Notes under the pieces: generated by a model | What the model was told of the DNA's origin: nothing | Database searches by the model: none | What the model saw: only the letters and a program-made list of their open reading frames with translations | Position numbers and translations under genes: made by a program | NCBI GenBank assembly: GCA_017499595.2 | Contig: CM039009.1 | Location: 620,001 to 684,000, forward strand | Length of the DNA stretch: 64,000 nucleotides | Origin: Psilocybe cubensis | Taxonomy: Eukaryota | Reading direction: 5' to 3' | Shown: positions 1-64,000 of the stretch, in pieces | Numbering within the stretch: the first letter of the stretch is position 1 | Layout of the letters: each line of letters opens with the position of its first letter

Positions 1-141
1 TGCCGATTGAAGGACGGACGAAAGGTGAAAATGAGGTGTAACACAAAAACGAAGATGAAGTATACAGGGACGTCAAGCCAATAATAAAATAAGTCAAAAT
101 GTCCACTCGGTTAGAGGAAAATAAAGAGAACAAGTTAAAAT

Positions 142-1809
142 TTAGACGCCGTGCCAAGTGGACTTCAAATTCTCCGTGGGCAGTGTTGTGGTTATGGTCC
201 GTGTTGCAGCAGTAGCCTGTGAAGATGAAATTTCCGCTGAGTATCTGGGCACCTTTACTCTTCGTGGGGATTTGGGGGTGCCTTGGCCGCTGGTCGAAGT
301 GGTAGCGTAAGATTTGACACTACCTGTGCGCGTACTCCTCGGGGATTTCGGCGAGGTGGCGTCTGTCTGACGCGTCGACGAGGATGAATAGGATCTCATA
401 CTCCCTCCCCCAACCCTTGCATGGCTTCTGGGAATCGCCGATAAAGATCTGTATGTTGAGTCAGTTGACAGAGGCATTCCATAAGACGACTCTGTATAAT
501 TTGTAGATCCGCCAAAGCTGGTCATGGTGGCAGGAGTCTCTGGTACCGTCAACGCTGTGCGGATAGTATATGCGTCGGACCGCGAGTTGAGCGAGCGAAC
601 ATCAGCGTTCATGACATCAAGACCTCTGGTAGCAGACATGGCGGTGGGCGAGTTGAAAGGGGCATCGTACGTGCGAGATGATGATGTGGTCACCTGAGCT
701 GTCAGCGCCTTTTCTGACTCGCTACGCCGAGACCAGCTAGGCGCCGTGAAGTGATTAGACTCGGCGACTCGTGTTAGCGTATGGTTGTGAAGTTGCAGAT
801 TCAAGAATACCCGAGATCCCATTGTGGCCATGAAAAGGATGGAATACGGCATCGTGGCGCGCCTCACCAACTCGGTTGACCAGTTTATGGAATAGATGGT
901 GAGAACCACAATGCTCGCAACGGTGCCGCAGAAAAGATATAATATACAAGCTCTGTTGATCAGAGTAAATCCAGTGTTTGTTGCGACCACCGTTGTCTTC
1001 GTCGTGACTCTGATTACAAAAAGGCCAAAAATTATGCAATTAAATGCTGCGGACGCGGCGTAGCTGACGGGTGTCCAATCTGCTAAGCGCCCAAATTTAC
1101 AATTCCCTCCAAAAGGTAGCGCAGGTCCAGCCGTTGCCTTGAAGGGAACCGCAACACATACCTGATCAAAATGGAGTAAGTTTGCGAGAACATTGTAAGA
1201 AAAGCACCGTCGACACCCATACCCATGCTGCAATCATTAGGACGCATGATCCCAGTGCCATGTAAAGCGGGATTCGTTTGTAATCCCACAAGGATCCTAC
1301 CCGGGCGCAAAAAATGATTCCCATGGCGCCGGTACAAATAACACTTGCTCCTTGACTAAATGATACCACCAACTGGCAGTGATGTATTTGGATTGTCGAA
1401 TATATGACTCCAGATAGTGTAGATAGTAACGCCGAGTATCTCAGGATAACGAATCTGGGCAATGAGAGGGAACGTTAGCCATAAACTATCTGAATTTGCG
1501 ATACAGACATACGCCCAAGGGCCTGGTACTCGCCACTCCCTTCTCCTCCTGACTTCATATAGGCTTCGTTCCTCCGGCAGTAGCTGGATGCTACGGGTGT
1601 TTTAACGTTCGTTAGACTGAAAAATAAGCTTCGGGCGCTCACAAATCCCAAAGTACAATCCCAAATACCACGCACGCATTCAGAGCTAGTATACCTGATG
1701 GGGCGTCAGCCAGTAATCAGGACAGTTCTAGTAAAAAACGGGTACCGGAAAATGATTGATTGTCCCAGATCTCTTCCAGGGAAAGACTCGACGAAAGAAC
1801 ATGAGCCAT
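142..1809 (-). CDS. Multi-exon multi-pass membrane protein with long Ser/Thr-rich C-terminal tail (DUF6533-like fungal membrane protein)
   Basis: Hydrophobic helices in ORFs 1166-1462 and 142-1233 (…ILRYSALL…, …FMATMGSRVFLNL…). GT-AG introns; candidate ATG at 1809. Family call is by resemblance only. Confidence 0.55.
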
Positions 1810-2631
1810 GGTCTCAGGAAGTGTCGACGACGTGAGCAGACGGCGGATGAGTCCGTAGAGCAACTAGTCGTCCTGCAGGAGCGTTCAATAGCAAGGAAGT
1901 AGAGCGCAAGGCGGTTCCATACACCATCCGTCAAAACATACGAATGGAGGCTTCATAAGATATAGTTAACACAGCTCCATCGCCGCTGCAGAGCGTTGTC
2001 TCCGGTCGTAATTTGTCTGTTTGTGTTGGGGTAGGTCCGCTCAGTCTCCGCCTGGACGTTTATCAATGAGCTGCGCGGATAACAGGGAAATCGACAGAAT
2101 TACAGCTCTTTCGATGGATTCCTTAATTAATTGGAGCAGATGAGGTAGACTTATATATCTACATTCACTGTATCTTATGATGGTAGTCTCCTCCCCTCAA
2201 TGCCCAGGCTAGTATCCAGAGGTCAGTGGTTACTTCAACCCTGTAGGCATACGATTCCTGGCTAGTATCGATCGTTGGACCTACTTTGTTATTCCAAGAA
2301 TTTTTAAACCGCTATTCCTGAATCCTGACCACAACTTAACTAAACCAGCGCGTCAGTAATGCATGTAGCGCATTACTCGGCAGGAAAATTGAATTAGAAC
2401 ATGGGTTGCCTGGTAGCTATATCCCAAACGATTGGATAATATGTAATACATTAGCATATATGAGATAAAACGGTCAATCTAATGGCTGTAGGGAAATTAA
2501 TTTAACCTCTAGAAAAGCACGTTTGATTGTGTTGCGCCTAGTTACAGCAAGTAAATCTATATCTCCAAGGCCAGAACAAATGGTCAAAATTTTGTTATTT
2601 GAAGAATAAAGTGATAAAAAGACAAAATTTA

Positions 2632-2722
2632 TTCCCTCTAGCCGACTTGAACGACTGACCTCGTCATAGACTACTGAAAGGTAATCTACTAGTGACGCGC
2701 TCTACCACTGAGCTAAGAGGGA
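2632..2722 (-). tRNA. tRNA-Thr(AGT) with 19-nt intron (2668-2686)
   Basis: Minus strand folds as TCCCTCT/AGAGGGA acceptor stem, GCTC-AGTGGTA-GAGC D arm, CGTCA/TGACG anticodon stem with CT-AGT-A, intron at the canonical 37/38 position, and AGTCG-TTCAAGT-CGGCT T arm. T-runs follow downstream. Confidence 0.9.
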
Positions 2723-3568
2723 TATGTTCGTGTGATACGCACAAAAATTATAGCACTATTCCTGGAGTCACAAGAAGGCGCTAAACGCCACGAAATTAGT
2801 ATATCGTCGAACTAGGTTTTTCCCTTTAAGATTTTTGAAAGGGAAGAGGACCTTGAAAACAAAGATACTAGTGATAACAGGGCGATTTCTTGGCTGAGAT
2901 TGGCGGGGTATTTGTTGAGAGACTGGAGCCATGGGCGTGCCGGCTAATCGGCAATCCTCATATCCGCGACCAGACCTCCTACCCTGCCGCTGTTGGCTGC
3001 CTTCCTCTTGCTTCTAGGCGGAATTTGCATCCTAACACTTGTATTTCGAATTTTACTTGTACCAGAAGTTAAATTGACCCTCAGATCAGAGAATAAAATT
3101 GTATGATACAAATTTACAACAGATCTAGTTATAGAAAGCCAGTGGGTTATTAGGACCCTGGAGTCTGGAGTTCGCAGTAGCGCTGGTCAGATTCTCGAAT
3201 TGCCAGGGTCCAGACATAAACTTCCCAGTAAAGTTCGAGCGAATTCCGTGCATCAAGATATCTTTCTCATCGCACTGAACGATGATGGGAGCTCTGAATT
3301 AGAGGCTGGAAAAAATACGATCAGTGTGACTCGATATGAAGGCTACAGCACCAGGGAGCCGGTTAATACATCGATGGGAAACGTCAATAAATATGGATAA
3401 AGATTTTGAACTTATTCGACTAATCAGAATCTTCCTGAGTAGCTTTGACATGTCATAAAATCAAAAGAGAGAGCAAAACAGCATCTAAAGGGTAAATTTT
3501 AGTTTCTGATATCACAACGAGAAATCAAAGGGGAGCGACATTACCACATGTTAGGCGGTCGAACGTTG

Positions 3569-4102
3569 TTACTTATCCGGTGTAAAATCTGCAGCAGGAG
3601 GCGGTGTTGGAATCTTCACCAGGTCTTCATCGCGAGCACCCAGCAATTCCATCAAATCCGTCCTCCTAAACATTTGAGCCGCTTGTATTGCATTTGGTGT
3701 GCCCTGCCTCGAATCCGCCCCCTTTGCAACCAGCGCACGTACGATCTCATCATGGCCTTTGAACACCGCTCCCGCCACAATGGATTGACCAAGATCATTC
3801 GTTCTGTTCGGATCCCCACCTCTGTCCAATAATCCTTTGGCAAGCTCTGTGTGCCCTGCATATGCTGCCAACATCAAAAGCGTGTTACCTACAGAGCTTC
3901 TGTCAGTCCCTGTTTGTCTTGTCATTTAGGAGAATAAACGAAACCCTTGTCATTGGTAAGGTTTGCAGGAAGGCCTGCGTCTATAGCAGCCAAAACCAAT
4001 TCTGTGTCTCCATTCCGGCAAGCATCAAATATTCTTCGAGCGAAATCTATCGTTTCTTGTGGCAATGAATTAACATCGGGTTTTGAGGAGTTAGATTCTG
4101 CC
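3569..4102 (-). CDS. Small ankyrin-repeat protein (5' end uncertain)
   Basis: Exons give …FARRIFDACRNGDTELV…GLPANLTNDK / GNTLLMLAAYAGHTELAKGLLDRGGDPNRTNDLGQSIVAGAVFKGH, which are ankyrin consensus repeats. Confidence 0.85.
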
Positions 4103-4550
4103 TATTTGATGTATGAGCTTGTATTGCTGTTTACTTTCGAAACTAGTGATCGAACCATTGAGTTATTCAGTTGAAGCTCAGATATAAATCTTCGGTATGT
4201 TAATCAGTTCGCCAGTGGTGCTGTGACGGGAATGTTCAGAATGATATGGTCATCGATTCCTACCCCTGATGCTGATCTGAAATGCGGCCCGTTTCATCCG
4301 TTCGGGAAACATCTCTGCATTGGTGGCCGAGGTGCTCATGTGTAACTTATGAAACCATCTTTTACATCACAAACGTCTGTACAAAAACTATTATTGTTTA
4401 AAAGCATGGAAAAATGCGAGATGATTAACAGAATATTTCAGCAAGAAGTCCGTTCTTAGGTCATTTAAAATATATGCATTGTGTTTGGCGTTGTCGTTGT
4501 GAAAAAAAGATGATCTTACAATACTGCAATTAATAGCAGTTTCAAGGAAA

Positions 4551-7500
4551 TCAGCGAACGAGGCGATCAAGGCCAGGAGGAAGCTAAGGGAAAGGGTTAT
4601 CAGTTTATCAGCGTATGAACACAAAAAAGTCAAACAGACAGTCCAGTTATGAGTTGCCGCCGCCCTCTTGTATCCAACAAGGGACTCTTGTATGCCGTAT
4701 GGTCTGAATTATAGTATATTGGCCTTCAATTAACGAACAAGCAATAAAGATTATACCTTTTCCAGTCGCTTGCCAATCGTGCTGGTCTCGGTTCGAGATT
4801 AGAAAGCGCAAGCCGAATTTGCATCAAAACGGCGGATATACTAGTATATACACCGAGTCAGCCGAATCTTTTTAATCCAAATAAAGACAGAAAACCGTCA
4901 CCTATAACTGGGAAGCCATCCTATACGGACACCATCATCGTAGTAAGTATTCAATAGATACAAGATGCATTTAAAAAGGCCTCACCATCGCTTGTCAAAA
5001 GATCCATACATATAGAGCCCCCTTAACGAGGACATGAGTGAATCATTTCAAATCAAATGCTGCGACACCCTACCTCCAGTTACGTGTCCACCACCACCTT
5101 GAATGAAAGGTAAGAATCGAGGAGTGATGATTCTAAAGAAAGGAGGTGAGTTAGGGAATGTGGGTGGAAAACGTATTTCGAAAATGATTGAATTGATGTT
5201 ACTGTGTGTGTATAAATTGATAAGCCTAATCAGTATTTTCATTCTTGCAAGCTAAAGGGAAGAGTGCACGAACTTTTGTTTCATGTCTTTGGCGATGGGG
5301 AGTGTTGGGTCTAGGGAGTGCATTTCGACAATCCATTGATACAGATTATCACCGATGAGTTCTGGAGGCATATACCAGCCCAAGTCCTTGAGGCTCGGGG
5401 CAGTTTCCTGCTCCTTTAGCATAGACTTGAGTTCCCTTTGGATAGCCATACTTGCCGAAGGGGACGATTCGAACGGAGGAAGCAACAGATTTTCCAAGGT
5501 AGAGGTCACATACTCGGCGTCATGTTTCCAGTCGTCTACTTGACGTTGTTGGGGAACTTTGGATTTAGAAGACGAAGCAACGGGCACGGTATAATCGTCG
5601 TCGTCGTCAAAATCATAATGATTGTGCTCGGAAGATTTCTTTGGCTTATTGGGATCGAGTTCGAATATTGCCATATCCTCTGCATCAGGGTCCTCATGCA
5701 TATAATCTGTCTTGCGAGCTTCGAGAAGACTTATGACCTTGTATGATGGATCCGGAATCTCAATCACTTTCCCACTGACGGTGGTTCTGTGAGCCGGATC
5801 GTGCCTTACGAAAGGGACGACTTGGCTAGTCTTTGTTCCTTTGGCGTCGTTTCCCTTAGGAGCCTCAAAATCGCCGGTGCCTCTCACTAACAGATAACGA
5901 CTTCGCAATCGAATTAGTTGGGGAGCAATATGTGAGTGAACCATCTGTATGTGGGACAACGAGTACACATACCACATGATCCAATGTGTGTCCTTGACAA
6001 CATAATGAGGATTTGAGCTGACAAACTTCGTAGGTTGGTTCACCACTTCAGTGACAGCCACACAATTTGTTGGTCCCGACATGCTCTTTTGCCATGACGT
6101 CCTTGCTGCTACAGCATAGGAACTCATGGAGGTATTTGCCTCTTTGGCGAGATAAACCCCTATGTATTATCGGTAACTTGGGTTAGCCCACAACAAACAT
6201 ATAATAATAGTGGTGTATGATCGCACCATCCCCATATGCTCGTCCGTGTGCTACTGTCCTGTACCACAACCCATGTCGGATAATCTGAAGAGCGACGTCA
6301 AGATAATTAGAATGTAGAATGTGAATGTTTTGACTGTACCGAGTGCCAATTCTTGAGCGGAGATCCATGGAATGCCTTGCGGTATTTTTTAGAGAAAAGT
6401 TCCAAAGAAAAGAAAGAGATCACATGTACATATATTACTGGATACGTGCGGACATTGGGGTCTTCCGTGGCTGCCTGCTGTAGAGCCTCTTTAAATTTCG
6501 CCTCAGCTTCGGGTGCTCCTACGGTGAGTCTGAATTGCCGCCAACTTGGATCTAAAATAAGATATACCGAGCAAAGATTGGTCAGATTGATACACAATTT
6601 AATTGGTGAAGAACCATTCAAAATTTTACCCAAATTCTTGATCAGTTCCTCGCCAGACTCTATAGGCTCAATATGTGCCGTACATGACGCCACAACCCTG
6701 AACGCTGAAAATGACGCTGCGTTATTTTAAAGAGTAGAATCGCAAATAAATACCATCTCAGGATCGACCACGCGGCGGGAATCACATTAGGGTCGATTTC
6801 TCGCAATTTGGGCTTCGATTTCCCCGCCTTGACTTTTCTTTCCAAATGCTTTTTCATGTCATCAATCTATCCGTGCATCCGGTTCTGTTAGGGCCTTCAA
6901 TGAGAGGGATGAACATTAAAAAGGTTTACCGATGGTAGGGTGTTAATTAACTTTGCAATGCAGAGTCTCATCTTCATCGTAAGCATTTAGTAAAAAGTGA
7001 TTGAGATAAACAACCAAGGTACTAACTTGACTGTGAGTAAGATCATCAAAATCGCACAATCCGTCTGGTCCAGGACTTAGTGTCTTTGGAGTCTCTGGGA
7101 CTACTGTTGGTGCAGGTTGAGTGTTCCAGCCCACATAATTTGGATGTGCTTGTACCGCACCAGCGCTGCTTGGAAGTGGAACGCGAAGACCCAGCCCTAT
7201 AGGAAGAGGTTCATCCATGACACCTTCAGAGGCGGAAACATACGCTAGAGAAACAAGGAGGTCTACTGTCTGGCTGTTATGTAGGATCTCGTACTACGTT
7301 CTTGTGAGTCATGGTGAGCTTGCAATCAAGTTGATGTGACAGCTTACTTCAAGGGAAGGTCCCCGGTTGAGTGAGTAGTATTGGTAAGAACACAGTTTCG
7401 AGTCACAGACATACGGTTTAAGAGCTTCGTAGTCAAAAGTCAGCTTATTGTGACAGACAATGCAATACTTGGGGCAAAGCTATAAACCATATGTAAATAG

Positions 7501-9272
7501 AAAGGAACCTGAATGATAATATATAACTTGCCGAAAGACGTCGAACCAAGTAACAAAAAGCAGTCAATGGAAGGTTGAATGGATCATCGGGGTTAAGATC
7601 AGATAAAGGATCATGTGGAAGTTTTGTAGTTCTTGCTAGACCTCTTTCTTCGTGGTCAGCTTGACGAATTTCCTGGAAGAAAAATGTCATTGATTTTGTG
7701 TTCTAAAAATAGATTTCGATCCTGACATACGTTGGTGTACATGGCAAAAACATCTTCTTCCTTGCGTTGACTCTTTTCCACAAGAGAGATAAGTAGTTCA
7801 GCGCCAGCCCATCCGAGTCCGAAATTTCTTCGAAGCTGAATAAGCTTGAGGAACGACTGGTCCATAAGTGACTCAAGCGAGCTGCTCAAACTGAAGCTAT
7901 CGAAACGTCCTGGGTCGATAGGTTCTTCTTCTTCTTCCACAACTTCTTGCATAAGTTCATCGTCTTCAAATTCAGCATCAAAATCGAATACTCTAGCTTT
8001 TTGTGCAGCCAGCTCTGCTTGTATACGAAGTTCGTCTTCGGCGTCCTGAATGATCAAACCATGTTTACGAACAACCTCCTGAGCCTGCGCAGTTCCGGGT
8101 TTGTATCTCTCACTCAAGCCGACCTTGAATGACAGAGAGGCTCCGAGACGTTGTGCAGGTACTGTATAAGTTGCATCATTTTCCAGAACAGGATACAATC
8201 CGTGGAACCCAGAAATCAGGAGAGTAAGGTGTTGAGACGTCGACAGCAGACGACGATCCCACGCCATCAAAGCCCGGGGTGGAATAGCTTCAGCCAAAGT
8301 GATCACAGGAAGAGACACAGAGACTACGAAATCGTTTCCGCCTAGACGAATAAATCCAGGCCTGTATCCTGTAGCAACAATATCAATAAAATTTCTATGA
8401 AATCTTCAGTATGTATAGCACTAGAAAGATGGAAAGAATGTACTCCTGTAATTTGGCCATCACAGACTCTGATTCGACAGGTGCTGCCCCGATCTCGTCG
8501 TAGTCTTCGTAGTCGTAGTCGTCACCAGAATGGGCTTCATCGTCGTCACCGTCATCTTCGTCCGCAATGGCTCGCCCAACCGATGCAAGTACACCCACCA
8601 CAGCTTCCCCTATAGACTTTGCTGATTCATCTGCAATATTCTCCACAACTTCTGCAAGTTTGGGCGGAACAGCTGGATCGGTAGTGTGGCCGTATAGTGT
8701 ATGCTCTGGATATTCGGATGTGTCTATTTTCCCCAAAGTGAGTCAGAGAGTCACCAAAAAAACAGCTGGACGTACCGCTGACCAAAAGAGTGAGCGACAA
8801 CACATGTTCGGATGAGAGTGTCTCGATGTCAAGTTCAAAAGATCCATCGTCTTCTCCAGGACCGATCTCTGATGATATTGTGAGTGTGCCACTGCTTGAA
8901 AAAACTCTGATGACTGACTTTTAACCCTTAGCCCACTGAGAACGAGGCCAGCACTACATGCCTCGCTTATATCGGCTAGATCTGCATTAAAACGTCTCCT
9001 TCCTTTCAGATGTTTGTTCTTCAACGGGTCATAAGCAGACGATGCAGCAACATCGGTACTTTCATCGATCATCTTCTTGTCGGTGTCTTGTGCGAGATCG
9101 AATGGGTCTAATAAGTACATGACGCGACAATCCCGCGCCCTTGTGAGAGATCCTTACCGGAGATAATCTTCTGGCGCTTTGAAGCTGGCTTTGCCTGGTT
9201 AAACGATTCTGAATCGGAGTAATCGAAAGATGCAGCCTGTCTGGTCGATGTCGTTGCTTCCACGCGAGGCAT
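4551..9272 (-). CDS. PARP-like ADP-ribosyltransferase domain fused to a C-terminal UBE2Q-like ubiquitin-conjugating (E2) domain; many exons
   Basis: ART motifs AFHGSPLKNWHS, HGRAYGDG-VYLA and NPHYVV. E2 motifs NLYQWIVEMHS, FEIRFPPTFPNSPPFFRIITPRF and HVTGGGSICMDLL (catalytic Cys present). ATG 9272; stop 4551-4553 after LPPGLDRLVR. Confidence 0.8.
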
Positions 9273-10399
9273 AGCCCAGAGGCCAGTTCACAAAATATTT
9301 ATCGTGTATAAGGATGAGTATAAGTCAAATCACGCCCGTCAGGTTGTATCAAGGTATTGTCAGAGCTGAAAGCGCCCAAAGTCAAACCGTCGTCACAACC
9401 AAAAGGAAAAGAAGCGTCACGAATTCTGGTCGCGGTAGGTGGCTGTGCAAATATTAATCGGCCCGGGAGATCCGGCACACTCATAAAACCCCTTAAGCCT
9501 GAACTTTGCCTGAATCTCTGTTTGGTGGCAGAGTATGACAAATTGTTACTTGGATTTCTACTTTAAAGATCAAGCTGTATCTGCTTATTGATGTATTTCC
9601 TTCAAATCCAAGATTGATCAAATTTGTGAAACCAACAGGATTGACGCTCGGTACTAAATTTAAGTAGATATATCAGTGAATGACCTGCGATTTGAATGGA
9701 TTCAAGGTCATCAATGATGACTACAATAGTCAATGGTACTTATGGAGCATCCATGAAGATGGTGATATATACTGAGCAAGTCTACTCCAATTCCTCAATC
9801 TCACTATCAAATTATGTGTTATGCATCGCTATGTGCATCGCTATGAGAACGGAGTTGGATTTGATGGTGTTGGATTTTCATCTTCAAACTGGGGAATTGG
9901 TGAGAAGCGGGTTTGAAGACATCGACATCAAGTCATGATCAGTTCATGAATACCGACTTGAAGGCTATTATTCAGACTTGATACAACTATCCGTATATAT
10001 GCATGGCTGATGAAAATCATCTATTCAGCCAAGACCGAGGTCACTTCAGCGCCATGTCTCAGCACAAACGATAAAGTTAAGAATAGAAGGTTACTACTAC
10101 GCCAGACCACAAACTAGCTATAAAAGGCGATAAATATGCTACGATACTATCTATAAAAGAAAAACATTGAGATGAAGGGCATTCTAGTGATAAATAGAAA
10201 ATAACAGCGGTTCATAATACATTACAAGTCCATCACCCGTCAAACCCGTTACAAAATATAGATACACGTAGATGGAACACAGCGGCTTGCTTGAATCCAC
10301 GCCACTTGAGAATATTGTTACAGGATTGAAATCATTGCACAGCCGATGCTGTTGCACAGTCATTCTGGAAAGCAAAGTAAGCAACAGCCGCTTGAATTG

Positions 10400-10932
10400 A
10401 AAGTTAACGCGTAACCCACATAGTATACAAAAGGGAAACGTCCGAAACAACTGACTCATGACTTCAACTTCAAGTCAGTTTCGGTTACCAGATTAGTAAA
10501 AGATAGTTCTCACTTAGGAAAGAGATATCCGAAGGCATCCGGACTTAACGCCCATTCCGTAGATACTGACCCTGGATAGTGGAATGGGAATAGTAGTGCG
10601 CATTTTCAGAATGTGACTGGCCACTGCGAGACGACCTGGAGCTCGCAGAAGAATTATTACTGTTTCTCTATAAACAAATGAAATTTTGGTTAGAAGAGGA
10701 TCGTGTTTTATCTGTATCAACTCACGAGAATATTGGTCAGTTCTGCCGCGATCGTGCTTGGGTGATGTCTGGTAATGACGTCCATGCATCGACGAACAGC
10801 GTCAGGCCCGATTGCTTCTTCGAGTGACAATGGTGGACGTCCATGGGGTGGATTAGAGATGGAGTACGGCAAAAGATCGTACAGTGACAACAAAGTCATC
10901 AGACGCAGACGAAGGCCTTCTGGAGTGTCCAT
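10400..10932 (-). CDS. Small uncharacterised multi-exon protein (3' end uncertain)
   Basis: ATG 10932 (MDTPEGLRLRLMTLLSLYDLLPY…), GTGAGT donor near 10724, next exon ETVIILLRAPG…. Confidence 0.45.
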
Positions 10933-13601
10933 TGCTTTGAAATTGTAGAGTTCTAAAGGTAGGCTGTAGAAAGGTAGTGAATACGATGCGAGAGAAAGAA
11001 CGATGCGAAATGGTAGTGATTCACTTAGTATAGTTTTACTTATATATATATACAGAAACTACGCACCAGCAAATTGCGGTTATTGTCCCGATGTGTCACT
11101 ATTGATCGACGGGATTCATATCGAGAGCTTGCGCGTCAACTTTGGCATACCCGAACGAAAAATTTGGGAGTGTTGTATCAATGTGTTTGGGAATAAGCAT
11201 CAGAAAGGCGGATCAACGACTCCGGGCTTCACAACGATATTGCACAGTGCTGTAATTGCCAAAACTCCTCCGCAGACCGTCGTATAGCTGTGAGGCGCTG
11301 GAGAATATTTCTGATGATTGGCGGTACCATTGGCTTTCTTCCGGCGGTCTCAAACATGCGTTGGTAGCGGTACCAGTTAGGAAAACTATGGGCACAAATT
11401 TGAGTGAAATTTTAGACCAAAAGTGATTCCGCATCGGAATTGGCCATTACCGCCCAGGTACACATTAACGCAACTCGGAAATGTCCTGGATCTGATCTTG
11501 GTCGTCACTCGAGTCGCGTCGGAATCCCTGACGTTCAGGACAGTGCCTTTTTTGCGGGACCGAGACGGCTGTCGTTGTAACTTGTCAAAGACTATTCAAA
11601 AATCATGACCCCGAAATAGAACTCACCAAAGACACGGGTTTGATTCGTGCATGGTCAATTTTTGCAGATACTCAGCTGAAACTATTCAACCTGCTCGCCC
11701 ACAGCCTGTAAAAAATCCACATTTCCCTACGTAGAGTCGGCAGCCGCGCATTCCGCTGCAATCGCGCGACTTCCACTAATGAGTGCTTGGCGCATCTACT
11801 GCATGAACCGGCGGGCCATCGCCGTAGCCATGGGGGGAGCGTTTCAGAGAGCTCAGAACTGAGGAAGAAAGATAGAATATCAGCATTAGAATGGTAAGGT
11901 GTGGAGTAGTCTCAAGCGTACAGCACAGCAAGTGACTGGTAACATCTACCCGAAGTGTAATGTTAGAAGGACATGAAGGCCAGCGCAAAGGTGCTAAACG
12001 TTAATCGATCATGTCATAGTGTGGTCTTGTTGACAATCATTCCGAAATCGGTTACTGTAAAACCCGAAAACGGTCAGTGCGCCATCACCGTTAGTTTCAC
12101 AAAGGTTGTACTGCACTGGCTTCAGACATATTTATCACCGATATCACCTGAAAACGAAATGAGGCAGCCAGACCAGACTCTTTTAGGGAGCCGAGAACTC
12201 AGCATACAAATTGAGATGTGATGAAAGAGTCTATCAAAAATCGAGGGCTTAGAGGCGTTGATTTATGAAAATAGTTCCAGTTCATGTCTCGCTAATAGTA
12301 TATTTCCTTGCTTTCTTGTCCTATTTACACTGAGAATCTAAACTGCATTTTTCAAACTCGCACAGACACCGACAGGCCGATTAAAAATAAACGTATTGAT
12401 CTTGCAACAGACGCCTTGAATGCATGGAAATTAAAAGAATTTGTGTTAAGGTTGACACGAGAGATTGTTATTTAAAACGGTTTTCTTCCGCCGGATGTAA
12501 ATATGCCTTGTCATAAACGACTTGTAGATCGGAACCACATTTGGCGAAAACATTTATCTTTATAACAAAATCGGCGGAGTAGAGAGCAGAAACAATACAT
12601 TATCCAACAGAAGGAATCCGAAGAGTATATCCGAGACGCGTATAATCATCTATTCTTGATGTTTCAAGGAAGAAAATAACACACAACTGGCAAAGATAAT
12701 GATCTAAAAATAGATATGTAGAAGTTTTGTATGCAAGTTGGAAACGTTGCAGTTCCGTACTTGATTATTCCTAAATTTTCAATTCCGATCCTTGGAATTT
12801 AGAACGTTTCCGCAACTCACGGGGTCATGGACAGCTTACACTCATCACATCGTTACACATGGATGTAGTGAATGTTAGCCATCAAGAAGCCCAAAAGTGT
12901 GCAATGCATTGTCTGCGTCCATTGAACCCGCTCAGCTATCAATCGGAGAAAAGACCACCGGCGTTGGCGCATGTGCTTTAATGGTATCAGTAACTAGATA
13001 TGTAATCTAGGCTGAGAAATATTGGGAAATGAAGTGGTGCTCAAGTTCAAATTTAACAAATCTATGGATGGTATTCTTACACCTCAGGCCTTGTACTTGC
13101 CACCCTATTCTTTAGTACCTCCACATTCACCACAACGGAAGGCAGTGTTCTTGAGGATTTACACCCGGTTGCTAATAGACATAAGCGGTAATACAACGGG
13201 TAAGTCATACTTGGTTTTCCGTGTTTGAGCTTCAAGAAAAAGCGAAAAAATATTAGTCTTTTTTATTGTAACTTGCTCTGACTTTTTAGTTGATGGTGAA
13301 CAGTCCAAACTTGAAGATTCAAGACTCCGATTCAATGATTTTGATGTCGTTTATCAGTACCTGACAGATTTATAATGCCGCTGGGACCTTTTCACACGGG
13401 TGGCCCGGAAGAGATCTTGGCTCGGAAAATTCTCTTAGCTCAACGCTCCAACTCTTGTCAACTCTTGTGATCTTGTCCAACAGTCAGCCAGTCAGAACTT
13501 CAAGAACTTCGTGGGTTGGCAATGGCGGCTGAAATGATTTTACTCGACAGTTCCTGACCGCCTTCAAACAGGAGAGTTCTCTGGCGACTCGCTCGCGCCT
13601 C

Positions 13602-15759
13602 ATGCCTTGTCCTACCCCTCATACACAGGTCGCCATTGACCAATCTCAGTTCTGGGACGAAAATGGGATACATTGGAACTATCACAGAATAGGGTGGACG
13701 ATTGCTGGTGGTTGTGCTGCGCTTGTGAGTATACATCCCTAGTTCGCGTGTTTATTGACATCTGCCATCATGAAACCCTCACTCACTACAATTAATCGTT
13801 ATTTAGACGACAATCATCTCCTCTGTGTCGATCCTCCAACATTGCAGGTGAGACTGGCATGCACGACATAGGATCGACGTGAAATGAATGATAAAAAATA
13901 TTGATTGTAGGAACTATACCAAGCCGACACAACAGCGGCAGATGTGAGTGTTGTCAGCGCGCATTGGAGCCGCATTACCTGCAGGCTTACACGTTTCATC
14001 AACAGCCTGCGAATTTTGTATATGCCTGTAATCTACGCCATTATCTCATTCTGTTCCTATCGGTTTTATCAAGATTATACCTATTATTCATTCATTCAAA
14101 TCGGTGAGTTCAGCTTTCAAAATTTAGATGTAGTTCCTAACATTCGGAAATAGCGTATGAAGTATGGATCGATTTTTGTGTGCGTTGATATAGGACATCT
14201 AACATGATATCAGGCCGTCACTTTAAGTGCTTTTCTGTAAGTGGCAGAGTATCTACATTATGATGGAGATTCTAAATGATAGAATGACAGGCTTTTAATC
14301 ATTGAATACGTGGCGTCTACGGCGACGGGTCACTCTGCAGAACGAGCTTTAGAACGGAAAGACAAACAACCTTTGCCCATGCCCGTCTGTCTTCCATCTC
14401 TCCTATCTTCCATCTGATCCCTGACATTATGCTTGGACAGTTTTGTTGTTGGAGATATCGCCCCACCAAGGTCTTAATGTTTCATTTTCAATCACAGATG
14501 TGTTTATTTATTGATCCTTGATTTAGGCTTATTTTATGTATACTGTCAAGGTAAATTGATACCCAAGCATCGCGTTGACCGGCGCTAACTCTGTTGCAGT
14601 GGTCTGTATTACAATATGTAATTGTCCGGCCAGGTAAAAAATATGTCAGTTTTTACATTTTGCCGTGAATTTGACCTTGCCACACTTCAATTATAGCCGC
14701 ATCGATCGCTGGTATTATTTGTGAAAAGTATGATGTACTTTGCGAGGCAGACGGATATTCTATCCATTACGCAGCTGTATATATCGAAGCTATCAATTTT
14801 GTGAGCATCAGGTACATACGTTTTCCTTAGATGGACTCATCTTCTCTTCACTCACGTCACATCCACATACCTCAGTGTGGCCTTGTACGGTCTTCTAATG
14901 TTTTATGGTCTGGTCCACGATGAGCTGGAAGGGAAGCGCCCACTCGCCAAGTTCTTGGCCATCAAATTAATTGTAATGTTTACTTTCTATCAAAGCTTTG
15001 TGGTGAGTCATCATACCTGATGCCTCAAAATAATTTGATATATCTCTGCAAAAGATCAAAGCGCTTCATGGCCACATTCACGGTAAGCGTCTATCTGTCA
15101 CTTGATACACCGCTTTTTAATTTTTAAGATATCGAATAGCTACCGTTTATTGGACGACGACAAACATTGCAAATGGTTTAAACGCACTAGCCATATGCAT
15201 CGAGGTATGATCAACAGTACCGGGGTACTTTCATCGCTTCATATCATGTTGCTTTACAGATGGTATTCTTTGCAATCCTGATGTGGTGGGCGTATAGCGT
15301 GAACGAATATAGGCGCAAGGCAGGGACCCCGGCAACAAGTATCTGGCGTCCACTTTGGGATTCGTAAGAGATCCTTTTTTATTTATCGTTCGTCCTTACT
15401 AAAGGTTTCCTCGCAGGATCAACCTCTGTTTGTCTCATCATTCTTCCCCTCACTGTTATTGATTTGACTAACATTATCTCCTGGAATTCACAGCCGATTT
15501 TGCGATGGAAATCTTTGGCTCGTTCCGATTTTTCCTAAATTACATCCGTGGAAAGCGTGAAGTCCACGGTCGTGGGCATCAAGTTCCGACATACACCGGT
15601 CAACCTGCGAGATTGAACTTCGAGCAAGCCTTTGGAGTTTCATCGTCCACAAATTTGACTTCCCCATCACAACCCATGTTTGAACGGGACGCGGCGGCCA
15701 TGGAGGCCGACAACATCATGCTGAAGCCTTACCCCTTCGCATCGCCAAATCGAACCTAA
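13602..15759 (+). CDS. TMEM184/OST-alpha (DUF300) family membrane transporter
   Basis: Spliced exons: HRIGWTIAGGCA, LQHCRNYTKPTQQRQ, LRILYMPVIYAIISF, LYGLLMFYGLVHDELEGKRPLAKFLAIKLIVMFTFYQSFV and ANGLNALAICIEMVFFA. Confidence 0.88.
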
Positions 15760-15862
15760 ATTATATTTCTGGAACAGTATTTGTAGTATACCCTGCTGTA
15801 GCGTTACTCGTGGTCGTGTCGTGTGGTTTCGTAAGTTCGTTACTCGTATCATTAACCAGGCA

Positions 15863-17491
15863 TTAGAGATGCCAGAAAATAGGCAGGCTGGCGATGGCGA
15901 TTAGGAGCGAGCTCGCTAACGTCGGCCTTGGAATGCCTTTCGTCGGTCGGGCACTTGAAGGGGTCGCTACGACCGTAGTACCATTTGTCATTGTGGAATT
16001 TGTGTTGTTTACGGTACTACTAATCGTGATGGGACGCAAGTACATGTAAAAGGGTATCATGGCAATCACCCAGGATTGACATTTAAAAATTTCAAGAGCT
16101 GCGAGAGAGGTGATACTCACGCCAATCCATTCAACATATTTGCGGCTTGTAGACCTTGACCCACGTTTACCCAGTCAAGTAGGAGGAACTGAGGGTTTCG
16201 GTTGGCACCGCTGAGAGGTACGCAGTTGGCAACATTAGCTAGGATTCTATGGAATATTCTGGCTCAATCACCCTTCCTTAATTTATAGATATACTTGTAC
16301 TCACGATGTCACCGAGTTCGTGGTGGGCGCGTCGATCGGGTCAGACACAATGACTCCATTACCAATTGGAAGAATATTTTTGTTGAGGGAGTGATTGATC
16401 ATATACGAGTGGTCCGCAGTCGCCAGTGGGCCTTGTATCCTGTCGACAGAACAGGGGAAAGATGCGTCTGTGACGCTAAATGGAGTTTCCCAAATCTGTG
16501 TGGGGATTTCCATGTTCAGCACACAAAATCCAGATAAAAATGCAAGTAAACTGATGCTACCATTTCAAATTCAGGAAGGATAAAATCAACAGCAGATGTG
16601 TCTGCGCCTGCATCAAGGAATACGATGACTCTCTTCCCACTGTCAATGAGCTGGCCGAGCGTGGGCCAATCTGAGTTTTTGACCGGGACAGAGGGGGGCA
16701 CATACGCCAACGGAGTTATGCCTAATGAAGCGCTTTTAGATTTACCTCATTCTATGTCGTTGACCGGCGCTTACCGGCGGTATCAAATGCAGGCTTCCAG
16801 ACTGTGCTGACGGACTGTGCCTCGGGGTTGGTGAACAACAATGTCAATACCTCGTTTGGATTCGCGTCCAAGAATGTTTTGACAGTCTTCAGGTAGTCGA
16901 CAACAGTGCCTCCGTCAAACAGAACCTAATATCCCCGGGGTCAATCATTGTACCAATTATCTGGGATCAACTTACACAACCTGATAGGAGTTCATGAGTG
17001 GGTTGTTTTTAATAAAACTCGCATTACGTGGACTCACTAGTATGGCAGAAATGTAACTGTCCGTCTTGCGAGTTGCTGCACAGTACCTGTGAGGTACACC
17101 TAATTTCGAGGAGAAGATGGCTTACACATGGGATTGGGCTTGAAGCAATCGAACACCTAGGCTCAGTTGTGTAGGTACATCAACCATCTGATCGCGAGAC
17201 ACTACAAAGTAATTTAGGATATCTATCCTTGCGCCGGCGAGATAAGCTTACTTACAATTCAAGGGATCGGTACTGAATGCAAAAGAATCGTGAGCACCTA
17301 TGAAGGTGACGTTTGAGTAGACACGATCACAAAGCTCTGCGTGTCCATTGCACACAGTTGCCCTAGATAATCATTCTAACTTGTCCATGGATAAATTGTG
17401 ATATCAAACTGTACCTGCGCGATGGGACGGTGTAAGCAAGAACAACATTAAGCGACGACACAAGAGCAAGAAACTTTGCTAGCTGAACCAT
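15863..17491 (-). CDS. Secreted PLC-like phosphodiesterase (PI-PLC X-like), probably GPI-anchored
   Basis: Signal peptide MVQLAKFLALVSSLNVVLA, then CNGHAELCDRVYSNVTFIGAHDS, LGVRLLQAQSH, WPTLGQLIDSGKRVIVFLD and NPQFLLLDWV. Ser/Thr stretch and hydrophobic C-terminus. Confidence 0.85.
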
Positions 17492-18333
17492 GGCTGTGGT
17501 TGTGCAACCAAGAGAGTGAATGAGGAGACAGTTGGCATTCTCAACGTGTTATATAAAGGGATTCCAATCCAGTAAACTTGGGCACATCCGCACAAGTTTA
17601 TTTTTGCTAGGCAATCAGATGCTGTCCACGTGTGCAACATAAGAAGAAGAAAATCAAATGGGATTCAAATAGAAGGCAAGTGAGCGCATGCTACCACTTT
17701 GGGAAGACGGAGGGCATACAGTACTATTTGTAAAACATCAATCCCTCACAGTAACTTCAAGATGGTCCCATTACCTCTAAACTGCTACTGAATCATTGAA
17801 AGTAGTACAAGGTCGCAATGCTCAATGAGGTCAGCCTAGGCACATTTTCACAGGCTGTAGACGCAACTGAGGGGAGAACGCCACTTGCTGTTATAATTAA
17901 TTATTGCTTGAGGAACTAATTTTATGAACTAATTGCATTATGAATGTCGAAATATCTGAAAGCCCCTCAGCATTAGTGGCCTTCAATTGAAATTTAAAAC
18001 TTGCAGATAGAGCAGTGGGCAAACATACTAGGTTGGTCGGGAGTGATCATGTAGAGGGCTTGCTCAAGCTTTGTAGCTTATTCATAACTATTGGCTCTCA
18101 ACTTCGCTTCTACTGGGTTATATAAAGCAAATCATCTCATCTCAATTAGCCTCAATCAAATATTGCGTTTGACGGCCATGAATTGCTCAGGCCCTATCAC
18201 CGTGATGTAAAGTAGTTTTCCCAAGGGGCCTCAGAAATTATATTCCGGAATATAATAGATGACCTACATATTTGCAGTTACATAGGTCTTACTTACTGGT
18301 GTGCCCCATACTTACCGACTGGCCTTGGACTGG

Positions 18334-19034
18334 GAGGGCATCTCGTTTACTGGGAGAAAAGTGCGCGGACTGTCCGGCGGACAGTCTGCCGGACAGTCTG
18401 CCAGACTCGGGGGTATTTAGAACTTGTTCGTGACAGAAAAGGTGACACTTGGGTGCCCGTGCTGCGCTCAGCGCCAGCACTTACTCATTGTTGCGCACGC
18501 TAGCCATGGACCCTTCCCAACACCTCATCAGCCCTCCTTCAAGTGGGAGGTGGAATTGATTTATAAGTCAACCTTTGTGTTGTTTTTTTAAAGTAAAATC
18601 ATGTTTTTGCAAGAAAGGACATCAAACACATGTGCTCTAAATGACCATTGTAGCCACTTGCTACATACTTATACCAGTTGCAAGTCCTGACTGTAAGGAA
18701 GGATTTGTGTACCGCCACTCTCGCTTGAATTAAGAGAATATAACTGTCTTAAAAGAAAATTATGTCTTATTGCTTTCTATATTATCTTGTCTGTCTGTCA
18801 ATAATACTGACATTGCCCAAAATTTAATAGTTAATGAACTTGTAATACATACACCTGTTTCTCTATAGAGACACTCATATCATCTTGGTGTGGAGGCACA
18901 ACTCCCTCCAAGTCCAGAATGATGAGCAAGGACCGGGTCACAGATGGTCACAAATACCCAAGAGCTCCCCAGAGTCCGCCGAACAGTCTGCCAGACTGTC
19001 CGGGAAAAGGCAATCTCGTAAACGAGATGCTCTG
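18334..19034. mobile_element. 701-bp non-autonomous hAT-like DNA transposon (MITE)
   Basis: 17-bp TIRs GAGGGCATCTCGTTTAC and (rc) CAGAGCATCTCGTTTAC (15/17 match). 8-bp TSD TGGACTGG at 18326-18333 and 19035-19042. Subterminal GGACAGTCTGCC-type repeats at both ends; no transposase ORF. Confidence 0.75.
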
Positions 19035-20055
19035 TGGACTGGCGAGGCTCGATAGTTGAAACCTATAAATAGCACCTTGCAATTGGCGCGGATCAATGAT
19101 GCCGAGTTCACAATGCGAAAATTCAATCGGAGCCGAAGTTAAAAAATCACGTTCTCCGGAAGTTCCCTATGGAAAGCCAGAAGAGTGAGGTGCCCAGACA
19201 CAAACCAAACATCGTCCGGCAGGTATGCCGAGTGATCGATAGGCAACACACAATCCCGCTACGCCTGAGTGACTTCCGACACCCTGCACCGAGTCCATTT
19301 TCAAAATAAGTATACTCCGTTACATACTTTAGGTATTACCTGCCATGGGTAGGTAATTTGGATACACACATAATTATTACATTAGTACACAATATGACGC
19401 AAAATTTTACTAGTTATTGGGATGGCAGATAATTGCGTCGAAGCCGACTTTTCGAGTTATTTTTTGCCCTCTATTATTTAGTTATGGCCTGTAAGAAAGG
19501 GTTTGTGACGTTAGTGACAAATGTGGCTCCGAAAGTAACAGCGGTTCCGTAGCGGCACACGGAAAATATTCAAAAATGAAGCTTAGAGGTCGAATAGGCA
19601 AATTAAATTACTCTGTATTTCTGTATTCGACACCGGTTCTCTAGCTACTACATAGCTGCATTTATACTGTAAAAATAAGGTGTTCAAAGGAAGTAGACAA
19701 AGAAAGAGATACAAGAGGGTTAAATGGTAAATACATGAAGGTGGAGTACAACTGTACAAGTCAGTTTTAAGGGGAATAAAATAAAGAAATAGAAATAAAA
19801 AATAAAGAAAATGAGCTAAAGGACTGCGTGTACTGGGTGGACGGAGCAAAAGTGAAGTCCACAGAAAAGAAAATTATAGATAAGATAAAAGGAAGTGTGG
19901 GAAACAGTCCGGATTGTCACACCCACCATTGGTTTTCGCTCACATCAAGGCTTTCATCCTCATCTCAAGGTTTCAACGAAGTCGAGCTTACACCACTCAC
20001 CATGCTCTCTCACCTGCCCAGCCACTGTTGACATATAACTCTCTATCTACCCATG

Positions 20056-20127
20056 GGTCATGTAGCTCAGTGGTAGAGCATTGGCATATATAGCCGGGAG
20101 TCACTGGTTCAATTCCAGTCCTGACCG
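20056..20127 (+). ncRNA. tRNA-like element in TRIM LTR 1 (anticodon loop ATATATA; probably not a translational tRNA)
   Basis: GGTCATG/CCTGACC acceptor (6/7 paired), GCTC-AGTGGTA-GAGC, TTGGC/GCCGG, ACTGG-TTCAATT-CCAGT. A box TAGCTCAGTGG, B box GGTTCAATTCC, TTTT run just downstream. Confidence 0.85.
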
Positions 20128-20311
20128 TATCTTTTCCGTCATCACCTGATTGAGTGATTCTAACATGGTAGCAGCAACCTGTTGGCTTGCATTTGCCTCT
20201 AACCGGGCTTGCAAGGGCGGAAACCCTATGGGAGTCTGGACTTCTTAGTCACTACAGGCTAGATATTGAGTTCAGGGGGTGTGTTGACATATAACTCTCT
20301 ATCTACCCATG

Positions 20312-20383
20312 GGTCATGTAGCTCAGTGGTAGAGCATTGGCATATATAGCCGGGAGTCACTGGTTCAATTCCAGTCCTGACCG
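20312..20383 (+). ncRNA. tRNA-like element in TRIM LTR 2
   Basis: Identical to 20056-20127. Confidence 0.85.
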
Positions 20384-20441
20384 TATCTTTTCCGTCATCA
20401 CCGAAAACATGAATAACGGCTTCGTATTCCAACACACCCCC

Positions 20442-20855
20442 TCAACGCATCGCCTTGCTAACCGCTTTCGGATCGACGAGACCAAGGCGAGCAACTCCTT
20501 CAAGAAACTTGACACGTTGAAGTGGTTTCGTGAGGATGTCAGCCGGATTCTCTTTGCCGGGAATATGTAAAATGTGAAAAGATTTTGCTTCTATGTGAGA
20601 CCGAATGAAATGATATCTGATGTCAATGTGCTTGGCTTTGGAGTGTGATGAGTCGTTCTCGCATAGAGATTTGGCGCCTTCATTGTCAGTGGCGACGACC
20701 AAGGGGTTTGGACATGTGATGTGAAGATATGAGAGCGACGACCCTAACCATAGGCCCTCCTGAACTGTTCGCGTTAACGCAATATACTCGGACTCCGTCG
20801 AACTCGTCGATATGCATGTCTGTGTCTTCGACGACCAACTTAAAGGACCACCCGC
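20442..20855 (-). pseudogene. Copia RNase H C-terminal fragment of copy 1, separated from RT by the Gypsy insertion
   Basis: GGPLSWSSKTQ…STESEY…TDNEGA…KHIDIRYHFIR…NPADILTK, matching the end of ORF 37289-39649. Confidence 0.92.
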
Positions 20856-22477
20856 TATCATACCCCAATCCTGATTGGAGATGAGATGTTCATTTTGGAT
20901 CTACACACGACGCCCTCAACCCAAGCAGTCATTCTTTCCATAAGTCATCCACACATCTTATCTTATCAACACTTGTCACATGGGAGCCACGTTATTCCGG
21001 ATCATGTCACTTCGTCAGATCATCAAGGCTATGCGACGGATCAGTCAACCATCAAACTGCATAGCTTTCAACACTGCCTTGCATAGCCGGACTGTCAACT
21101 CTATTTTTATCAATTCAATGGTCTTACTCAGCGTCAGGCTGCGGATTACTCATTCCAACTTAGTTTTGGTTTGTCTTACTCATCCTTTTGTGTTTATTTA
21201 TATCTTTTCTATTGTCTGTTGCGCTTTTATTGTCTTTGTCTTACCAATCTTCTATGCTTTCTGACTCATCCTTGCTTCTTTTATCTAATCTGTATTACCA
21301 TTCACCTTCGTCATACACTTCTTTCTTACTCATCCTATTCATTTCTTATCTGTCGTCGTGTCGATATTGACATGTCTTATTGTTCTTGCTTATTGTTACA
21401 CTTGCGTAGCCTCATTCTTGACACTTTGTACAGTATATGACTCGGTTTTCAGTAGCTTAGATTGGTATTTCGTTCACGTAGCTTTTAGTATAAAAGCTGT
21501 AGTAGAATTACACGAAATGACAGGAAAGTTACACCCAGTCCACACTTTCTTCAAAGCAAGTCAATTTTCATCCAAGTCAAGTCAATTTCAAGTCAATCCA
21601 CATCGATTCATTTCAATTCCAAGCTCAAGTTCAAGCCAAGCCCAAACCCAAGTCCAATTCAGTCATCAGTTCCACCCTCCGTCGAGACCAAGTTTACTTC
21701 CATTCATCCGAAGTCATCTCGCTTTCCATTAAGAGAGGATTTCATCCGAGACCAGTCATCCTCCTCATCCAACGCCTCTTCTTCTCAGCGTTGAATATCC
21801 AACTTCTATCCAGACCTCCAGTACTTCCCTACTTCCTCTCCTCCATTCAATCCGTCACCGCTCCTACTCTTTCTACACCTTCCAACCATCGCCGTTAGAA
21901 GTGTATTCAAGACATCCTTTCCCTCCGTCAACTCATCTGGAGCGATTTCATTCGAGACAGACTTAGTCTTTCATCCTCGATTCAGTCAATACTCCTATAG
22001 CTTCATTCCAAGCTTCAGAAAGATTGTCAATTTAAAGACACTTTCACCATTCTTCAAGATTCAGCCCGTTAACGACATTCCGACTCCTAGTCATCTTCTT
22101 ATCTCCCCTCGGAACATTCCCCACTCACTTCAGACAACCCCTCTAAGATTCACATTTATTGATTTCTCATACGCAATCTACGCATCTTCTTCACGCTTTC
22201 CATATACACCCGCCATCCAATTCCACGGTTCCATCCCATTTTCGGAAGGCTTATTTACTATCGTACCCAGACGACCCGGTTATCCTCTTCTTACTATTTC
22301 GCTTTCATTACCCTTCACAATCCACACCATCCTAATCTACTTAAATCCTAGGCAGCGTCCTCCCTTAAGAAACTTAGGAGAAGGTTTCGTCCTATCCAGT
22401 CTGGACCACTCTTTCCCTGGGGTTTGTGTTTGTTGGATTACATATAGTTTATAACCAATCACAAACTTCGATCTTCA
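20856..22477 (+). repeat. Gypsy 5' LTR (TA…CA)
   Basis: Direct repeat of 30702-32323 (offset 9846) with identical ORF-track translations. Candidate TATA box TATAAAAG at 21489. Confidence 0.95.
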
Positions 22478-22610
22478 TCTGGAGCCCACCGCGAGGGAGG
22501 GTTAATTAGGATTTTGTATTAGGAACACAGCAATCTACCACTTTATCACTTCCATTCCATCCATTTCGACTCTTTTTCTTTACAGGTTACTTCGCTTTGC
22601 TGGTCTATTC

Positions 22611-22643
22611 TCTAGGCAACTCTAGGCAACAATTCTAGGCAAC
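22611..22643 (+). repeat. Three copies of TCTAGGCAAC in the Gypsy leader
   Basis: TCTAGGCAAC TCTAGGCAAC AAT TCTAGGCAAC between the PBS and gag. Confidence 0.8.
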
Positions 22644-22672
22644 ACTTTCTGACTCTGTAACTGGTTTACGCT

Positions 22673-25600
22673 ATGACTGATTCTGGCAATCCGCTTCCAT
22701 CCTCTACTCCCACTATGGCTACTACCATCATCCAACGTACTCCTGTCGATATGCCTGTTCCTAAATCTAGTGCTGCTCCAAAATTCACTGGATCTTACGT
22801 CGACGTCAAGAACTTCTTGGATCACTGCGACCGCATTTTTGATCAGTACAATGTCACTCTCGACGATGACAAAGTACGATACATGGTTCAATGCTGCAAC
22901 CAAGAGAGCAGAGAAATCATTGAAGGTTTACCCAGCCACCATGCCAAGCAATGGGAACGACTCAAGACTGATATGCTCAAGATCTTTGATCATGCTAGGA
23001 CAACGCAGAAGTTCACGTTGAGTACTCTTCGTGCTTACGCTTTCCAACACTCCAATCTTTCTATGCGCTCTCTCGACGACTTCCGCGAGTATCAGAAGCA
23101 ATACATTCGCATCGCTGGTTGGCTTCTCAACAACAACAAGATATCCAAGACGGAATACAATCAATACTTCTGGCTAGGAATCAATGAATCCCTCCGACCT
23201 GCGCTCGAAAGCAAGATCATGGTCTTTAATCCTCATATCGATCTCTCCTCACCTTTTTCCATTGAAGACGTCACCAAGGCAGTTGAAATCATCTTTAAAC
23301 GAGACCGCTTTGACGTTGGAATCTTTGACAATCCTTCTGCACGCCCCTTCACGTCTCTTATTCCTCCAAAGGATTCGTATCCAGAGCGCTCATCAGTCTT
23401 TGACGAGATCAAGAAGTACTTACAGGAGATGTTTCCTAACATTGAGACACGCGATGCCCGTGAACGTCCATACAATCCCCCGGAAGAGACCAAGCGCATT
23501 TTTCAGGATCTAGACAAGGAAGAGAAGCAAGCGCACAAGGACGACGAAGTGGAGAACTTGATCAAGCAGATGTCGAAGCTCACCATCCATGATTCTTCGT
23601 ACGCCATTTATTATCTTCGCGCCATCAAGTTGGAACCCGCTCTTGCTAACATGCTCATTGCTCCGGCCATTATGAATCCAAGTGCACAGCCAGCTCAGCC
23701 AGTCCCAATCGCAAGTCAGTCAGCACCTCCAGCACCACGAGCACCACGTCAGTCCGCATCCGAGATCATCTGCTATGGTTGCCACCAACAAGGCCATGGA
23801 ATCAACAACTGCCCGACGCTCATTGATCTTACAAACCGCAAGCTCATCTCCAGAGACAGTAGCAATCGAGTTGTCTTCCCTGATGGATCCCGCATTATTC
23901 GCCAGAATGGAGAGTCAATCGCACAAGCAGTCCTTCGTCAACAACAGCCTCCTCCTCCTCCTCCTCCTCAAGTTGCTACCACAAGCATAGCCGTATCCGA
24001 AGCATATTATGGTCAGATGTTCAAGAACTACAGAGCCATGGTTGCAGAAGAAGAAGAGGACGACATTGGAACCTGGGATGGAGAAGACGAGTTTGAGTTT
24101 ACGCTGGCAGGTCCTGGTAATCGAATCCCAACTGAAAAGCGAACACGTGCTGCACGCAAACAGGTCATGGACGCTGTGGTACCTCCGGAACCCACGTATC
24201 TGAAAGGGAAGCGAGCGGAAATGAGTAAAGCTAAGGATTCTTCTCAGATCCCATCTATTCTTAAACGTCCGGCTAACTCTGGATTGCCGAACAACGTGCC
24301 TAGCTCCACTTCCATTCAACCTGTCCCAATCCCGTCAATTAATCAACCTTCTGCCGAAATGAATCCATCAATTCCTGTCAAACAAGCTCAACCCAATGTC
24401 CCGATTAGGGCAAATCCAACGGAACATCCCGGGACTGCCCAACGACACGAGGTTTTTGATCCGGCCGATGATGATCAAATCATGGAAGATGTCACTCCTA
24501 GTCTAGAACGAGGCAAATCAGTTACTAAGCCACGTGCAGCCCCTCAGAAACGTGTCTCTGATATATCCCAAACTGTCGACACTATGGCCATTCTCAGACG
24601 ATGCCTTAATCAACCCGTTAATGCGACGTTCGGCGAGTTACTTGGAGTTTCAAAGGACCTTAGGACCCTTCTTATCAACAGCATCAAAGGCAAGACCCTT
24701 ACTGTCGACGAATTCAAAGCTTCATTGGCAAACGGCAACTTAAAGCTTTCCGATAAGGAAGTTCTAGACATCATTCGCAGTGCCGAAAAGGACGTACCTG
24801 TTCAATACATGCACGAGACCAATTCAGTCGAATCCCTTCGCGCTCACGAGCCCCTTCTTCGAATCACATTAATGTGTAATGGTCACGAACTCAATGCCTT
24901 GATTGACAGTGGATCTACGCAGAACATTCTAAGTGAACAGGCTTGGAAGAAGATTGTCAAGTTGCCGATGGACAGCCGGAATACTATTGTTATGGTCGAT
25001 ATTCATGGCGGCAAATCCCACATGCTTGGATTCGTTGGAAATGTTCAACTTGATATTGGTACAGTCAGGACGCGTGCTCATTGCTATGTATCCGACAAAG
25101 TCCAGTTTGATATACTCTTGGGACGTCCATGGACCCGTGACAACTATGTGGACATTCTAGAACGACCCGAAGGGACCTTCATTGCCTTCTATGACGTCAA
25201 AGATCCTACACGTGAGCAGAAATTCCTTGTGACACCTGATACTCAGCACGACCGGCGTTACTTCACGGATACCATTTACGACAAGACCCCCCACACAATG
25301 TTAGCACACAACGACCTCTCCTTAGCTAATCCGGATGCCGAAGAAGGTGAAATTGAAGAAGATCTAGAACCCGGTGAATTATTGGACGACCTTTGCTATC
25401 CATCACCTACCCCTTCCATGATCGAGTTATCTATCCTTACTAGGCAACAATCTCTGAATCGGGACGAATCTGCTAACCCAAATGAGGACTTATCCACTTC
25501 ACAAGATGCACCCTCTTTCTCTGACTACAACTGCGAACATGACTCGACTCAGGACTCCTCTCACGGTCTCTACGCTTCCGATTATGACTCAATGTATCAA

Positions 25601-26557
25601 GATGACTCGGGAACTTCTCAATTCAATGCGACAGCCCATTATGGTCATATTTCCACACCACCTTACGATTCCACACATGAGGCCCCACAAATAGAACAGC
25701 CACCATCACCATCTGTCAATCCGTCCATCAAATCCCACACTTCAGACAATAACGACCCACATGAAGAAGAACCAGCTGACGACGATCCAGAAATGGAACA
25801 ATTGAGCTCACCCGAAGTAGAAGCTATTCAATTCTCTTCTGACAATACTCACCTTACGGCTATGGGAATGCTCAACCCCCACTTGCGCTTTGAAGACTGG
25901 ATTCTATACAACGCCACTTATTCTTCTCCTACTCGTGTTGTTTCTGACCGAACAGGAACGGCCTTTGTCCATTATGTTTATCCGCAGAGAGACAGCCATA
26001 TAAACTTGACGACGACTCCAACTATTCTACACTTCAGTCGCACTGGTATCTCGTCTCAATCTAACCACTCTGCTTCAGTCAGTGCCTATCCAATGGGCCA
26101 ACGTCACTCAGCATCCTGGACTCATTTTATTCCCCAATCCATTCGCTCTCAAAACGCTTCTCCTATTCCCCAACCTCATTCCCGAAGTTCTGCTCTTCCA
26201 GAGACGCCTCTTTCGATTATGATTCACCAGGAAACACGTGTATCATCGACGGTCACCGCAAATGTAGACGAGCATCATCGAGGCCCGAAAGCTTTGGTAC
26301 ATCCTCTGCGAGTAGCCCACGACAGTCCGAAGGAGCCATTAAACGAGGATGAAGAAGAGCTACGAATCGCCCAAAATGGCAAAGAGGTCGACCACAATTC
26401 TTCCCTTTTACCTCTTCCCATAACCAGCACAATGCACGAATCGCGAGCTTCAAATATGGATGATGGAAACGAATGGTACTATCAGTATGGAGAAGAAAGT
26501 CCCTTTGGTATCGACAACACGGAAGAACATCCCTTGGACGCCAACACATTGTACTGA
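22673..26557 (+). CDS. gag: Gypsy Gag-protease polyprotein with long acidic/low-complexity tail
   Basis: APKFTG gag motif, CCHC knuckle CYGCHQQGHGINNC, aspartic protease ALIDSGS and ILLGRPW. Confidence 0.9.
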   Translation: MTDSGNPLPSSTPTMATTIIQRTPVDMPVPKSSAAPKFTGSYVDVKNFLDHCDRIFDQYNVTLDDDKVRYMVQCCNQESREIIEGLPSHHAKQWERLKTDMLKIFDHARTTQKFTLSTLRAYAFQHSNLSMRSLDDFREYQKQYIRIAGWLLNNNKISKTEYNQYFWLGINESLRPALESKIMVFNPHIDLSSPFSIEDVTKAVEIIFKRDRFDVGIFDNPSARPFTSLIPPKDSYPERSSVFDEIKKYLQEMFPNIETRDARERPYNPPEETKRIFQDLDKEEKQAHKDDEVENLIKQMSKLTIHDSSYAIYYLRAIKLEPALANMLIAPAIMNPSAQPAQPVPIASQSAPPAPRAPRQSASEIICYGCHQQGHGINNCPTLIDLTNRKLISRDSSNRVVFPDGSRIIRQNGESIAQAVLRQQQPPPPPPPQVATTSIAVSEAYYGQMFKNYRAMVAEEEEDDIGTWDGEDEFEFTLAGPGNRIPTEKRTRAARKQVMDAVVPPEPTYLKGKRAEMSKAKDSSQIPSILKRPANSGLPNNVPSSTSIQPVPIPSINQPSAEMNPSIPVKQAQPNVPIRANPTEHPGTAQRHEVFDPADDDQIMEDVTPSLERGKSVTKPRAAPQKRVSDISQTVDTMAILRRCLNQPVNATFGELLGVSKDLRTLLINSIKGKTLTVDEFKASLANGNLKLSDKEVLDIIRSAEKDVPVQYMHETNSVESLRAHEPLLRITLMCNGHELNALIDSGSTQNILSEQAWKKIVKLPMDSRNTIVMVDIHGGKSHMLGFVGNVQLDIGTVRTRAHCYVSDKVQFDILLGRPWTRDNYVDILERPEGTFIAFYDVKDPTREQKFLVTPDTQHDRRYFTDTIYDKTPHTMLAHNDLSLANPDAEEGEIEEDLEPGELLDDLCYPSPTPSMIELSILTRQQSLNRDESANPNEDLSTSQDAPSFSDYNCEHDSTQDSSHGLYASDYDSMYQDDSGTSQFNATAHYGHISTPPYDSTHEAPQIEQPPSPSVNPSIKSHTSDNNDPHEEEPADDDPEMEQLSSPEVEAIQFSSDNTHLTAMGMLNPHLRFEDWILYNATYSSPTRVVSDRTGTAFVHYVYPQRDSHINLTTTPTILHFSRTGISSQSNHSASVSAYPMGQRHSASWTHFIPQSIRSQNASPIPQPHSRSSALPETPLSIMIHQETRVSSTVTANVDEHHRGPKALVHPLRVAHDSPKEPLNEDEEELRIAQNGKEVDHNSSLLPLPITSTMHESRASNMDDGNEWYYQYGEESPFGIDNTEEHPLDANTLY

Positions 26558-26572
26558 CTATCTGGACGGTGC

Positions 26573-29500
26573 ATGGACATCAGCTTGCTTCCTCAATGCC
26601 CTCTCTTTGTTCTCCGATCCCCTCAATTTTTCTTTGTCACCTTTGCTGTTGCTGGTGTTTCTTCTTCCTCATCGTTATGCCTTTATTCCACCTCCCATTT
26701 TATTTCCACATTTTGCGTTTCTCTTTTCCATTTCACGGACACTTATGTAGATTTTTCATTTGTGCAACGAGTTCTTGAACGCCTCCACTTTTCTTTTATG
26801 CGCCTTTTCCTCACATTCACACTCTCAATGGCAACTCCACGCCATACAACCTTTTCCTTTACCTTTTATTTTCATTTTCTTTCCACTTTATCCATTTGTA
26901 TGTACGTCGACCGAAAAGTCGTTAAACTAACCTTTATTTATTCCTCCCTTTTATTTATTTGTTCCACCCCCGCTTCACCACTTCAGTCCGCAAACAAATC
27001 CTCAGGTCACCTATTGCAGAGTTCTTGGAGAAACACGCGCAACCTCCCAAAGGAATGCTATACGGAATCTCTATCTCCAATATACACCACCATCACGCCT
27101 CCAATACACCTCGAACTCCTACAGAATCGGGAAGGGCTTCATCTTATCCACAAAGAGCGAAAAATCAAGCTTACGGACAAGATAAGAAGGACGACCACTC
27201 CATTACCTCTGATGGGTCAAGACCTACAGAAATTTCGGATAGATCAAAGCATTTATGCGAGATCATGGTCACTCAATTCAGATATTACTGCTAAACCCAC
27301 CGTCAACCGAACTAATTCGGCAAGGTCGTCAAGCTCTCCTACAATTGGTTTTGTATTCACTGCCGCGTCAGGATCGACACTATCAACCTTCCGAGCCTCC
27401 ATGAATCAATTCATATCACCTATTCTTTCCCCCTCTTCTGCCAATACAGCCTATAAACGAGTCGATCGGAAAGTTAGACCTATAAATCGGGTTACTCCAG
27501 AATCGGCCAAAGTTATACGACGAATTCCTGTTGATCCCTTATTATCTCTCCCACCTCTCCCACTCCATCCCCCTGCCTTTACGCCAACACCCAGACTCAC
27601 TCTTGAACGCATACAATCAATGAACATTAACGCCAACAAATTCCTATGGCCGGAAGAAGAAAAGCTTTTCCTTCATATTCTTAAACTCAATGAACGCTCA
27701 CTCGCTTTTCATCAGTCCGAACGTGGAACATTTTCTGAAGAATACTTCTCTCCATACATCTTTCCTGTTGAGGATCACGAGCCCTGGGTAGTCCGAAATA
27801 TTCCTATTCCACCCGGCATCAAGGATCAAGTTATCAGTCTCTTACGTGAAAAGATAGACGCTGGAGTATACGAACCAAGCCAAGCTCCGTATCGCTCTCC
27901 AATTTTCTGGGTCAAGAAGAAGACATCTGGTGCTATCCGTCTAGTTCATGATCTGCAGATTCTTAACTCTATTTCCTATCGCGACGCAGGAGTTCCTCCA
28001 GTTCTTGACGACTTTGTGGTTCCCTTTGCTGGTCATTCTATTTACACGGTCTTTGACTTATATTGGGGATATGACGCACGCAAAATCCATCCTATGAGCC
28101 GAGATCTTACCACATTCCAGTCGCCTATTGGACCTCTTCGACTTACTTCAATGCCTATGGGATATACGAATGCAGTAGCGGAATTTCAAGCCTGTACAAC
28201 CTTCATCCTTCGTGACGAGATCCCTCACGTAGCCAATGTCTTTATCGACGATGTTCCTATCAAAGGCCCTCCAACACAGTACTTAGACGAGGACGGCAAT
28301 CCAGAAACACTTCCAGAAAATCCAGGAATACGACGATTTGTCTGGGAACATGCTCAAGATGTTCATCGAGTTATGCACCGCATGGGATGTGCTGGTGCTA
28401 CATTTTCTGGACCAAAGACTCAGCTCGCTCAGCCTAAAGTTCTTATCCTTGGACAGTTATGCACTCCGGATGGACGACTACCCGATCAGAGCAAGATACA
28501 GAAAGTCACTGATTGGCCACGACCAAAGTCTGTTCACGACATCCGATCCTTTCTAGGTCTATGCGGAACAATGCGTGTTTGGATCAGAAATTACTCAGCC
28601 CTTGTCCGACCACTCACAGAACTCTATCGTAAGGACGAACCCTTTGTCTGGACTCAACAACGAGAAGACTCTTTCCAAACTCTCAAAGAAATCATTTCCA
28701 ATCCTCCTGTTCTCACTTCTATTGACTATTCATCCGATCGCCCAGTTATTCTTGCCGTGGACACTTCTCACATTGCTATTGGTATTATTCTCTATCAGCT
28801 TGACAAAGAAGGCATCCGACGACCTGTCCGCTATGGTTCTATCTCACTTAATCCACGAGAAGCACGATACAGTCAGCCCAAGCTTGAGTTATATGGTCTT
28901 TTCCGTGCTCTTCGAGAATTCCGCCTCTATCTTATTGGAGTCAAGAACCTCTACGTTGAAGTCGACGCCAAGTACATCAAAGGCATGCTCAATCAGCCTG
29001 ACTTGCAGCCTAGTGCTAGTATGAATCGATGGATACAAGGCATTCTTCTCTTTGACTTCAAGCTCATCCATGTAAAGGCCGGTAATCATCGTGGACCTGA
29101 TGGACTTTCAAGGCGACAACCAACTTCTGAAGAGTTAGAAGAACCTCAAGAAGACGATGACTGGCTCGACGATATTGCTCTTCTTAATACGGTCAAATTT
29201 TTCCCTACTTTTCTTTTTACTCCCTCTTCTATGCCATCGTATGACTCTATCTCACTTCCTTCTTTTATTGCTTCTTCTTCTTCTCAAGAACGGACACTTC
29301 GACAAATTCTTCAATTTCTTACAGACCAAACTATACCCCCTTTTCCCAATTTGCAGTCCCGACGACGATTCCTTGCTCGCGCTACTCAGTACTATCTCAA
29401 AGATGATCAACTCTATCGACGACGACAAGGAAGACCTCCACTCTTGGTTATTCTAGATCCAGACAAGCGACGTCTCATTCTTACTCAAGCTCATGAAGAA

Positions 29501-30643
29501 CTTGGACATCGAGGAGTATACGGTGTGTTTGGAGTTATTCGCATTCGGTTTTTCTGGCCATTTCTTTTTCAGGATATCAAGCATCATCTCGCTACTTGCC
29601 ATGAATGTCAGATCAGATCCACCAAGAAAAGCGAAGTTCCTATCACTATCACAGCTCCCCCAACTATCTTCACTATCATCAATGTCGACGTCATGTACAT
29701 GCCCAAATCTGGACGCTTCCGATACGTAGTCCTAGCCCGAGACGACTTATCACGTGCACCTGAAGGACGTGCCCTCAAGTCTTTACGTTCCGAAGAGCTG
29801 GCCACTTTCTTTTGGGAAGAAGTCATATGCCGATATGGTGCTATTGTTATTGTACGCACGGACAATGGAGTAGAAGTCTCTGGCGCTTTCAGTCTTTTGA
29901 TGGAAAAGTACGGCATTCCTCAAGTTCGCATTTCTCCTTACAACTCTAAAGCCAATGGATCTATTGAACGTGGTCACATTGACTTCCGTGAATCCATTCT
30001 CAAAGCTTGCGGCAACCGACCTCTAGACTGGCCACAGTACGTTCATCACACACTCTTCTCTGACAAATGCATCACTCGACGCTCTACTGGACATTCCCCT
30101 TTCTACGTCATGCATGGTGTTCATCCTGTTCTTCCATTCGATCTCCTTGAAGCCACATTTCTAGTTGATGGATTCCGACAAGGAATGAGTTCCGAAGATC
30201 TCTTAGCTCTCCGTGTTCGACAACTCATGAAACGAGATGAAGACTTAGCCAACATAGCCGACGTTCTGAAACAATCACGACTTCAATCCAAAGCTACTTT
30301 TGAACGACGATTTGCTCGACGTCTTCGACAAGAAAGCTTCAAGTTTGGTGATCTAGTCCTCGTTAGGAACAGTCAAGTCGAGAAGGAGATGAATCGCAAG
30401 CACAAGCCACGATACCTTGGACCTTACGAAGTTGTACGACAGACACGAGGAGGATCATATGTGCTTAGAGAACTTAATGGTACGCAACTGGCTCAAGGCG
30501 TAGCTGCTTTCCGACTTCTTCGCTATTTTCCACGAGACGGTTCAGTCATTCCTCGACCTCAGCTAGACCGGATGATCAGAGAACTTGGACACGAGAGTGA
30601 GGAAGATGAAGACACATGGAGCGACGATATGGACAATTTCTAA
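26573..30643 (+). CDS. pol: Gypsy Pol (RT, RNase H, integrase); in frame with gag-PR across one TGA
   Basis: RT: RLVHDL, DLYWGY, MPMGYTN, FIDD. RNase H: LAVDTS, KLELYG. IN: HEELGH…CHEC, VDVMYM, RTDNG, ANGSIER and GPY. Confidence 0.95.
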   Translation: MDISLLPQCPLFVLRSPQFFFVTFAVAGVSSSSSLCLYSTSHFISTFCVSLFHFTDTYVDFSFVQRVLERLHFSFMRLFLTFTLSMATPRHTTFSFTFYFHFLSTLSICMYVDRKVVKLTFIYSSLLFICSTPASPLQSANKSSGHLLQSSWRNTRNLPKECYTESLSPIYTTITPPIHLELLQNREGLHLIHKERKIKLTDKIRRTTTPLPLMGQDLQKFRIDQSIYARSWSLNSDITAKPTVNRTNSARSSSSPTIGFVFTAASGSTLSTFRASMNQFISPILSPSSANTAYKRVDRKVRPINRVTPESAKVIRRIPVDPLLSLPPLPLHPPAFTPTPRLTLERIQSMNINANKFLWPEEEKLFLHILKLNERSLAFHQSERGTFSEEYFSPYIFPVEDHEPWVVRNIPIPPGIKDQVISLLREKIDAGVYEPSQAPYRSPIFWVKKKTSGAIRLVHDLQILNSISYRDAGVPPVLDDFVVPFAGHSIYTVFDLYWGYDARKIHPMSRDLTTFQSPIGPLRLTSMPMGYTNAVAEFQACTTFILRDEIPHVANVFIDDVPIKGPPTQYLDEDGNPETLPENPGIRRFVWEHAQDVHRVMHRMGCAGATFSGPKTQLAQPKVLILGQLCTPDGRLPDQSKIQKVTDWPRPKSVHDIRSFLGLCGTMRVWIRNYSALVRPLTELYRKDEPFVWTQQREDSFQTLKEIISNPPVLTSIDYSSDRPVILAVDTSHIAIGIILYQLDKEGIRRPVRYGSISLNPREARYSQPKLELYGLFRALREFRLYLIGVKNLYVEVDAKYIKGMLNQPDLQPSASMNRWIQGILLFDFKLIHVKAGNHRGPDGLSRRQPTSEELEEPQEDDDWLDDIALLNTVKFFPTFLFTPSSMPSYDSISLPSFIASSSSQERTLRQILQFLTDQTIPPFPNLQSRRRFLARATQYYLKDDQLYRRRQGRPPLLVILDPDKRRLILTQAHEELGHRGVYGVFGVIRIRFFWPFLFQDIKHHLATCHECQIRSTKKSEVPITITAPPTIFTIINVDVMYMPKSGRFRYVVLARDDLSRAPEGRALKSLRSEELATFFWEEVICRYGAIVIVRTDNGVEVSGAFSLLMEKYGIPQVRISPYNSKANGSIERGHIDFRESILKACGNRPLDWPQYVHHTLFSDKCITRRSTGHSPFYVMHGVHPVLPFDLLEATFLVDGFRQGMSSEDLLALRVRQLMKRDEDLANIADVLKQSRLQSKATFERRFARRLRQESFKFGDLVLVRNSQVEKEMNRKHKPRYLGPYEVVRQTRGGSYVLRELNGTQLAQGVAAFRLLRYFPRDGSVIPRPQLDRMIRELGHESEEDEDTWSDDMDNF

Positions 30644-30701
30644 TCTATCCCCCCCTTCCTTCCGCAACCGGGGACGGTTGATTTCTCAAGTTTGGGACGG
30701 A

Positions 30702-32323
30702 TATCATACCCCAATCCTGATTGGAGATGAGATGTTCATTTTGGATCTACACACGACGCCCTCAACCCAAGCAGTCATTCTTTCCATAAGTCATCCACAC
30801 ATCTTATCTTATCAACACTTGTCACATGGGAGCCACGTTATTCCGGATCATGTCACTTCGTCAGATCATCAAGGCTATGCGACGGATCAGTCAACCATCA
30901 AACTGCATAGCTTTCAACACTGCCTTGCATAGCCGGACTGTCAACTCTATTTTTATCAATTCAATGGTCTTACTCAGCGTCAGGCTGCGGATTACTCATT
31001 CCAACTTAGTTTTGGTTTGTCTTACTCATCCTTTTGTGTTTATTTATATCTTTTCTATTGTCTGTTGCGCTTTTATTGTCTTTGTCTTACCAATCTTCTA
31101 TGCTTTCTGACTCATCCTTGCTTCTTTTATCTAATCTGTATTACCATTCACCTTCGTCATACACTTCTTTCTTACTCATCCTATTCATTTCTTATCTGTC
31201 GTCGTGTCGATATTGACATGTCTTATTGTTCTTGCTTATTGTTACACTTGCGTAGCCTCATTCTTGACACTTTGTACAGTATATGACTCGGTTTTCAGTA
31301 GCTTAGATTGGTATTTCGTTCACGTAGCTTTTAGTATAAAAGCTGTAGTAGAATTACACGAAATGACAGGAAAGTTACACCCAGTCCACACTTTCTTCAA
31401 AGCAAGTCAATTTTCATCCAAGTCAAGTCAATTTCAAGTCAATCCACATCGATTCATTTCAATTCCAAGCTCAAGTTCAAGCCAAGCCCAAACCCAAGTC
31501 CAATTCAGTCATCAGTTCCACCCTCCGTCGAGACCAAGTTTACTTCCATTCATCCGAAGTCATCTCGCTTTCCATTAAGAGAGGATTTCATCCGAGACCA
31601 GTCATCCTCCTCATCCAACGCCTCTTCTTCTCAGCGTTGAATATCCAACTTCTATCCAGACCTCCAGTACTTCCCTACTTCCTCTCCTCCATTCAATCCG
31701 TCACCGCTCCTACTCTTTCTACACCTTCCAACCATCGCCGTTAGAAGTGTATTCAAGACATCCTTTCCCTCCGTCAACTCATCTGGAGCGATTTCATTCG
31801 AGACAGACTTAGTCTTTCATCCTCGATTCAGTCAATACTCCTATAGCTTCATTCCAAGCTTCAGAAAGATTGTCAATTTAAAGACACTTTCACCATTCTT
31901 CAAGATTCAGCCCGTTAACGACATTCCGACTCCTAGTCATCTTCTTATCTCCCCTCGGAACATTCCCCACTCACTTCAGACAACCCCTCTAAGATTCACA
32001 TTTATTGATTTCTCATACGCAATCTACGCATCTTCTTCACGCTTTCCATATACACCCGCCATCCAATTCCACGGTTCCATCCCATTTTCGGAAGGCTTAT
32101 TTACTATCGTACCCAGACGACCCGGTTATCCTCTTCTTACTATTTCGCTTTCATTACCCTTCACAATCCACACCATCCTAATCTACTTAAATCCTAGGCA
32201 GCGTCCTCCCTTAAGAAACTTAGGAGAAGGTTTCGTCCTATCCAGTCTGGACCACTCTTTCCCTGGGGTTTGTGTTTGTTGGATTACATATAGTTTATAA
32301 CCAATCACAAACTTCGATCTTCA
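30702..32323 (+). repeat. Gypsy 3' LTR
   Basis: Direct repeat of 20856-22477. Confidence 0.95.
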
Positions 32324-34313
32324 CCGCCACCATCCACACAAACCCTGAGACCGAAGCTCGCGATTCTTTGTTGCCTGCCCAATCGGCGTCAGAGTAACCT
32401 TGAAGAGGTTGCGATGCAGCCTCTCCTCCGTAGTGGAGACGATAATTGCGTGTCCCGCTGAGGTATCGGAGAACCCGTTTGGCTGTGGCAAAGTGCCGAG
32501 GTTGAGGGTTTGATGCGTGCTGCGAAAGTAATAGGACAGCGATGGAGATGTCGGGACAGGAGTGTCGTTGAATAAAAAGGAGGGATCCGATGAGGCGTTG
32601 AAAGGTAGGCTTGATGTTTGGTATTTCGGGGAATGTGTCGGCTTCCTGTCCAAAGATGTTATTGGCGTCGAGTGGGGTGGAAACTGGGCTGCAGTTGAGG
32701 AGTCCATATTCGTCTAGGATGCTCTCAATGTAGGATGTTTGATGAATCCAGATTTCTCGAGTAGACGTGTTTCTCTCGTATTGCACCCCGAGGTATGAGC
32801 GAAGAGGGCCGAGGTCCTTGATGCCAAATCTCTTATTGACTTTGGATTTAGCGTGGTCAAGAAATGCTTTTGAATTAGATGCTCCGAGTCCATCGTCGAC
32901 GTGAATGCACAACCAACAGTGCACCTGTTCCCCATTCCAAAGTCCCTCAAAGACAAAGGTAGCGTGGTCTTTCTCTGATCGTTTAAACCCTATGTCCTGC
33001 AGTGTTGAGCGGATCAGGATGTACCATACACTACTCGCCTGTTTTAAGCCGTAGAGTGACTTCTTCAGTCTCCAAATGCCTTTCGGGAAAGGAGAGGTGT
33101 AGCCCGGAGGACACCTCATGTAAATAACCTCCGATAAATCTCCCCACAGGAATGCTCTCGTGGCGTCGAAGCATTCTATGTGCCACCCATTGAGGGTCGC
33201 ATGCACAACGATTGCTCTGATGCTGACCGATTTAGATACGGGCGCGAATGTTTCGTGATAATCGATGAGGTATTTTTGGGAGAATCCCTGAGCAACGAGC
33301 CTTGCCTTATAGATTAGATTTCCCTGATCGTCAATTTTGAATTCAAAAACCCATCGACATCCAATCGTATGTGTCCCATCTACGAAGCACTCGTCCGTGT
33401 ACACATTCATTGACCTGAGCATATCCAGCTCCTTTTCGACGACTTTTTGCCATTGGTCTGCATCAGGACGCTGCATTGCTTCAGCGTAGTTGGCCGGCGG
33501 GATTTTGAGATCGTAATTGGGAGAGTGAGGATTTCGTTTCTGCTCGCTCCTGATGGAGAGTAAAGTTGCCTCAAAAAAGGCTTCCTTATCTCGTGCCAGG
33601 TAGTCTTCGACGTCCAGTGAGACTAGTGATACGTCTTCGGAGTTATCGTGGGGATGATGTTCCAGCATTCCGACGGAGCACAAGGAGATGAAAGGATTTT
33701 CATCGTCACCCCCTTGCTCAGTGGAAGGCTGAACAGTTGACGAACGTTCTGCACTTGTGGCTCTACGTGAGGCTATGATGCTGTCGCTTTTCGCCTTTTC
33801 TGCTTCGCGGAATTGATTGTATAAAATTCCTCTTGAGGTTGGATGTCGTTCTCTTGAGGAAGAGCGCGGTGGCGGTAAGACACGATGAGCGATAGGAGTT
33901 GGAGGTTGTTGAGGAGGATGGGAAGGGGGAGTAGATGGAATAACATCTATATCTACGGAAGAAATAGAAGATGAAGAGGGAACAGAAGAAGAAGAAGGTT
34001 CAAGAAGTTGGGATGAGTCCAAGTCAGAAGGTGTAGATACAAGATTTGGAACGGATGTTGTGACTGGGGATGAATAAGAAGAAGATGAAGTAGGAGAGGA
34101 AGAAGATAAAACATCGGAGAAGAAGGGTAAGGATGAGTAGTCTATGGGAATAGAAGAATTATTGTTAGAAAGAAAGGGCATGTTTTCGTCAAACATAGCA
34201 TTAGAAGAATGAAAGAAGTGTCCTGTTTCAAGATGTCGGAACCTGTACCCTTTTCCGCCAGGCGGGTAACCCATAAATCTGCACTGTACAGATTTTGCGC
34301 CGAGCTTTGATTG
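32324..34313 (-). pseudogene. pol: Copia copy 1 IN C-terminus and RT, cut at the start of RNase H by Gypsy
   Basis: KARLVAQG, LYGLKQ, HVDD and YSDADWA, then the reading frame runs into the Gypsy LTR. Confidence 0.92.
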
Positions 34314-36599
34314 CTACTCCTCCGGAACGTGGACAAAGGCGCGGCATCCCCATACACGGAGATGGGATAGATTGGGAGGTCGATGATACATGTTTTCAAA
34401 TGGGGTGATACCATCTTCATCCGTGCTTGTTATGTTGAGAAGGTATGACACGGTGAGAGCAGCTTCGCCCCAGTAGGTCAATGGAAGTTGAGCAGTGGTA
34501 ATCATTGCGAGCATTCGACCCTGAATGGTTCGCATGAAGCGTTCGATTTCCCCGTTCATCCAGTGTTCACGGGCCGGCGTGACCTCTTGTTCAATTCCCA
34601 CCTCTAACAAGTAGGCAGCAAAACTACCCTTCCACTCCGGACCTCCATCACAGCGGAAACGCTTAATCTTGAAACCCGTGCGCGTCTCCCAGCGCGCTTG
34701 CACAATCTTGAAGGCCTCTAGCATGGTGTCGGCAGTCTTGTCAGCAGTAAGTTGAACGTTATTGACTTTCATTCCAGCACACCGGAAGGCAACAAAATAT
34801 TCTTTGTGATGTGGTGTCTGCACCGGAAAAGGACCACACGTGTCAGCTACAACAAGTTCGAGAGGTTGATAGGCGCGCTGGCCAAGTGAGCTTGGCGGAT
34901 GCGGGGTAGCGGTGTGCTTGGCGACAATACACGGTTCGCATTTTATGTTGTCGTCTTTAACATCGGCTCTCATTACCCTCTTGACCAACATACGCGTAGC
35001 CTGCTCTCCAGGATGACCAAGACGAAGGTGATGCAAGTACATGGATTCCTGAACTTTCACAAACATCGCTCGTTCACCTGTAGAGTTGTAAGATTGTGGT
35101 ACGAAGACGGCATTGTCGACTGCGAATAGGCCATGAATCAACGAAGCGGAAGCAAATGCCACTCCCCGTTTGGAAAGATGAATTCCGTGACCAGGTTGGA
35201 AATTGCAACCGATCTCTGCAATGTATAGACGACTAACAGAGAGTAGGTTAACAGCCGCTGAAGGAGCATGAAGACAGTTATTCAATTTGAGCCTGATGGT
35301 CTTGCCGTTGTAGGTGACATTAAGGATACAGATTCCTCCACCTTGAGTTCGGAGAGTCCCAAGATTCGCCGTCGTGACATTCCTGGCGTCACTTTCGGAG
35401 TAGGTGTGGAACAAGTGACGAGATTTAATGATATGAGAGGTGGCACCAGAGTCGAGTAAAATTGAGGTTGATAGGAAGGATTTCGTATTGACGGATGCAA
35501 CGAGGTTATCGTGAGTGCTATTCTGCTCGTCTCCGATTTCTTCAATTAATGCACAGGAAATTTCGCCGCTGGTATCAAGATTAGTGGAATCGACTGCTAT
35601 TGAAGCCATTTCAGCCTTTTTCGCGGCGGCAGCTGCACGATATGCCGGTCCCTGGCCCTCCATGCCTCCACCCTTGGCCCAACAGTGCTCTTTATCGTGC
35701 GAACGATTCTTGCAATTGGTGCATCGCACTCCGTTTGGGTTGTTGGCGTGTTTGGCAATGGGCCGGTTATCATTGGAGAAGTTTGAATATTCTGAACCGG
35801 GAGGATGGCGCTTAGAACCTGCTTCTGCTTCTAAACGCTGGCATTCGATGGTTAGGCGCGATATTATCCTTTCAAGAGCAGTATTTGGAGCAGAAGGTGT
35901 CCTTCCTTCATCAACTGCGGCTTTATCCCTGTCTAACGTGTCTTGATATAGCTGTATCATCAATTGTTTAAAGTTGGGCCATACACCTGAAGACGGAAGA
36001 CCTCGAATGATATGGTGAATGATGTCGCCCTCTGGATAGTCAACACCCATGTCCTTCAGGCGCTCCCTGCCAGTACGAAACTCTCCAAGGTACTTCTCTA
36101 TTTCAGTGTAGTCCTTGAGTTTAATTGACGCGAGTTTCTCCTTGATAGCAAACTGAGCGTTGATATCGACTCGGGCATATCTTGTCATGATTTGGGCCCA
36201 CAACATTCGTGCGGTAACGTCTTCCCCTACGCTTAAGTTCGACTTGACTAATGCTGACACTTTTCGGGTGATCAGCGTTTTAGCGCTATCGTCGTCGCTC
36301 CACCACTTCCTATAGGCAGTGATAACCTCGTCGGACGCGTCGTTTGCTGGTTCAGCGGGTTTGGGTGACACAGGGTACCTTGCGGTTCGGCTTTCTGATC
36401 CCTCGATGTGACCATAGACGCCACAGTCTTTTAGGATGTTCCTCATGTCATCTCTCCACGCGATGAAATTAGACGTTCCTTCAAGGTTGACAATGTGGTC
36501 GACTTTCGCGTTTGCAGGTGTGATCTTATTGTTCATTGTGAAGTTGTTGATGGTGGTGTGAACAGCGTTCGGAATTTCTCCTTCTACGGATGATGACAT
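34314..36599 (-). CDS. gag-pol: Copia copy 1 Gag-protease-integrase ORF ending at an in-frame TAG
   Basis: CTNCKNRSHDKEHC knuckle, LLDSGATSH protease, HLRLGH…CEPC zinc motif, and ADTCG / RCDGG / NGEIER DDE core. Confidence 0.93.
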   Translation of the reverse strand: MSSSVEGEIPNAVHTTINNFTMNNKITPANAKVDHIVNLEGTSNFIAWRDDMRNILKDCGVYGHIEGSESRTARYPVSPKPAEPANDASDEVITAYRKWWSDDDSAKTLITRKVSALVKSNLSVGEDVTARMLWAQIMTRYARVDINAQFAIKEKLASIKLKDYTEIEKYLGEFRTGRERLKDMGVDYPEGDIIHHIIRGLPSSGVWPNFKQLMIQLYQDTLDRDKAAVDEGRTPSAPNTALERIISRLTIECQRLEAEAGSKRHPPGSEYSNFSNDNRPIAKHANNPNGVRCTNCKNRSHDKEHCWAKGGGMEGQGPAYRAAAAAKKAEMASIAVDSTNLDTSGEISCALIEEIGDEQNSTHDNLVASVNTKSFLSTSILLDSGATSHIIKSRHLFHTYSESDARNVTTANLGTLRTQGGGICILNVTYNGKTIRLKLNNCLHAPSAAVNLLSVSRLYIAEIGCNFQPGHGIHLSKRGVAFASASLIHGLFAVDNAVFVPQSYNSTGERAMFVKVQESMYLHHLRLGHPGEQATRMLVKRVMRADVKDDNIKCEPCIVAKHTATPHPPSSLGQRAYQPLELVVADTCGPFPVQTPHHKEYFVAFRCAGMKVNNVQLTADKTADTMLEAFKIVQARWETRTGFKIKRFRCDGGPEWKGSFAAYLLEVGIEQEVTPAREHWMNGEIERFMRTIQGRMLAMITTAQLPLTYWGEAALTVSYLLNITSTDEDGITPFENMYHRPPNLSHLRVWGCRAFVHVPEE

Positions 36600-36868
36600 T
36601 TTGATATGATTTTGTCAAGTGAGATGTATGTGAGATTTGACAATGAGTAGAACTGGTGCTCTCTAAGGAAACACTATGCGAGCCTGAATGCTGAGTTCCG
36701 TCTGTCTTCGTTTAGTTCAGGCGTCCTTCTACGGATGATGACATTTTGATATGATTTTGTCAAGTGAGATGTATGTGAGATTTGACAATGAGTAGAACTG
36801 GTGCTCTCTAAGGAAACACTATGCGAGCCTGAATGCTGAGTTCCGTCTGTCTTCGTTTAGTTCAGGCG
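36579..36868 (-). repeat. Perfect 2 x 145-bp tandem duplication of the Copia leader and gag start (copy 1)
   Basis: 36579-36723 equals 36724-36868. Confidence 0.95.
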
Positions 36869-36886
36869 CGACCGGGGCCCATAACC

Positions 36887-37281
36887 TGAAGAAAACTGAA
36901 ATATACGGTTAATCTCAGCCGAAAGAAACAAAGGGCTAAATATATTGAACCTGAAATATACGGTTAATCTACAAGACGAGTTAGTCATGTTTTATGAACA
37001 ACAAAGACTGGATTTACCTCAGCCGAAAGAAACAAAGGGCTGAGGTAACAGGAATGAGATGCTACGGTATATGTGAGGATTGAATGGATGAAGAAGTTGA
37101 TGAGAAAAATAAGGAAGGTGATGCGTTGTACGTTGAAGGAAAGAAAGCTGCTGAACTCAGCAGTTGAACAGGGGCTATCGGAGCGACTGGTCCGATTACG
37201 AATAAGGAAGTTCTAGGTGTAAAAAAGGAAATGGTGAATGCACGAATCGGAAAACATGAATAACGGCTTCGTATTCCAACA
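36887..37281 (-). repeat. Complete 395-bp Copia LTR shared by the two tandem copies
   Basis: Minus strand TGTTGG…TTCTTCA, preceded by PPT GAGGGGGTG and followed by PBS GGTTATGGGCCCC. Confidence 0.93.
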
Positions 37282-37288
37282 CACCCCC

Positions 37289-39688
37289 TCAACGCATCGC
37301 CTTGCTAACCGCTTTCGGATTGACGAGACCAAGGCGAGCAACTCCTTCAAGAAACTTGACACGTTGAAGTGGTTTCGTGAGGATGTCAGCCGGATTCTCT
37401 TTGCCGGGAATATGTAAAATGTGAAAAGATTTTGCTTCTATGTGAGACCGAATGAAATGATATCTGATGTCAATGTGCTTGGCTTTGGAGTGTGATGAGT
37501 CGTTCTCGCATAGAGATTTGGCGCCTTCATTGTCAGTGGCGACGACCAAGGGGTTTGGACATGTGATGTGAAGATATGAGAGCGACGACCCTAACCATAG
37601 GCCCTCCTGAACTGTTCGCGTTAACGCAATATACTCGGACTCCGTCGAACTCGTCGATATGCATGTCTGTGTCTTCGACGACCAACTTAAAGGACCACCC
37701 GCCACCATCCACACAAACCCTGAGACCGAAGCTCGCGATTCTTTGTTGCCTGCCCAATCGGCGTCAGAGTAACCTTGAAGAGGTTGCGATGCAGCCTCTC
37801 CTCCGTAGTGGAGACGATAATTGCGTGTCCCGCTGAGGTATCGGAGAACCCGTTTGGCTGTGGCAAAGTGCCGAGGTTGAGGGTTTGATGCGTGCTGCGA
37901 AAGTAATAGGACAGCGATGGAGATGTCGGGACGGGAGTGTCGTTGAATAAAAAGGAGGGATCCGATGAGGCGTTGAAAGGTAGGCTTGATGTTTGGTATT
38001 TCGGGGAATGTGTCGGCTTCCTGTCCAAAGATGTTATTGGCGTCGAGTGGGGTGGAAACCGGGCTGCAGTTGAGGAGTCCATATTCGTCTAGGATGCTCT
38101 CAATGTAGGATGTTTGATGAATCCAGATTTCTCGAGTAGACGTGTTTCTCTCGTATTGCACCCCGAGGTATGAGCGAAGAGGGCCGAGGTCCTTGATGCC
38201 AAATCTCTTATTGACTTTGGATTTAGCGTGGTCAAGAAATGCTTTTGAATTAGATGCTCCGAGTCCATCGTCGACGTGAATGCACAACCAACAGTGCACC
38301 TGTTCCCCATTCCAAAGTCCCTCAAAGACAAAGGTAGCGTGGTCTTTCTCTGATCGTTTAAACCCTATGTCCTGCAGTGTTGAGCGGATCAGGATGTACC
38401 ATACACTACTCGCCTGTTTTAAGCCGTAGAGTGACTTCTTCAGTCTCCAAATGCCTTTCGGGAAAGGAGAGGTGTAGCCCGGAGGACACCTCATGTAAAT
38501 AACCTCCGATAAATCTCCCCACAGGAATGCTCTCGTGGCGTCGAAGCATTCTATGTGCCACCCATTGAGGGTCGCATGCACAACGATTGCTCTGATGCTG
38601 ACCGATTTAGATACGGGCGCGAATGTTTCGTGATAATCGATGAGGTATTTTTGGGAGAATCCCTGAGCAACGAGCCTTGCCTTATAGATTAGATTTCCCT
38701 GATCGTCAATTTTGAATTCAAAAACCCATCGACATCCAATCGTATGTGTCCCATCTACGAAGCACTCGTCCGTGTACACATTCATTGACCTGAGCATATC
38801 CAGCTCCTTTTCGACGACTTTTTGCCATTGGTCTGCATCAGGACGCTGCATTGCTTCAGCGTAGTTGGCCGGCGGGATTTTGAGATCGTAATTGGGAGAG
38901 TGAGGATTTCGTTTCTGCTCACTCCTGATGGAGAGTAAAGTTGCCTCAAAAAAGGCTTCCTTATCTCGTGCCAGGTAGTCTTCGACGTCCAGTGAGACTA
39001 GTGATACGTCTTCGGAGTTATCGTGGGGATGATGTTCCAGCATTCCGACGGAGCACAAGGAGATGAAAGGATTTTCATCGTCACCCCCTTGCTCAGTGGA
39101 AGGCTGAACAGTTGACGAACGTTCTGCACTTGTGGCTCTACGTGAGGCTATGATGCTGTCGCTTTTCGCCTTTTCTGCTTCGCGGAATTGATTGTATAAA
39201 ATTCCTCTTGAGGTTGGATGTCGTTCTCTTGAGGAAGAGCGCGGTGGCGGTAAGACACGATGAGCGATAGGAGTTGGAGGTTGTTGAGGAGGATGGGAAG
39301 GGGGAGTAGATGGAATAACATCTATATCTACGGAAGAAATAGAAGATGAAGAGGGAACAGAAGAAGAAGAAGGTTCAAGAAGTTGGGATGAGTCCAAGTC
39401 AGAAGGTGTAGATACAAGATTTGGAACGGATGTTGTGACTGGGGATGAATAAGAAGAAGATGAAGTAGGAGAGGAAGAAGATAAAACATCGGAGAAGAAG
39501 GGTAAGGATGAGTAGTCTATGGGAATAGAAGAATTATTGTTAGAAAGAAAGGGCATGTTTTCGTCAAACATAGCATTAGAAGAATGAAAGAAGTGTCCTG
39601 TTTCAAGATGTCGGAACCTGTACCCTTTTCCGCCAGGCGGGTAACCCATAAATCTGCACTGTACAGATTTTGCGCCGAGCTTTGATTG
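37289..39688 (-). CDS. pol: Copia copy 2 IN C-terminus, RT and RNase H (in-frame continuation after TAG 39689-39691)
   Basis: Open frame QSKLGAKSVQCRFMGYP…HVDD…YSDADWA…KHIDIRYH…ADILTK. Confidence 0.92.
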   Translation of the reverse strand, partial: QSKLGAKSVQCRFMGYPPGGKGYRFRHLETGHFFHSSNAMFDENMPFLSNNNSSIPIDYSSLPFFSDVLSSSSPTSSSSYSSPVTTSVPNLVSTPSDLDSSQLLEPSSSSVPSSSSISSVDIDVIPSTPPSHPPQQPPTPIAHRVLPPPRSSSRERHPTSRGILYNQFREAEKAKSDSIIASRRATSAERSSTVQPSTEQGGDDENPFISLCSVGMLEHHPHDNSEDVSLVSLDVEDYLARDKEAFFEATLLSIRSEQKRNPHSPNYDLKIPPANYAEAMQRPDADQWQKVVEKELDMLRSMNVYTDECFVDGTHTIGCRWVFEFKIDDQGNLIYKARLVAQGFSQKYLIDYHETFAPVSKSVSIRAIVVHATLNGWHIECFDATRAFLWGDLSEVIYMRCPPGYTSPFPKGIWRLKKSLYGLKQASSVWYILIRSTLQDIGFKRSEKDHATFVFEGLWNGEQVHCWLCIHVDDGLGASNSKAFLDHAKSKVNKRFGIKDLGPLRSYLGVQYERNTSTREIWIHQTSYIESILDEYGLLNCSPVSTPLDANNIFGQEADTFPEIPNIKPTFQRLIGSLLFIQRHSRPDISIAVLLLSQHASNPQPRHFATAKRVLRYLSGTRNYRLHYGGEAASQPLQGYSDADWAGNKESRASVSGFVWMVAGGPLSWSSKTQTCISTSSTESEYIALTRTVQEGLWLGSSLSYLHITCPNPLVVATDNEGAKSLCENDSSHSKAKHIDIRYHFIRSHIEAKSFHILHIPGKENPADILTKPLQRVKFLEGVARLGLVNPKAVSKAMR

Positions 39689-41974
39689 CTACTCCTCCGG
39701 AACGTGGACAAAGGCGCGGCATCCCCATACACGGAGATGGGATAGATTGGGAGGTCGATGATACATGTTTTCAAATGGGGTGATACCATCTTCATCCGTG
39801 CTTGTTATGTTGAGAAGGTATGACACGGTGAGAGCAGCTTCGCCCCAGTAGGTCAATGGAAGTTGAGCAGTGGTAATCATTGCGAGCATTCGACCCTGAA
39901 TGGTTCGCATGAAGCGTTCGATTTCCCCGTTCATCCAGTGTTCACGGGCCGGCGTGACCTCTTGTTCAATTCCCACCTCTAACAAGTAGGCAGCAAAACT
40001 ACCCTTCCACTCCGGACCTCCATCACAGCGGAAACGCTTAATCTTGAAACCCGTGCGCGTCTCCCAGCGCGCTTGCACAATCTTGAAGGCCTCTAGCATG
40101 GTGTCGGCAGTCTTGTCAGCAGTAAGTTGAACGTTATTGACTTTCATTCCAGCACACCGGAAGGCAACAAAATATTCTTTGTGATGTGGTGTCTGCACCG
40201 GAAAAGGACCACACGTGTCAGCTACAACAAGTTCGAGAGGTTGATAGGCGCGCTGGCCAAGTGAGCTTGGCGGATGCGGGGTAGCGGTGTGCTTGGCGAC
40301 AATACACGGTTCGCATTTTATGTTGTCGTCTTTAACATCGGCTCTCATTACCCTCTTGACCAACATACGCGTAGCCTGCTCTCCAGGATGACCAAGACGA
40401 AGGTGATGCAAGTACATGGATTCCTGAACTTTCACAAACATCGCTCGTTCACCTGTAGAGTTGTAAGATTGTGGTACGAAGACGGCATTGTCGACTGCGA
40501 ATAGGCCATGAATCAACGAAGCGGAAGCAAATGCCACTCCCCGTTTGGAAAGATGAATTCCGTGACCAGGTTGGAAATTGCAACCGATCTCTGCAATGTA
40601 TAGACGACTAACAGAGAGTAGGTTAACAGCCGCTGAAGGAGCATGAAGACAGTTATTCAATTTGAGCCTGATGGTCTTGCCGTTGTAGGTGACATTAAGG
40701 ATACAGATTCCTCCACCTTGAGTTCGGAGAGTCCCAAGATTCGCCGTCGTGACATTCCTGGCGTCACTTTCGGAGTAGGTGTGGAACAAGTGACGAGATT
40801 TAATGATATGAGAGGTGGCACCAGAGTCGAGTAAAATTGAGGTTGATAGGAAGGATTTCGTATTGACGGATGCAACGAGGTTATCGTGAGTGCTATTCTG
40901 CTCGTCTCCGATTTCTTCAATTAATGCACAGGAAATTTCGCCGCTGGTATCAAGATTAGTGGAATCGACTGCTATTGAAGCCATTTCAGCCTTTTTCGCG
41001 GCGGCAGCTGCACGATATGCCGGTCCCTGGCCCTCCATGCCTCCACCCTTGGCCCAACAGTGCTCTTTATCGTGCGAACGATTCTTGCAATTGGTGCATC
41101 GCACTCCGTTTGGGTTGTTGGCGTGTTTGGCAATGGGCCGGTTATCATTGGAGAAGTTTGAATATTCTGAACCGGGAGGATGGCGCTTAGAACCTGCTTC
41201 TGCTTCTAAACGCTGGCATTCGATGGTTAGGCGCGATATTATCCTTTCAAGAGCAGTATTTGGAGCAGAAGGTGTCCTTCCTTCATCAACTGCGGCTTTA
41301 TCCCTGTCTAACGTGTCTTGATATAGCTGTATCATCAATTGTTTAAAGTTGGGCCATACACCTGAAGACGGAAGACCTCGAATGATATGGTGAATGATGT
41401 CGCCCTCTGGATAGTCAACACCCATGTCCTTCAGGCGCTCCCTGCCAGTACGAAACTCTCCAAGGTACTTCTCTATTTCAGTGTAGTCCTTGAGTTTAAT
41501 TGACGCGAGTTTCTCCTTGATAGCAAACTGAGCGTTGATATCGACTCGGGCATATCTTGTCATGATTTGGGCCCACAACATTCGTGCGGTAACGTCTTCC
41601 CCTACGCTTAAGTTCGACTTGACTAATGCTGACACTTTTCGGGTGATCAGCGTTTTAGCGCTATCGTCGTCGCTCCACCACTTCCTATAGGCAGTGATAA
41701 CCTCGTCGGACGCGTCGTTTGCTGGTTCAGCGGGTTTGGGTGACACAGGGTACCTTGCGGTTCGGCTTTCTGATCCCTCGATGTGACCATAGACGCCACA
41801 GTCTTTTAGGATGTTCCTCATGTCATCTCTCCACGCGATGAAATTAGACGTTCCTTCAAGGTTGACAATGTGGTCGACTTTCGCGTTTGCAGGTGTGATC
41901 TTATTGTTCATTGTGAAGTTGTTGATGGTGGTGTGAACAGCGTTCGGAATTTCTCCTTCTACGGATGATGACAT
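39689..41974 (-). CDS. gag-pol: Copia copy 2 Gag-protease-integrase ORF
   Basis: Translation identical to 34314-36599. Confidence 0.93.
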   Translation of the reverse strand: MSSSVEGEIPNAVHTTINNFTMNNKITPANAKVDHIVNLEGTSNFIAWRDDMRNILKDCGVYGHIEGSESRTARYPVSPKPAEPANDASDEVITAYRKWWSDDDSAKTLITRKVSALVKSNLSVGEDVTARMLWAQIMTRYARVDINAQFAIKEKLASIKLKDYTEIEKYLGEFRTGRERLKDMGVDYPEGDIIHHIIRGLPSSGVWPNFKQLMIQLYQDTLDRDKAAVDEGRTPSAPNTALERIISRLTIECQRLEAEAGSKRHPPGSEYSNFSNDNRPIAKHANNPNGVRCTNCKNRSHDKEHCWAKGGGMEGQGPAYRAAAAAKKAEMASIAVDSTNLDTSGEISCALIEEIGDEQNSTHDNLVASVNTKSFLSTSILLDSGATSHIIKSRHLFHTYSESDARNVTTANLGTLRTQGGGICILNVTYNGKTIRLKLNNCLHAPSAAVNLLSVSRLYIAEIGCNFQPGHGIHLSKRGVAFASASLIHGLFAVDNAVFVPQSYNSTGERAMFVKVQESMYLHHLRLGHPGEQATRMLVKRVMRADVKDDNIKCEPCIVAKHTATPHPPSSLGQRAYQPLELVVADTCGPFPVQTPHHKEYFVAFRCAGMKVNNVQLTADKTADTMLEAFKIVQARWETRTGFKIKRFRCDGGPEWKGSFAAYLLEVGIEQEVTPAREHWMNGEIERFMRTIQGRMLAMITTAQLPLTYWGEAALTVSYLLNITSTDEDGITPFENMYHRPPNLSHLRVWGCRAFVHVPEE

Positions 41975-42243
41975 TTTGATATGATTTTGTCAAGTGAGAT
42001 GTATGTGAGATTTGACAATGAGTAGAACTGGTGCTCTCTAAGGAAACACTATGCGAGCCTGAATGCTGAGTTCCGTCTGTCTTCGTTTAGTTCAGGCGTC
42101 CTTCTACGGATGATGACATTTTGATATGATTTTGTCAAGTGAGATGTATGTGAGATTTGACAATGAGTAGAACTGGTGCTCTCTAAGGAAACACTATGCG
42201 AGCCTGAATGCTGAGTTCCGTCTGTCTTCGTTTAGTTCAGGCG
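41954..42243 (-). repeat. 2 x 145-bp leader duplication (copy 2)
   Basis: Same as 36579-36868 at offset 5375. Confidence 0.93.
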
Positions 42244-42480
42244 CGACCGGGGCCCATAACCTGAAGAAAACTGAAATATACGGTTAATCTCAGCCGAAAG
42301 AAACAAAGGGCTAAATATATTTCCATTCTAACATGGTAGCAGCAAACCTGTTGGCTTGCATTTGCCTCTAACCGGGCTTGCAAGGGCGGAAACCCTATGG
42401 GAGTCTGGACTTCTTAGTCACTACAGGCTAGATATCGAGTTCAGGGGGTGTGTTGACATATAACTCTCTATCTACCCATG

Positions 42481-42552
42481 GGTCATGTAGCTCAGTGGTA
42501 GAGCATTGGCATATATAGCCGGGAGTCACTGGTTCAATTCCAGTCCTGACCG
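42481..42552 (+). ncRNA. tRNA-like element in TRIM LTR 3
   Basis: Identical to 20056-20127. Confidence 0.85.
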
Positions 42553-43689
42553 TATCTTTTCCGTCATCACCTGATTGAGTGATTCTAACAGCCACCTCTA
42601 TCTTCTCTCATATCCATCACATCCATTGCCCGTGACCAACCGCCCGCTGCGCTAAGCGCATACCAAAGTCTGGTTTGTGTATGTAAGCACTCTGGCTCTT
42701 TTTAAAAGCAGCTTACCTGTCCTAGTTGACTTCCTTTCGTATCATCAATGCGCTAGCCAAGGCCCAAATACCGCAGTCATCTTAATGATGCAACAATATT
42801 CAATGTATTGCCTTCTTACAGGGAAGAACTAAATGATAGACGGCAAAAAATAACATACCTAAGTATGTAACAGAATATACTTATTTGTATAGTGGACTCG
42901 GTGCACGGTGCCAGAAGTCATTCAGGCGTAGCGGGATTGTGTGTTGCCTATCGATCACTCGGCATACCTGCCGGACGATGTTTGGTTTGTGTCTGGGCAC
43001 CTCGCTCTTCCGGCTTTCCATAGTTCCCAGGGTTCGTATTGCTCGCTTCATGCCTTTTGCCACCTGCAAGTGGTCCTCCTAATCGATGGTTCTGGCGAGA
43101 TCCTTCAAATAACAGACATTTGCTCTGTTTTCTGTAGGTACAGTTTGACACGATTCTGTGGCACTGTCCAAACGCACCCAAGAGTTGCCACTTCCACCCG
43201 ATCACTCCAGAATTGGTTAGAGGATTGGACTTATGCCCTGCCAACTTTGCAACCGACAGAGTAGAGGAATCTAAGGCTGTTGTAGTCCAGGTTGTGTTCC
43301 TGTCTGTTTATAACTGGCAATTTCCTACCCTATCAAATACGCGTCCCTATTCGCCTTGGCGGTCTTATTCCGACTTGTCAATTCTAATTCTGGAGCCTCA
43401 CGGTGGTATGTATTCACAAAATGACTGTGGATTGAGGGTTCAAGCGCTCATATCTCACTCGGCTCACTATCTACACATCATTGACTAGGCTTTTGGATTT
43501 GGAACTCGTATTGTGCTGCGATCATTGTAGGAGAGTATCGATTTTATATTGTCGTTCGTGCCCGACCCTTCCTTACCTTCCTAACACAACTCTATTCATC
43601 GGCTAAAGGGATAAAAAGGGTGTTCACGGTGCTGCAATTGAAGACTGTCTAGGCCCTAGCGGCTGGTGATATTCAATATGGCGAGTAAG

Positions 43690-44600
43690 GATTGTATTCA
43701 TTCCCTGATCTTGAGGCAAAAAAAGGAGCGACCTACTGCTTGGAACGAGGCGACATGCTGCTGCCAGGCATTACGGATACAGAGGCGGGTCTATTATCAA
43801 CCCGAAAAACTCGGCATAATGTCGATATACTGTTCATAGAATTAATTATGATCCTTCGAATCATAACCAGAGACTTCGCCAAAGCGTCATCTAGACCTGT
43901 CGTATCCACTTTTTCGAGCCTTGTCATCGATAAGGAGATATTCTAGTTTCGAGGCGTCACCCTCAAGAGATCCTCCAGCAATTTCATCGAAATGGCTCCT
44001 TGTCGTTACTTACAACTCTTGGAGGTGTGCTATACTTGCAAGGAGGGATAACCATTGTGCGGACAAGCAAAACGTGCTGCTTGCAGGATTTAGGTGCGTC
44101 ACTTGTACCTCGAGACATCAAGATCGTAGCAACCGCTTTTGATGCTTCTCAGCCCAATGAGGTTGTGTTCTGCGCCGCTAGGAGATAGATCCGTAACATG
44201 TAACAAGGTCATAGTGGCAAAATTCATTGTATCTTCAGAGAAACCAAGCTCTGCCAGATGTTGTGGTGCGAGGGCGGTCACCTACCTCTAACTACTATCA
44301 CTTTTACCGATGAACCTGGTGGTTAAGGCGACTAAAGGGTGTAAAACAAGAGGGACACACGGCATCGGAGTCAATTTCCCAAAAGAGAGAACAATGCGGA
44401 CCTTGATATTTTCTGTCACAGATGATGTCTTTCCCATAGACATGACCTGGGCTTCAGAACCAATGGTGTTTCTCAAACATGGCCGCTGGGATTTAATCCC
44501 TTAGATGACCAACACGGTTTGACCATTTTGGAATTCATTAAGGCTCCATCGGGACACTCGATCTTTCTGGCTATGGGGCGGAGGTGCTAAAAAAGTAGGT
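43690..44600 (-). CDS. Possible uncharacterised multi-exon protein (boundaries approximate)
   Basis: Consecutive minus-strand coding-like segments (…ENIKVRIVLSF / VTALAPQHLAELGF… / …LAKSLVMIRRII…) separated by GT-AG-like gaps. No recognised domain. Confidence 0.35.
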
Positions 44601-45014
44601 GTAACAAAACCCCTTTCATGTGTCGTCCAACCTGGCCTGTCAAGAAATGTCGACATCCACCCCAAACGTGGGTCTGTTAAATCGGCCGCGCGGAATTCCT
44701 CGCCTTCTTTGCTCTTTTCTGCATCATCATCTCGGTCTCTGTCGATCTACGTTCAGCTTGTCTACGCTCGAGGCCTCCCTTGCGCGATTTATTACCCGGA
44801 ATACCGCAACGTGTCTGGGGAAACGCCCAAACTCCAAAAGGTCGCGTGTAAGATTGCGAATTCGGGCTTCTCTCTGGTAATTATTTTGCATCGTGTCCGA
44901 TGTCTTGACTTACACCTATCTGCCGAGTTCTTATCAATCATTCTGATTTTAGGTATACATTTGGACCAGGTGGTGTGTTTATTAGCCCATTGAGGAGCTC
45001 GAAGGTCTCCCACC

Positions 45015-46320
45015 ATGGAAAACTGGAGTCATGACGGTCCACACGCGACGCTGGCTGGGTCTCAAATAAAGCAAGTGTCACGCAAAGGCTTTAAACCGGC
45101 CTCGGATTTTGTCCTCCCTGATCCAACGTACCCGACTCGACCTGACGCCAAAAAGAAGTCGCACGCTCGAAAACGGCCTCCTGGCCATATCCCTCGCCCC
45201 AGAAACGCCTTCATACTCTTCAGGTGCGACTTCGTGCGCCAAAAGAGGATCCCAGAGTCAGTTGAGAACGACCACCGTAACATATCGCGCATAATCGGTA
45301 GAATCTGGAACCAGATGAGCGAAGAGCAACAGAAGCCCTGGCAGAAGATGGCAGCGCAGGAGAAAATTAACCATCATAAGATTTATCCTGATTACAGGTT
45401 CACGTCGGGTTCTACTAAGAAGAATCCTAAAAGAGGAGGTGATTCTCCACGCAAGGGGAAGAGAAAAGCGCCGCCCAAGGAGTTAGAGGAGGTTAGTAAC
45501 TTGATGCAGCGCGCCGAGTCTTGTCCCCCCGGTGCTCCCCTCGTGCCCCAGGCCATCATCGAAAATAATGAGCCTGCATACGGTGATCCATTGGTCACAC
45601 GAGATGATCTCTCGCGAAGACCTAGCTGCGTGAAGCTCTATCGTTCTGCTCCATATGACTTCAATTCAGATGGGCAGGCTGTTGGCTACTTCGAGGATCT
45701 CTCCCATCAGCACTATTACGCACAGGCGATGGCGGCTGGTAGTGCAATCCCGGTGGCCAATAAACAGGAGGGTACTGGGATGTCGGACGGAAATGCGTTG
45801 TTTTGTGGCCCTCGGTTAGACGCTGTTCAATATGCAATCCCGGATAGTACTACTCCTCCTGAGTGGGAGGCCAGCACCCCGCCATCGGACTTAGATTCTT
45901 TCCACCAGGACGACTATTCGCGACCTCCCAACAACTCTGTAAATTTCGTGAGTACCTTCGCGATATTCTACTATACATGATTCGATCTGATCATTCGATG
46001 TCCAGAATCAGAGTCACTTCTTACCAGCTTCTGAGGCCTTGTTTAACGACCCGTTCAATCCTGTTCTGGCATCTTTGTCGTCTCGAACTTCCCTGCCTCA
46101 CTACTCTCTTACCGGCGAGATATTGAACCCCATCGCCGCTGGATTATACATACCAAGATCTGATCTTCAAGGTGAGCCTTTTAACCATAACATCACAACT
46201 CATAATAACCTTGTCGTTTTTCTTGAAGGAGACGAAACCGCCAGCGAGCTCGCGGATGATATGATCTCTGAATTCACCCGTAATTTTCACGGTTCCTCGC
46301 GAGGACAGAACGACTTCTAA
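45015..46320 (+). CDS. HMG-box (MATA/SOX-type) transcription factor, two exons
   Basis: HIPRPRNAFILFR…ISRIIGRIWNQM…WQKMAAQEKINHHKIYPDYRF. GTGAGT donor near 45948. Confidence 0.88.
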
Positions 46321-47314
46321 GCTGGGATTCTGGTTTTTTTTTTTTTTTTGAAGCTTACACCTTGGCATTTTTGATTTCTGATTCGATTTGGGTATCCCTC
46401 TGTTATGACCATCTCACGACACTTCACTTTCAAATGTACATACTGGCAATCACATCTACTTCTAGACCTTAGTTGTGTTAAATTATATTACCCCCCTCCA
46501 TGATTTAATTATTTTCGAGCTCTGCGCTTTAGCTAATCGATTCAACAAATTATTTTTATCGTACTCATTCCATTCCGAATTCCGAACATCATCCCGAGCG
46601 AGGTAGCTCGCTAACTTGCACCATTCATTTCAAATAATATTTCTCTTCTCCACCAGTATTGAAATATAATAAGTCTATGTATCTTTACTGCCTTTTTTGA
46701 GCTGTGATGGCTTCTTTTTAGATTTTTTATCAACGTTCGCTCCGATTACTTTCAGTGCAGTGAGTCGGAGGAGTCCTCCGATTCTTTGGTCCCGTCTAAT
46801 GCACCTTGGCAAAGGGTACATCTCTCATTCTTTGGATGGTAATCAGTCACAGAGTTGCCACATTGCCGCTTGAGCTCGACTCTGACGCCAAGGTGCTCTG
46901 AATCCCAGCACTGACAAAGTACCTACCGTCACCGGTACCTGTCCCAAATTTAGACGGCCAAGAACCTCCTGGCGCTTGAGTCACGTGTCCGATAATCATT
47001 AAATCGGCGTGACAGATGTGACACTCTTCCTTCTTCCGCAACTCCTCCGAGTCCTAGTCAATTTCTATATTTTTCGCCGATATCGGGAACTTCAGGGGTC
47101 ATACGATACGTCCACGAAGCATACGACACCAAAAACCTGGCGATTTAGAACCGTTTTATTTTATCTTTATTTTCTTTTGTTCTTAATTACTTCCGTGAGT
47201 GTTGAAAAGATCTCTTAACTAAATTGAACTCCGTAATGATTTTTTTAGCTTTAGGGCTCTCTGAAGGGTTTTCTAGTATCTTGTATAGCAAAATACACCA
47301 GAGTATAGTAACAC

Positions 47315-49681
47315 ATGGTATATAGTTTCGTTCGATCACTTGCTATTCACAGCTGATTGATTTGCTTTAGCCCGTGTGTACTGACTGTGGTGGGACGGTC
47401 ATCGAGTATGACCAAGCTGCAGGAAATGGCTTCTGCGTCCAATGTGGAACTGTTGTAGAAGAGAATACAATTGTGAATGAGGTTGGATTTGGAGAGACCG
47501 CCAGTGGTGCCGCCATCGTTCAGGGTTCTTTCGTGGGACAAGGCGCAAGTCAGTCCATCCTTTGTCTTGTGTTGTATTTGACATGACGTTTTCTATCAGC
47601 CCATGCTCGAATGAGTGGTCCGTATGGGAACAGAGGAAGCAACGAATCAAGAGAGCAAACGATTGCCAATGGTACGTTCCGTCGGATTCGCACAAGTCAC
47701 TCCTGCTGAAAGAGACCGCGGGATCAGCCAGCAAAAAGATCCAAAACATTGCCAACGTATTGAAGCTCTCCGAAGTCGTTTGTCTCGCCGCGACCAGATT
47801 GTATACCCTTGCAGTGGAGCACAAGTTTACGAAAGGACGGAAGAGCATGAACGTTGTTGCAGTTTGCCTCTACGTTGCTTGTCGGCAGAAGGAAACTCGA
47901 AACTACATGTTGATAGACTTTTCGGATCTCCTTCAAGTGCGTTATTGTCAACTTTTTTTTGCCTTTCCGTCTCACTCTTCGCTACAGGTAAATGTCTTTG
48001 AGCTAGGCCACACCTATCTCCAACTCGTTCAGACCCTCAATCTTCGTCTCCCACTTGTTGATCCATCTCATTATATCTCCCGTTTCTCAGCCCTCCTCGA
48101 ATTCGGTGACGAAACACACCGTGTTGCTACTGATGCCGTTCGCCTTGTCCAGCGGTTCGACCGAGATTGGATGACCCGTGGACGCAGACCTGCCGGAATA
48201 TGCGGTGCAGCATTACTCCTTGCCGCTCGAATGAACAACTTCCGCCGTTCGGTGGAAGAGATTGTGCAGGTAGTCAAAATTGCAGACACAACACTCAAGA
48301 AGCGACTGGACGAGTTCAAAGCTACGCCGAGCGGCGCCTTGACCCTAGCAGATTTCAGGAACGTCTGGTTGGACGAGGAGATGGATCCGCCCGCGTACAC
48401 GAAGGGAAAGGAGAGAGAAGAAGCACTGAGGCGTGCGGCTGAGGGTGGCGGAGATGAAGACGCACAAGGAAACAGAAAGGCGAAAAAGGGGAGCAAAAAA
48501 AGAAAGGGTAAGCGGAAACGAGGAGAAGAGACGGACGATGAAGAGGAGCAGCAACTTGAAGCGTCCTCCCAGCTCCCGCCTCGTCAACCGCTCGACCTAT
48601 CTATTCTATCCGATAGCATTTTAGCGGATGTGATACCTGCTCCAGAATCGACTTTAGTGGACAATAGCAACATTGATCCTGCCCTCCTTGATCATTCGCT
48701 ATCGATACCGGCTACCCTCGTATCCCAAAATTCGTCCATACCCACTCCTAATCTCTCTCCACCCGCCATGACGCTCGTCGATGAAACGGCCTCCGAAGTA
48801 CTTACCGAAGAAGTTTCTACGTTTTTGCACAATACGGTAGGCGAGCGGTTAACTGAAGCCCTTGATGAAGCCGAGTCACGACGACTGGCGTCTATTGCTG
48901 TGGTAGACGAGCTCATGGGCCTCAATGAAGAAGAATTGGATAAATTCATTTTGTCCGAAGATGAAGTTAAGATCAAAGAACGAGTTTGGGTGGAATTGAA
49001 TAAAGATTATTTGGAAGCTCTTGCAGGCGAGTTTTCTATGATGTTCAATACAATGCCTAATTTTTGTTAAATCATTGAGATCGTTTTGCTGACTGGTCTT
49101 GTCTTGTAGCGAAAGGTGACCAAGAGGCTTCTGGAACATCCAGGAGTAGGAAGGTTCGTATCTCGATCATGCCACCTAATTTTTTCTTTTCATCGACATC
49201 TCCACTTTTTCACTGTTTGATGTTATCCCCGATCCTTACCTCTGTTCAACAGCGACGCAAGACGAATAATAAACCCCGCGATGCCTCCTCTGCTGCGGGT
49301 GACACCGCCGCCGAATCCGTCCGCAATCTAATTAAGAAAAATCCCAAATACAGTAAGCGGATCAACTATGAGGCGCTTAAAGATCTCTTCGTGAACAACG
49401 GATCGGCGCCGTCCATTGCTAAGACTATGACCACTAGCGATGACGAGAAGGACGACGCGGAGCTTTATACCATGCCAGATGACGATTATGACAAGACAGA
49501 CGAGGGCGAGATGAACGTTATTGTAGAAGAAGAACCTGGAACAGTGGTCCTAAAACCGGCAACAGCGGGTAAAAAGAAGAAGGGTGTCGAGGCGCTGCTG
49601 GAGGAGGTGGACGAGGAGGCGAGCGATGATGATAAAGAAGACGATATGGAATATGAGGATGCGTATGAACAGGAGGTTTAG
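47315..49681 (+). CDS. BRF1: TFIIIB subunit Brf1
   Basis: ATG-only first exon, then zinc ribbon CTDCGG…CVQCG, cyclin folds (FTKGRKSMNVVAVCLYVACR, VDPSHYISRF, GRRPAGICGAAL), and C-terminal blocks KERVWVELNKDYL and YSKRINYEAL. Confidence 0.95.
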
Positions 49682-50198
49682 CACCAGGTGTGAATTATCA
49701 TTATTATTATTCTTCTATCATCCTTCGTCTTTGGATTGTATGCCTCTTTGGTTTGACTGCACGGAACCATTCATATGTGTAAACATTGCAAATGTACATC
49801 AAGATAAATTGACAGTTTCTGGTTAGTAAATTATGCTGTATTCCCTTACGTTACATTATCGAATTTCATGTTGACTTGTACACACACCCAGGATACCTCA
49901 ATTGTACTATCAATAAAACTCATCAAAGCAAGAACCAGTTCAGACAATCAACCTGTGACCGTTTGTGCACTAGGGTTGGTAAGCTTTTAAACCAGAACAC
50001 GGGCGTTAAATTCAGCAAGTGTTTCCTATCTCCAAACCTGTTCACAAAACAGAAGCTATACATGTCGCTTGGGGCCTGTCTGTGACATAACGGAATAAAT
50101 GTTTTTGGTACCTATGATCCGACATATCTGCGATATAAAATTGGACCTCGCGTTTTAATAAGTTCGACACGCACCCTCTCCCTCAATAACGTTTCCAT

Positions 50199-52813
50199 AT
50201 GTCTAATCTCACTGAACATTTTCTCAAACCGGAAGCGTCCACAGACGCCTTTAAGGCACATCTCACCACCTTGCTATCGTTTTACGAGCGTGGACCTCAT
50301 TCTGATGAACCAGCATTTACATATGATGGCCCAGTTGACTCCCAAACTGAAGCTATCCTGCGCTCGCTCGAGGCAATTGCGAAGAGGATGTGGATCTCTG
50401 AGGGTATGGTGAACAGTGGGATGCGCAGTCCTTTGGTATTTATTTAAAATTGATATCCTGTATGCACTGTTGCTCAATTTCTTGGTTTGATTTACAGGAT
50501 GATAACAAGGTTGCTGAATTGGGGTATCATCTTGTACACCACTCTGAGGCTACCTCGTCCATCGAAGGTGCTGGAGATAGCGTTGAGAGAAGTACCACCG
50601 GCAATGAAGCTATTGGGGCTTCTCCCAAGCACTGCCCTAATTGTGGGAACTCTTTCGAACGATCGCCACTGCTGCATACCAATCTTCAAGATGGCACAGA
50701 AGACACACCTCAAGCTGTGCCTTCTTCTATTGTTGCAGATAGCAGTGATGAAATTGTGTTTAGGCCAGGTGAAGAAATCAGGTTGCTAAAAAGTCAACTT
50801 GAGGACGTAGCCAGAGTCTGCGAGTCCGTTTCGCGAGGTAATTTGGGCCATAAAATCACATCGCCCGTTGAGGGCGGGATCATGGCGCAAGTTAAAGATT
50901 CTGTCAACAGTATGGTATTACTCCAATCTTTCTGCAATGTCTAGACTATTACTTACTGGGTATATCTTCCTTATCGACATTATGGTTTTTATGTAGGTCG
51001 ATAACCTTTCCAAACTCGCCAATGACGTCACCCGCCTATCCCGAGATTTGGGCACGGATGGGTGAGTATTTATTCGGTTTTCCAAGTCGCTCCATCCTTG
51101 CATCCGCTCTCTCCACGCGTATTTGGCGCAGCAATAACCCAACTACATGTATCGTGCCCTCTAGTTCTATAAATAACGGAAAAAAGATGACCGTGCTGAC
51201 CCAATGTCTATAGGAAACTAGGCGTCCAAATTGAATTCCTCCCGAACATGGGAGGTCAGCTTGGCGACATGGTTGATAATCTGAACAGAATGACTCTGGA
51301 TGTTACGAATCAGGCATGGTTTTTGCGGATACACTTCGAGATATTTTGTCTGATATATGGTTCTGGCGTTGTGCGTGTAGGTCAGGTCCATTTCAAAGGT
51401 TTCGAAAGCTATCTATGTAGGAGATTTGAGCAAGCAAATTGAGGTCAAGGCGAAGGGTGAAATATTGGAGTTGAAGGATATAGTAAACGGCATCGTGCTT
51501 CGGTGGGTATTTATATTCATTAAATACACCATGCTTGACTTGACTAATATGACGTCCATGTTTTTGCTTTGAAGACAGCGTGTTTTGACGAAAGAGGTGT
51601 GTAGAGTCACGTCGGAAATCAGCAAAGGCAGGATTGGTGGGCGAGCAGAAGTTCCACATGTTGAGGGTGTGTGGTTCTCATTCGTCACAGGCATCAACGT
51701 AGGTTGACACTTGCTTCTATCTGTGTTCAATGGCTTACCGTATGTTGAATGCAGTCAATGACGAGCACATTGGAGAATGGTTTGCGCGCGACAAGCTATG
51801 TTGCAAATGCCATTGTACAAGGAGATCTAAGTAAAAGAATCGAAGTAGATGTGGAGGGAGATCTCCTTGCTCTCAAGACGGCAGTCAACTCCATCGCTGA
51901 TCGTCTACAGACCACTTCAAACGAGATCATACAACTCAACCGCCAACTCAGGGTGGAAGGCATGCTGGACGCGCACGCAGCGTCAGCTGATGCACAAGGC
52001 GTATGGAAAGAACTTTTGCAGAGCGCCAACGGTGTAGCTGCTACTCTCAAAAGTTGTGTGAGAGCAACCTCCGAGGTCTTGAAGGCAGTTGCGGGTGGAG
52101 ATCTGGAAACTTCTATGCAAATAGGTGAGGCACAAGGGGAGGTACTGGAGTTGACAGAGACGGTCAATGGTACTGTAGAATTTCTCAGAGTATTTACAGA
52201 GGAGGTGGTAAGAATGACAAGGACAGTTGGTGTAGAAGGTCGGCTTGGGCACCAAGTATTGGTTTCGCATGTGGGAGGGACGTGGAAGGAAATAGTTGAT
52301 GGCCTCAATGGTTTAACTTACAATGTGAGTATCTCAACCTATCGCTTGGATAATGCTTATTTTTTTCAACCAGTTGATGCTGCTTGTACGAACAGCCATG
52401 GTAGCTCTCGTAAGTGTTATTCAGTATCAGAGTCGGTGCCAATTTTTCCGACCATTTTTTTAAAAAAAGGTTTCCGTAGCTCGAGGAGATCTGTCGCAGA
52501 AGATTGTAGGCATAACGCTACACGGAGAGATGTCGGATCTGGTGCAAATCATCAACGAGATGATTGACGTATTGTTCAAGTTTACAAAGGACAGCAAGCG
52601 GATTGCGCGTGAAGGCGACACGGAGGGTATCTTAACCCATGCTGAAGTGGGGGGCGTCATCGGAATTTGGAATGAGATTATGTGGGTCTTTCTTTTGCTT
52701 CATAACTAATCGGTGATTAACTGGGTTATGTGCCATGTAGACGAATTTTGGCTCTCGAGTATGATAAGGAGAATCAACGTCGGGCTACTGGTGGTGAACT
52801 CGAAGTTTGGTGA
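50199..52813 (+). CDS. HAMP-repeat-only paralog of the group III histidine kinase (no kinase or receiver domain seen)
   Basis: N-terminus DAFKAHLTTLLSFYE parallels 56745; EEIRLLKSQLEDVARVC and repeated GDLSK.IEV…G HAMP units follow. Predicted last exon ends ELEVW-TGA at 52813. Confidence 0.75.
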
Positions 52814-53409
52814 AACGGATTGCTGCCCAATGTATTATATCAAGCCTGTTAGCCGATCATGGTAAGTCTGTAGTATCGATTAAAAACCCAACATGGATCG
52901 GCACCTACCTACTCAATTTCCCTACCAGCTCACTGTTTTTGATCTCAAATTTTGAGAGCGAAAACAAAATTATCGTTTAATTACCTGTGTCGCAGTTTCA
53001 CGTCACCTTGTGCGTTCCAATACACCATCAAAGACAAATTTGGCGCAAAACTATAGAATAAGGTCGATGAAGGCAAGTGGAAACTAATGCCCGCAAACTA
53101 ACGATGCTTATACAGGAACTTATTCTGACTTCGCCATTTTAATCACGTCTTGAACTGGGTAGAAAAAAAAAACCGGAAAAAGGTGGCTGAGCGTAGCTCA
53201 CAGACGGCATTAAGAGGGTTGTCCATCTTCATAAAAAGAAGATTGTGAATAAAATTTGCTGATACCCTCACTAAAGAGGCGCAGAATGACACCATGACTG
53301 CTGTGAGTCATATAAAGTACAGAGTTGAAAAGAATAAATATATTTATCGAATGCCGGCACAGATATTGAGGACTTTGACTCTTCTTGATATTCAATCTTC
53401 TTGAATCGA

Positions 53410-54075
53410 TTACACAGTTACAGGAACTGTATACAATGTGATTGGCGAACAGTCACTTGGCCCATCTCCAGGTGAAAGTTTATACCAGACCTTTTAATTA
53501 ATACAAAGCAATCAGTTATAAATTTCAGAGGCACAGACAAGCTGCACTAACTTCCTGACCGACCCCACAGGCGTAGAATCCACCGACGTAGTTAATCACC
53601 AGGTGGGCTCCAAGCTGACTGTTCTCAATGTTGGACTGGATCTGGAAGCCGTCGTAGCGTGCACACCTAAAGGCACTGGCACCCATGACGAATCCTAGCT
53701 GCCCGTATGTGCTACATCCAGAAGAACCTAGTTGGGACGCCAGAACAGGCATGTATGTTTGTGACGTGGATCCTGCCGGGTTAAGAGCAGTAAGGCGGCC
53801 TTGAGTAAAATAGAACTGTCCAATAGGGCCTGTTCCGGTTAAGGTGCTATACCCTCCTGCGCCTCCGTTCATCCTGAGTGGCTGTAAACGAAAAATCAAA
53901 TTTGTGGTCAGGATGAATCCACTTCAGCACCACGTACCAAAAGGTTTGACGGAGAACTAGGAGACGATGAGACAAAATAAAACAAAGGTGTGCTGGCACC
54001 CGGGATGACAACTCCCAATGCACTCCGGATAGTAAGCAAGGCGAGTGTAGCAAATGCTGCTGATAGAAAAAACAT
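53410..54075 (-). CDS. Small secreted Cys-containing protein (three exons; cell-wall-protein-like)
   Basis: Signal peptide MFFLSAAFATLALLTIRSALG, two GT-AG introns, GGFYACG and C-terminus DCSPITLYTVPVTV-stop. Confidence 0.8.
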
Positions 54076-54439
54076 CGTTCTCGAGTCAGGATTTGGCGTG
54101 TTATGGATGCTTGAAAGCTGGTGGCACTGCTCTTTTTATGTCTCTTCTCATAAGCTTGGTAGAGTCGCTTAGTTGAATAGACCATAAATCACGAACGCGA
54201 ATGAATAATAGATTTTGTTCAGATGTATGATCGTCATAATCATCATCTTGTCTGGGTAAGACTTTTCTGACTATAAGAGTAATCCTAGTTTTCTAGGCAC
54301 CTTGGCGCAGAGGACGCTCTGACTAGCTCTAATCCAGAAATAGGGCCCTAGGTCTCATGATACGATGAAACAGCGTTAGGACGGACACTATTCGAGGAGT
54401 AAGACCACCTCCAAGTTGACGCCAGTTTCTTTGATCTCC

Positions 54440-55750
54440 TGATCAACGTTTTCCATAGCTTAGGGAGCCCTGCCGCAGAAGAATGTAGGAATAAAGTTAC
54501 ACGGAGGGATGCCAGACCCGGTGGTGCAAATCATTAACAACATGATTGACTTTTTTGCAGAGAACAGTAAGAAAGTCGTGATCTGTGGTCGCGGCGGCGT
54601 CGCGCTGGAAGTTGCTCTCTTTTCCGCAGTAGTGAAGCAGAGTAGGGTCAGTGTAATGCAGGAAAGTGATCGTAATGACTGTGCGTACCAAATCAATCCG
54701 ATAAATACGCAGGAAGGATGCATAGAGAAATGGGAAACCAGGTTCCAAGCTTCTGTAATACCCAATAAATTTGAAGATTGCAGGTGAGTGAACGACGCCC
54801 GCCCCAAACAAATCTCTCCTAGTCAGGCCATGATACGTAGCGCAGTGGCCCCAAACCTTGCGTAGTCGCGATGCCGATGTTGTTCGTTTCGGCCCCAGTC
54901 GATACCTGATCTGGCCTAGCAAATAAGATTTCGGGATTCATAGATGCCTCTGTCGTTCGTCCAAGTTTCGTTGGGTACAAAGAGGCTACGAAGACGCTGG
55001 TGGTCGCTTTCTATATACAACAGGATTCGCTTACGCAGGTTCCCGAATGTCTTACATAAGATTCATGTATCGATTGAACCCAGCGGGAACTTGGCAGGCT
55101 TCACCAACCAACTTCCGACACAGGCTTCAAGCTTCAAGGCCTCAATGTTGCCTCTACTTCAATGGATCCAGTCCCCGCAATACTTGTCGGATACAGCTAC
55201 CAATCCATCCAAAATTACCATTGCTACCTAAATTGGAGGGGCTTCAGCTATAGCACTGTCAATTGAAGATCATGGACTCTTTCATCTCCTAATGACTACT
55301 CGCCGAGTAGACCGGCTCAAGGAGACATACTGACGAATCCTAGATTGTTCCAATTCTTAGCCGGCCAGGAGTGTTGTGCCCATGAAAATCCGCGGAGAAT
55401 TTCCACTGGTGCTCTATGAGCCTGTCGCATGTAAACCGCCCTGTCGTGCAATCTTGAATTCATATTGGTGAGGGCCATGTACCTGATAGCGATTTCTTGC
55501 AATTTTAATATTAATCTTTTATAGTTCGTGTCTACCCAGCCCAATAGACATTCATGGAAACTATGGATCTGTCCGCCTTGTTTGACTCGTTACACATTCC
55601 CTCGACCATTACAAAAGTTATTTCCAACACCATAGAATGAGATTATGCAAGTCTTTTTTGCTTCATGTCTGATTGGTGATTAATTGGCATCTTGGCTGTG
55701 TTGATTATAGTATGATAAGGAGATTCAATGCCGAGTTGGCAGCGATGAAC
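54440..55750 (+). pseudogene. Degenerate relic of the 3' end of the HAMP-only gene (two fragments, ~54440-54600 and ~55650-55750)
   Basis: QKNVGIKLHGGMPDPVVQIINNMID vs QKIVGITLHGEMSDLVQIINEMID at ~52500. TTTTGCTTCAT…GGTGATTAA…AGTATGATAAGGAGA shared with 52693-52772. Confidence 0.65.
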
Positions 55751-56744
55751 TTTTGCCTTTGGCCGTGTTTTGGTCCTGGGATTCGAAGGATTTTTTTGCT
55801 CCCCAAAAATACTGGATGTTCAGCCTTGCTACACAATGTATTCCCTTGTAAAATTATCTCTCTCAAGTATGCCATGGCTTACAACTTGTTTATCAGACCC
55901 CTTTTACTACAGAGTTCGTTTTTAGCGGTGGGAGATATTTTAGTACCCTTTGACGTTGATGAACCTTGCATATCAGAGTGCTATGTTGTCCGACTGACAT
56001 CTCTGACAATCATTTTTTCCTAAACTGTAAGCTGAGGTTCACCCTTCTATTTTAGCAATGTACATTTGAAATCCTCGTACGTGCCTCTCCATTCTTGCCT
56101 GTACCCCCGTTATCGGCCTTCCTACTTTTCAGATATACTGACATGATTACAGAAAATATAGTCGTCTCTTCTTTTGAGCTTGTCTTGCCCATGATCTCTC
56201 CCATATTTTTGATTGCCAAACCTTGCCACACACTTGCTTCTCATGCTAGACGTTGGCTGTGAATCTATGAGGTCATAAACGCCAGAACGGAAGTCGGCCT
56301 TCACCCTCTATGTTTAGAAACGCAGTCCTTTCCTTCGGAACGATGTTGCGACATTGAATATCAAAATTTTTTTCTAAAGGTACAAACCTATACATCCGAC
56401 TCCCAAAACAAGCCTCTTGGATGAGTGGCTCCAACGTTGCTAGGTAAGCCGATCGTATTCGGGTTGGGAACGGATTGGGAGGCCTTCATTGAATGGTCCA
56501 ATGATTGTTTCTAAACAATTACGAAAAACATAACGGACACAAGCAACAATTGTGAAAATTCACTGTTTAAGCTTTTTTTGAGTTCAAACTACAGAACATA
56601 AGACATTCGTTCCCGGTACTTGCGAAAGAGTAGAAGCTTGGTAAACCCTAAGCCAAATCACGACTAATAGGGGTGATCACGTGAGCGTAACAGAATCTGG
56701 CTGGCGTTTATCTTGCCTCTTCCTCCCTCCCCCCAACCACCAAC

Positions 56745-59700
56745 ATGGACCCTCCACCGTCGGAGGAGACGATCTTGACGACACCGACAATGACAGACAC
56801 TTTTAAATCTCACCTTGTTGCCCTGCTCTCCATCTACGAGCTTGGCCCATATCCAGGCGCTCCGATACCCAGATACGAGGGTCCTTCAGATTGGCAAACA
56901 GAAACCATCTTGCGCTCGCTTGCAGCAGTTGCAAAGAGGATGTGGGCCGCAGAAGACGCCGTGGCAGAGCTTAGAGGTCCTCGTAGCGAAAAGGTGGTAC
57001 TTTTCATCATCAATTCAATCGTCTATCTCAACGCTATTCATCCAAGGAGGCCGAAAAGGCTCTGGAGCTTGAGAACCAGCCTGAGCAACAGCACTCAGAA
57101 GCAACAACCCCCGTGAACAGGCCCAATGAAGCATCTGATTCCACAACCACTCACAACGGACGATCCAACGGCACCAACATGACCATTTCTCTTGACGGAC
57201 TGCAATCTTCAATCGACCCATCCAAAGGTTTTTCACGCGCATACGGTACCATGAAGGCACACCAGGCTGCTCTCGCTCAGGCTGGCCCCAATGGTGGATA
57301 TAGCTCAGCACCTCCTACAGCTCACGCTCAGTGCCCTACATGTGGGAAATCGATTTCGGACCCCTTGATGCTTTATACTACGGATAACAATGCCCCTCTC
57401 AGTTCCAGTCCTCTCGTCGTCCCTATGGGTCCTCTCGCTGCCGCTGCCTTTGAAAGCGGGATGAGCGCCGTCGAAGAACTCAAGCTGCTAAAGGCACAGG
57501 TCCAGGACGTCGCAAGAGTTTGTAATGCAGTCGCCCGAGGCGATCTTAGTCAGAAAATCACCGTCCCAGTGCAAGGTGTAGTTATGGTTCAACTCAAGGA
57601 CGTTATCAATACTATGGTATGTTATCTCCTCAATATCTCTCATTGGACCTCCATCATACAACATGTACTAGGTCGACAAACTTGGACAATTTGCAAAGGA
57701 AGTCACACGTGTATCTCAGGAAGTCGGAACTGAAGGGTGAGTACTTGATTATTAATACCCTTTGTTCCTCCCGTTCGGCGATCCACCATCCATCTACATC
57801 CCTAATATACCCTTCCTCGCCTTCGCTCGCCTCGTTTCCGCCATTTTATTGGGTTGCCACTCATGAGGCCCCACGGTACATTCCCACTCCTTCCCTAATT
57901 TGGTCAAGGTTAAATTATACTATTCCCCTCTTTTTCCGTGCTTCGGTCGTTTTCAAATTTCTGGCTAATCTCCAACCTTAGCAAACTCGGCGGTCAAGCT
58001 CTAGTGCTCGATGTCGAAGGTACTTGGCGCGAGTTGACGGGCGTCGTCAACAAGTTGGCTGCCAATTTGACATCACAGGTGAGTTGTTATCAGTCGCGGA
58101 AAGATTGTATTTTCAGACCTTTCCTTTCCAGGTCAGGTCTATTGCAAAGGTTACAAAAGCAGTAGCATTGGGAGATTTGAGTAAACAAATCGAAGTCGAT
58201 GCAAGAGGCGAGATACTAGATTTAAAAAACACTGTCAATGGAATGGTGGTACGGTGAGTGCAAAGATCCCTAAACTTTCTTTTCGAGGTACTGACCCCTT
58301 TTAGATTACGAGCTCTAGCGGCAGAGGTTACTCGAGTCACATTGGAAGTCGGAAGTCAAGGCAAATTGGGTGGTCAAGCGCATGTGCCAGACGTGGAAGG
58401 GGTGTGGCTAAACTTAGTTCGGAATGTGAGTTATCTTTTCAACTCGTGCAAAGGTGGGGTGACTGATGTGTATAGGTCAATCGGATGTGTTCGTCTCTTA
58501 CGGATCAAGTGCGGTCTATTGCAGTGGTGACGACGGCCGTCGCTCGTGGAGATTTGACCCAGAAGATTGAAATCCAAGTAGAAGGCGAGATGTCCACTTT
58601 GAAAGGTGCGAAAGACGTTATCCATTTTGATTGCTGAGATGAATCTTGGTATCAGGTACTGTCAATTCAATGGTGGACCAGTTGTCTGCGTTTGCCTCCG
58701 AGGTTACACGAGTGGCTTTGGAAGTCGGAACACAAGGTATCTTAGGAGGCCAAGCTAAAGTTGAAGGTGTACAAGGTACATGGGCAGATTTGACACGTAA
58801 TGTCAACGTACGTATATTTCTCTCTTTCTTCTTCAACCCTCAGATCTCTTATCGTCGTTACCAGAAAATGGCCTCCAACTTGACGGATCAAGTACGCTCT
58901 ATATCCGAGGTGACGAAAGCCGTGGCGTTAGGAGACCTCGGAAAGCTAGTCAATGTCGATGTTCAGGGAGAGATGCTAGACTTGAAGATGACTGTCAATT
59001 CAATGGTGGCCCAGCTCAGCACGCTCGCTAACGAGGTCACACGTGTCAGTTTGGAAGTCGGGACGGAAGGTATCTTGGGTGGACAGGCATTCGTTCCTGA
59101 TGTGCAGGGGATGTGGAAGGTGTTGACGGATAATGTCAACTTAATGGCAATGAATTTGACGAATCAAGTGCGGTCTATCGCGGAGGTTACCAAGGCTGTC
59201 GCTGGTGGAGATTTGACTAAGAAGATCGAGGTCGATGTGAGGGGTGAAATCCTAGAGTTGAAGGAGACAGTGAATGGGATGACAGAGTCGTTGAGCGTGT
59301 TTGCCGACGAGGTCACGAGGGTCGCTAGGGAGGTCGGTACCGAGGGACGATTGGGAGGTCAAGCTAGGGTCACGAACGTCGGCGGTACCTGGAAGGATTT
59401 GACAGATAATGTCAACGTTATGGCTAACAATGTATGCGTTTTCTGTCTCCTTTCTTTGTTCTCAAAGCTAATCCCCACCCTCCACTCTTAAAGTTGACGC
59501 TACAAGTGCGAACTATCGCTGTCGCTACTGTATGTATAAACTTTTGTCGTTGGATGTATTATCCTAACTGTGAGCTGTCGTCTTACAGACTGCTGTGGCT
59601 CGAGGTGACTTGACGCAGAAGATTGGGGGTGTGTCGGTTTCTGGAGAGATGTTGAGTTTGGTTAACACCATCAACGACATGATTGACCAGTTGGCCATAT

Positions 59701-62113
59701 TCGCTGCCGAGGTCAAGAAGGTCGCGCGTGAGGTCGGAACAGAAGGTAAACTAGGGGTTCAAGCCGAAGTGGGCAATGTGCAAGGTATCTGGCAAGAAAT
59801 TACGTGCGTTTTATTCCTACCTCATTTCCTTCTCTCCATTCCTTCCTATAAGTCATGGTTAACATTGGTATTGGTTTTTCAGGTTGTCTGTCAACACTAT
59901 GGCCGGAAATTTGACGACGCAAGTGCGTGGTTTTGCACAAATCTCGGCTGCTGCTATGGACGGAGACTTTACGCGGTTCATCACTGTCGAAGCCAGTGGT
60001 GAGATGGATTCGTTGAAGACCCAGATCAACCAGATGGTGTTCAATTTGCGAGACAGTATTCAAAAGAACACTGCTGCTAGAGAAGCTGCCGAGTTGGCAA
60101 ATAGGAGTAAGAGTGAGTTCTTGGCGAACATGTCGCACGAGATCAGGTAAGATTTCTTTTTTTCTCCCGAGTGCTATGATGGTTGCTTATGGAGGCCTTG
60201 TTAGAACACCTATGAATGGTATCATCGGCATGACGGAGTTGACGCTAGATAGCGATTTGAATAGATCGCAGCGGGAAAGTTTGCTGCTAGTTCACAGTTT
60301 GGCGCGGTCACTACTATTGATTATTGACGATATTTTGGATATCTCGAAAAGTAAGTTTTCTTTGTCCTGTCTCTTGCTACGGTTATTAATTTTCTGTTTG
60401 TGACTTAGTTGAGGCTGGGCGCATGACCATGGAGGCGGTATCTTACTCTCTTCGCCAGACCGTATTCGGTATCCTCAAGACTCTAGTGGTACGGGCATCG
60501 CAGAACAATTTGGATCTCACGTACGACGTGGAACCGGACATCCCTGATCAACTCATTGGTGATTCGTTGCGTCTACGGCAGGTCATCACCAACTTGGTTG
60601 GTAATGCCATCAAGTTCACGCCTTCCAAGGCATCCCGCAAAGGCCATGTCGCGCTGAGCACGCGCCTATTGGCCCTCGATGACCAGAGTGTTACTCTGGA
60701 GTTCTGTGTGACTGATACTGGTATTGGTATTGCAAAAGACAAGCTTAACCTAATCTTCGATACCTTCTGTCAAGCTGACGGATCAACAACACGAGTGGGT
60801 TCTTCTTCTTCGCTGACGTTCATAGAACCAATAACTGACCCGATGACAGGAATATGGTGGTACAGGCTTAGGTCTATCCATCTCGAAGAGACTCGTTTCG
60901 CTAATGCAGGGTAACATGTGGGTGGAGAGTGAGGTGTCGAAGGGAAGCAAGTTCTTCTTCACGATCACCTCACAGATCAGCCACTCGACGATGGAAGCGA
61001 CGTTGAGCAAGATGGCCCCGTTCGCGAAGCGCACGATACTCTTTGTTGATACCCTTTTCGACGAGACTGGTGTTGTTGACCGTATCAAGGAACTCGGTCT
61101 ACGGCCATACGTAGTTCATGACGTCAAGGCTGTCGCGGATAAGGAGAAATGTCCCCATATTGATACCATCGTCGTGGATTCGCTGACTGTTGTATGTTCT
61201 ACGTTTTTCTTTATGTGTAATTCTTTGCTCATCTATGCTAGACGGAATGCATTCGCGAATATGAGCATCTGCGATATATACCCGTCGTTCTGTTGGCACC
61301 ATCCATGCCACGACTTAACCGTGAGTATTAATGGCTTTACAATCGTACTAGCGCTCTTACATCTTCTTCCTTAGTAAAATGGTGCTTGGACAATAGCATT
61401 AGCTCTCAAGTGACCACACCTGTGACTGCTCAAGATCTTTCATCTGCCCTTATCTCCGCACTAGAGTCGAACACCGTCAGCCCCGTCTCAGCGCCCAACG
61501 ACGTCACCTTTGACATTCTGCTGGCCGAGGACAATTTGGTCAATCAGAAGCTAGCTGTCAAGATCTTAGAGAAATATGGGCACACAGTGGAGATTGCAGA
61601 GAACGGCAGTTTGGCTGTCGATGCTTTCAAAGGACGGGTGGCGCAAGGCAAGCCATTTGATATTATTCTGGTATGTTGTTAGATGTTCCCTTTTTCGTTA
61701 TACGAGGTTTATTTGTGATCAGATGGATGTGTCTATGCCTTTCATGGGTGGTATGGAGGCTACGGAGTTGATCCGCTCTTATGAGATGCACAAGAGCCTG
61801 CCACCTACACCTATCATTGCGCTAACTGCTCATGCCAGTAAGTCCCCTTCTTCCTATCATTTAGCAACTGCTGAGCGAGGAAAATCTAGTGATCGGTGAC
61901 AGAGAACGTTGCTTGCAAGCAGGAATGGACGACCACATCACCAGTGAGTCGCAATCTTTATCAAGTCTATGTTCTCATATTAATCAACCAACAGAACCTT
62001 TACGTCGCGCTGACCTTCTCAACTCGATCAACAAGCTTGCTGGCGAACGCGGCGCACAGAAGATCCATCATCTCTTGCGGCGGCCTATCCCTATCTCCCA
62101 GAACTACTCGTAG
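56745..62113 (+). CDS. NIK1: Group III hybrid histidine kinase (Nik1/Os-1 type): HAMP repeats, HisKA, HATPase, receiver
   Basis: Multiple HAMP repeats ([18 protein letters not shown]), H box [37 protein letters not shown], and receiver [10 protein letters not shown]…LMDVSMP…IIALTAHA. Confidence 0.96.
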
Positions 62114-62910
62114 ATGAAAAACTACCTCCTCCTCCGACACCCTAAACCCTGGTGGTTTTGCATACCCATCCAACCAATCTATGGCCCATCATCGATCATC
62201 CCACTGCACGATACGTATTAGTCTTTTTTACCCTTTTGAATGTCCCTTTTTGCCTAGCCCTCGCAAGTTCTAATCTGTACTTATAACCCTTTTTGCTTGT
62301 TGCTCTCGCCCAAGAAATCCAATTATGAATTTATTCACACCGACCTCCTTCTGCGTCATCTAAACTTGATGATACATTGTGTATACTAAAAACGATCGCT
62401 GTTTTTCGAACTTGAGCGCTAATTTTATGTATTCATACGAAGTTCTTGACACTTGTATTACTTTCCTTTGATCAAATGCTCATTTCTCTTATGCAGAAAA
62501 ATTAGGTCGTTTTATGGTTTAGAAACATTACCAATGTGTTTTATGTCCAAGAAACATAATGTTACTATTATAAAGACCTAAAGTACTTTTTAGATTCGAA
62601 TCGCCTAAAACGCGCGACAATTCACAAAGGCAATCACGTGGGACATCAAGCGCCATCACAAGACAGGCATTAGTCATTACTGATTGGTCATTCCATCGCC
62701 GCATTCTTGGTTGACCAAGTCATCATCCGAATCATACCCTTCTATTTCTTTGAATCAGTCTCTTATTCTTGACTTTCATTTTGGTCTTCGCGAAGTTGAT
62801 ATACCCCTAAAGGTATATCTAGGTTGTAATTCCAACTGTGGTAGCTCTTCCGTGCTCAACTAAACTTGAACCCTGACGGCCTGCAACTTTTCAGGTGAAC
62901 CCATTTATAC

Positions 62911-63463
62911 ATGTCTTTGGATAGCGCCCAATTTCACGCAGCTGTATGTGCTGGACCCAAATACTCAAATTAAACTGCTTACATCCTTCTCCTTCAGGTA
63001 TACGACATTGTCCGAACCATCCCAGTGGCACGAGTGACGAGTTATGGTTTGCGGTTTCCTTACCTCCATTTCTCAAGTTAGTTTCTGACTTATTCTAGGC
63101 CATATTGCAAAATTAACCGGCATGCCTAATCATTCGCGTCATGTAGGACAAGGTTGGTGCTACTATTCGCATTCTCGTTTGAACGTTGGCATAACATCAA
63201 GGTAACTTACAGCACTAAAGTTTTTGCCTCCAAACGTGGACCCTCCGATTCCATGGCATCGTGTTATAAGCTCAGCGGGAACTATTTCTTCCCGAGGTCC
63301 TGGAACTGACGGTGCCCAACGCCAGAGAGATGCCCTTGTTGCAGAGGGTGTCGAGGTTGTAACTGGCCGCACTGGCGATATGCGTGTGGACCTTCGTGAA
63401 TATGGCTGGTTTCCATCAATCGACGAGTTTCAAGCTTCTCAAGAACTCGCAGAGAACGATTGA
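62911..63463 (+). CDS. ATL1: Alkyltransferase-like protein (MGMT/ATL family, Trp in place of the active Cys); four exons
   Basis: Spliced: VYDIVRTIPVARVTSYGHIAKLTGMPNHSRHVGQALKFL…IPWHRVISSAG…QRDALVAEGV. Confidence 0.9.
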
Positions 63464-64000
63464 AGCCCAGGTTACCTACCTTCCAATTACACGTTATCCG
63501 AGTGGTCCTGCCGTAGGGAATCACACTTAGGCTTCGCACCCCAACTGAAGCCATGTAACACTTGAATGATTGAGTTTTATACACATCCAGTCGCTCTTGC
63601 TCATATTATGCTTAGCTTTGAGGGGCAGTTAATTTGTTCAGATTCCAGACACTGCCCAGTTGGCAATATCAGTCAGCGTATAGATAACCTTGGTATGCAT
63701 TCTATACGCACATGCTTATGGAGTGTTTTCACTTCAATTGATATAATGGCTTTCGCACAATGCGCGATTAGAAGCCGGCTCGTTGGTAAAGGTAATAAGG
63801 CAGGTTCTTCATTATGTGGTTTTCATTATGTTAACTTCAAATCTTATCACTAGTCGTGCTAGCTAGAATAACTTAGGTCGCCAAACTTCATTTCATTGTC
63901 AATTAGGTTGATACAAGATCTCACCATTCACTAACACGTATATAAAGCTATACCGTTTGACCAGTTTCTTCCACCTCGCGGCCTCACCATGATTGTTGAA

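Follow-up and report, generated by a model that had tools for sequence, protein, structure and literature searches.

A Helenus-type TRIM with a tRNA-like unit in each LTR, broken by a nested Copia tandem, in Psilocybe cubensis

Anatomy of the locus

The window, a stretch of 64,000 nucleotides from Psilocybe cubensis (assembly GCA_017499595.2, contig CM039009.1, positions 620,001 to 684,000 of the forward strand), contains a three-LTR TRIM that is arranged as LTR, internal part, LTR, internal part, LTR and that, by sequence inspection and a self-BLAST of the window, spans 20026-42590. Its features, with position 1 as the first letter of the window, are the following.

20021..20025, no strand: left copy of the target-site duplication (TSD), GCCAC; reads from host-repeat paralogues carry GCCAC once and then the right flank
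20026..20165, plus strand: LTR1, 140 bp, TGTTG...AACA, 100% identical to 42451-42590
20034..20038, plus strand: TATAA, 18-22 nt upstream of tRNA-like unit 1
20056..20127, plus strand: tRNA-like unit 1, with A box TAGCTCAGTGG, B box GGTTCAATTCC and loop AUAUAUA
20132..20135, plus strand: TTTT after tRNA-like unit 1, the sole run of at least four T in the putative 334-nt LTR-to-LTR RNA
20166..20281, plus strand: internal part 1, 116 bp, with PBS TGGTAGCAGC at 20166-20175 and PPT AGGGGGTG at 20274-20281
20282..20402, plus strand: middle LTR, its first 121 nt, with tRNA-like unit 2 at 20312-20383
42322..42324, no strand: filler of 3 bases at the Copia/Helenus junction
42325..42333, plus strand: middle LTR, last 9 nt; 10 nt are deleted between the two LTR pieces
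42334..42450, plus strand: internal part 2, 117 bp, with PBS and PPT as in internal part 1
42451..42590, plus strand: LTR3, 140 bp, with tRNA-like unit 3 at 42481-42552
42591..42595, no strand: right copy of the TSD, GCCAC

The basic unit of the element is 396 bp long. Its LTRs have TG..CA ends, and both internal parts, which differ from one another by one 1-nt indel and one substitution, begin with TGGTAGCAGC and end with AGGGGGTG, in each case directly adjoining the LTRs. No open reading frame of at least 150 aa (and none of at least 200 aa) is listed inside either LTR-internal unit. The structural reading of the initial annotation, in which every LTR of a miniature LTR retrotransposon holds a complete tRNA-like unit of Pol III type and the element has a PBS, a PPT and a 5-bp TSD, is supported; the spacing it had given between the LTRs, 116-117 bp from PBS to PPT, is that of the two internal parts, and the 5-bp TSD it had proposed, GCCAC, is present on both sides of the element and occurs singly in reads from empty sites. 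It had also counted three LTRs of 140 bp, which is correct for LTR1 and LTR3. The middle LTR is incomplete, consisting of 121 nt and 9 nt from which the 10 nt TGATTGAGTG are missing, and is split by a nest of 21.9 kb that the annotation had passed over.

The nested Copia and Gypsy elements

The nest is itself composite, with a Gypsy element lying inside a Copia tandem.

20403..42321, minus strand: nested Copia tandem, no TSD
20403-20434: Copia tandem, 32 nt of LTR
20435-20855 and 32324-36886: Copia tandem, internal copy B
36887-37281: Copia tandem, central LTR, 395 bp
37282-42261: Copia tandem, internal copy A
42262-42321: Copia tandem, last 60 nt of LTR
20856..32323, plus strand: Gypsy inside Copia copy B, with 1622-bp LTRs that are 100% identical and a 4-bp TSD, CCGC

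The junctions of the Copia nest have no TSD, the outer LTRs are truncated, and there are a 10-bp deletion of the target and three filler bases; judged from these junctions, the insertion looks like cDNA end-joining and not like integrase action. In yeast, Ty1 cDNA is captured at chromosome breaks, and the nested Copia resembles such events in its junction features, a likeness that concerns the nest and not the TRIM. The Copia tandem, having been end-joined, would have broken the middle LTR after the TRIM had inserted, with the Gypsy element then inserting into the Copia.

Copies, empty sites and mobility of the TRIM

Copy numbers were taken from raw WGS reads of a related strain (X13 and X14) and not from the window's own assembly. 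Single-copy read depth is about 36 in X13 and about 35 in X14, and adding the two LTR bins gives 273 and 297, respectively, which amounts to about eight LTR copies; for the internal part, arithmetic on mixed depth bins yields about 5-6 copies. The TRIM inserted into one member of a repeat family whose elements have inverted ends, and the corresponding empty sites are paralogous. Among the read ends listed, 139 reads in X13 and 156 in X14 leave the left flank at 20019. The repetition of GCCAC around the TRIM is not a matter of chance, because these empty-site reads show GCCAC once and then the right flank, a 5-nt indel aside, with an agreement of 0.97. Among the read ends listed for X14, 132 reads pass the LTR end at 20165 into sequence other than the PBS, and since their agreement is only 0.48, several different 3' flanks are represented.

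The eight or so LTR copies, the other 3' flanks and the paralogous empty sites therefore identify the TRIM as a real, low-copy and recently mobile family, interspersed and multi-copy by depth and by its varied flanks, the GCCAC duplication having been seen at this locus. Scans of metagenomes gave no match for 27 consecutive nt taken from the tRNA-like unit, nor any for a gapped D-arm/T-arm pattern. The contigs of one sequencing run that is guessed to be RNA (X10) gave a single 48-nt match, at 19335-19382, and none on the TRIM, which is uninformative on expression.

The tRNA-like unit

Three of the four ARAGORN calls in the window are tRNA-Tyr(ata) at 20056-20127, 20312-20383 and 42481-42552, that is, the three tRNA-like units, each of which scores 53.2 bits against Rfam RF00005 (gathering score 29; E 1.3e-08; model positions 1-71). 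All four Rfam matches in the window at E up to 1 are to tRNA, and the genuine, intron-bearing tRNA at 2632-2722 scores 51 bits as against the 53.2 of the tRNA-like unit. Within its 72 nt the unit has 20 of 21 cloverleaf pairs in standard form, the exception being U6.C66 in the acceptor; by inspection its A and B boxes match, TAGCT..TGG and GGTTC both being present. The TATAA of the LTR lies at -22 to -18, nearer to the unit than the TATAAT of the genuine tRNA, which is at -30 to -25; this shorter distance speaks against the Pol III promoter role proposed below. What had been noted initially is thereby borne out for the identical 72-nt cloverleaf with its A and B boxes, the upstream TATAA and the downstream TTTT, as well as for stems that pair save for one acceptor mismatch. 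The false Tyr(ATA) calls that had been foreseen do occur, and units of this kind should be masked when tRNA genes are annotated in such genomes.

Working tRNAs have a pyrimidine at position 32, U33 and a purine at position 37. The anticodon loop here, AUAUAUA, has A32, U33 and U37, and was thus correctly described as off-pattern at 32 and 37; this loop and the unpaired U6.C66 in the acceptor depart from the canonical form of a functional tRNA, and it is unlikely that the unit works as one. The cloverleaf is also not strictly kept in all copies, because G>A at 20379, carried by 35 of 85 reads in X13 and 36 of 71 in X14 among the variants listed, breaks the acceptor pair C4-G68. A further G>A in that list, at 20383, falls on the discriminator (36/80 reads in X13, 37/71 in X14). 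The minimum free energy (MFE) structure of the single strand differs from the cloverleaf (-22.8 versus -20.0 kcal/mol; z -1.46), a mismatch that carries little weight because genuine tRNAs often have a single-sequence MFE structure other than the cloverleaf. The likeness of the unit to the genuine tRNA of the window (2632-2722) is confined to the 17-nt D-arm and points to no particular parent tRNA isotype.

Transcription and reverse transcription

The name Helenus was given in 2024 to TRIMs with tRNA-derived sequence in their LTRs (Kojima, 2024, Biology 13:119, PMC10886601), and the initial annotation had applied it correctly. The element is very probably a Helenus-type TRIM, that is, an LTR retrotransposon of the non-autonomous kind, 396 bp long per unit, in three-LTR tandem form and with a 5-bp duplication, whose middle LTR was broken by a Copia tandem containing a Gypsy element, and which would combine Copia-type copying, priming by initiator tRNA-Met and a putative Pol III promoter with a non-working tRNA. 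Beyond the anatomy, the likeness to tRNA, the TSD together with the empty sites that correspond to it and the presence of further copies in different surroundings, all of which are shown, a replication cycle can be proposed.

As judged from the sequence, transcription most likely proceeds by Pol III from a putative internal promoter, a role that would fall to the tRNA-like unit, which would not itself be a working tRNA; the tRNA mimicry and the insulation from silencing that the initial annotation had also proposed would be further putative functions. Transcription would begin either at the 5' LTR's unit or shortly ahead of it, pass the weak TTTT there and stop at the TTTT of the next LTR, to yield an RNA of about 334 nt whose repeated ends (R) would be the tRNA-like unit and for which U3 would be only about 30 nt. 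In this 334-nt LTR-to-LTR RNA the only run of at least four T directly follows the tRNA-like unit, the lack of further T4 runs in about 250 nt not being significant alone, as about one would be expected by chance on our estimate. Neither AATAAA nor ATTAAA occurs in the LTR.

The RNA would then be copied by the proteins of a Copia-type element, with initiator tRNA-Met serving as primer through its 3' end at TGGTAGCAGC. The PBS shares its first 9 nt with the 5' terminus of a reverse primer published for the human initiator tRNA (tRNAi-Met). Two observations point to a Copia-type partner. The PPT and LTR start of the TRIM match those of the nested Copia at 18 of 20 positions, a score that only 1 shuffle in 1000 attained and only 1 of the 284 tiles of the window, the tile in question being the genuine tRNA; and the TSD of the TRIM is 5 bp long as against 4 bp for the nested Gypsy. 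The nested Copia was considered as the direct autonomous partner and rejected. Its PBS is GGTTATGGGCCCC, a type that we take to pair with the anticodon arm of tRNA-iMet, unlike the TGGTAGCAGC of the TRIM, and because of this difference it is probably not the partner; TGGTAGCAGC with at most one mismatch is absent after its LTR, and its 3' end is present in about two copies by depth in the X13/X14 reads, which is this locus alone. Self-priming by the 3' end of the tRNA-like sequence of the LTR (..CCTGACCG) was also rejected, this end being by inspection not complementary to TGGTAGCAGC. Other Helenus families likewise have no complementarity for self-priming (Kojima, 2024).

Alternative explanations

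It is possible, although doubtful, that the tRNA-like unit persists as an inert remnant, say of a tRNA-derived SINE or a tRNA gene that entered an ancestral LTR, and that the RNA is made by Pol II or by read-through from a neighbour while the A and B boxes lie idle. The loop AUAUAUA and the acceptor mismatch would then represent decay as a tRNA, G>A at acceptor G68 and at the discriminator is found in about 40-50% of reads among the variants listed, the TATAA close to where the LTR begins might serve Pol II, and a SINE insertion has been proposed as the origin of Helenus (Kojima, 2024). Such decay is hard to square with stems in which all pairs but one, and both boxes, are intact and with a score at the level of the genuine tRNA. 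With some 30 nt of U3 there is hardly any space for a Pol II promoter, and the LTR lacks both AATAAA and ATTAAA. That the LTR units are working tRNA genes which retrotransposition has multiplied and which contribute to the cell's tRNAs, for instance with an unusual AUA-anticodon tRNA, is very improbable: they do have a complete cloverleaf, 53.2 bits and TATA-like and T-run signals, and among fungal Helenus families there are 15 with the potential to encode tRNA-His or tRNA-Thr (Kojima, 2024), but an AUA anticodon is not known to be used for Tyr, A32 and U37 violate the pyrimidine/purine rule, the acceptor contains a U.C mismatch with variants breaking another of its pairs, and a functional tRNA has been judged unlikely for Helenus in general (Kojima, 2024).

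An origin without transposition, in which a cluster of tRNA pseudogenes was duplicated locally and resembles LTRs by chance, is scarcely credible. The three copies in the window do all lie at one locus and the family is small; however, chance resemblance would have to extend to TG..CA ends, adjoining PBS and PPT and a 5-bp flanking duplication, and local duplication is already contradicted by paralogous empty sites with a single GCCAC, by about eight LTR copies and by LTR ends that meet several flanks. A further reading, which we consider improbable, takes the tRNA-like units to be putative live Pol III genes, bound by TFIIIC/TFIIIB, that would make the LTR fragile or a landing spot, with the tandems arising by strand transfer and the LTR seeding nests. 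In yeast, replication forks pause at active tRNA genes, and the break that captured the Copia cDNA, 20 bp downstream of tRNA-like unit 2, would fit such pausing. The TRIM and the nested Copia are both three-LTR tandems here, and the two internal parts of the TRIM carry alleles each of which recurs in other copies among the variants listed; together, the shared tandem form and the recurring alleles hint that the tandems form while co-packaged RNAs are being reverse transcribed, by transfer of strands from one to another, and not by later unequal crossing-over. If this were true, a Helenus LTR would both promote Pol III synthesis of the element's genomic RNA and give rise to transposon nests in mushroom genomes.

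Comparison with known systems

The preferred reading of the locus as a Helenus-type TRIM can be set beside the published description of the class. Helenus elements are defined as TRIMs of less than 1000 bp that lack coding capacity and whose two LTRs enclose a PBS and a PPT, and in which box A (TRGCY, YGG) and box B (GGTTC) are kept; lengths of 311-1263 bp are reported, and the elements are miscalled as tRNA genes (Kojima, 2024). Rust fungi commonly contain them, and they are also on record from Agaricus and Coprinopsis, the fungal members having 5-bp TSDs and Copia-type mobilisation, and tandem arrays are reported for a fish family (Kojima, 2024). The present element shows every Helenus feature tested and belongs to the class by structural definition only: it has a 396-bp unit with two short LTRs of 140 bp, adjoining PBS and PPT and no ORF of at least 150 aa; RF00005 matches at 53.2 bits in all three units, with TAGCT..TGG and GGTTC; and GCCAC on both sides, found once in empty-site reads. 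It is also Helenus-like in a length within the reported range, in features that point to a Copia partner, in its tRNA miscalls and in its tandem form, whereas the loop AUAUAUA, the very small family (about eight LTRs) and the three-LTR form broken by a nest are particular to this copy.

The novelty that the initial annotation had implied is unsupported, because the class, the fungal 5-bp TSD and the dependence on Copia are published, and no new question is opened since the class and its likely mechanism are already in print. In literature listings for Pol III-transcribed TRIMs (TRIMp3) and for Psilocybe in connection with retrotransposons and tRNA, no report of this family was found, and the host genus is absent from the text and Table 1 of Kojima (2024), whose Table S1 may list further species. 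The locus provides a clean and apparently very young example of Helenus/TRIMp3, in which LTRs are identical, the cloverleaf is intact and the TSD has its counterpart in empty sites, and a copy this intact would be convenient for a direct test of Pol III transcription of such LTRs.

Cassandra, the only TRIMp3 to have been validated, is likewise a TRIM whose LTR bears a unit derived from a Pol III gene, and its transcripts are described as beginning in the 5' LTR's unit and ending in that of the 3' LTR (summarised in Kojima, 2024). It differs in that its unit is 5S rRNA and its hosts are plants, whereas the unit described here is tRNA-like and, at E up to 1, the window has no Rfam match other than tRNA. 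The tRNA-derived SINEs (SINE2) are similar in being short and non-autonomous, with a tRNA-like head, A and B boxes and a borrowed reverse transcriptase; in contrast, SINEs are without LTRs, PBS and PPT and are copied, through a 3' tail recognised by a LINE, by non-LTR (LINE) machinery, while the TRIM has all three of these LTR-retrotransposon features.

Structure of the element

The initial annotation's reading of 20026-42590 as a miniature LTR retrotransposon with a tRNA-like unit in its LTRs proved right, and the layout below was derived from sequence reading, a self-BLAST of the window and a coordinate check.

Layout of the Helenus-type element (source in brackets)
20021-20025, left TSD, GCCAC (sequence)
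20026-20165, LTR1, 140 bp, TGTTG...AACA (sequence, self-BLAST)
20166-20281, internal part 1, 116 bp, starting TGGTAGCAGC and ending AGGGGGTG (sequence)
20282-20402, second (middle) LTR, initial 121 nt (sequence, self-BLAST)
20403-42321, block of other transposons, 21.9 kb
42322-42324, filler, 3 bases (coordinate check)
42325-42333, second (middle) LTR, final 9 nt
42334-42450, internal part 2, 117 bp
42451-42590, LTR3
42591-42595, right TSD, GCCAC

The annotated coordinates and features hold, save that the middle LTR, instead of being a whole 140-bp copy, is in two pieces and has lost 10 nt (TGATTGAGTG). In the self-BLAST, LTR1, LTR3 and the 121-nt middle-LTR piece are 100% identical, and the two internal parts are one substitution and one 1-nt indel apart.

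ARAGORN predicts four tRNA genes in the window, three of which are the LTR units.

tRNA-like units, each called tRNA-Tyr(ata)
20056-20127, unit 1
20312-20383, unit 2
42481-42552, unit 3

Infernal-type scoring, which the initial annotation had proposed, gives each of the three units 53.2 bits over the full Rfam tRNA model (E 1.3e-08; gathering score 29); the single non-standard pair lies in the acceptor stem. The cloverleaf already drawn, with paired stems, a single acceptor mismatch and an ATATATA loop, is borne out: 20 of its 21 pairs are standard, U6.C66 being the mismatch, and the loop reads AUAUAUA. Folded on its own, the unit has a minimum-energy structure other than the cloverleaf (-22.8 versus -20.0 kcal/mol; z -1.46). 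The unit carries a box A (TAGCTCAGTGG) and a box B (GGTTCAATTCC), both of which we take to agree with the usual consensus, together with TATAA at -22 to -18 and a TTTT that begins 5 nt past its end.

At a looser Rfam threshold the window yields only one further RNA match, a tRNA gene (2632-2722, minus strand; 51 bits) that contains an intron; the E-value threshold recovers it, whereas a run at the gathering threshold using fast filters missed it. The LTR unit thus scores on a par with a real tRNA gene of the same genome. This genuine-looking gene has AGT in its anticodon region, which would probably make it a Thr tRNA; it is preceded by TATAAT at -30 to -25 and followed by T4 and T5 runs.

Insertion and further copies

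Two raw whole-genome read runs of a related strain (X13 and X14), contigs of the best-matching dataset (X1) and a presumed RNA run (X10) were mapped onto 18027-21026. X13 and X14 carry a different organism code from the X1 contigs, and the copy figures refer to the X13/X14 strain.

Read depth and copy estimates
18027-18326 and 19027-19126, single-copy bins: about 36 in X13, about 35 in X14; 1 copy
20027-20126 and 20327-20426, LTR bins: 181 + 92 in X13, 227 + 70 in X14; about 8 copies
Internal part of the element, computed from mixed bins: about 5-6 copies
19927-20026, flank directly left of the element: 215 in X13, 240 in X14; about 6-7 copies

At 20019, 139 reads of X13 and 156 of X14 depart from the window sequence and continue with a single GCCAC and then the right-flank sequence of the window save for a 5-nt indel (agreement 0.97). 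Such reads represent empty paralogous sites of the repeat that received the element, and since these carry GCCAC only once, the element is a true insertion that duplicated it. Among the loose read ends listed, 132 reads of X14 pass the final LTR base (20165) into non-PBS sequence with an agreement of only 0.48, which indicates several different downstream flanks. The structure of the element, its insertion signature and the existence of further copies are all demonstrated. Sub-types within the family are indicated by read variants, among those listed the following four.

Read variants
20267 T>C: 100/133 in X13, 94/112 in X14
Extra A after 20175: 67/156 in X13, 54/140 in X14
20379 G>A: 35/85 in X13, 36/71 in X14
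20383 G>A: 36/80 in X13, 37/71 in X14

The first two are the states present in internal part 2; 20379 G>A disrupts the C4-G68 acceptor pair and 20383 G>A alters the discriminator base.

The whole locus is enclosed by 170-bp inverted repeats (19167-19336 and 42855-43023; 92% alike) with TTCC on both outer sides. With the nest removed, this pair would form the terminal inverted repeats of an element of roughly 1.3 kb, which is the host that received the tRNA-bearing TRIM; read depth suggests about 6-15 copies of it. Many reads break at 19167/19168. A separate repeat at 18327-19026 reaches about 4-6 times the single-copy depth, and its reads show several internal deletion joints.

The nested transposons

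The block at 20403-42321 holds a Copia element in tandem form on the minus strand, with Pfam gag, pre-integrase, RVT_2 and related domains.

Layout of the nested Copia (minus strand)
42321..42262, last 60 nt of the LTR
42261..37282, internal copy A, between the 60-nt LTR piece and the central LTR
37281..36887, complete LTR, 395 bp, TG..CA, followed by GGTTATGGGCCCC (PBS)
36886..32324 and 20855..20435, internal copy B, between the central and third LTRs
20434..20403, third LTR, first 32 nt only

GGTTATGGGCCCC is a PBS of the kind complementary to the anticodon arm of tRNA-iMet. The insertion has no TSD, its target lacks 10 nt and 3 filler bases are present; it looks like an end-joined, chewed-back tandem (aberrant) cDNA rather than the product of integrase. 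Copies A and B are 99.8-99.9% identical in the self-BLAST and share an in-frame TAG within the SH3-like domain after the integrase. X13 depth suggests that the Copia 3' end is confined to this locus, at about 2 copies.

Within the Copia LTR (36896-37041, minus) a 42-nt segment is present twice, about 55 nt apart, uninterrupted at 36937..36896 and split at 37041..36951 by a 49-nt GT...AG stretch with CTAAC resembling a small fungal intron; one LTR thus holds both a 'spliced' and an 'unspliced' copy. In the leader, a 145-nt unit is tandemly duplicated (36579-36868 and 41954-42243), and because each unit has an ATG and the same first codons, the gag start is duplicated.

A full-length Gypsy element (20856-32323, plus strand; TSD CCGC) lies inside Copia copy B. 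Its 1622-bp LTRs are 100% identical, and one in-frame TGA separates the protease from the RT/RNase H/integrase parts. At about 42-44 times single-copy, the depth of its LTR indicates a family that is abundant and probably active. Every LTR pair at the locus is identical, which argues that the whole stack is young.

Other neighbours

At 47481-49070, about 5 kb from the element, sits an exon of the gene for BRF1, one of the subunits of TFIIIB, a Pol III factor (95% identity to the Psilocybe cubensis protein, 81% to that of P. cyanescens; the named matches, among those listed, are all Agaricomycetes). These identities place the source of the window among Agaricales fungi close to Psilocybe. Its nearness to a Pol III-type element is almost certainly coincidence. 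The window also holds an HMG-box ORF (44994-45980), HAMP-repeat histidine kinase fragments (51749-52567 and 58643-59491) and 80-nt repeats at 58123-59238.

Proposed mechanism

Support for the scheme proposed here falls in the order Copia mobilisation, initiator tRNA priming, Pol III genomic RNA and, last, the view that the unit does not function as a tRNA. A Copia-type element would mobilise the TRIM in trans, as suggested by the 5-bp TSD (that of the Gypsy here is 4 bp) and by a match to the nested Copia across the PPT and the initial 5 nt of the LTR. This match covers 18 of 20 positions, a score also reached in 1 of 1000 shuffles and in 1 of 284 window tiles, that tile being the genuine tRNA.

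Reverse transcription would be primed by the 3' end of initiator tRNA-Met. The A1:U72 end implied by the PBS is typical of initiator tRNAs. Over its initial 9 nt the PBS is identical to the 5' end of a reverse primer published for human tRNAi-Met.

To judge from sequence, Pol III may produce the genomic RNA, which would run from the unit of one LTR to the TTTT behind the unit of the next, about 334 nt; with the promoter lying within the transcribed unit, U3 could be as short as about 30 nt. Apart from that TTTT, no run of at least four T occurs along the predicted RNA, and the LTR contains neither AATAAA nor ATTAAA. Four-T runs are weak stops in yeasts, so read-through in the 5' LTR would be possible. 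From A32 and U37 in the loop, the acceptor mismatch and the pair-breaking variants in some copies, we infer that the unit does not work as a tRNA. A Pol III promoter role, as hypothesised for related elements (PMC10886601), is a plausible function for it.

Relation to Helenus

The initial annotation's hint that tRNA-bearing TRIMs might be a known class was apt: Helenus has been described as TRIMs under 1000 bp with tRNA-derived sequence in their LTRs (Kojima, 2024; PMC10886601). In literature listings on TRIMp3 and on Psilocybe retrotransposons and tRNA, no report of this family was found, and one 2026 paper, in the part available, mentions Helenus only in passing. Helenus elements range from 311 to 1263 bp, have conserved A and B boxes and PBSs common to Copia elements, and in fungi are flanked by 5-bp TSDs; some families are small, with fewer than 10 LTRs, and the class gives rise to massive false tRNA predictions (PMC10886601). 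The same work puts forward the hypothesis that the tRNA-like part acts as a Pol III promoter, which defines the proposed 'TRIMp3' class. The element described here shows every defining feature of Helenus that was examined and is assigned to it by structural definition.

What the first reader, a model, noticed from the sequence alone, without database searches (positions are those of the whole stretch)
36896..37041. Copia LTR contains a spliceosomal intron followed by a precisely spliced copy of the same exons
Seen on the minus strand: AGCCCTTTGTTTCTTTCGGCTGAG | GTAAATCC…GACTAAC TCGTCTTGTAG | ATTAACCGTATATTTCAG. The intron is 37017-36969 (49 nt, GT-AG, CTAAC branch site). After a 13-nt spacer the same 42 nt recur joined exactly at the splice junction (36937-36896). 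Inference: a spliced 5' end of the genomic RNA was copied and fixed next to the unspliced version during strand transfer. The pair could let the element keep an expression-enhancing 5' intron through reverse transcription, which would normally erase it. I do not know a description of this arrangement.
Basis: partly seen in the sequence, partly recalled or inferred. Interest (0 to 1): 0.82.

Follow-up and report, generated by a model that had tools for sequence, protein, structure and literature searches.

The report
Copia LTR that rebuilds its intron
A fungal Copia retrotransposon carries, inside its long terminal repeat, a short intron followed by an exact spliced copy of the two flanking exons, and this layout recurs in many unrelated-looking relatives, which suggests a way for a retroelement to keep an intron through reverse transcription.

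Summary
On the minus strand the order is E1 37041-37018, a 49-nt GT..AG intron 37017-36969, E2 36968-36951, a 13-nt spacer, then the joined copy 36937-36896. It is the only such hit in the window, with none in 20 shuffled windows.

It lies in the 3' part of a 395-bp Copia LTR (37281-36887), just before a GGTTATGGGCCCC primer-binding site.

The layout is not a local accident:
- It recurs with different sequence in 21 of 80 related metagenome loci.
- The two copies are 1015/1032 identical within an LTR, against a median of 58% between loci.
- In a diverged subfamily seen in DNA reads, five changes appear in both copies.

So the joined copy is re-derived from spliced RNA during replication.

Best model, inferred because no RNA data exist:
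- Transcription starts at E1 and the leader is spliced.
- The strong-stop cDNA anneals to the contiguous copy near the RNA 3' end.
- The intron-bearing part is inherited from the 3' LTR copy, where a conserved hairpin hides the splice donor.

My literature searches found no description. Interest is high.

The parts
36887..37281 (-). Complete LTR (395 bp), TGTTGGAAT...TTCTTCA. It is the middle LTR shared by two tandem Copia copies.
   Evidence: The polypurine tract GAGGGGGTG lies just upstream (37290-37282) and the PBS just downstream.
37068..37071 (-). TATA core in CACATATACC, 30 nt upstream of the first base of E1. This is the putative core promoter, followed by a pyrimidine-rich tract ending CCTC.
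   Evidence: By a strict pattern, 11 of 23 related LTRs have a TATA motif 29-39 nt upstream of E1. The start site itself is inferred.
37014..37048 (-). Hairpin. The last 7 nt of U3 plus the first 4 nt of E1 pair with the last 7 nt of E1 plus GTAA of the intron, so the splice donor lies inside the stem.
   Evidence: -18.9 kcal/mol with the U3 arm (z -5.4, 0 of 200 shuffles as good) against -4.3 from +1 (z +0.46). The hairpin is conserved with compensating changes in 20 LTRs.
37018..37041 (-). E1, the first exon (24 nt). It begins at the putative start site and ends CTGAG.
36969..37017 (-). Intron 1 (49 nt): GTAAAT ... GACTAAC ... TAG.
   Evidence: In subfamily V the body has diverged while GT, a CTGAC and GTAG remain.
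36951..36968 (-). E2, a mini-exon (18 nt), pyrimidine-rich, ending CAG.
36938..36950 (-). Spacer (13 nt) GTTCAATATATTT. In relatives it starts GTA and holds AATAY. It is the putative start of a second intron and a possible poly(A) signal.
   Evidence: The function is inferred.
36896..36937 (-). E1'E2', the exact joined copy (42 nt). Putative R, the landing site for minus strong-stop cDNA.
36887..36895 (-). TTTTCTTCA, the LTR 3' end (integrase end of U5).
   Evidence: In relatives this segment is 0-17 nt and ends ..ACA.
36874..36886 (-). Primer-binding site GGTTATGGGCCCC (continues to about 36865).
   Evidence: two exact copies, here and at 42249-42261. The related motif TTATG[AG]G[CT]CC is in 44 of 80 related loci.
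42262..42324 (-). Truncated 5' LTR of the upstream Copia copy. It holds only a spacer remnant, the joined copy (42312-42271) and the LTR end.
   Evidence: The same junction is seen at about single-copy depth in run X11 (32 reads).
37282..42261 (-). Internal part of Copia copy 1 (PBS, gag, protease-integrase, RT-RNase H), with one in-frame stop.
32324..36886 (-). Internal part of Copia copy 2, 5' portion (99.9% identical to copy 1).
20403..20855 (-). Rest of Copia copy 2 (end of pol, polypurine tract) and a 32-nt stub of its 3' LTR (20434-20403).
   Evidence: The junction is seen in 31 reads of X11.

Best explanation
The pair is the signature of a lineage of fungal Ty1/Copia elements whose LTR contains its own first exon(s) and intron(s). 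R, the terminal repeat needed for the first strand transfer, is a DNA-encoded copy of the spliced RNA 5' end.

Proposed cycle:
1. Transcription starts at the first base of E1, about 30 nt after a TATA motif.
2. The leader is spliced. Intron 1 is removed. Most likely a second intron is removed too, made of the spacer plus E1'E2' (donor AG|GTA after E2, branch CTGA[GC] at the end of E1', acceptor YAG at the end of E2'). The RNA then begins E1-E2-(LTR end)-PBS.
3. Minus strong-stop cDNA, primed at the PBS, ends as the complement of E1E2. It anneals to the contiguous E1'E2' near the 3' end of the RNA.
4. Extension copies the spacer, E2, intron 1, E1 and U3 from the 3' LTR copy. That copy stays unspliced because a hairpin using the last U3 bases, which are absent from the 5' leader, buries the donor.
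5. The new LTR is therefore [U3-E1-intron-E2-spacer] from the 3' end plus [E1E2] freshly copied from the spliced 5' end.

Shown: the layout, its recurrence, the concerted evolution of the two copies, the splice-signal conservation and the hairpin. Inferred: the start site, the splicing, the poly(A) site, the second intron and the hairpin's role.

Likely benefit: a spliced 5' leader in hosts (Agaricomycetes) where introns are needed for mRNA accumulation, without losing the intron in progeny copies.
For: - Exact structure, unique in the window.
- The layout sits in the LTR directly before the PBS.
- Recurrence with other sequence. The strict detector gives 25 hits in 19 of 80 loci on the pol strand, 4 hits in 3 loci on the other strand (one is a real second element), and 0 in shuffled loci. 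With a mismatch-tolerant scan, 21 loci plus the window carry it.
- Both LTRs carry it where both are present (L025, L037).
- Concerted evolution. 1015 of 1032 positions are identical between copy 1 (joined in silico) and copy 2 over 23 LTRs, 15 of them perfect. The median identity between loci is 58%.
- In subfamily V (one 382-nt contig at depth 85 in X9, and reads in X11) one change in E1 and four in E2 occur in both copies. The two L037 LTR variants differ by a TC/CT swap present in both copies.
- Intron 1 signals in 23 LTRs: YAG acceptor in 23, a CTNAY 5-20 nt before the acceptor in 21, a GTRNGT-type donor in most, length 48-60 nt.
- Second-intron marks: AG|GT after E2 in 22 of 23 (GTA 19, GTG 2, GTT 1). 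CTGAG lies in the last 8 nt of E1 in 22 of 23, becomes CTGAC in L026/L041, and is 12-21 nt before the YAG that ends E2 (22 of 23). The distance from the end of E2 to the end of E2' is 50-63 nt.
- Hairpin: mean -17.2 kcal/mol with the U3 arm, -5.8 without it and -7.5 in the copy-2 context. The GT is inside the stem in 13 of 20 with the arm and 3 of 20 without it. Arms change together.
- L002 has both copies joined in both LTRs, the by-product expected when the 3' copy is spliced.
- The host is an agaric (95% identity to Psilocybe cubensis BRF1). Abstracts report that introns are needed for expression in Cryptococcus, Ganoderma and Armillaria.
Against: - No RNA evidence at all. No listed run holding the element is RNA, and nothing was laid from the guessed RNA run. 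So the start site, the splicing and the poly(A) site are unobserved.
- The window's own family has a poor second donor (GTTCAA; subfamily V has GTCAAT). Second donors in general lack G at +5.
- CTGAG is not a perfect CTRAY branch site, and its conservation could come from the hairpin and donor context alone.
- YAG at the end of E2' coincides with the LTR-end CA plus G of the PBS in the families with no extra end segment.
- Homogenisation need not happen every cycle. Rare template switches would also keep 42-nt copies alike.
- The layout is absent at 27 of 38 testable PBS sites and in 46 of 80 tree rows. On the quick tree it needs at least 5 gains or losses.
- The counts are over related elements and are not independent. 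Metagenome contigs may be chimeric.
Confidence: 0.6

Rival explanations
1. Only intron 1 is spliced. The second copy stays in the leader and is bypassed by an early strand transfer, or by RT switching between the two direct repeats. The copies are kept alike by occasional unequal switching rather than by a second intron.
For: - The window family and subfamily V have weak second donors, yet still show mirrored changes.
- From established retrovirology, direct repeats are known sites of RT template switching.
- A homogenisation rate of about 1% per cycle would already exceed the mutation rate of 42 nt (inference).
Against: - A full-length cDNA made on such a leader would add one unit per cycle. 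No three-copy LTR was seen among the 23 LTRs or in the read joints.
- This rival does not explain the conserved GTA after E2, the YAG at the end of E2, or the narrow 50-63 nt span.
- Early transfer alone would not need the second copy to equal the spliced exons.
Confidence: 0.2
2. The replicated RNA is unspliced, as in retroviruses. The joined copy is a recurrent, functionless by-product of occasional reverse transcription of spliced RNA.
For: - Retroviruses keep introns by packaging unspliced RNA (established knowledge).
- L002 shows that spliced templates do get copied.
Against: - Direct repeats are unstable in retroelements, yet exactly two copies persist in at least 20 sequence-distinct families across two well-supported clades.
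- The copy always occupies the same place, starts at the same base as E1 and ends before the LTR end.
- The hairpin and the spacer motifs are conserved around it.
Confidence: 0.13
3. A DNA-level accident: a local duplication followed by a deletion at AG microhomology, or an insertion into one of two tandem repeats, with no splicing involved.
For: In the source genome the intron-bearing LTR is single-copy (contig depth 9.2 in X1). This locus is a rearranged, non-canonical insertion.
Against: - The same split falls exactly at GT..AG, with branch sites, in 23 LTRs of different sequence.
- Changes are mirrored in both copies.
- No hits in the shuffled controls.
Confidence: 0.02
4. The second copy marks a second transcription start (a promoter duplication), and DNA gene conversion keeps the copies alike.
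For: The start of E1 resembles an initiator, and the spacer is AT-rich.
Against: - The AT-rich motif lies only 3-15 nt before E1', too close for a TATA box.
- The pyrimidine tract and the hairpin arm are absent before E1'.
- Gene conversion would not be expected to respect the intron boundary in every family.
Confidence: 0.03

Closest known systems
Ty5 / Drosophila copia-type Ty1/Copia elements primed by an internal part of initiator tRNA-Met (recalled, not from a call)
   Same: - Copia gene order and domains.
- TG..CA LTR, polypurine tract, and a PBS starting GGTTATG directly after the LTR.
   Different: As far as I recall, no intron inside the LTR and no internal repeat of the RNA 5' end is described for them. 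Here R appears to be a spliced product.
Retroviruses with a splice donor in or just after R (HTLV-1, foamy viruses, HIV-1 leader; recalled)
   Same: A donor lies close to the cap. The replicated RNA must be kept distinct from spliced RNA. RNA structure controls use of signals that are present at both ends.
   Different: Their intron extends into the body, and the unspliced RNA is what is packaged. Here whole introns lie inside the LTR, and a spliced copy of the exons is encoded next to them.
Split-intron retroviral vectors (Ismail et al. 2000), as described in a passage of PMC3182074
   Same: The principle is the same: a splice signal placed in the 3' LTR is copied to the 5' LTR by reverse transcription, so that the integrated copy gains a leader intron.
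   Different: That is an engineered, one-generation device with no duplicated exon copy. Here it is natural, self-renewing and lineage-wide.
Penelope-like elements that retain introns (Arkhipova et al. 2003; recalled)
   Same: Retroelements that keep a spliceosomal intron through retrotransposition, with the help of a partly tandem arrangement.
   Different: A different class: no LTRs of the U3-R-U5 type, no tRNA priming and a different reverse transcriptase. No spliced copy sits beside the intron.
BARE (barley Copia) with separate RNA pools for translation and replication (Chang et al. 2013; recalled)
   Same: A Copia element in which the form of the RNA 5' end decides its fate.
   Different: BARE uses two TATA boxes. 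It has no LTR intron and no spliced R copy.

Membership tests
Ty1/Copia LTR retrotransposon | Copia-type gag, with integrase placed before reverse transcriptase | tested here: met
   Retrotran_gag_2, Pol_BBD and gag_pre-integrs in the first ORF, RVT_2 (E 7e-52) in the second. The integrase core model 'rve' was not listed at E<=0.001.
Ty1/Copia LTR retrotransposon | LTR with TG..CA ends, a polypurine tract before it and a PBS after it | tested here: met
   GAGGGGGTG | TGTTGGAAT ... TTCTTCA | GGTTATGGGCCCC. Only the middle LTR is complete; the outer ones are stubs.
Ty1/Copia LTR retrotransposon | Target-site duplication from integrase-mediated insertion | tested here: not met
   the tandem pair replaces 10 bp of the host TRIM LTR and has truncated ends. 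This copy therefore arrived or was rearranged by another route. The family itself is not in doubt.
U2-type spliceosomal intron (for 37017-36969) | GT..AG ends, donor consensus, CTRAY branch site 10-20 nt before a YAG acceptor, and host-typical length | tested here: met
   GTAAAT, CTAAC at 12 nt, TAG, 49 nt. In 23 LTRs there are 23 YAG acceptors, 21 branch motifs and lengths of 48-60 nt.
U2-type spliceosomal intron (for 37017-36969) | Removed from RNA | not testable with these tools
   No RNA run holds the element and nothing was laid from X13. Indirect support only: exact intron-less copies and L002.
R region of an LTR retroelement (for 36937-36896) | Starts at the transcription start site | tested here: inconclusive
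   The copy starts at the same base as E1. That base lies 30 nt after a TATA core and after a pyrimidine tract. No capped 5' ends are available.
R region of an LTR retroelement (for 36937-36896) | Present at both ends of the replicated RNA and used for the first strand transfer | not testable with these tools
   Needs RNA ends and cDNA intermediates. The position directly before the LTR end and PBS fits.
Helenus (TRIM with a tRNA-like sequence in its LTRs; abstract of PMC10886601), for the flanking repeat | Short LTRs holding a tRNA-like sequence, with a PBS and polypurine tract between them, and a 5-bp target duplication in fungi | tested here: met
   140-bp LTRs with a 72-nt tRNA-like sequence (ARAGORN: Tyr, anticodon ATA), PBS TGGTAGCAGC, polypurine tract AGGGGGTG, and GCCAC on both outer flanks.

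The most novel reading that the evidence does not exclude
A clade of fungal Copia retrotransposons makes its terminal repeat R by splicing. The RNA 5' end becomes identical to a DNA-encoded exon-exon copy near the 3' end only after the leader introns are removed. Spliced RNA is therefore the replication template, yet every new copy regains the introns from the 3' LTR. A hairpin that can form only in the 3' copy switches splicing off there. This would be a natural solution to the rule that reverse transcription erases introns.
Probability: 0.45. Interest if true: 0.9.

Novelty: new variant of a known kind. Interest (0 to 1): 0.82.

Why it matters
Retroelements are thought to lose any intron that is spliced from the RNA they copy. 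That is why retroviruses must export and package unspliced RNA. If this model holds, this Copia lineage has a different solution written into the LTR.

- It would explain how such elements can be expressed in mushroom-forming fungi, where intronless genes accumulate little mRNA (abstracts).
- The DNA itself records the start site and the splice junction, so the model can be tested directly in any species with an active family.
- It offers a compact natural example of position-dependent control of one splice site by RNA structure.
- It gives a template for fungal expression or retro-vectors that regenerate a leader intron.
- LTR annotation tools and TE libraries should expect introns and internal repeats inside these LTRs.

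Tried and rejected
- No whole genome is held for this window.
- Sequencing runs: no RNA holder is listed. The guessed RNA run X13 gave nothing to lay. Neither is evidence on expression.
- Earlier findings of the scan: nothing by place, words or sequence.
- Literature: the searches found no description of an intron plus spliced copy inside an LTR. I saw only listings and abstracts, plus passages of PMC5445492, which has no mention of introns. The library holds only open-access papers and preprints, and supplements were not seen.
- Single long intron from the E1 donor to an acceptor at the E1'/E2' junction: rejected. GAG| is a poor acceptor, and this model cannot explain the mirrored E2 changes.
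- Poly(A) site right after the spacer with a homology-free jump: rejected, because no A-runs lie between the spacer and E1'.
- Second start site at E1': see the rivals.
- The negative correlation between spacer length and E1E2 length is partly an artefact of how mismatches shift the boundary. I rely only on their sum (50-63 nt).
- The depletion of AG inside E1 was seen by eye only and may be due to composition. It is not used.
- The careful tree search did not finish. The quick tree was used.

Full report
**1. The observation**

- E1, 37041-37018, is 24 nt and ends CTGAG.
- A 49-nt stretch at 37017-36969 begins GTAAAT, holds GACTAAC 12-13 nt before its end, and ends TAG.
- E2 is 36968-36951 (18 nt). 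A 13-nt spacer follows (36950-36938).
- Then come the 42 nt of E1 and E2 joined without a gap (36937-36896).

I wrote a detector for this pattern: a word, a GT..AG gap of 30-150 nt, a second word, and the two words joined within about 120 nt downstream. On the whole window, both strands, it finds this place only. It finds nothing in 20 block-shuffled windows.

**2. Where it sits**

A self-comparison and the ORFs and domains show two tandem, 99.9% identical Ty1/Copia copies on the minus strand, sharing one complete LTR.
- That LTR runs from TGTTGGAAT at 37281, just after the polypurine tract GAGGGGGTG, to TTCTTCA at 36887.
- It is followed at once by the primer-binding site GGTTATGGGCCCC.
- The pair therefore occupies the last 155 nt of the LTR, where R and U5 are expected.

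The outer LTRs are stubs.
- The upstream copy starts with part of the spacer, the joined copy and the LTR end (42324-42262).
- The downstream copy ends 32 nt into its LTR (20434-20403).
- The pair replaces 10 bp in the middle LTR of a small tRNA-bearing TRIM, so it was not inserted by integrase in its present form.
- Copy 2 is also split by an 11.5-kb Ty3/Gypsy element (20856-32323) with a 4-bp duplication.

The intron-bearing version thus exists once in the window.

**3. Reads from related genomes**

No whole genome is held for this window. Ten DNA runs of four coded organisms hold the element, and none of them is RNA. I laid four runs on 36869-37500.
- Raw reads of organism B cover the stretch evenly and show the same outer junctions at about single-copy depth (32 and 31 reads).
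- No joint removes the intron in any run.
- In the likely source run, the intron-bearing part is one contig at depth 9.2, that is, single copy.
- Organism C has one contig spanning pol, LTR and PBS with 10 substitutions and no gaps.

The most telling result concerns a diverged subfamily, which I call V. It appears as a 382-nt contig at depth 85 in organism C, against about 9.5 for single-copy sequence, and in a few reads of organism B.
- It has the same architecture at about 85% identity, with 68 letters replacing 72 over the intron and E2.
- Its differences from the window are mirrored. One A>T in E1 occurs at both 37028 and 36924. Three substitutions and one deleted G in E2 occur in both copies.
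- Its intron body differs but keeps a CTGAC and the final GTAG.

**4. Relatives**

A protein-guided scan of metagenome contigs with the RT-bearing ORF gave 80 loci at 29-62% identity. The same PBS type is present in 44 of them.

How often the layout recurs:
- The strict detector finds it 25 times in 19 of 80 loci on the pol strand. One of these, L060, I dropped as doubtful.
- It finds 4 hits in 3 loci on the other strand, one of which is a genuine second element (L030).
- It finds none in shuffled loci.
- A mismatch-tolerant scan adds L007, L026 and L041. That makes 21 loci plus the window.
- At 38 PBS sites with enough upstream sequence, 11 have the split copy with at most 4 mismatches in 26. 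The other 27 are at background, 8 or more mismatches.

The exon sequences differ freely between loci, with a median identity of 58% (range 42-83%). Within an LTR the two copies are 1015/1032 identical, and 15 of 23 LTRs are perfect.

Where both LTRs are present, both carry the pair (L025, L037). The two L037 LTR variants differ at 7 columns, 4 of which are one TC/CT swap present in both copies.

On a quick maximum-likelihood tree of 80 RT-RNase H rows (the careful search did not finish):
- The window lies in a 10-row clade (support 97) in which every row has the layout or its derivative.
- A second clade of 20 rows (support 99) has 12 with it, 6 without and 2 unknown.
- L008 has it elsewhere on the tree.
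- A 25-row clade lacks it.
- At least 5 changes of state are needed.

**5. Anatomy of the conserved design**

In order along the LTR:
- A TATA motif 29-39 nt upstream, found by a strict pattern in 11 of 23 LTRs. In the window a TATA core lies at -30.
- A pyrimidine tract ending CCTC.
- E1, 22-34 nt in the copies whose match was not cut short, ending CTGAG (22 of 23; CTGAC in L026/L041).
- Intron 1, 48-60 nt, with mostly GTRNGT donors, a CTNAY 5-20 nt before the acceptor in 21 of 23, and YAG in 23.
- E2, 11-20 nt, pyrimidine-rich, ending YAG in 22 of 23.
- A spacer of 8-26 nt that starts GT in 22 of 23 (GTA 19) and usually holds AATAY.
- The joined copy.
- A final 0-17 nt ending ..ACA, which form the LTR's terminal inverted repeat.
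- The PBS.

The joined copy always starts at the same base as E1. I read that base as the RNA 5' end recorded in DNA.

**6. The hairpin**

The 5-10 nt before E1 pair with the end of E1 and, in most families, with the GT of the donor.
- In the window the fold is -18.9 kcal/mol with the U3 arm (z -5.4; 0 of 200 shuffles as good). From +1 it is -4.3 (z +0.46). In the context of the second copy it is -9.1.
- Over 20 LTRs the means are -17.2, -5.8 and -7.5 kcal/mol. The GT is inside the stem in 13 of 20 with the arm and in 3 of 20 without it.
- The arms change together: CCTCAG/CTGAGG, AGCTCAG/CTGAGCT, AACTCAG/CTGAGTT, GTCTC/GAGAC, CGTCAG/CTGACG.
- An RNA that begins at E1 cannot form the hairpin. 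The copy in the 3' LTR can.

**7. How it most likely works**

Any model must explain five facts. There are exactly two copies. The second starts at +1 and ends before the LTR end. The copies stay identical while families diverge. The intron is kept. The first copy is followed by GTA.
- If only intron 1 were removed, a full-length strong-stop cDNA ending in the complement of E1E2 would pair with E1'E2' at the 3' end and add a unit in each cycle. No three-copy LTR was seen.
- If the cDNA paired across the looped-out intron, the intron would be lost. That is the state of L002, where both copies are joined in both LTRs.
- The model that fits is a second intron made of the spacer plus E1'E2'. Its donor is AG|GTA after E2. 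Its branch is CTGA[GC], 12-21 nt before the YAG at the end of E2'. Its length is 50-63 nt, like intron 1.
- The spliced leader is then E1-E2-LTR end-PBS. Its cDNA pairs with the contiguous E1'E2' of the 3' LTR, and extension copies the spacer, E2, intron 1, E1 and U3 from there. The second copy is thereby renewed from the first in every cycle.
- The hairpin would keep intron 1 unspliced in the 3' copy. A poly(A) site inside E1'E2', downstream of the AATAY motif, would remove the second acceptor there.

All steps involving RNA are inferred.

Weak points:
- The window's own second donor is GTTCAA, and second donors in general lack G at +5.
- CTGAG is an imperfect branch site.
- Rare template switching could also homogenise the copies.

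**8. Rationale**

A host ORF in the window is 95% identical to BRF1 of Psilocybe cubensis, and the next hits are other Agaricales. Abstracts report that introns are needed for mRNA accumulation or transgene expression in Cryptococcus, Ganoderma and Armillaria. A leader intron that survives retrotransposition would therefore be an advantage to the element.

**9. Comparison with what is known**

The element is an ordinary Copia in its genes, LTR ends, polypurine tract and PBS type.
- The engineered split-intron retroviral vectors use the same inheritance route, 3' LTR to 5' LTR (passage of PMC3182074).
- Retroviruses solve the problem by packaging unspliced RNA.
- Penelope-like elements keep introns in another way (recalled).
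- The searches found no description of an LTR with an intron and a spliced exon copy. A survey of fungal Copia elements does not mention introns.
- The library covers only open-access papers and preprints, and supplements were closed.

**10. Verdict**

This is a new variant of LTR-retrotransposon organisation and, probably, of replication. It is strongly supported by comparative sequence evidence and untested at the RNA level.

Noticed in passing
20026-20402 and 42325-42590 (+ strand): A Helenus-type TRIM arranged LTR-internal-LTR-internal-LTR. Its 140-bp LTRs hold a 72-nt tRNA-like sequence (ARAGORN: Tyr, anticodon ATA). It has PBS TGGTAGCAGC, polypurine tract AGGGGGTG and a 5-bp duplication GCCAC on the outer flanks. 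The Copia pair sits in its middle LTR, where 10 bp are lost.
   Followed up: partly
20856-32323 (+ strand): An 11.5-kb Ty3/Gypsy-type element with 1622-bp LTRs and two long ORFs (DUF4100, aspartic protease; RNase H, integrase). It is inserted in pol of Copia copy 2 with a 4-bp duplication CCGC. Its LTR starts TATCAT, not TG.
   Followed up: partly
36579-36868 and 41954-42243: An exact 145-bp tandem duplication in both Copia copies. It covers the leader after the PBS and the first codons of gag.
   Followed up: no
39650-39688 region (and 34275-34313): Both Copia copies share one in-frame stop between the integrase part and the RT part of the polyprotein.
   Followed up: no
L002:337-647 and L002:5508-5818: A relative (52% identity) whose two LTRs (99.4% alike) carry two joined copies and no intron 1. 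This is the product expected when the 3' copy is spliced before reverse transcription.
   Followed up: yes
L027:~450-500, L048:~4700-4748: In a clade without the duplicated exons, the last ~49 nt of the LTR look like a canonical intron (GTAAGT .. CTGAC .. CAACAG). Its acceptor falls exactly on the LTR/PBS border.
   Followed up: no
19167-19336 and 42855-43023: A 170-bp inverted repeat (92% identity) brackets the whole TRIM/Copia/Gypsy complex.
   Followed up: no
3605-3613 (+ strand); 2632-2722 (- strand): Another TGTTGGAAT, a possible LTR start of a further Copia-like element, and an odd tRNA call with a 4-base anticodon.
   Followed up: no
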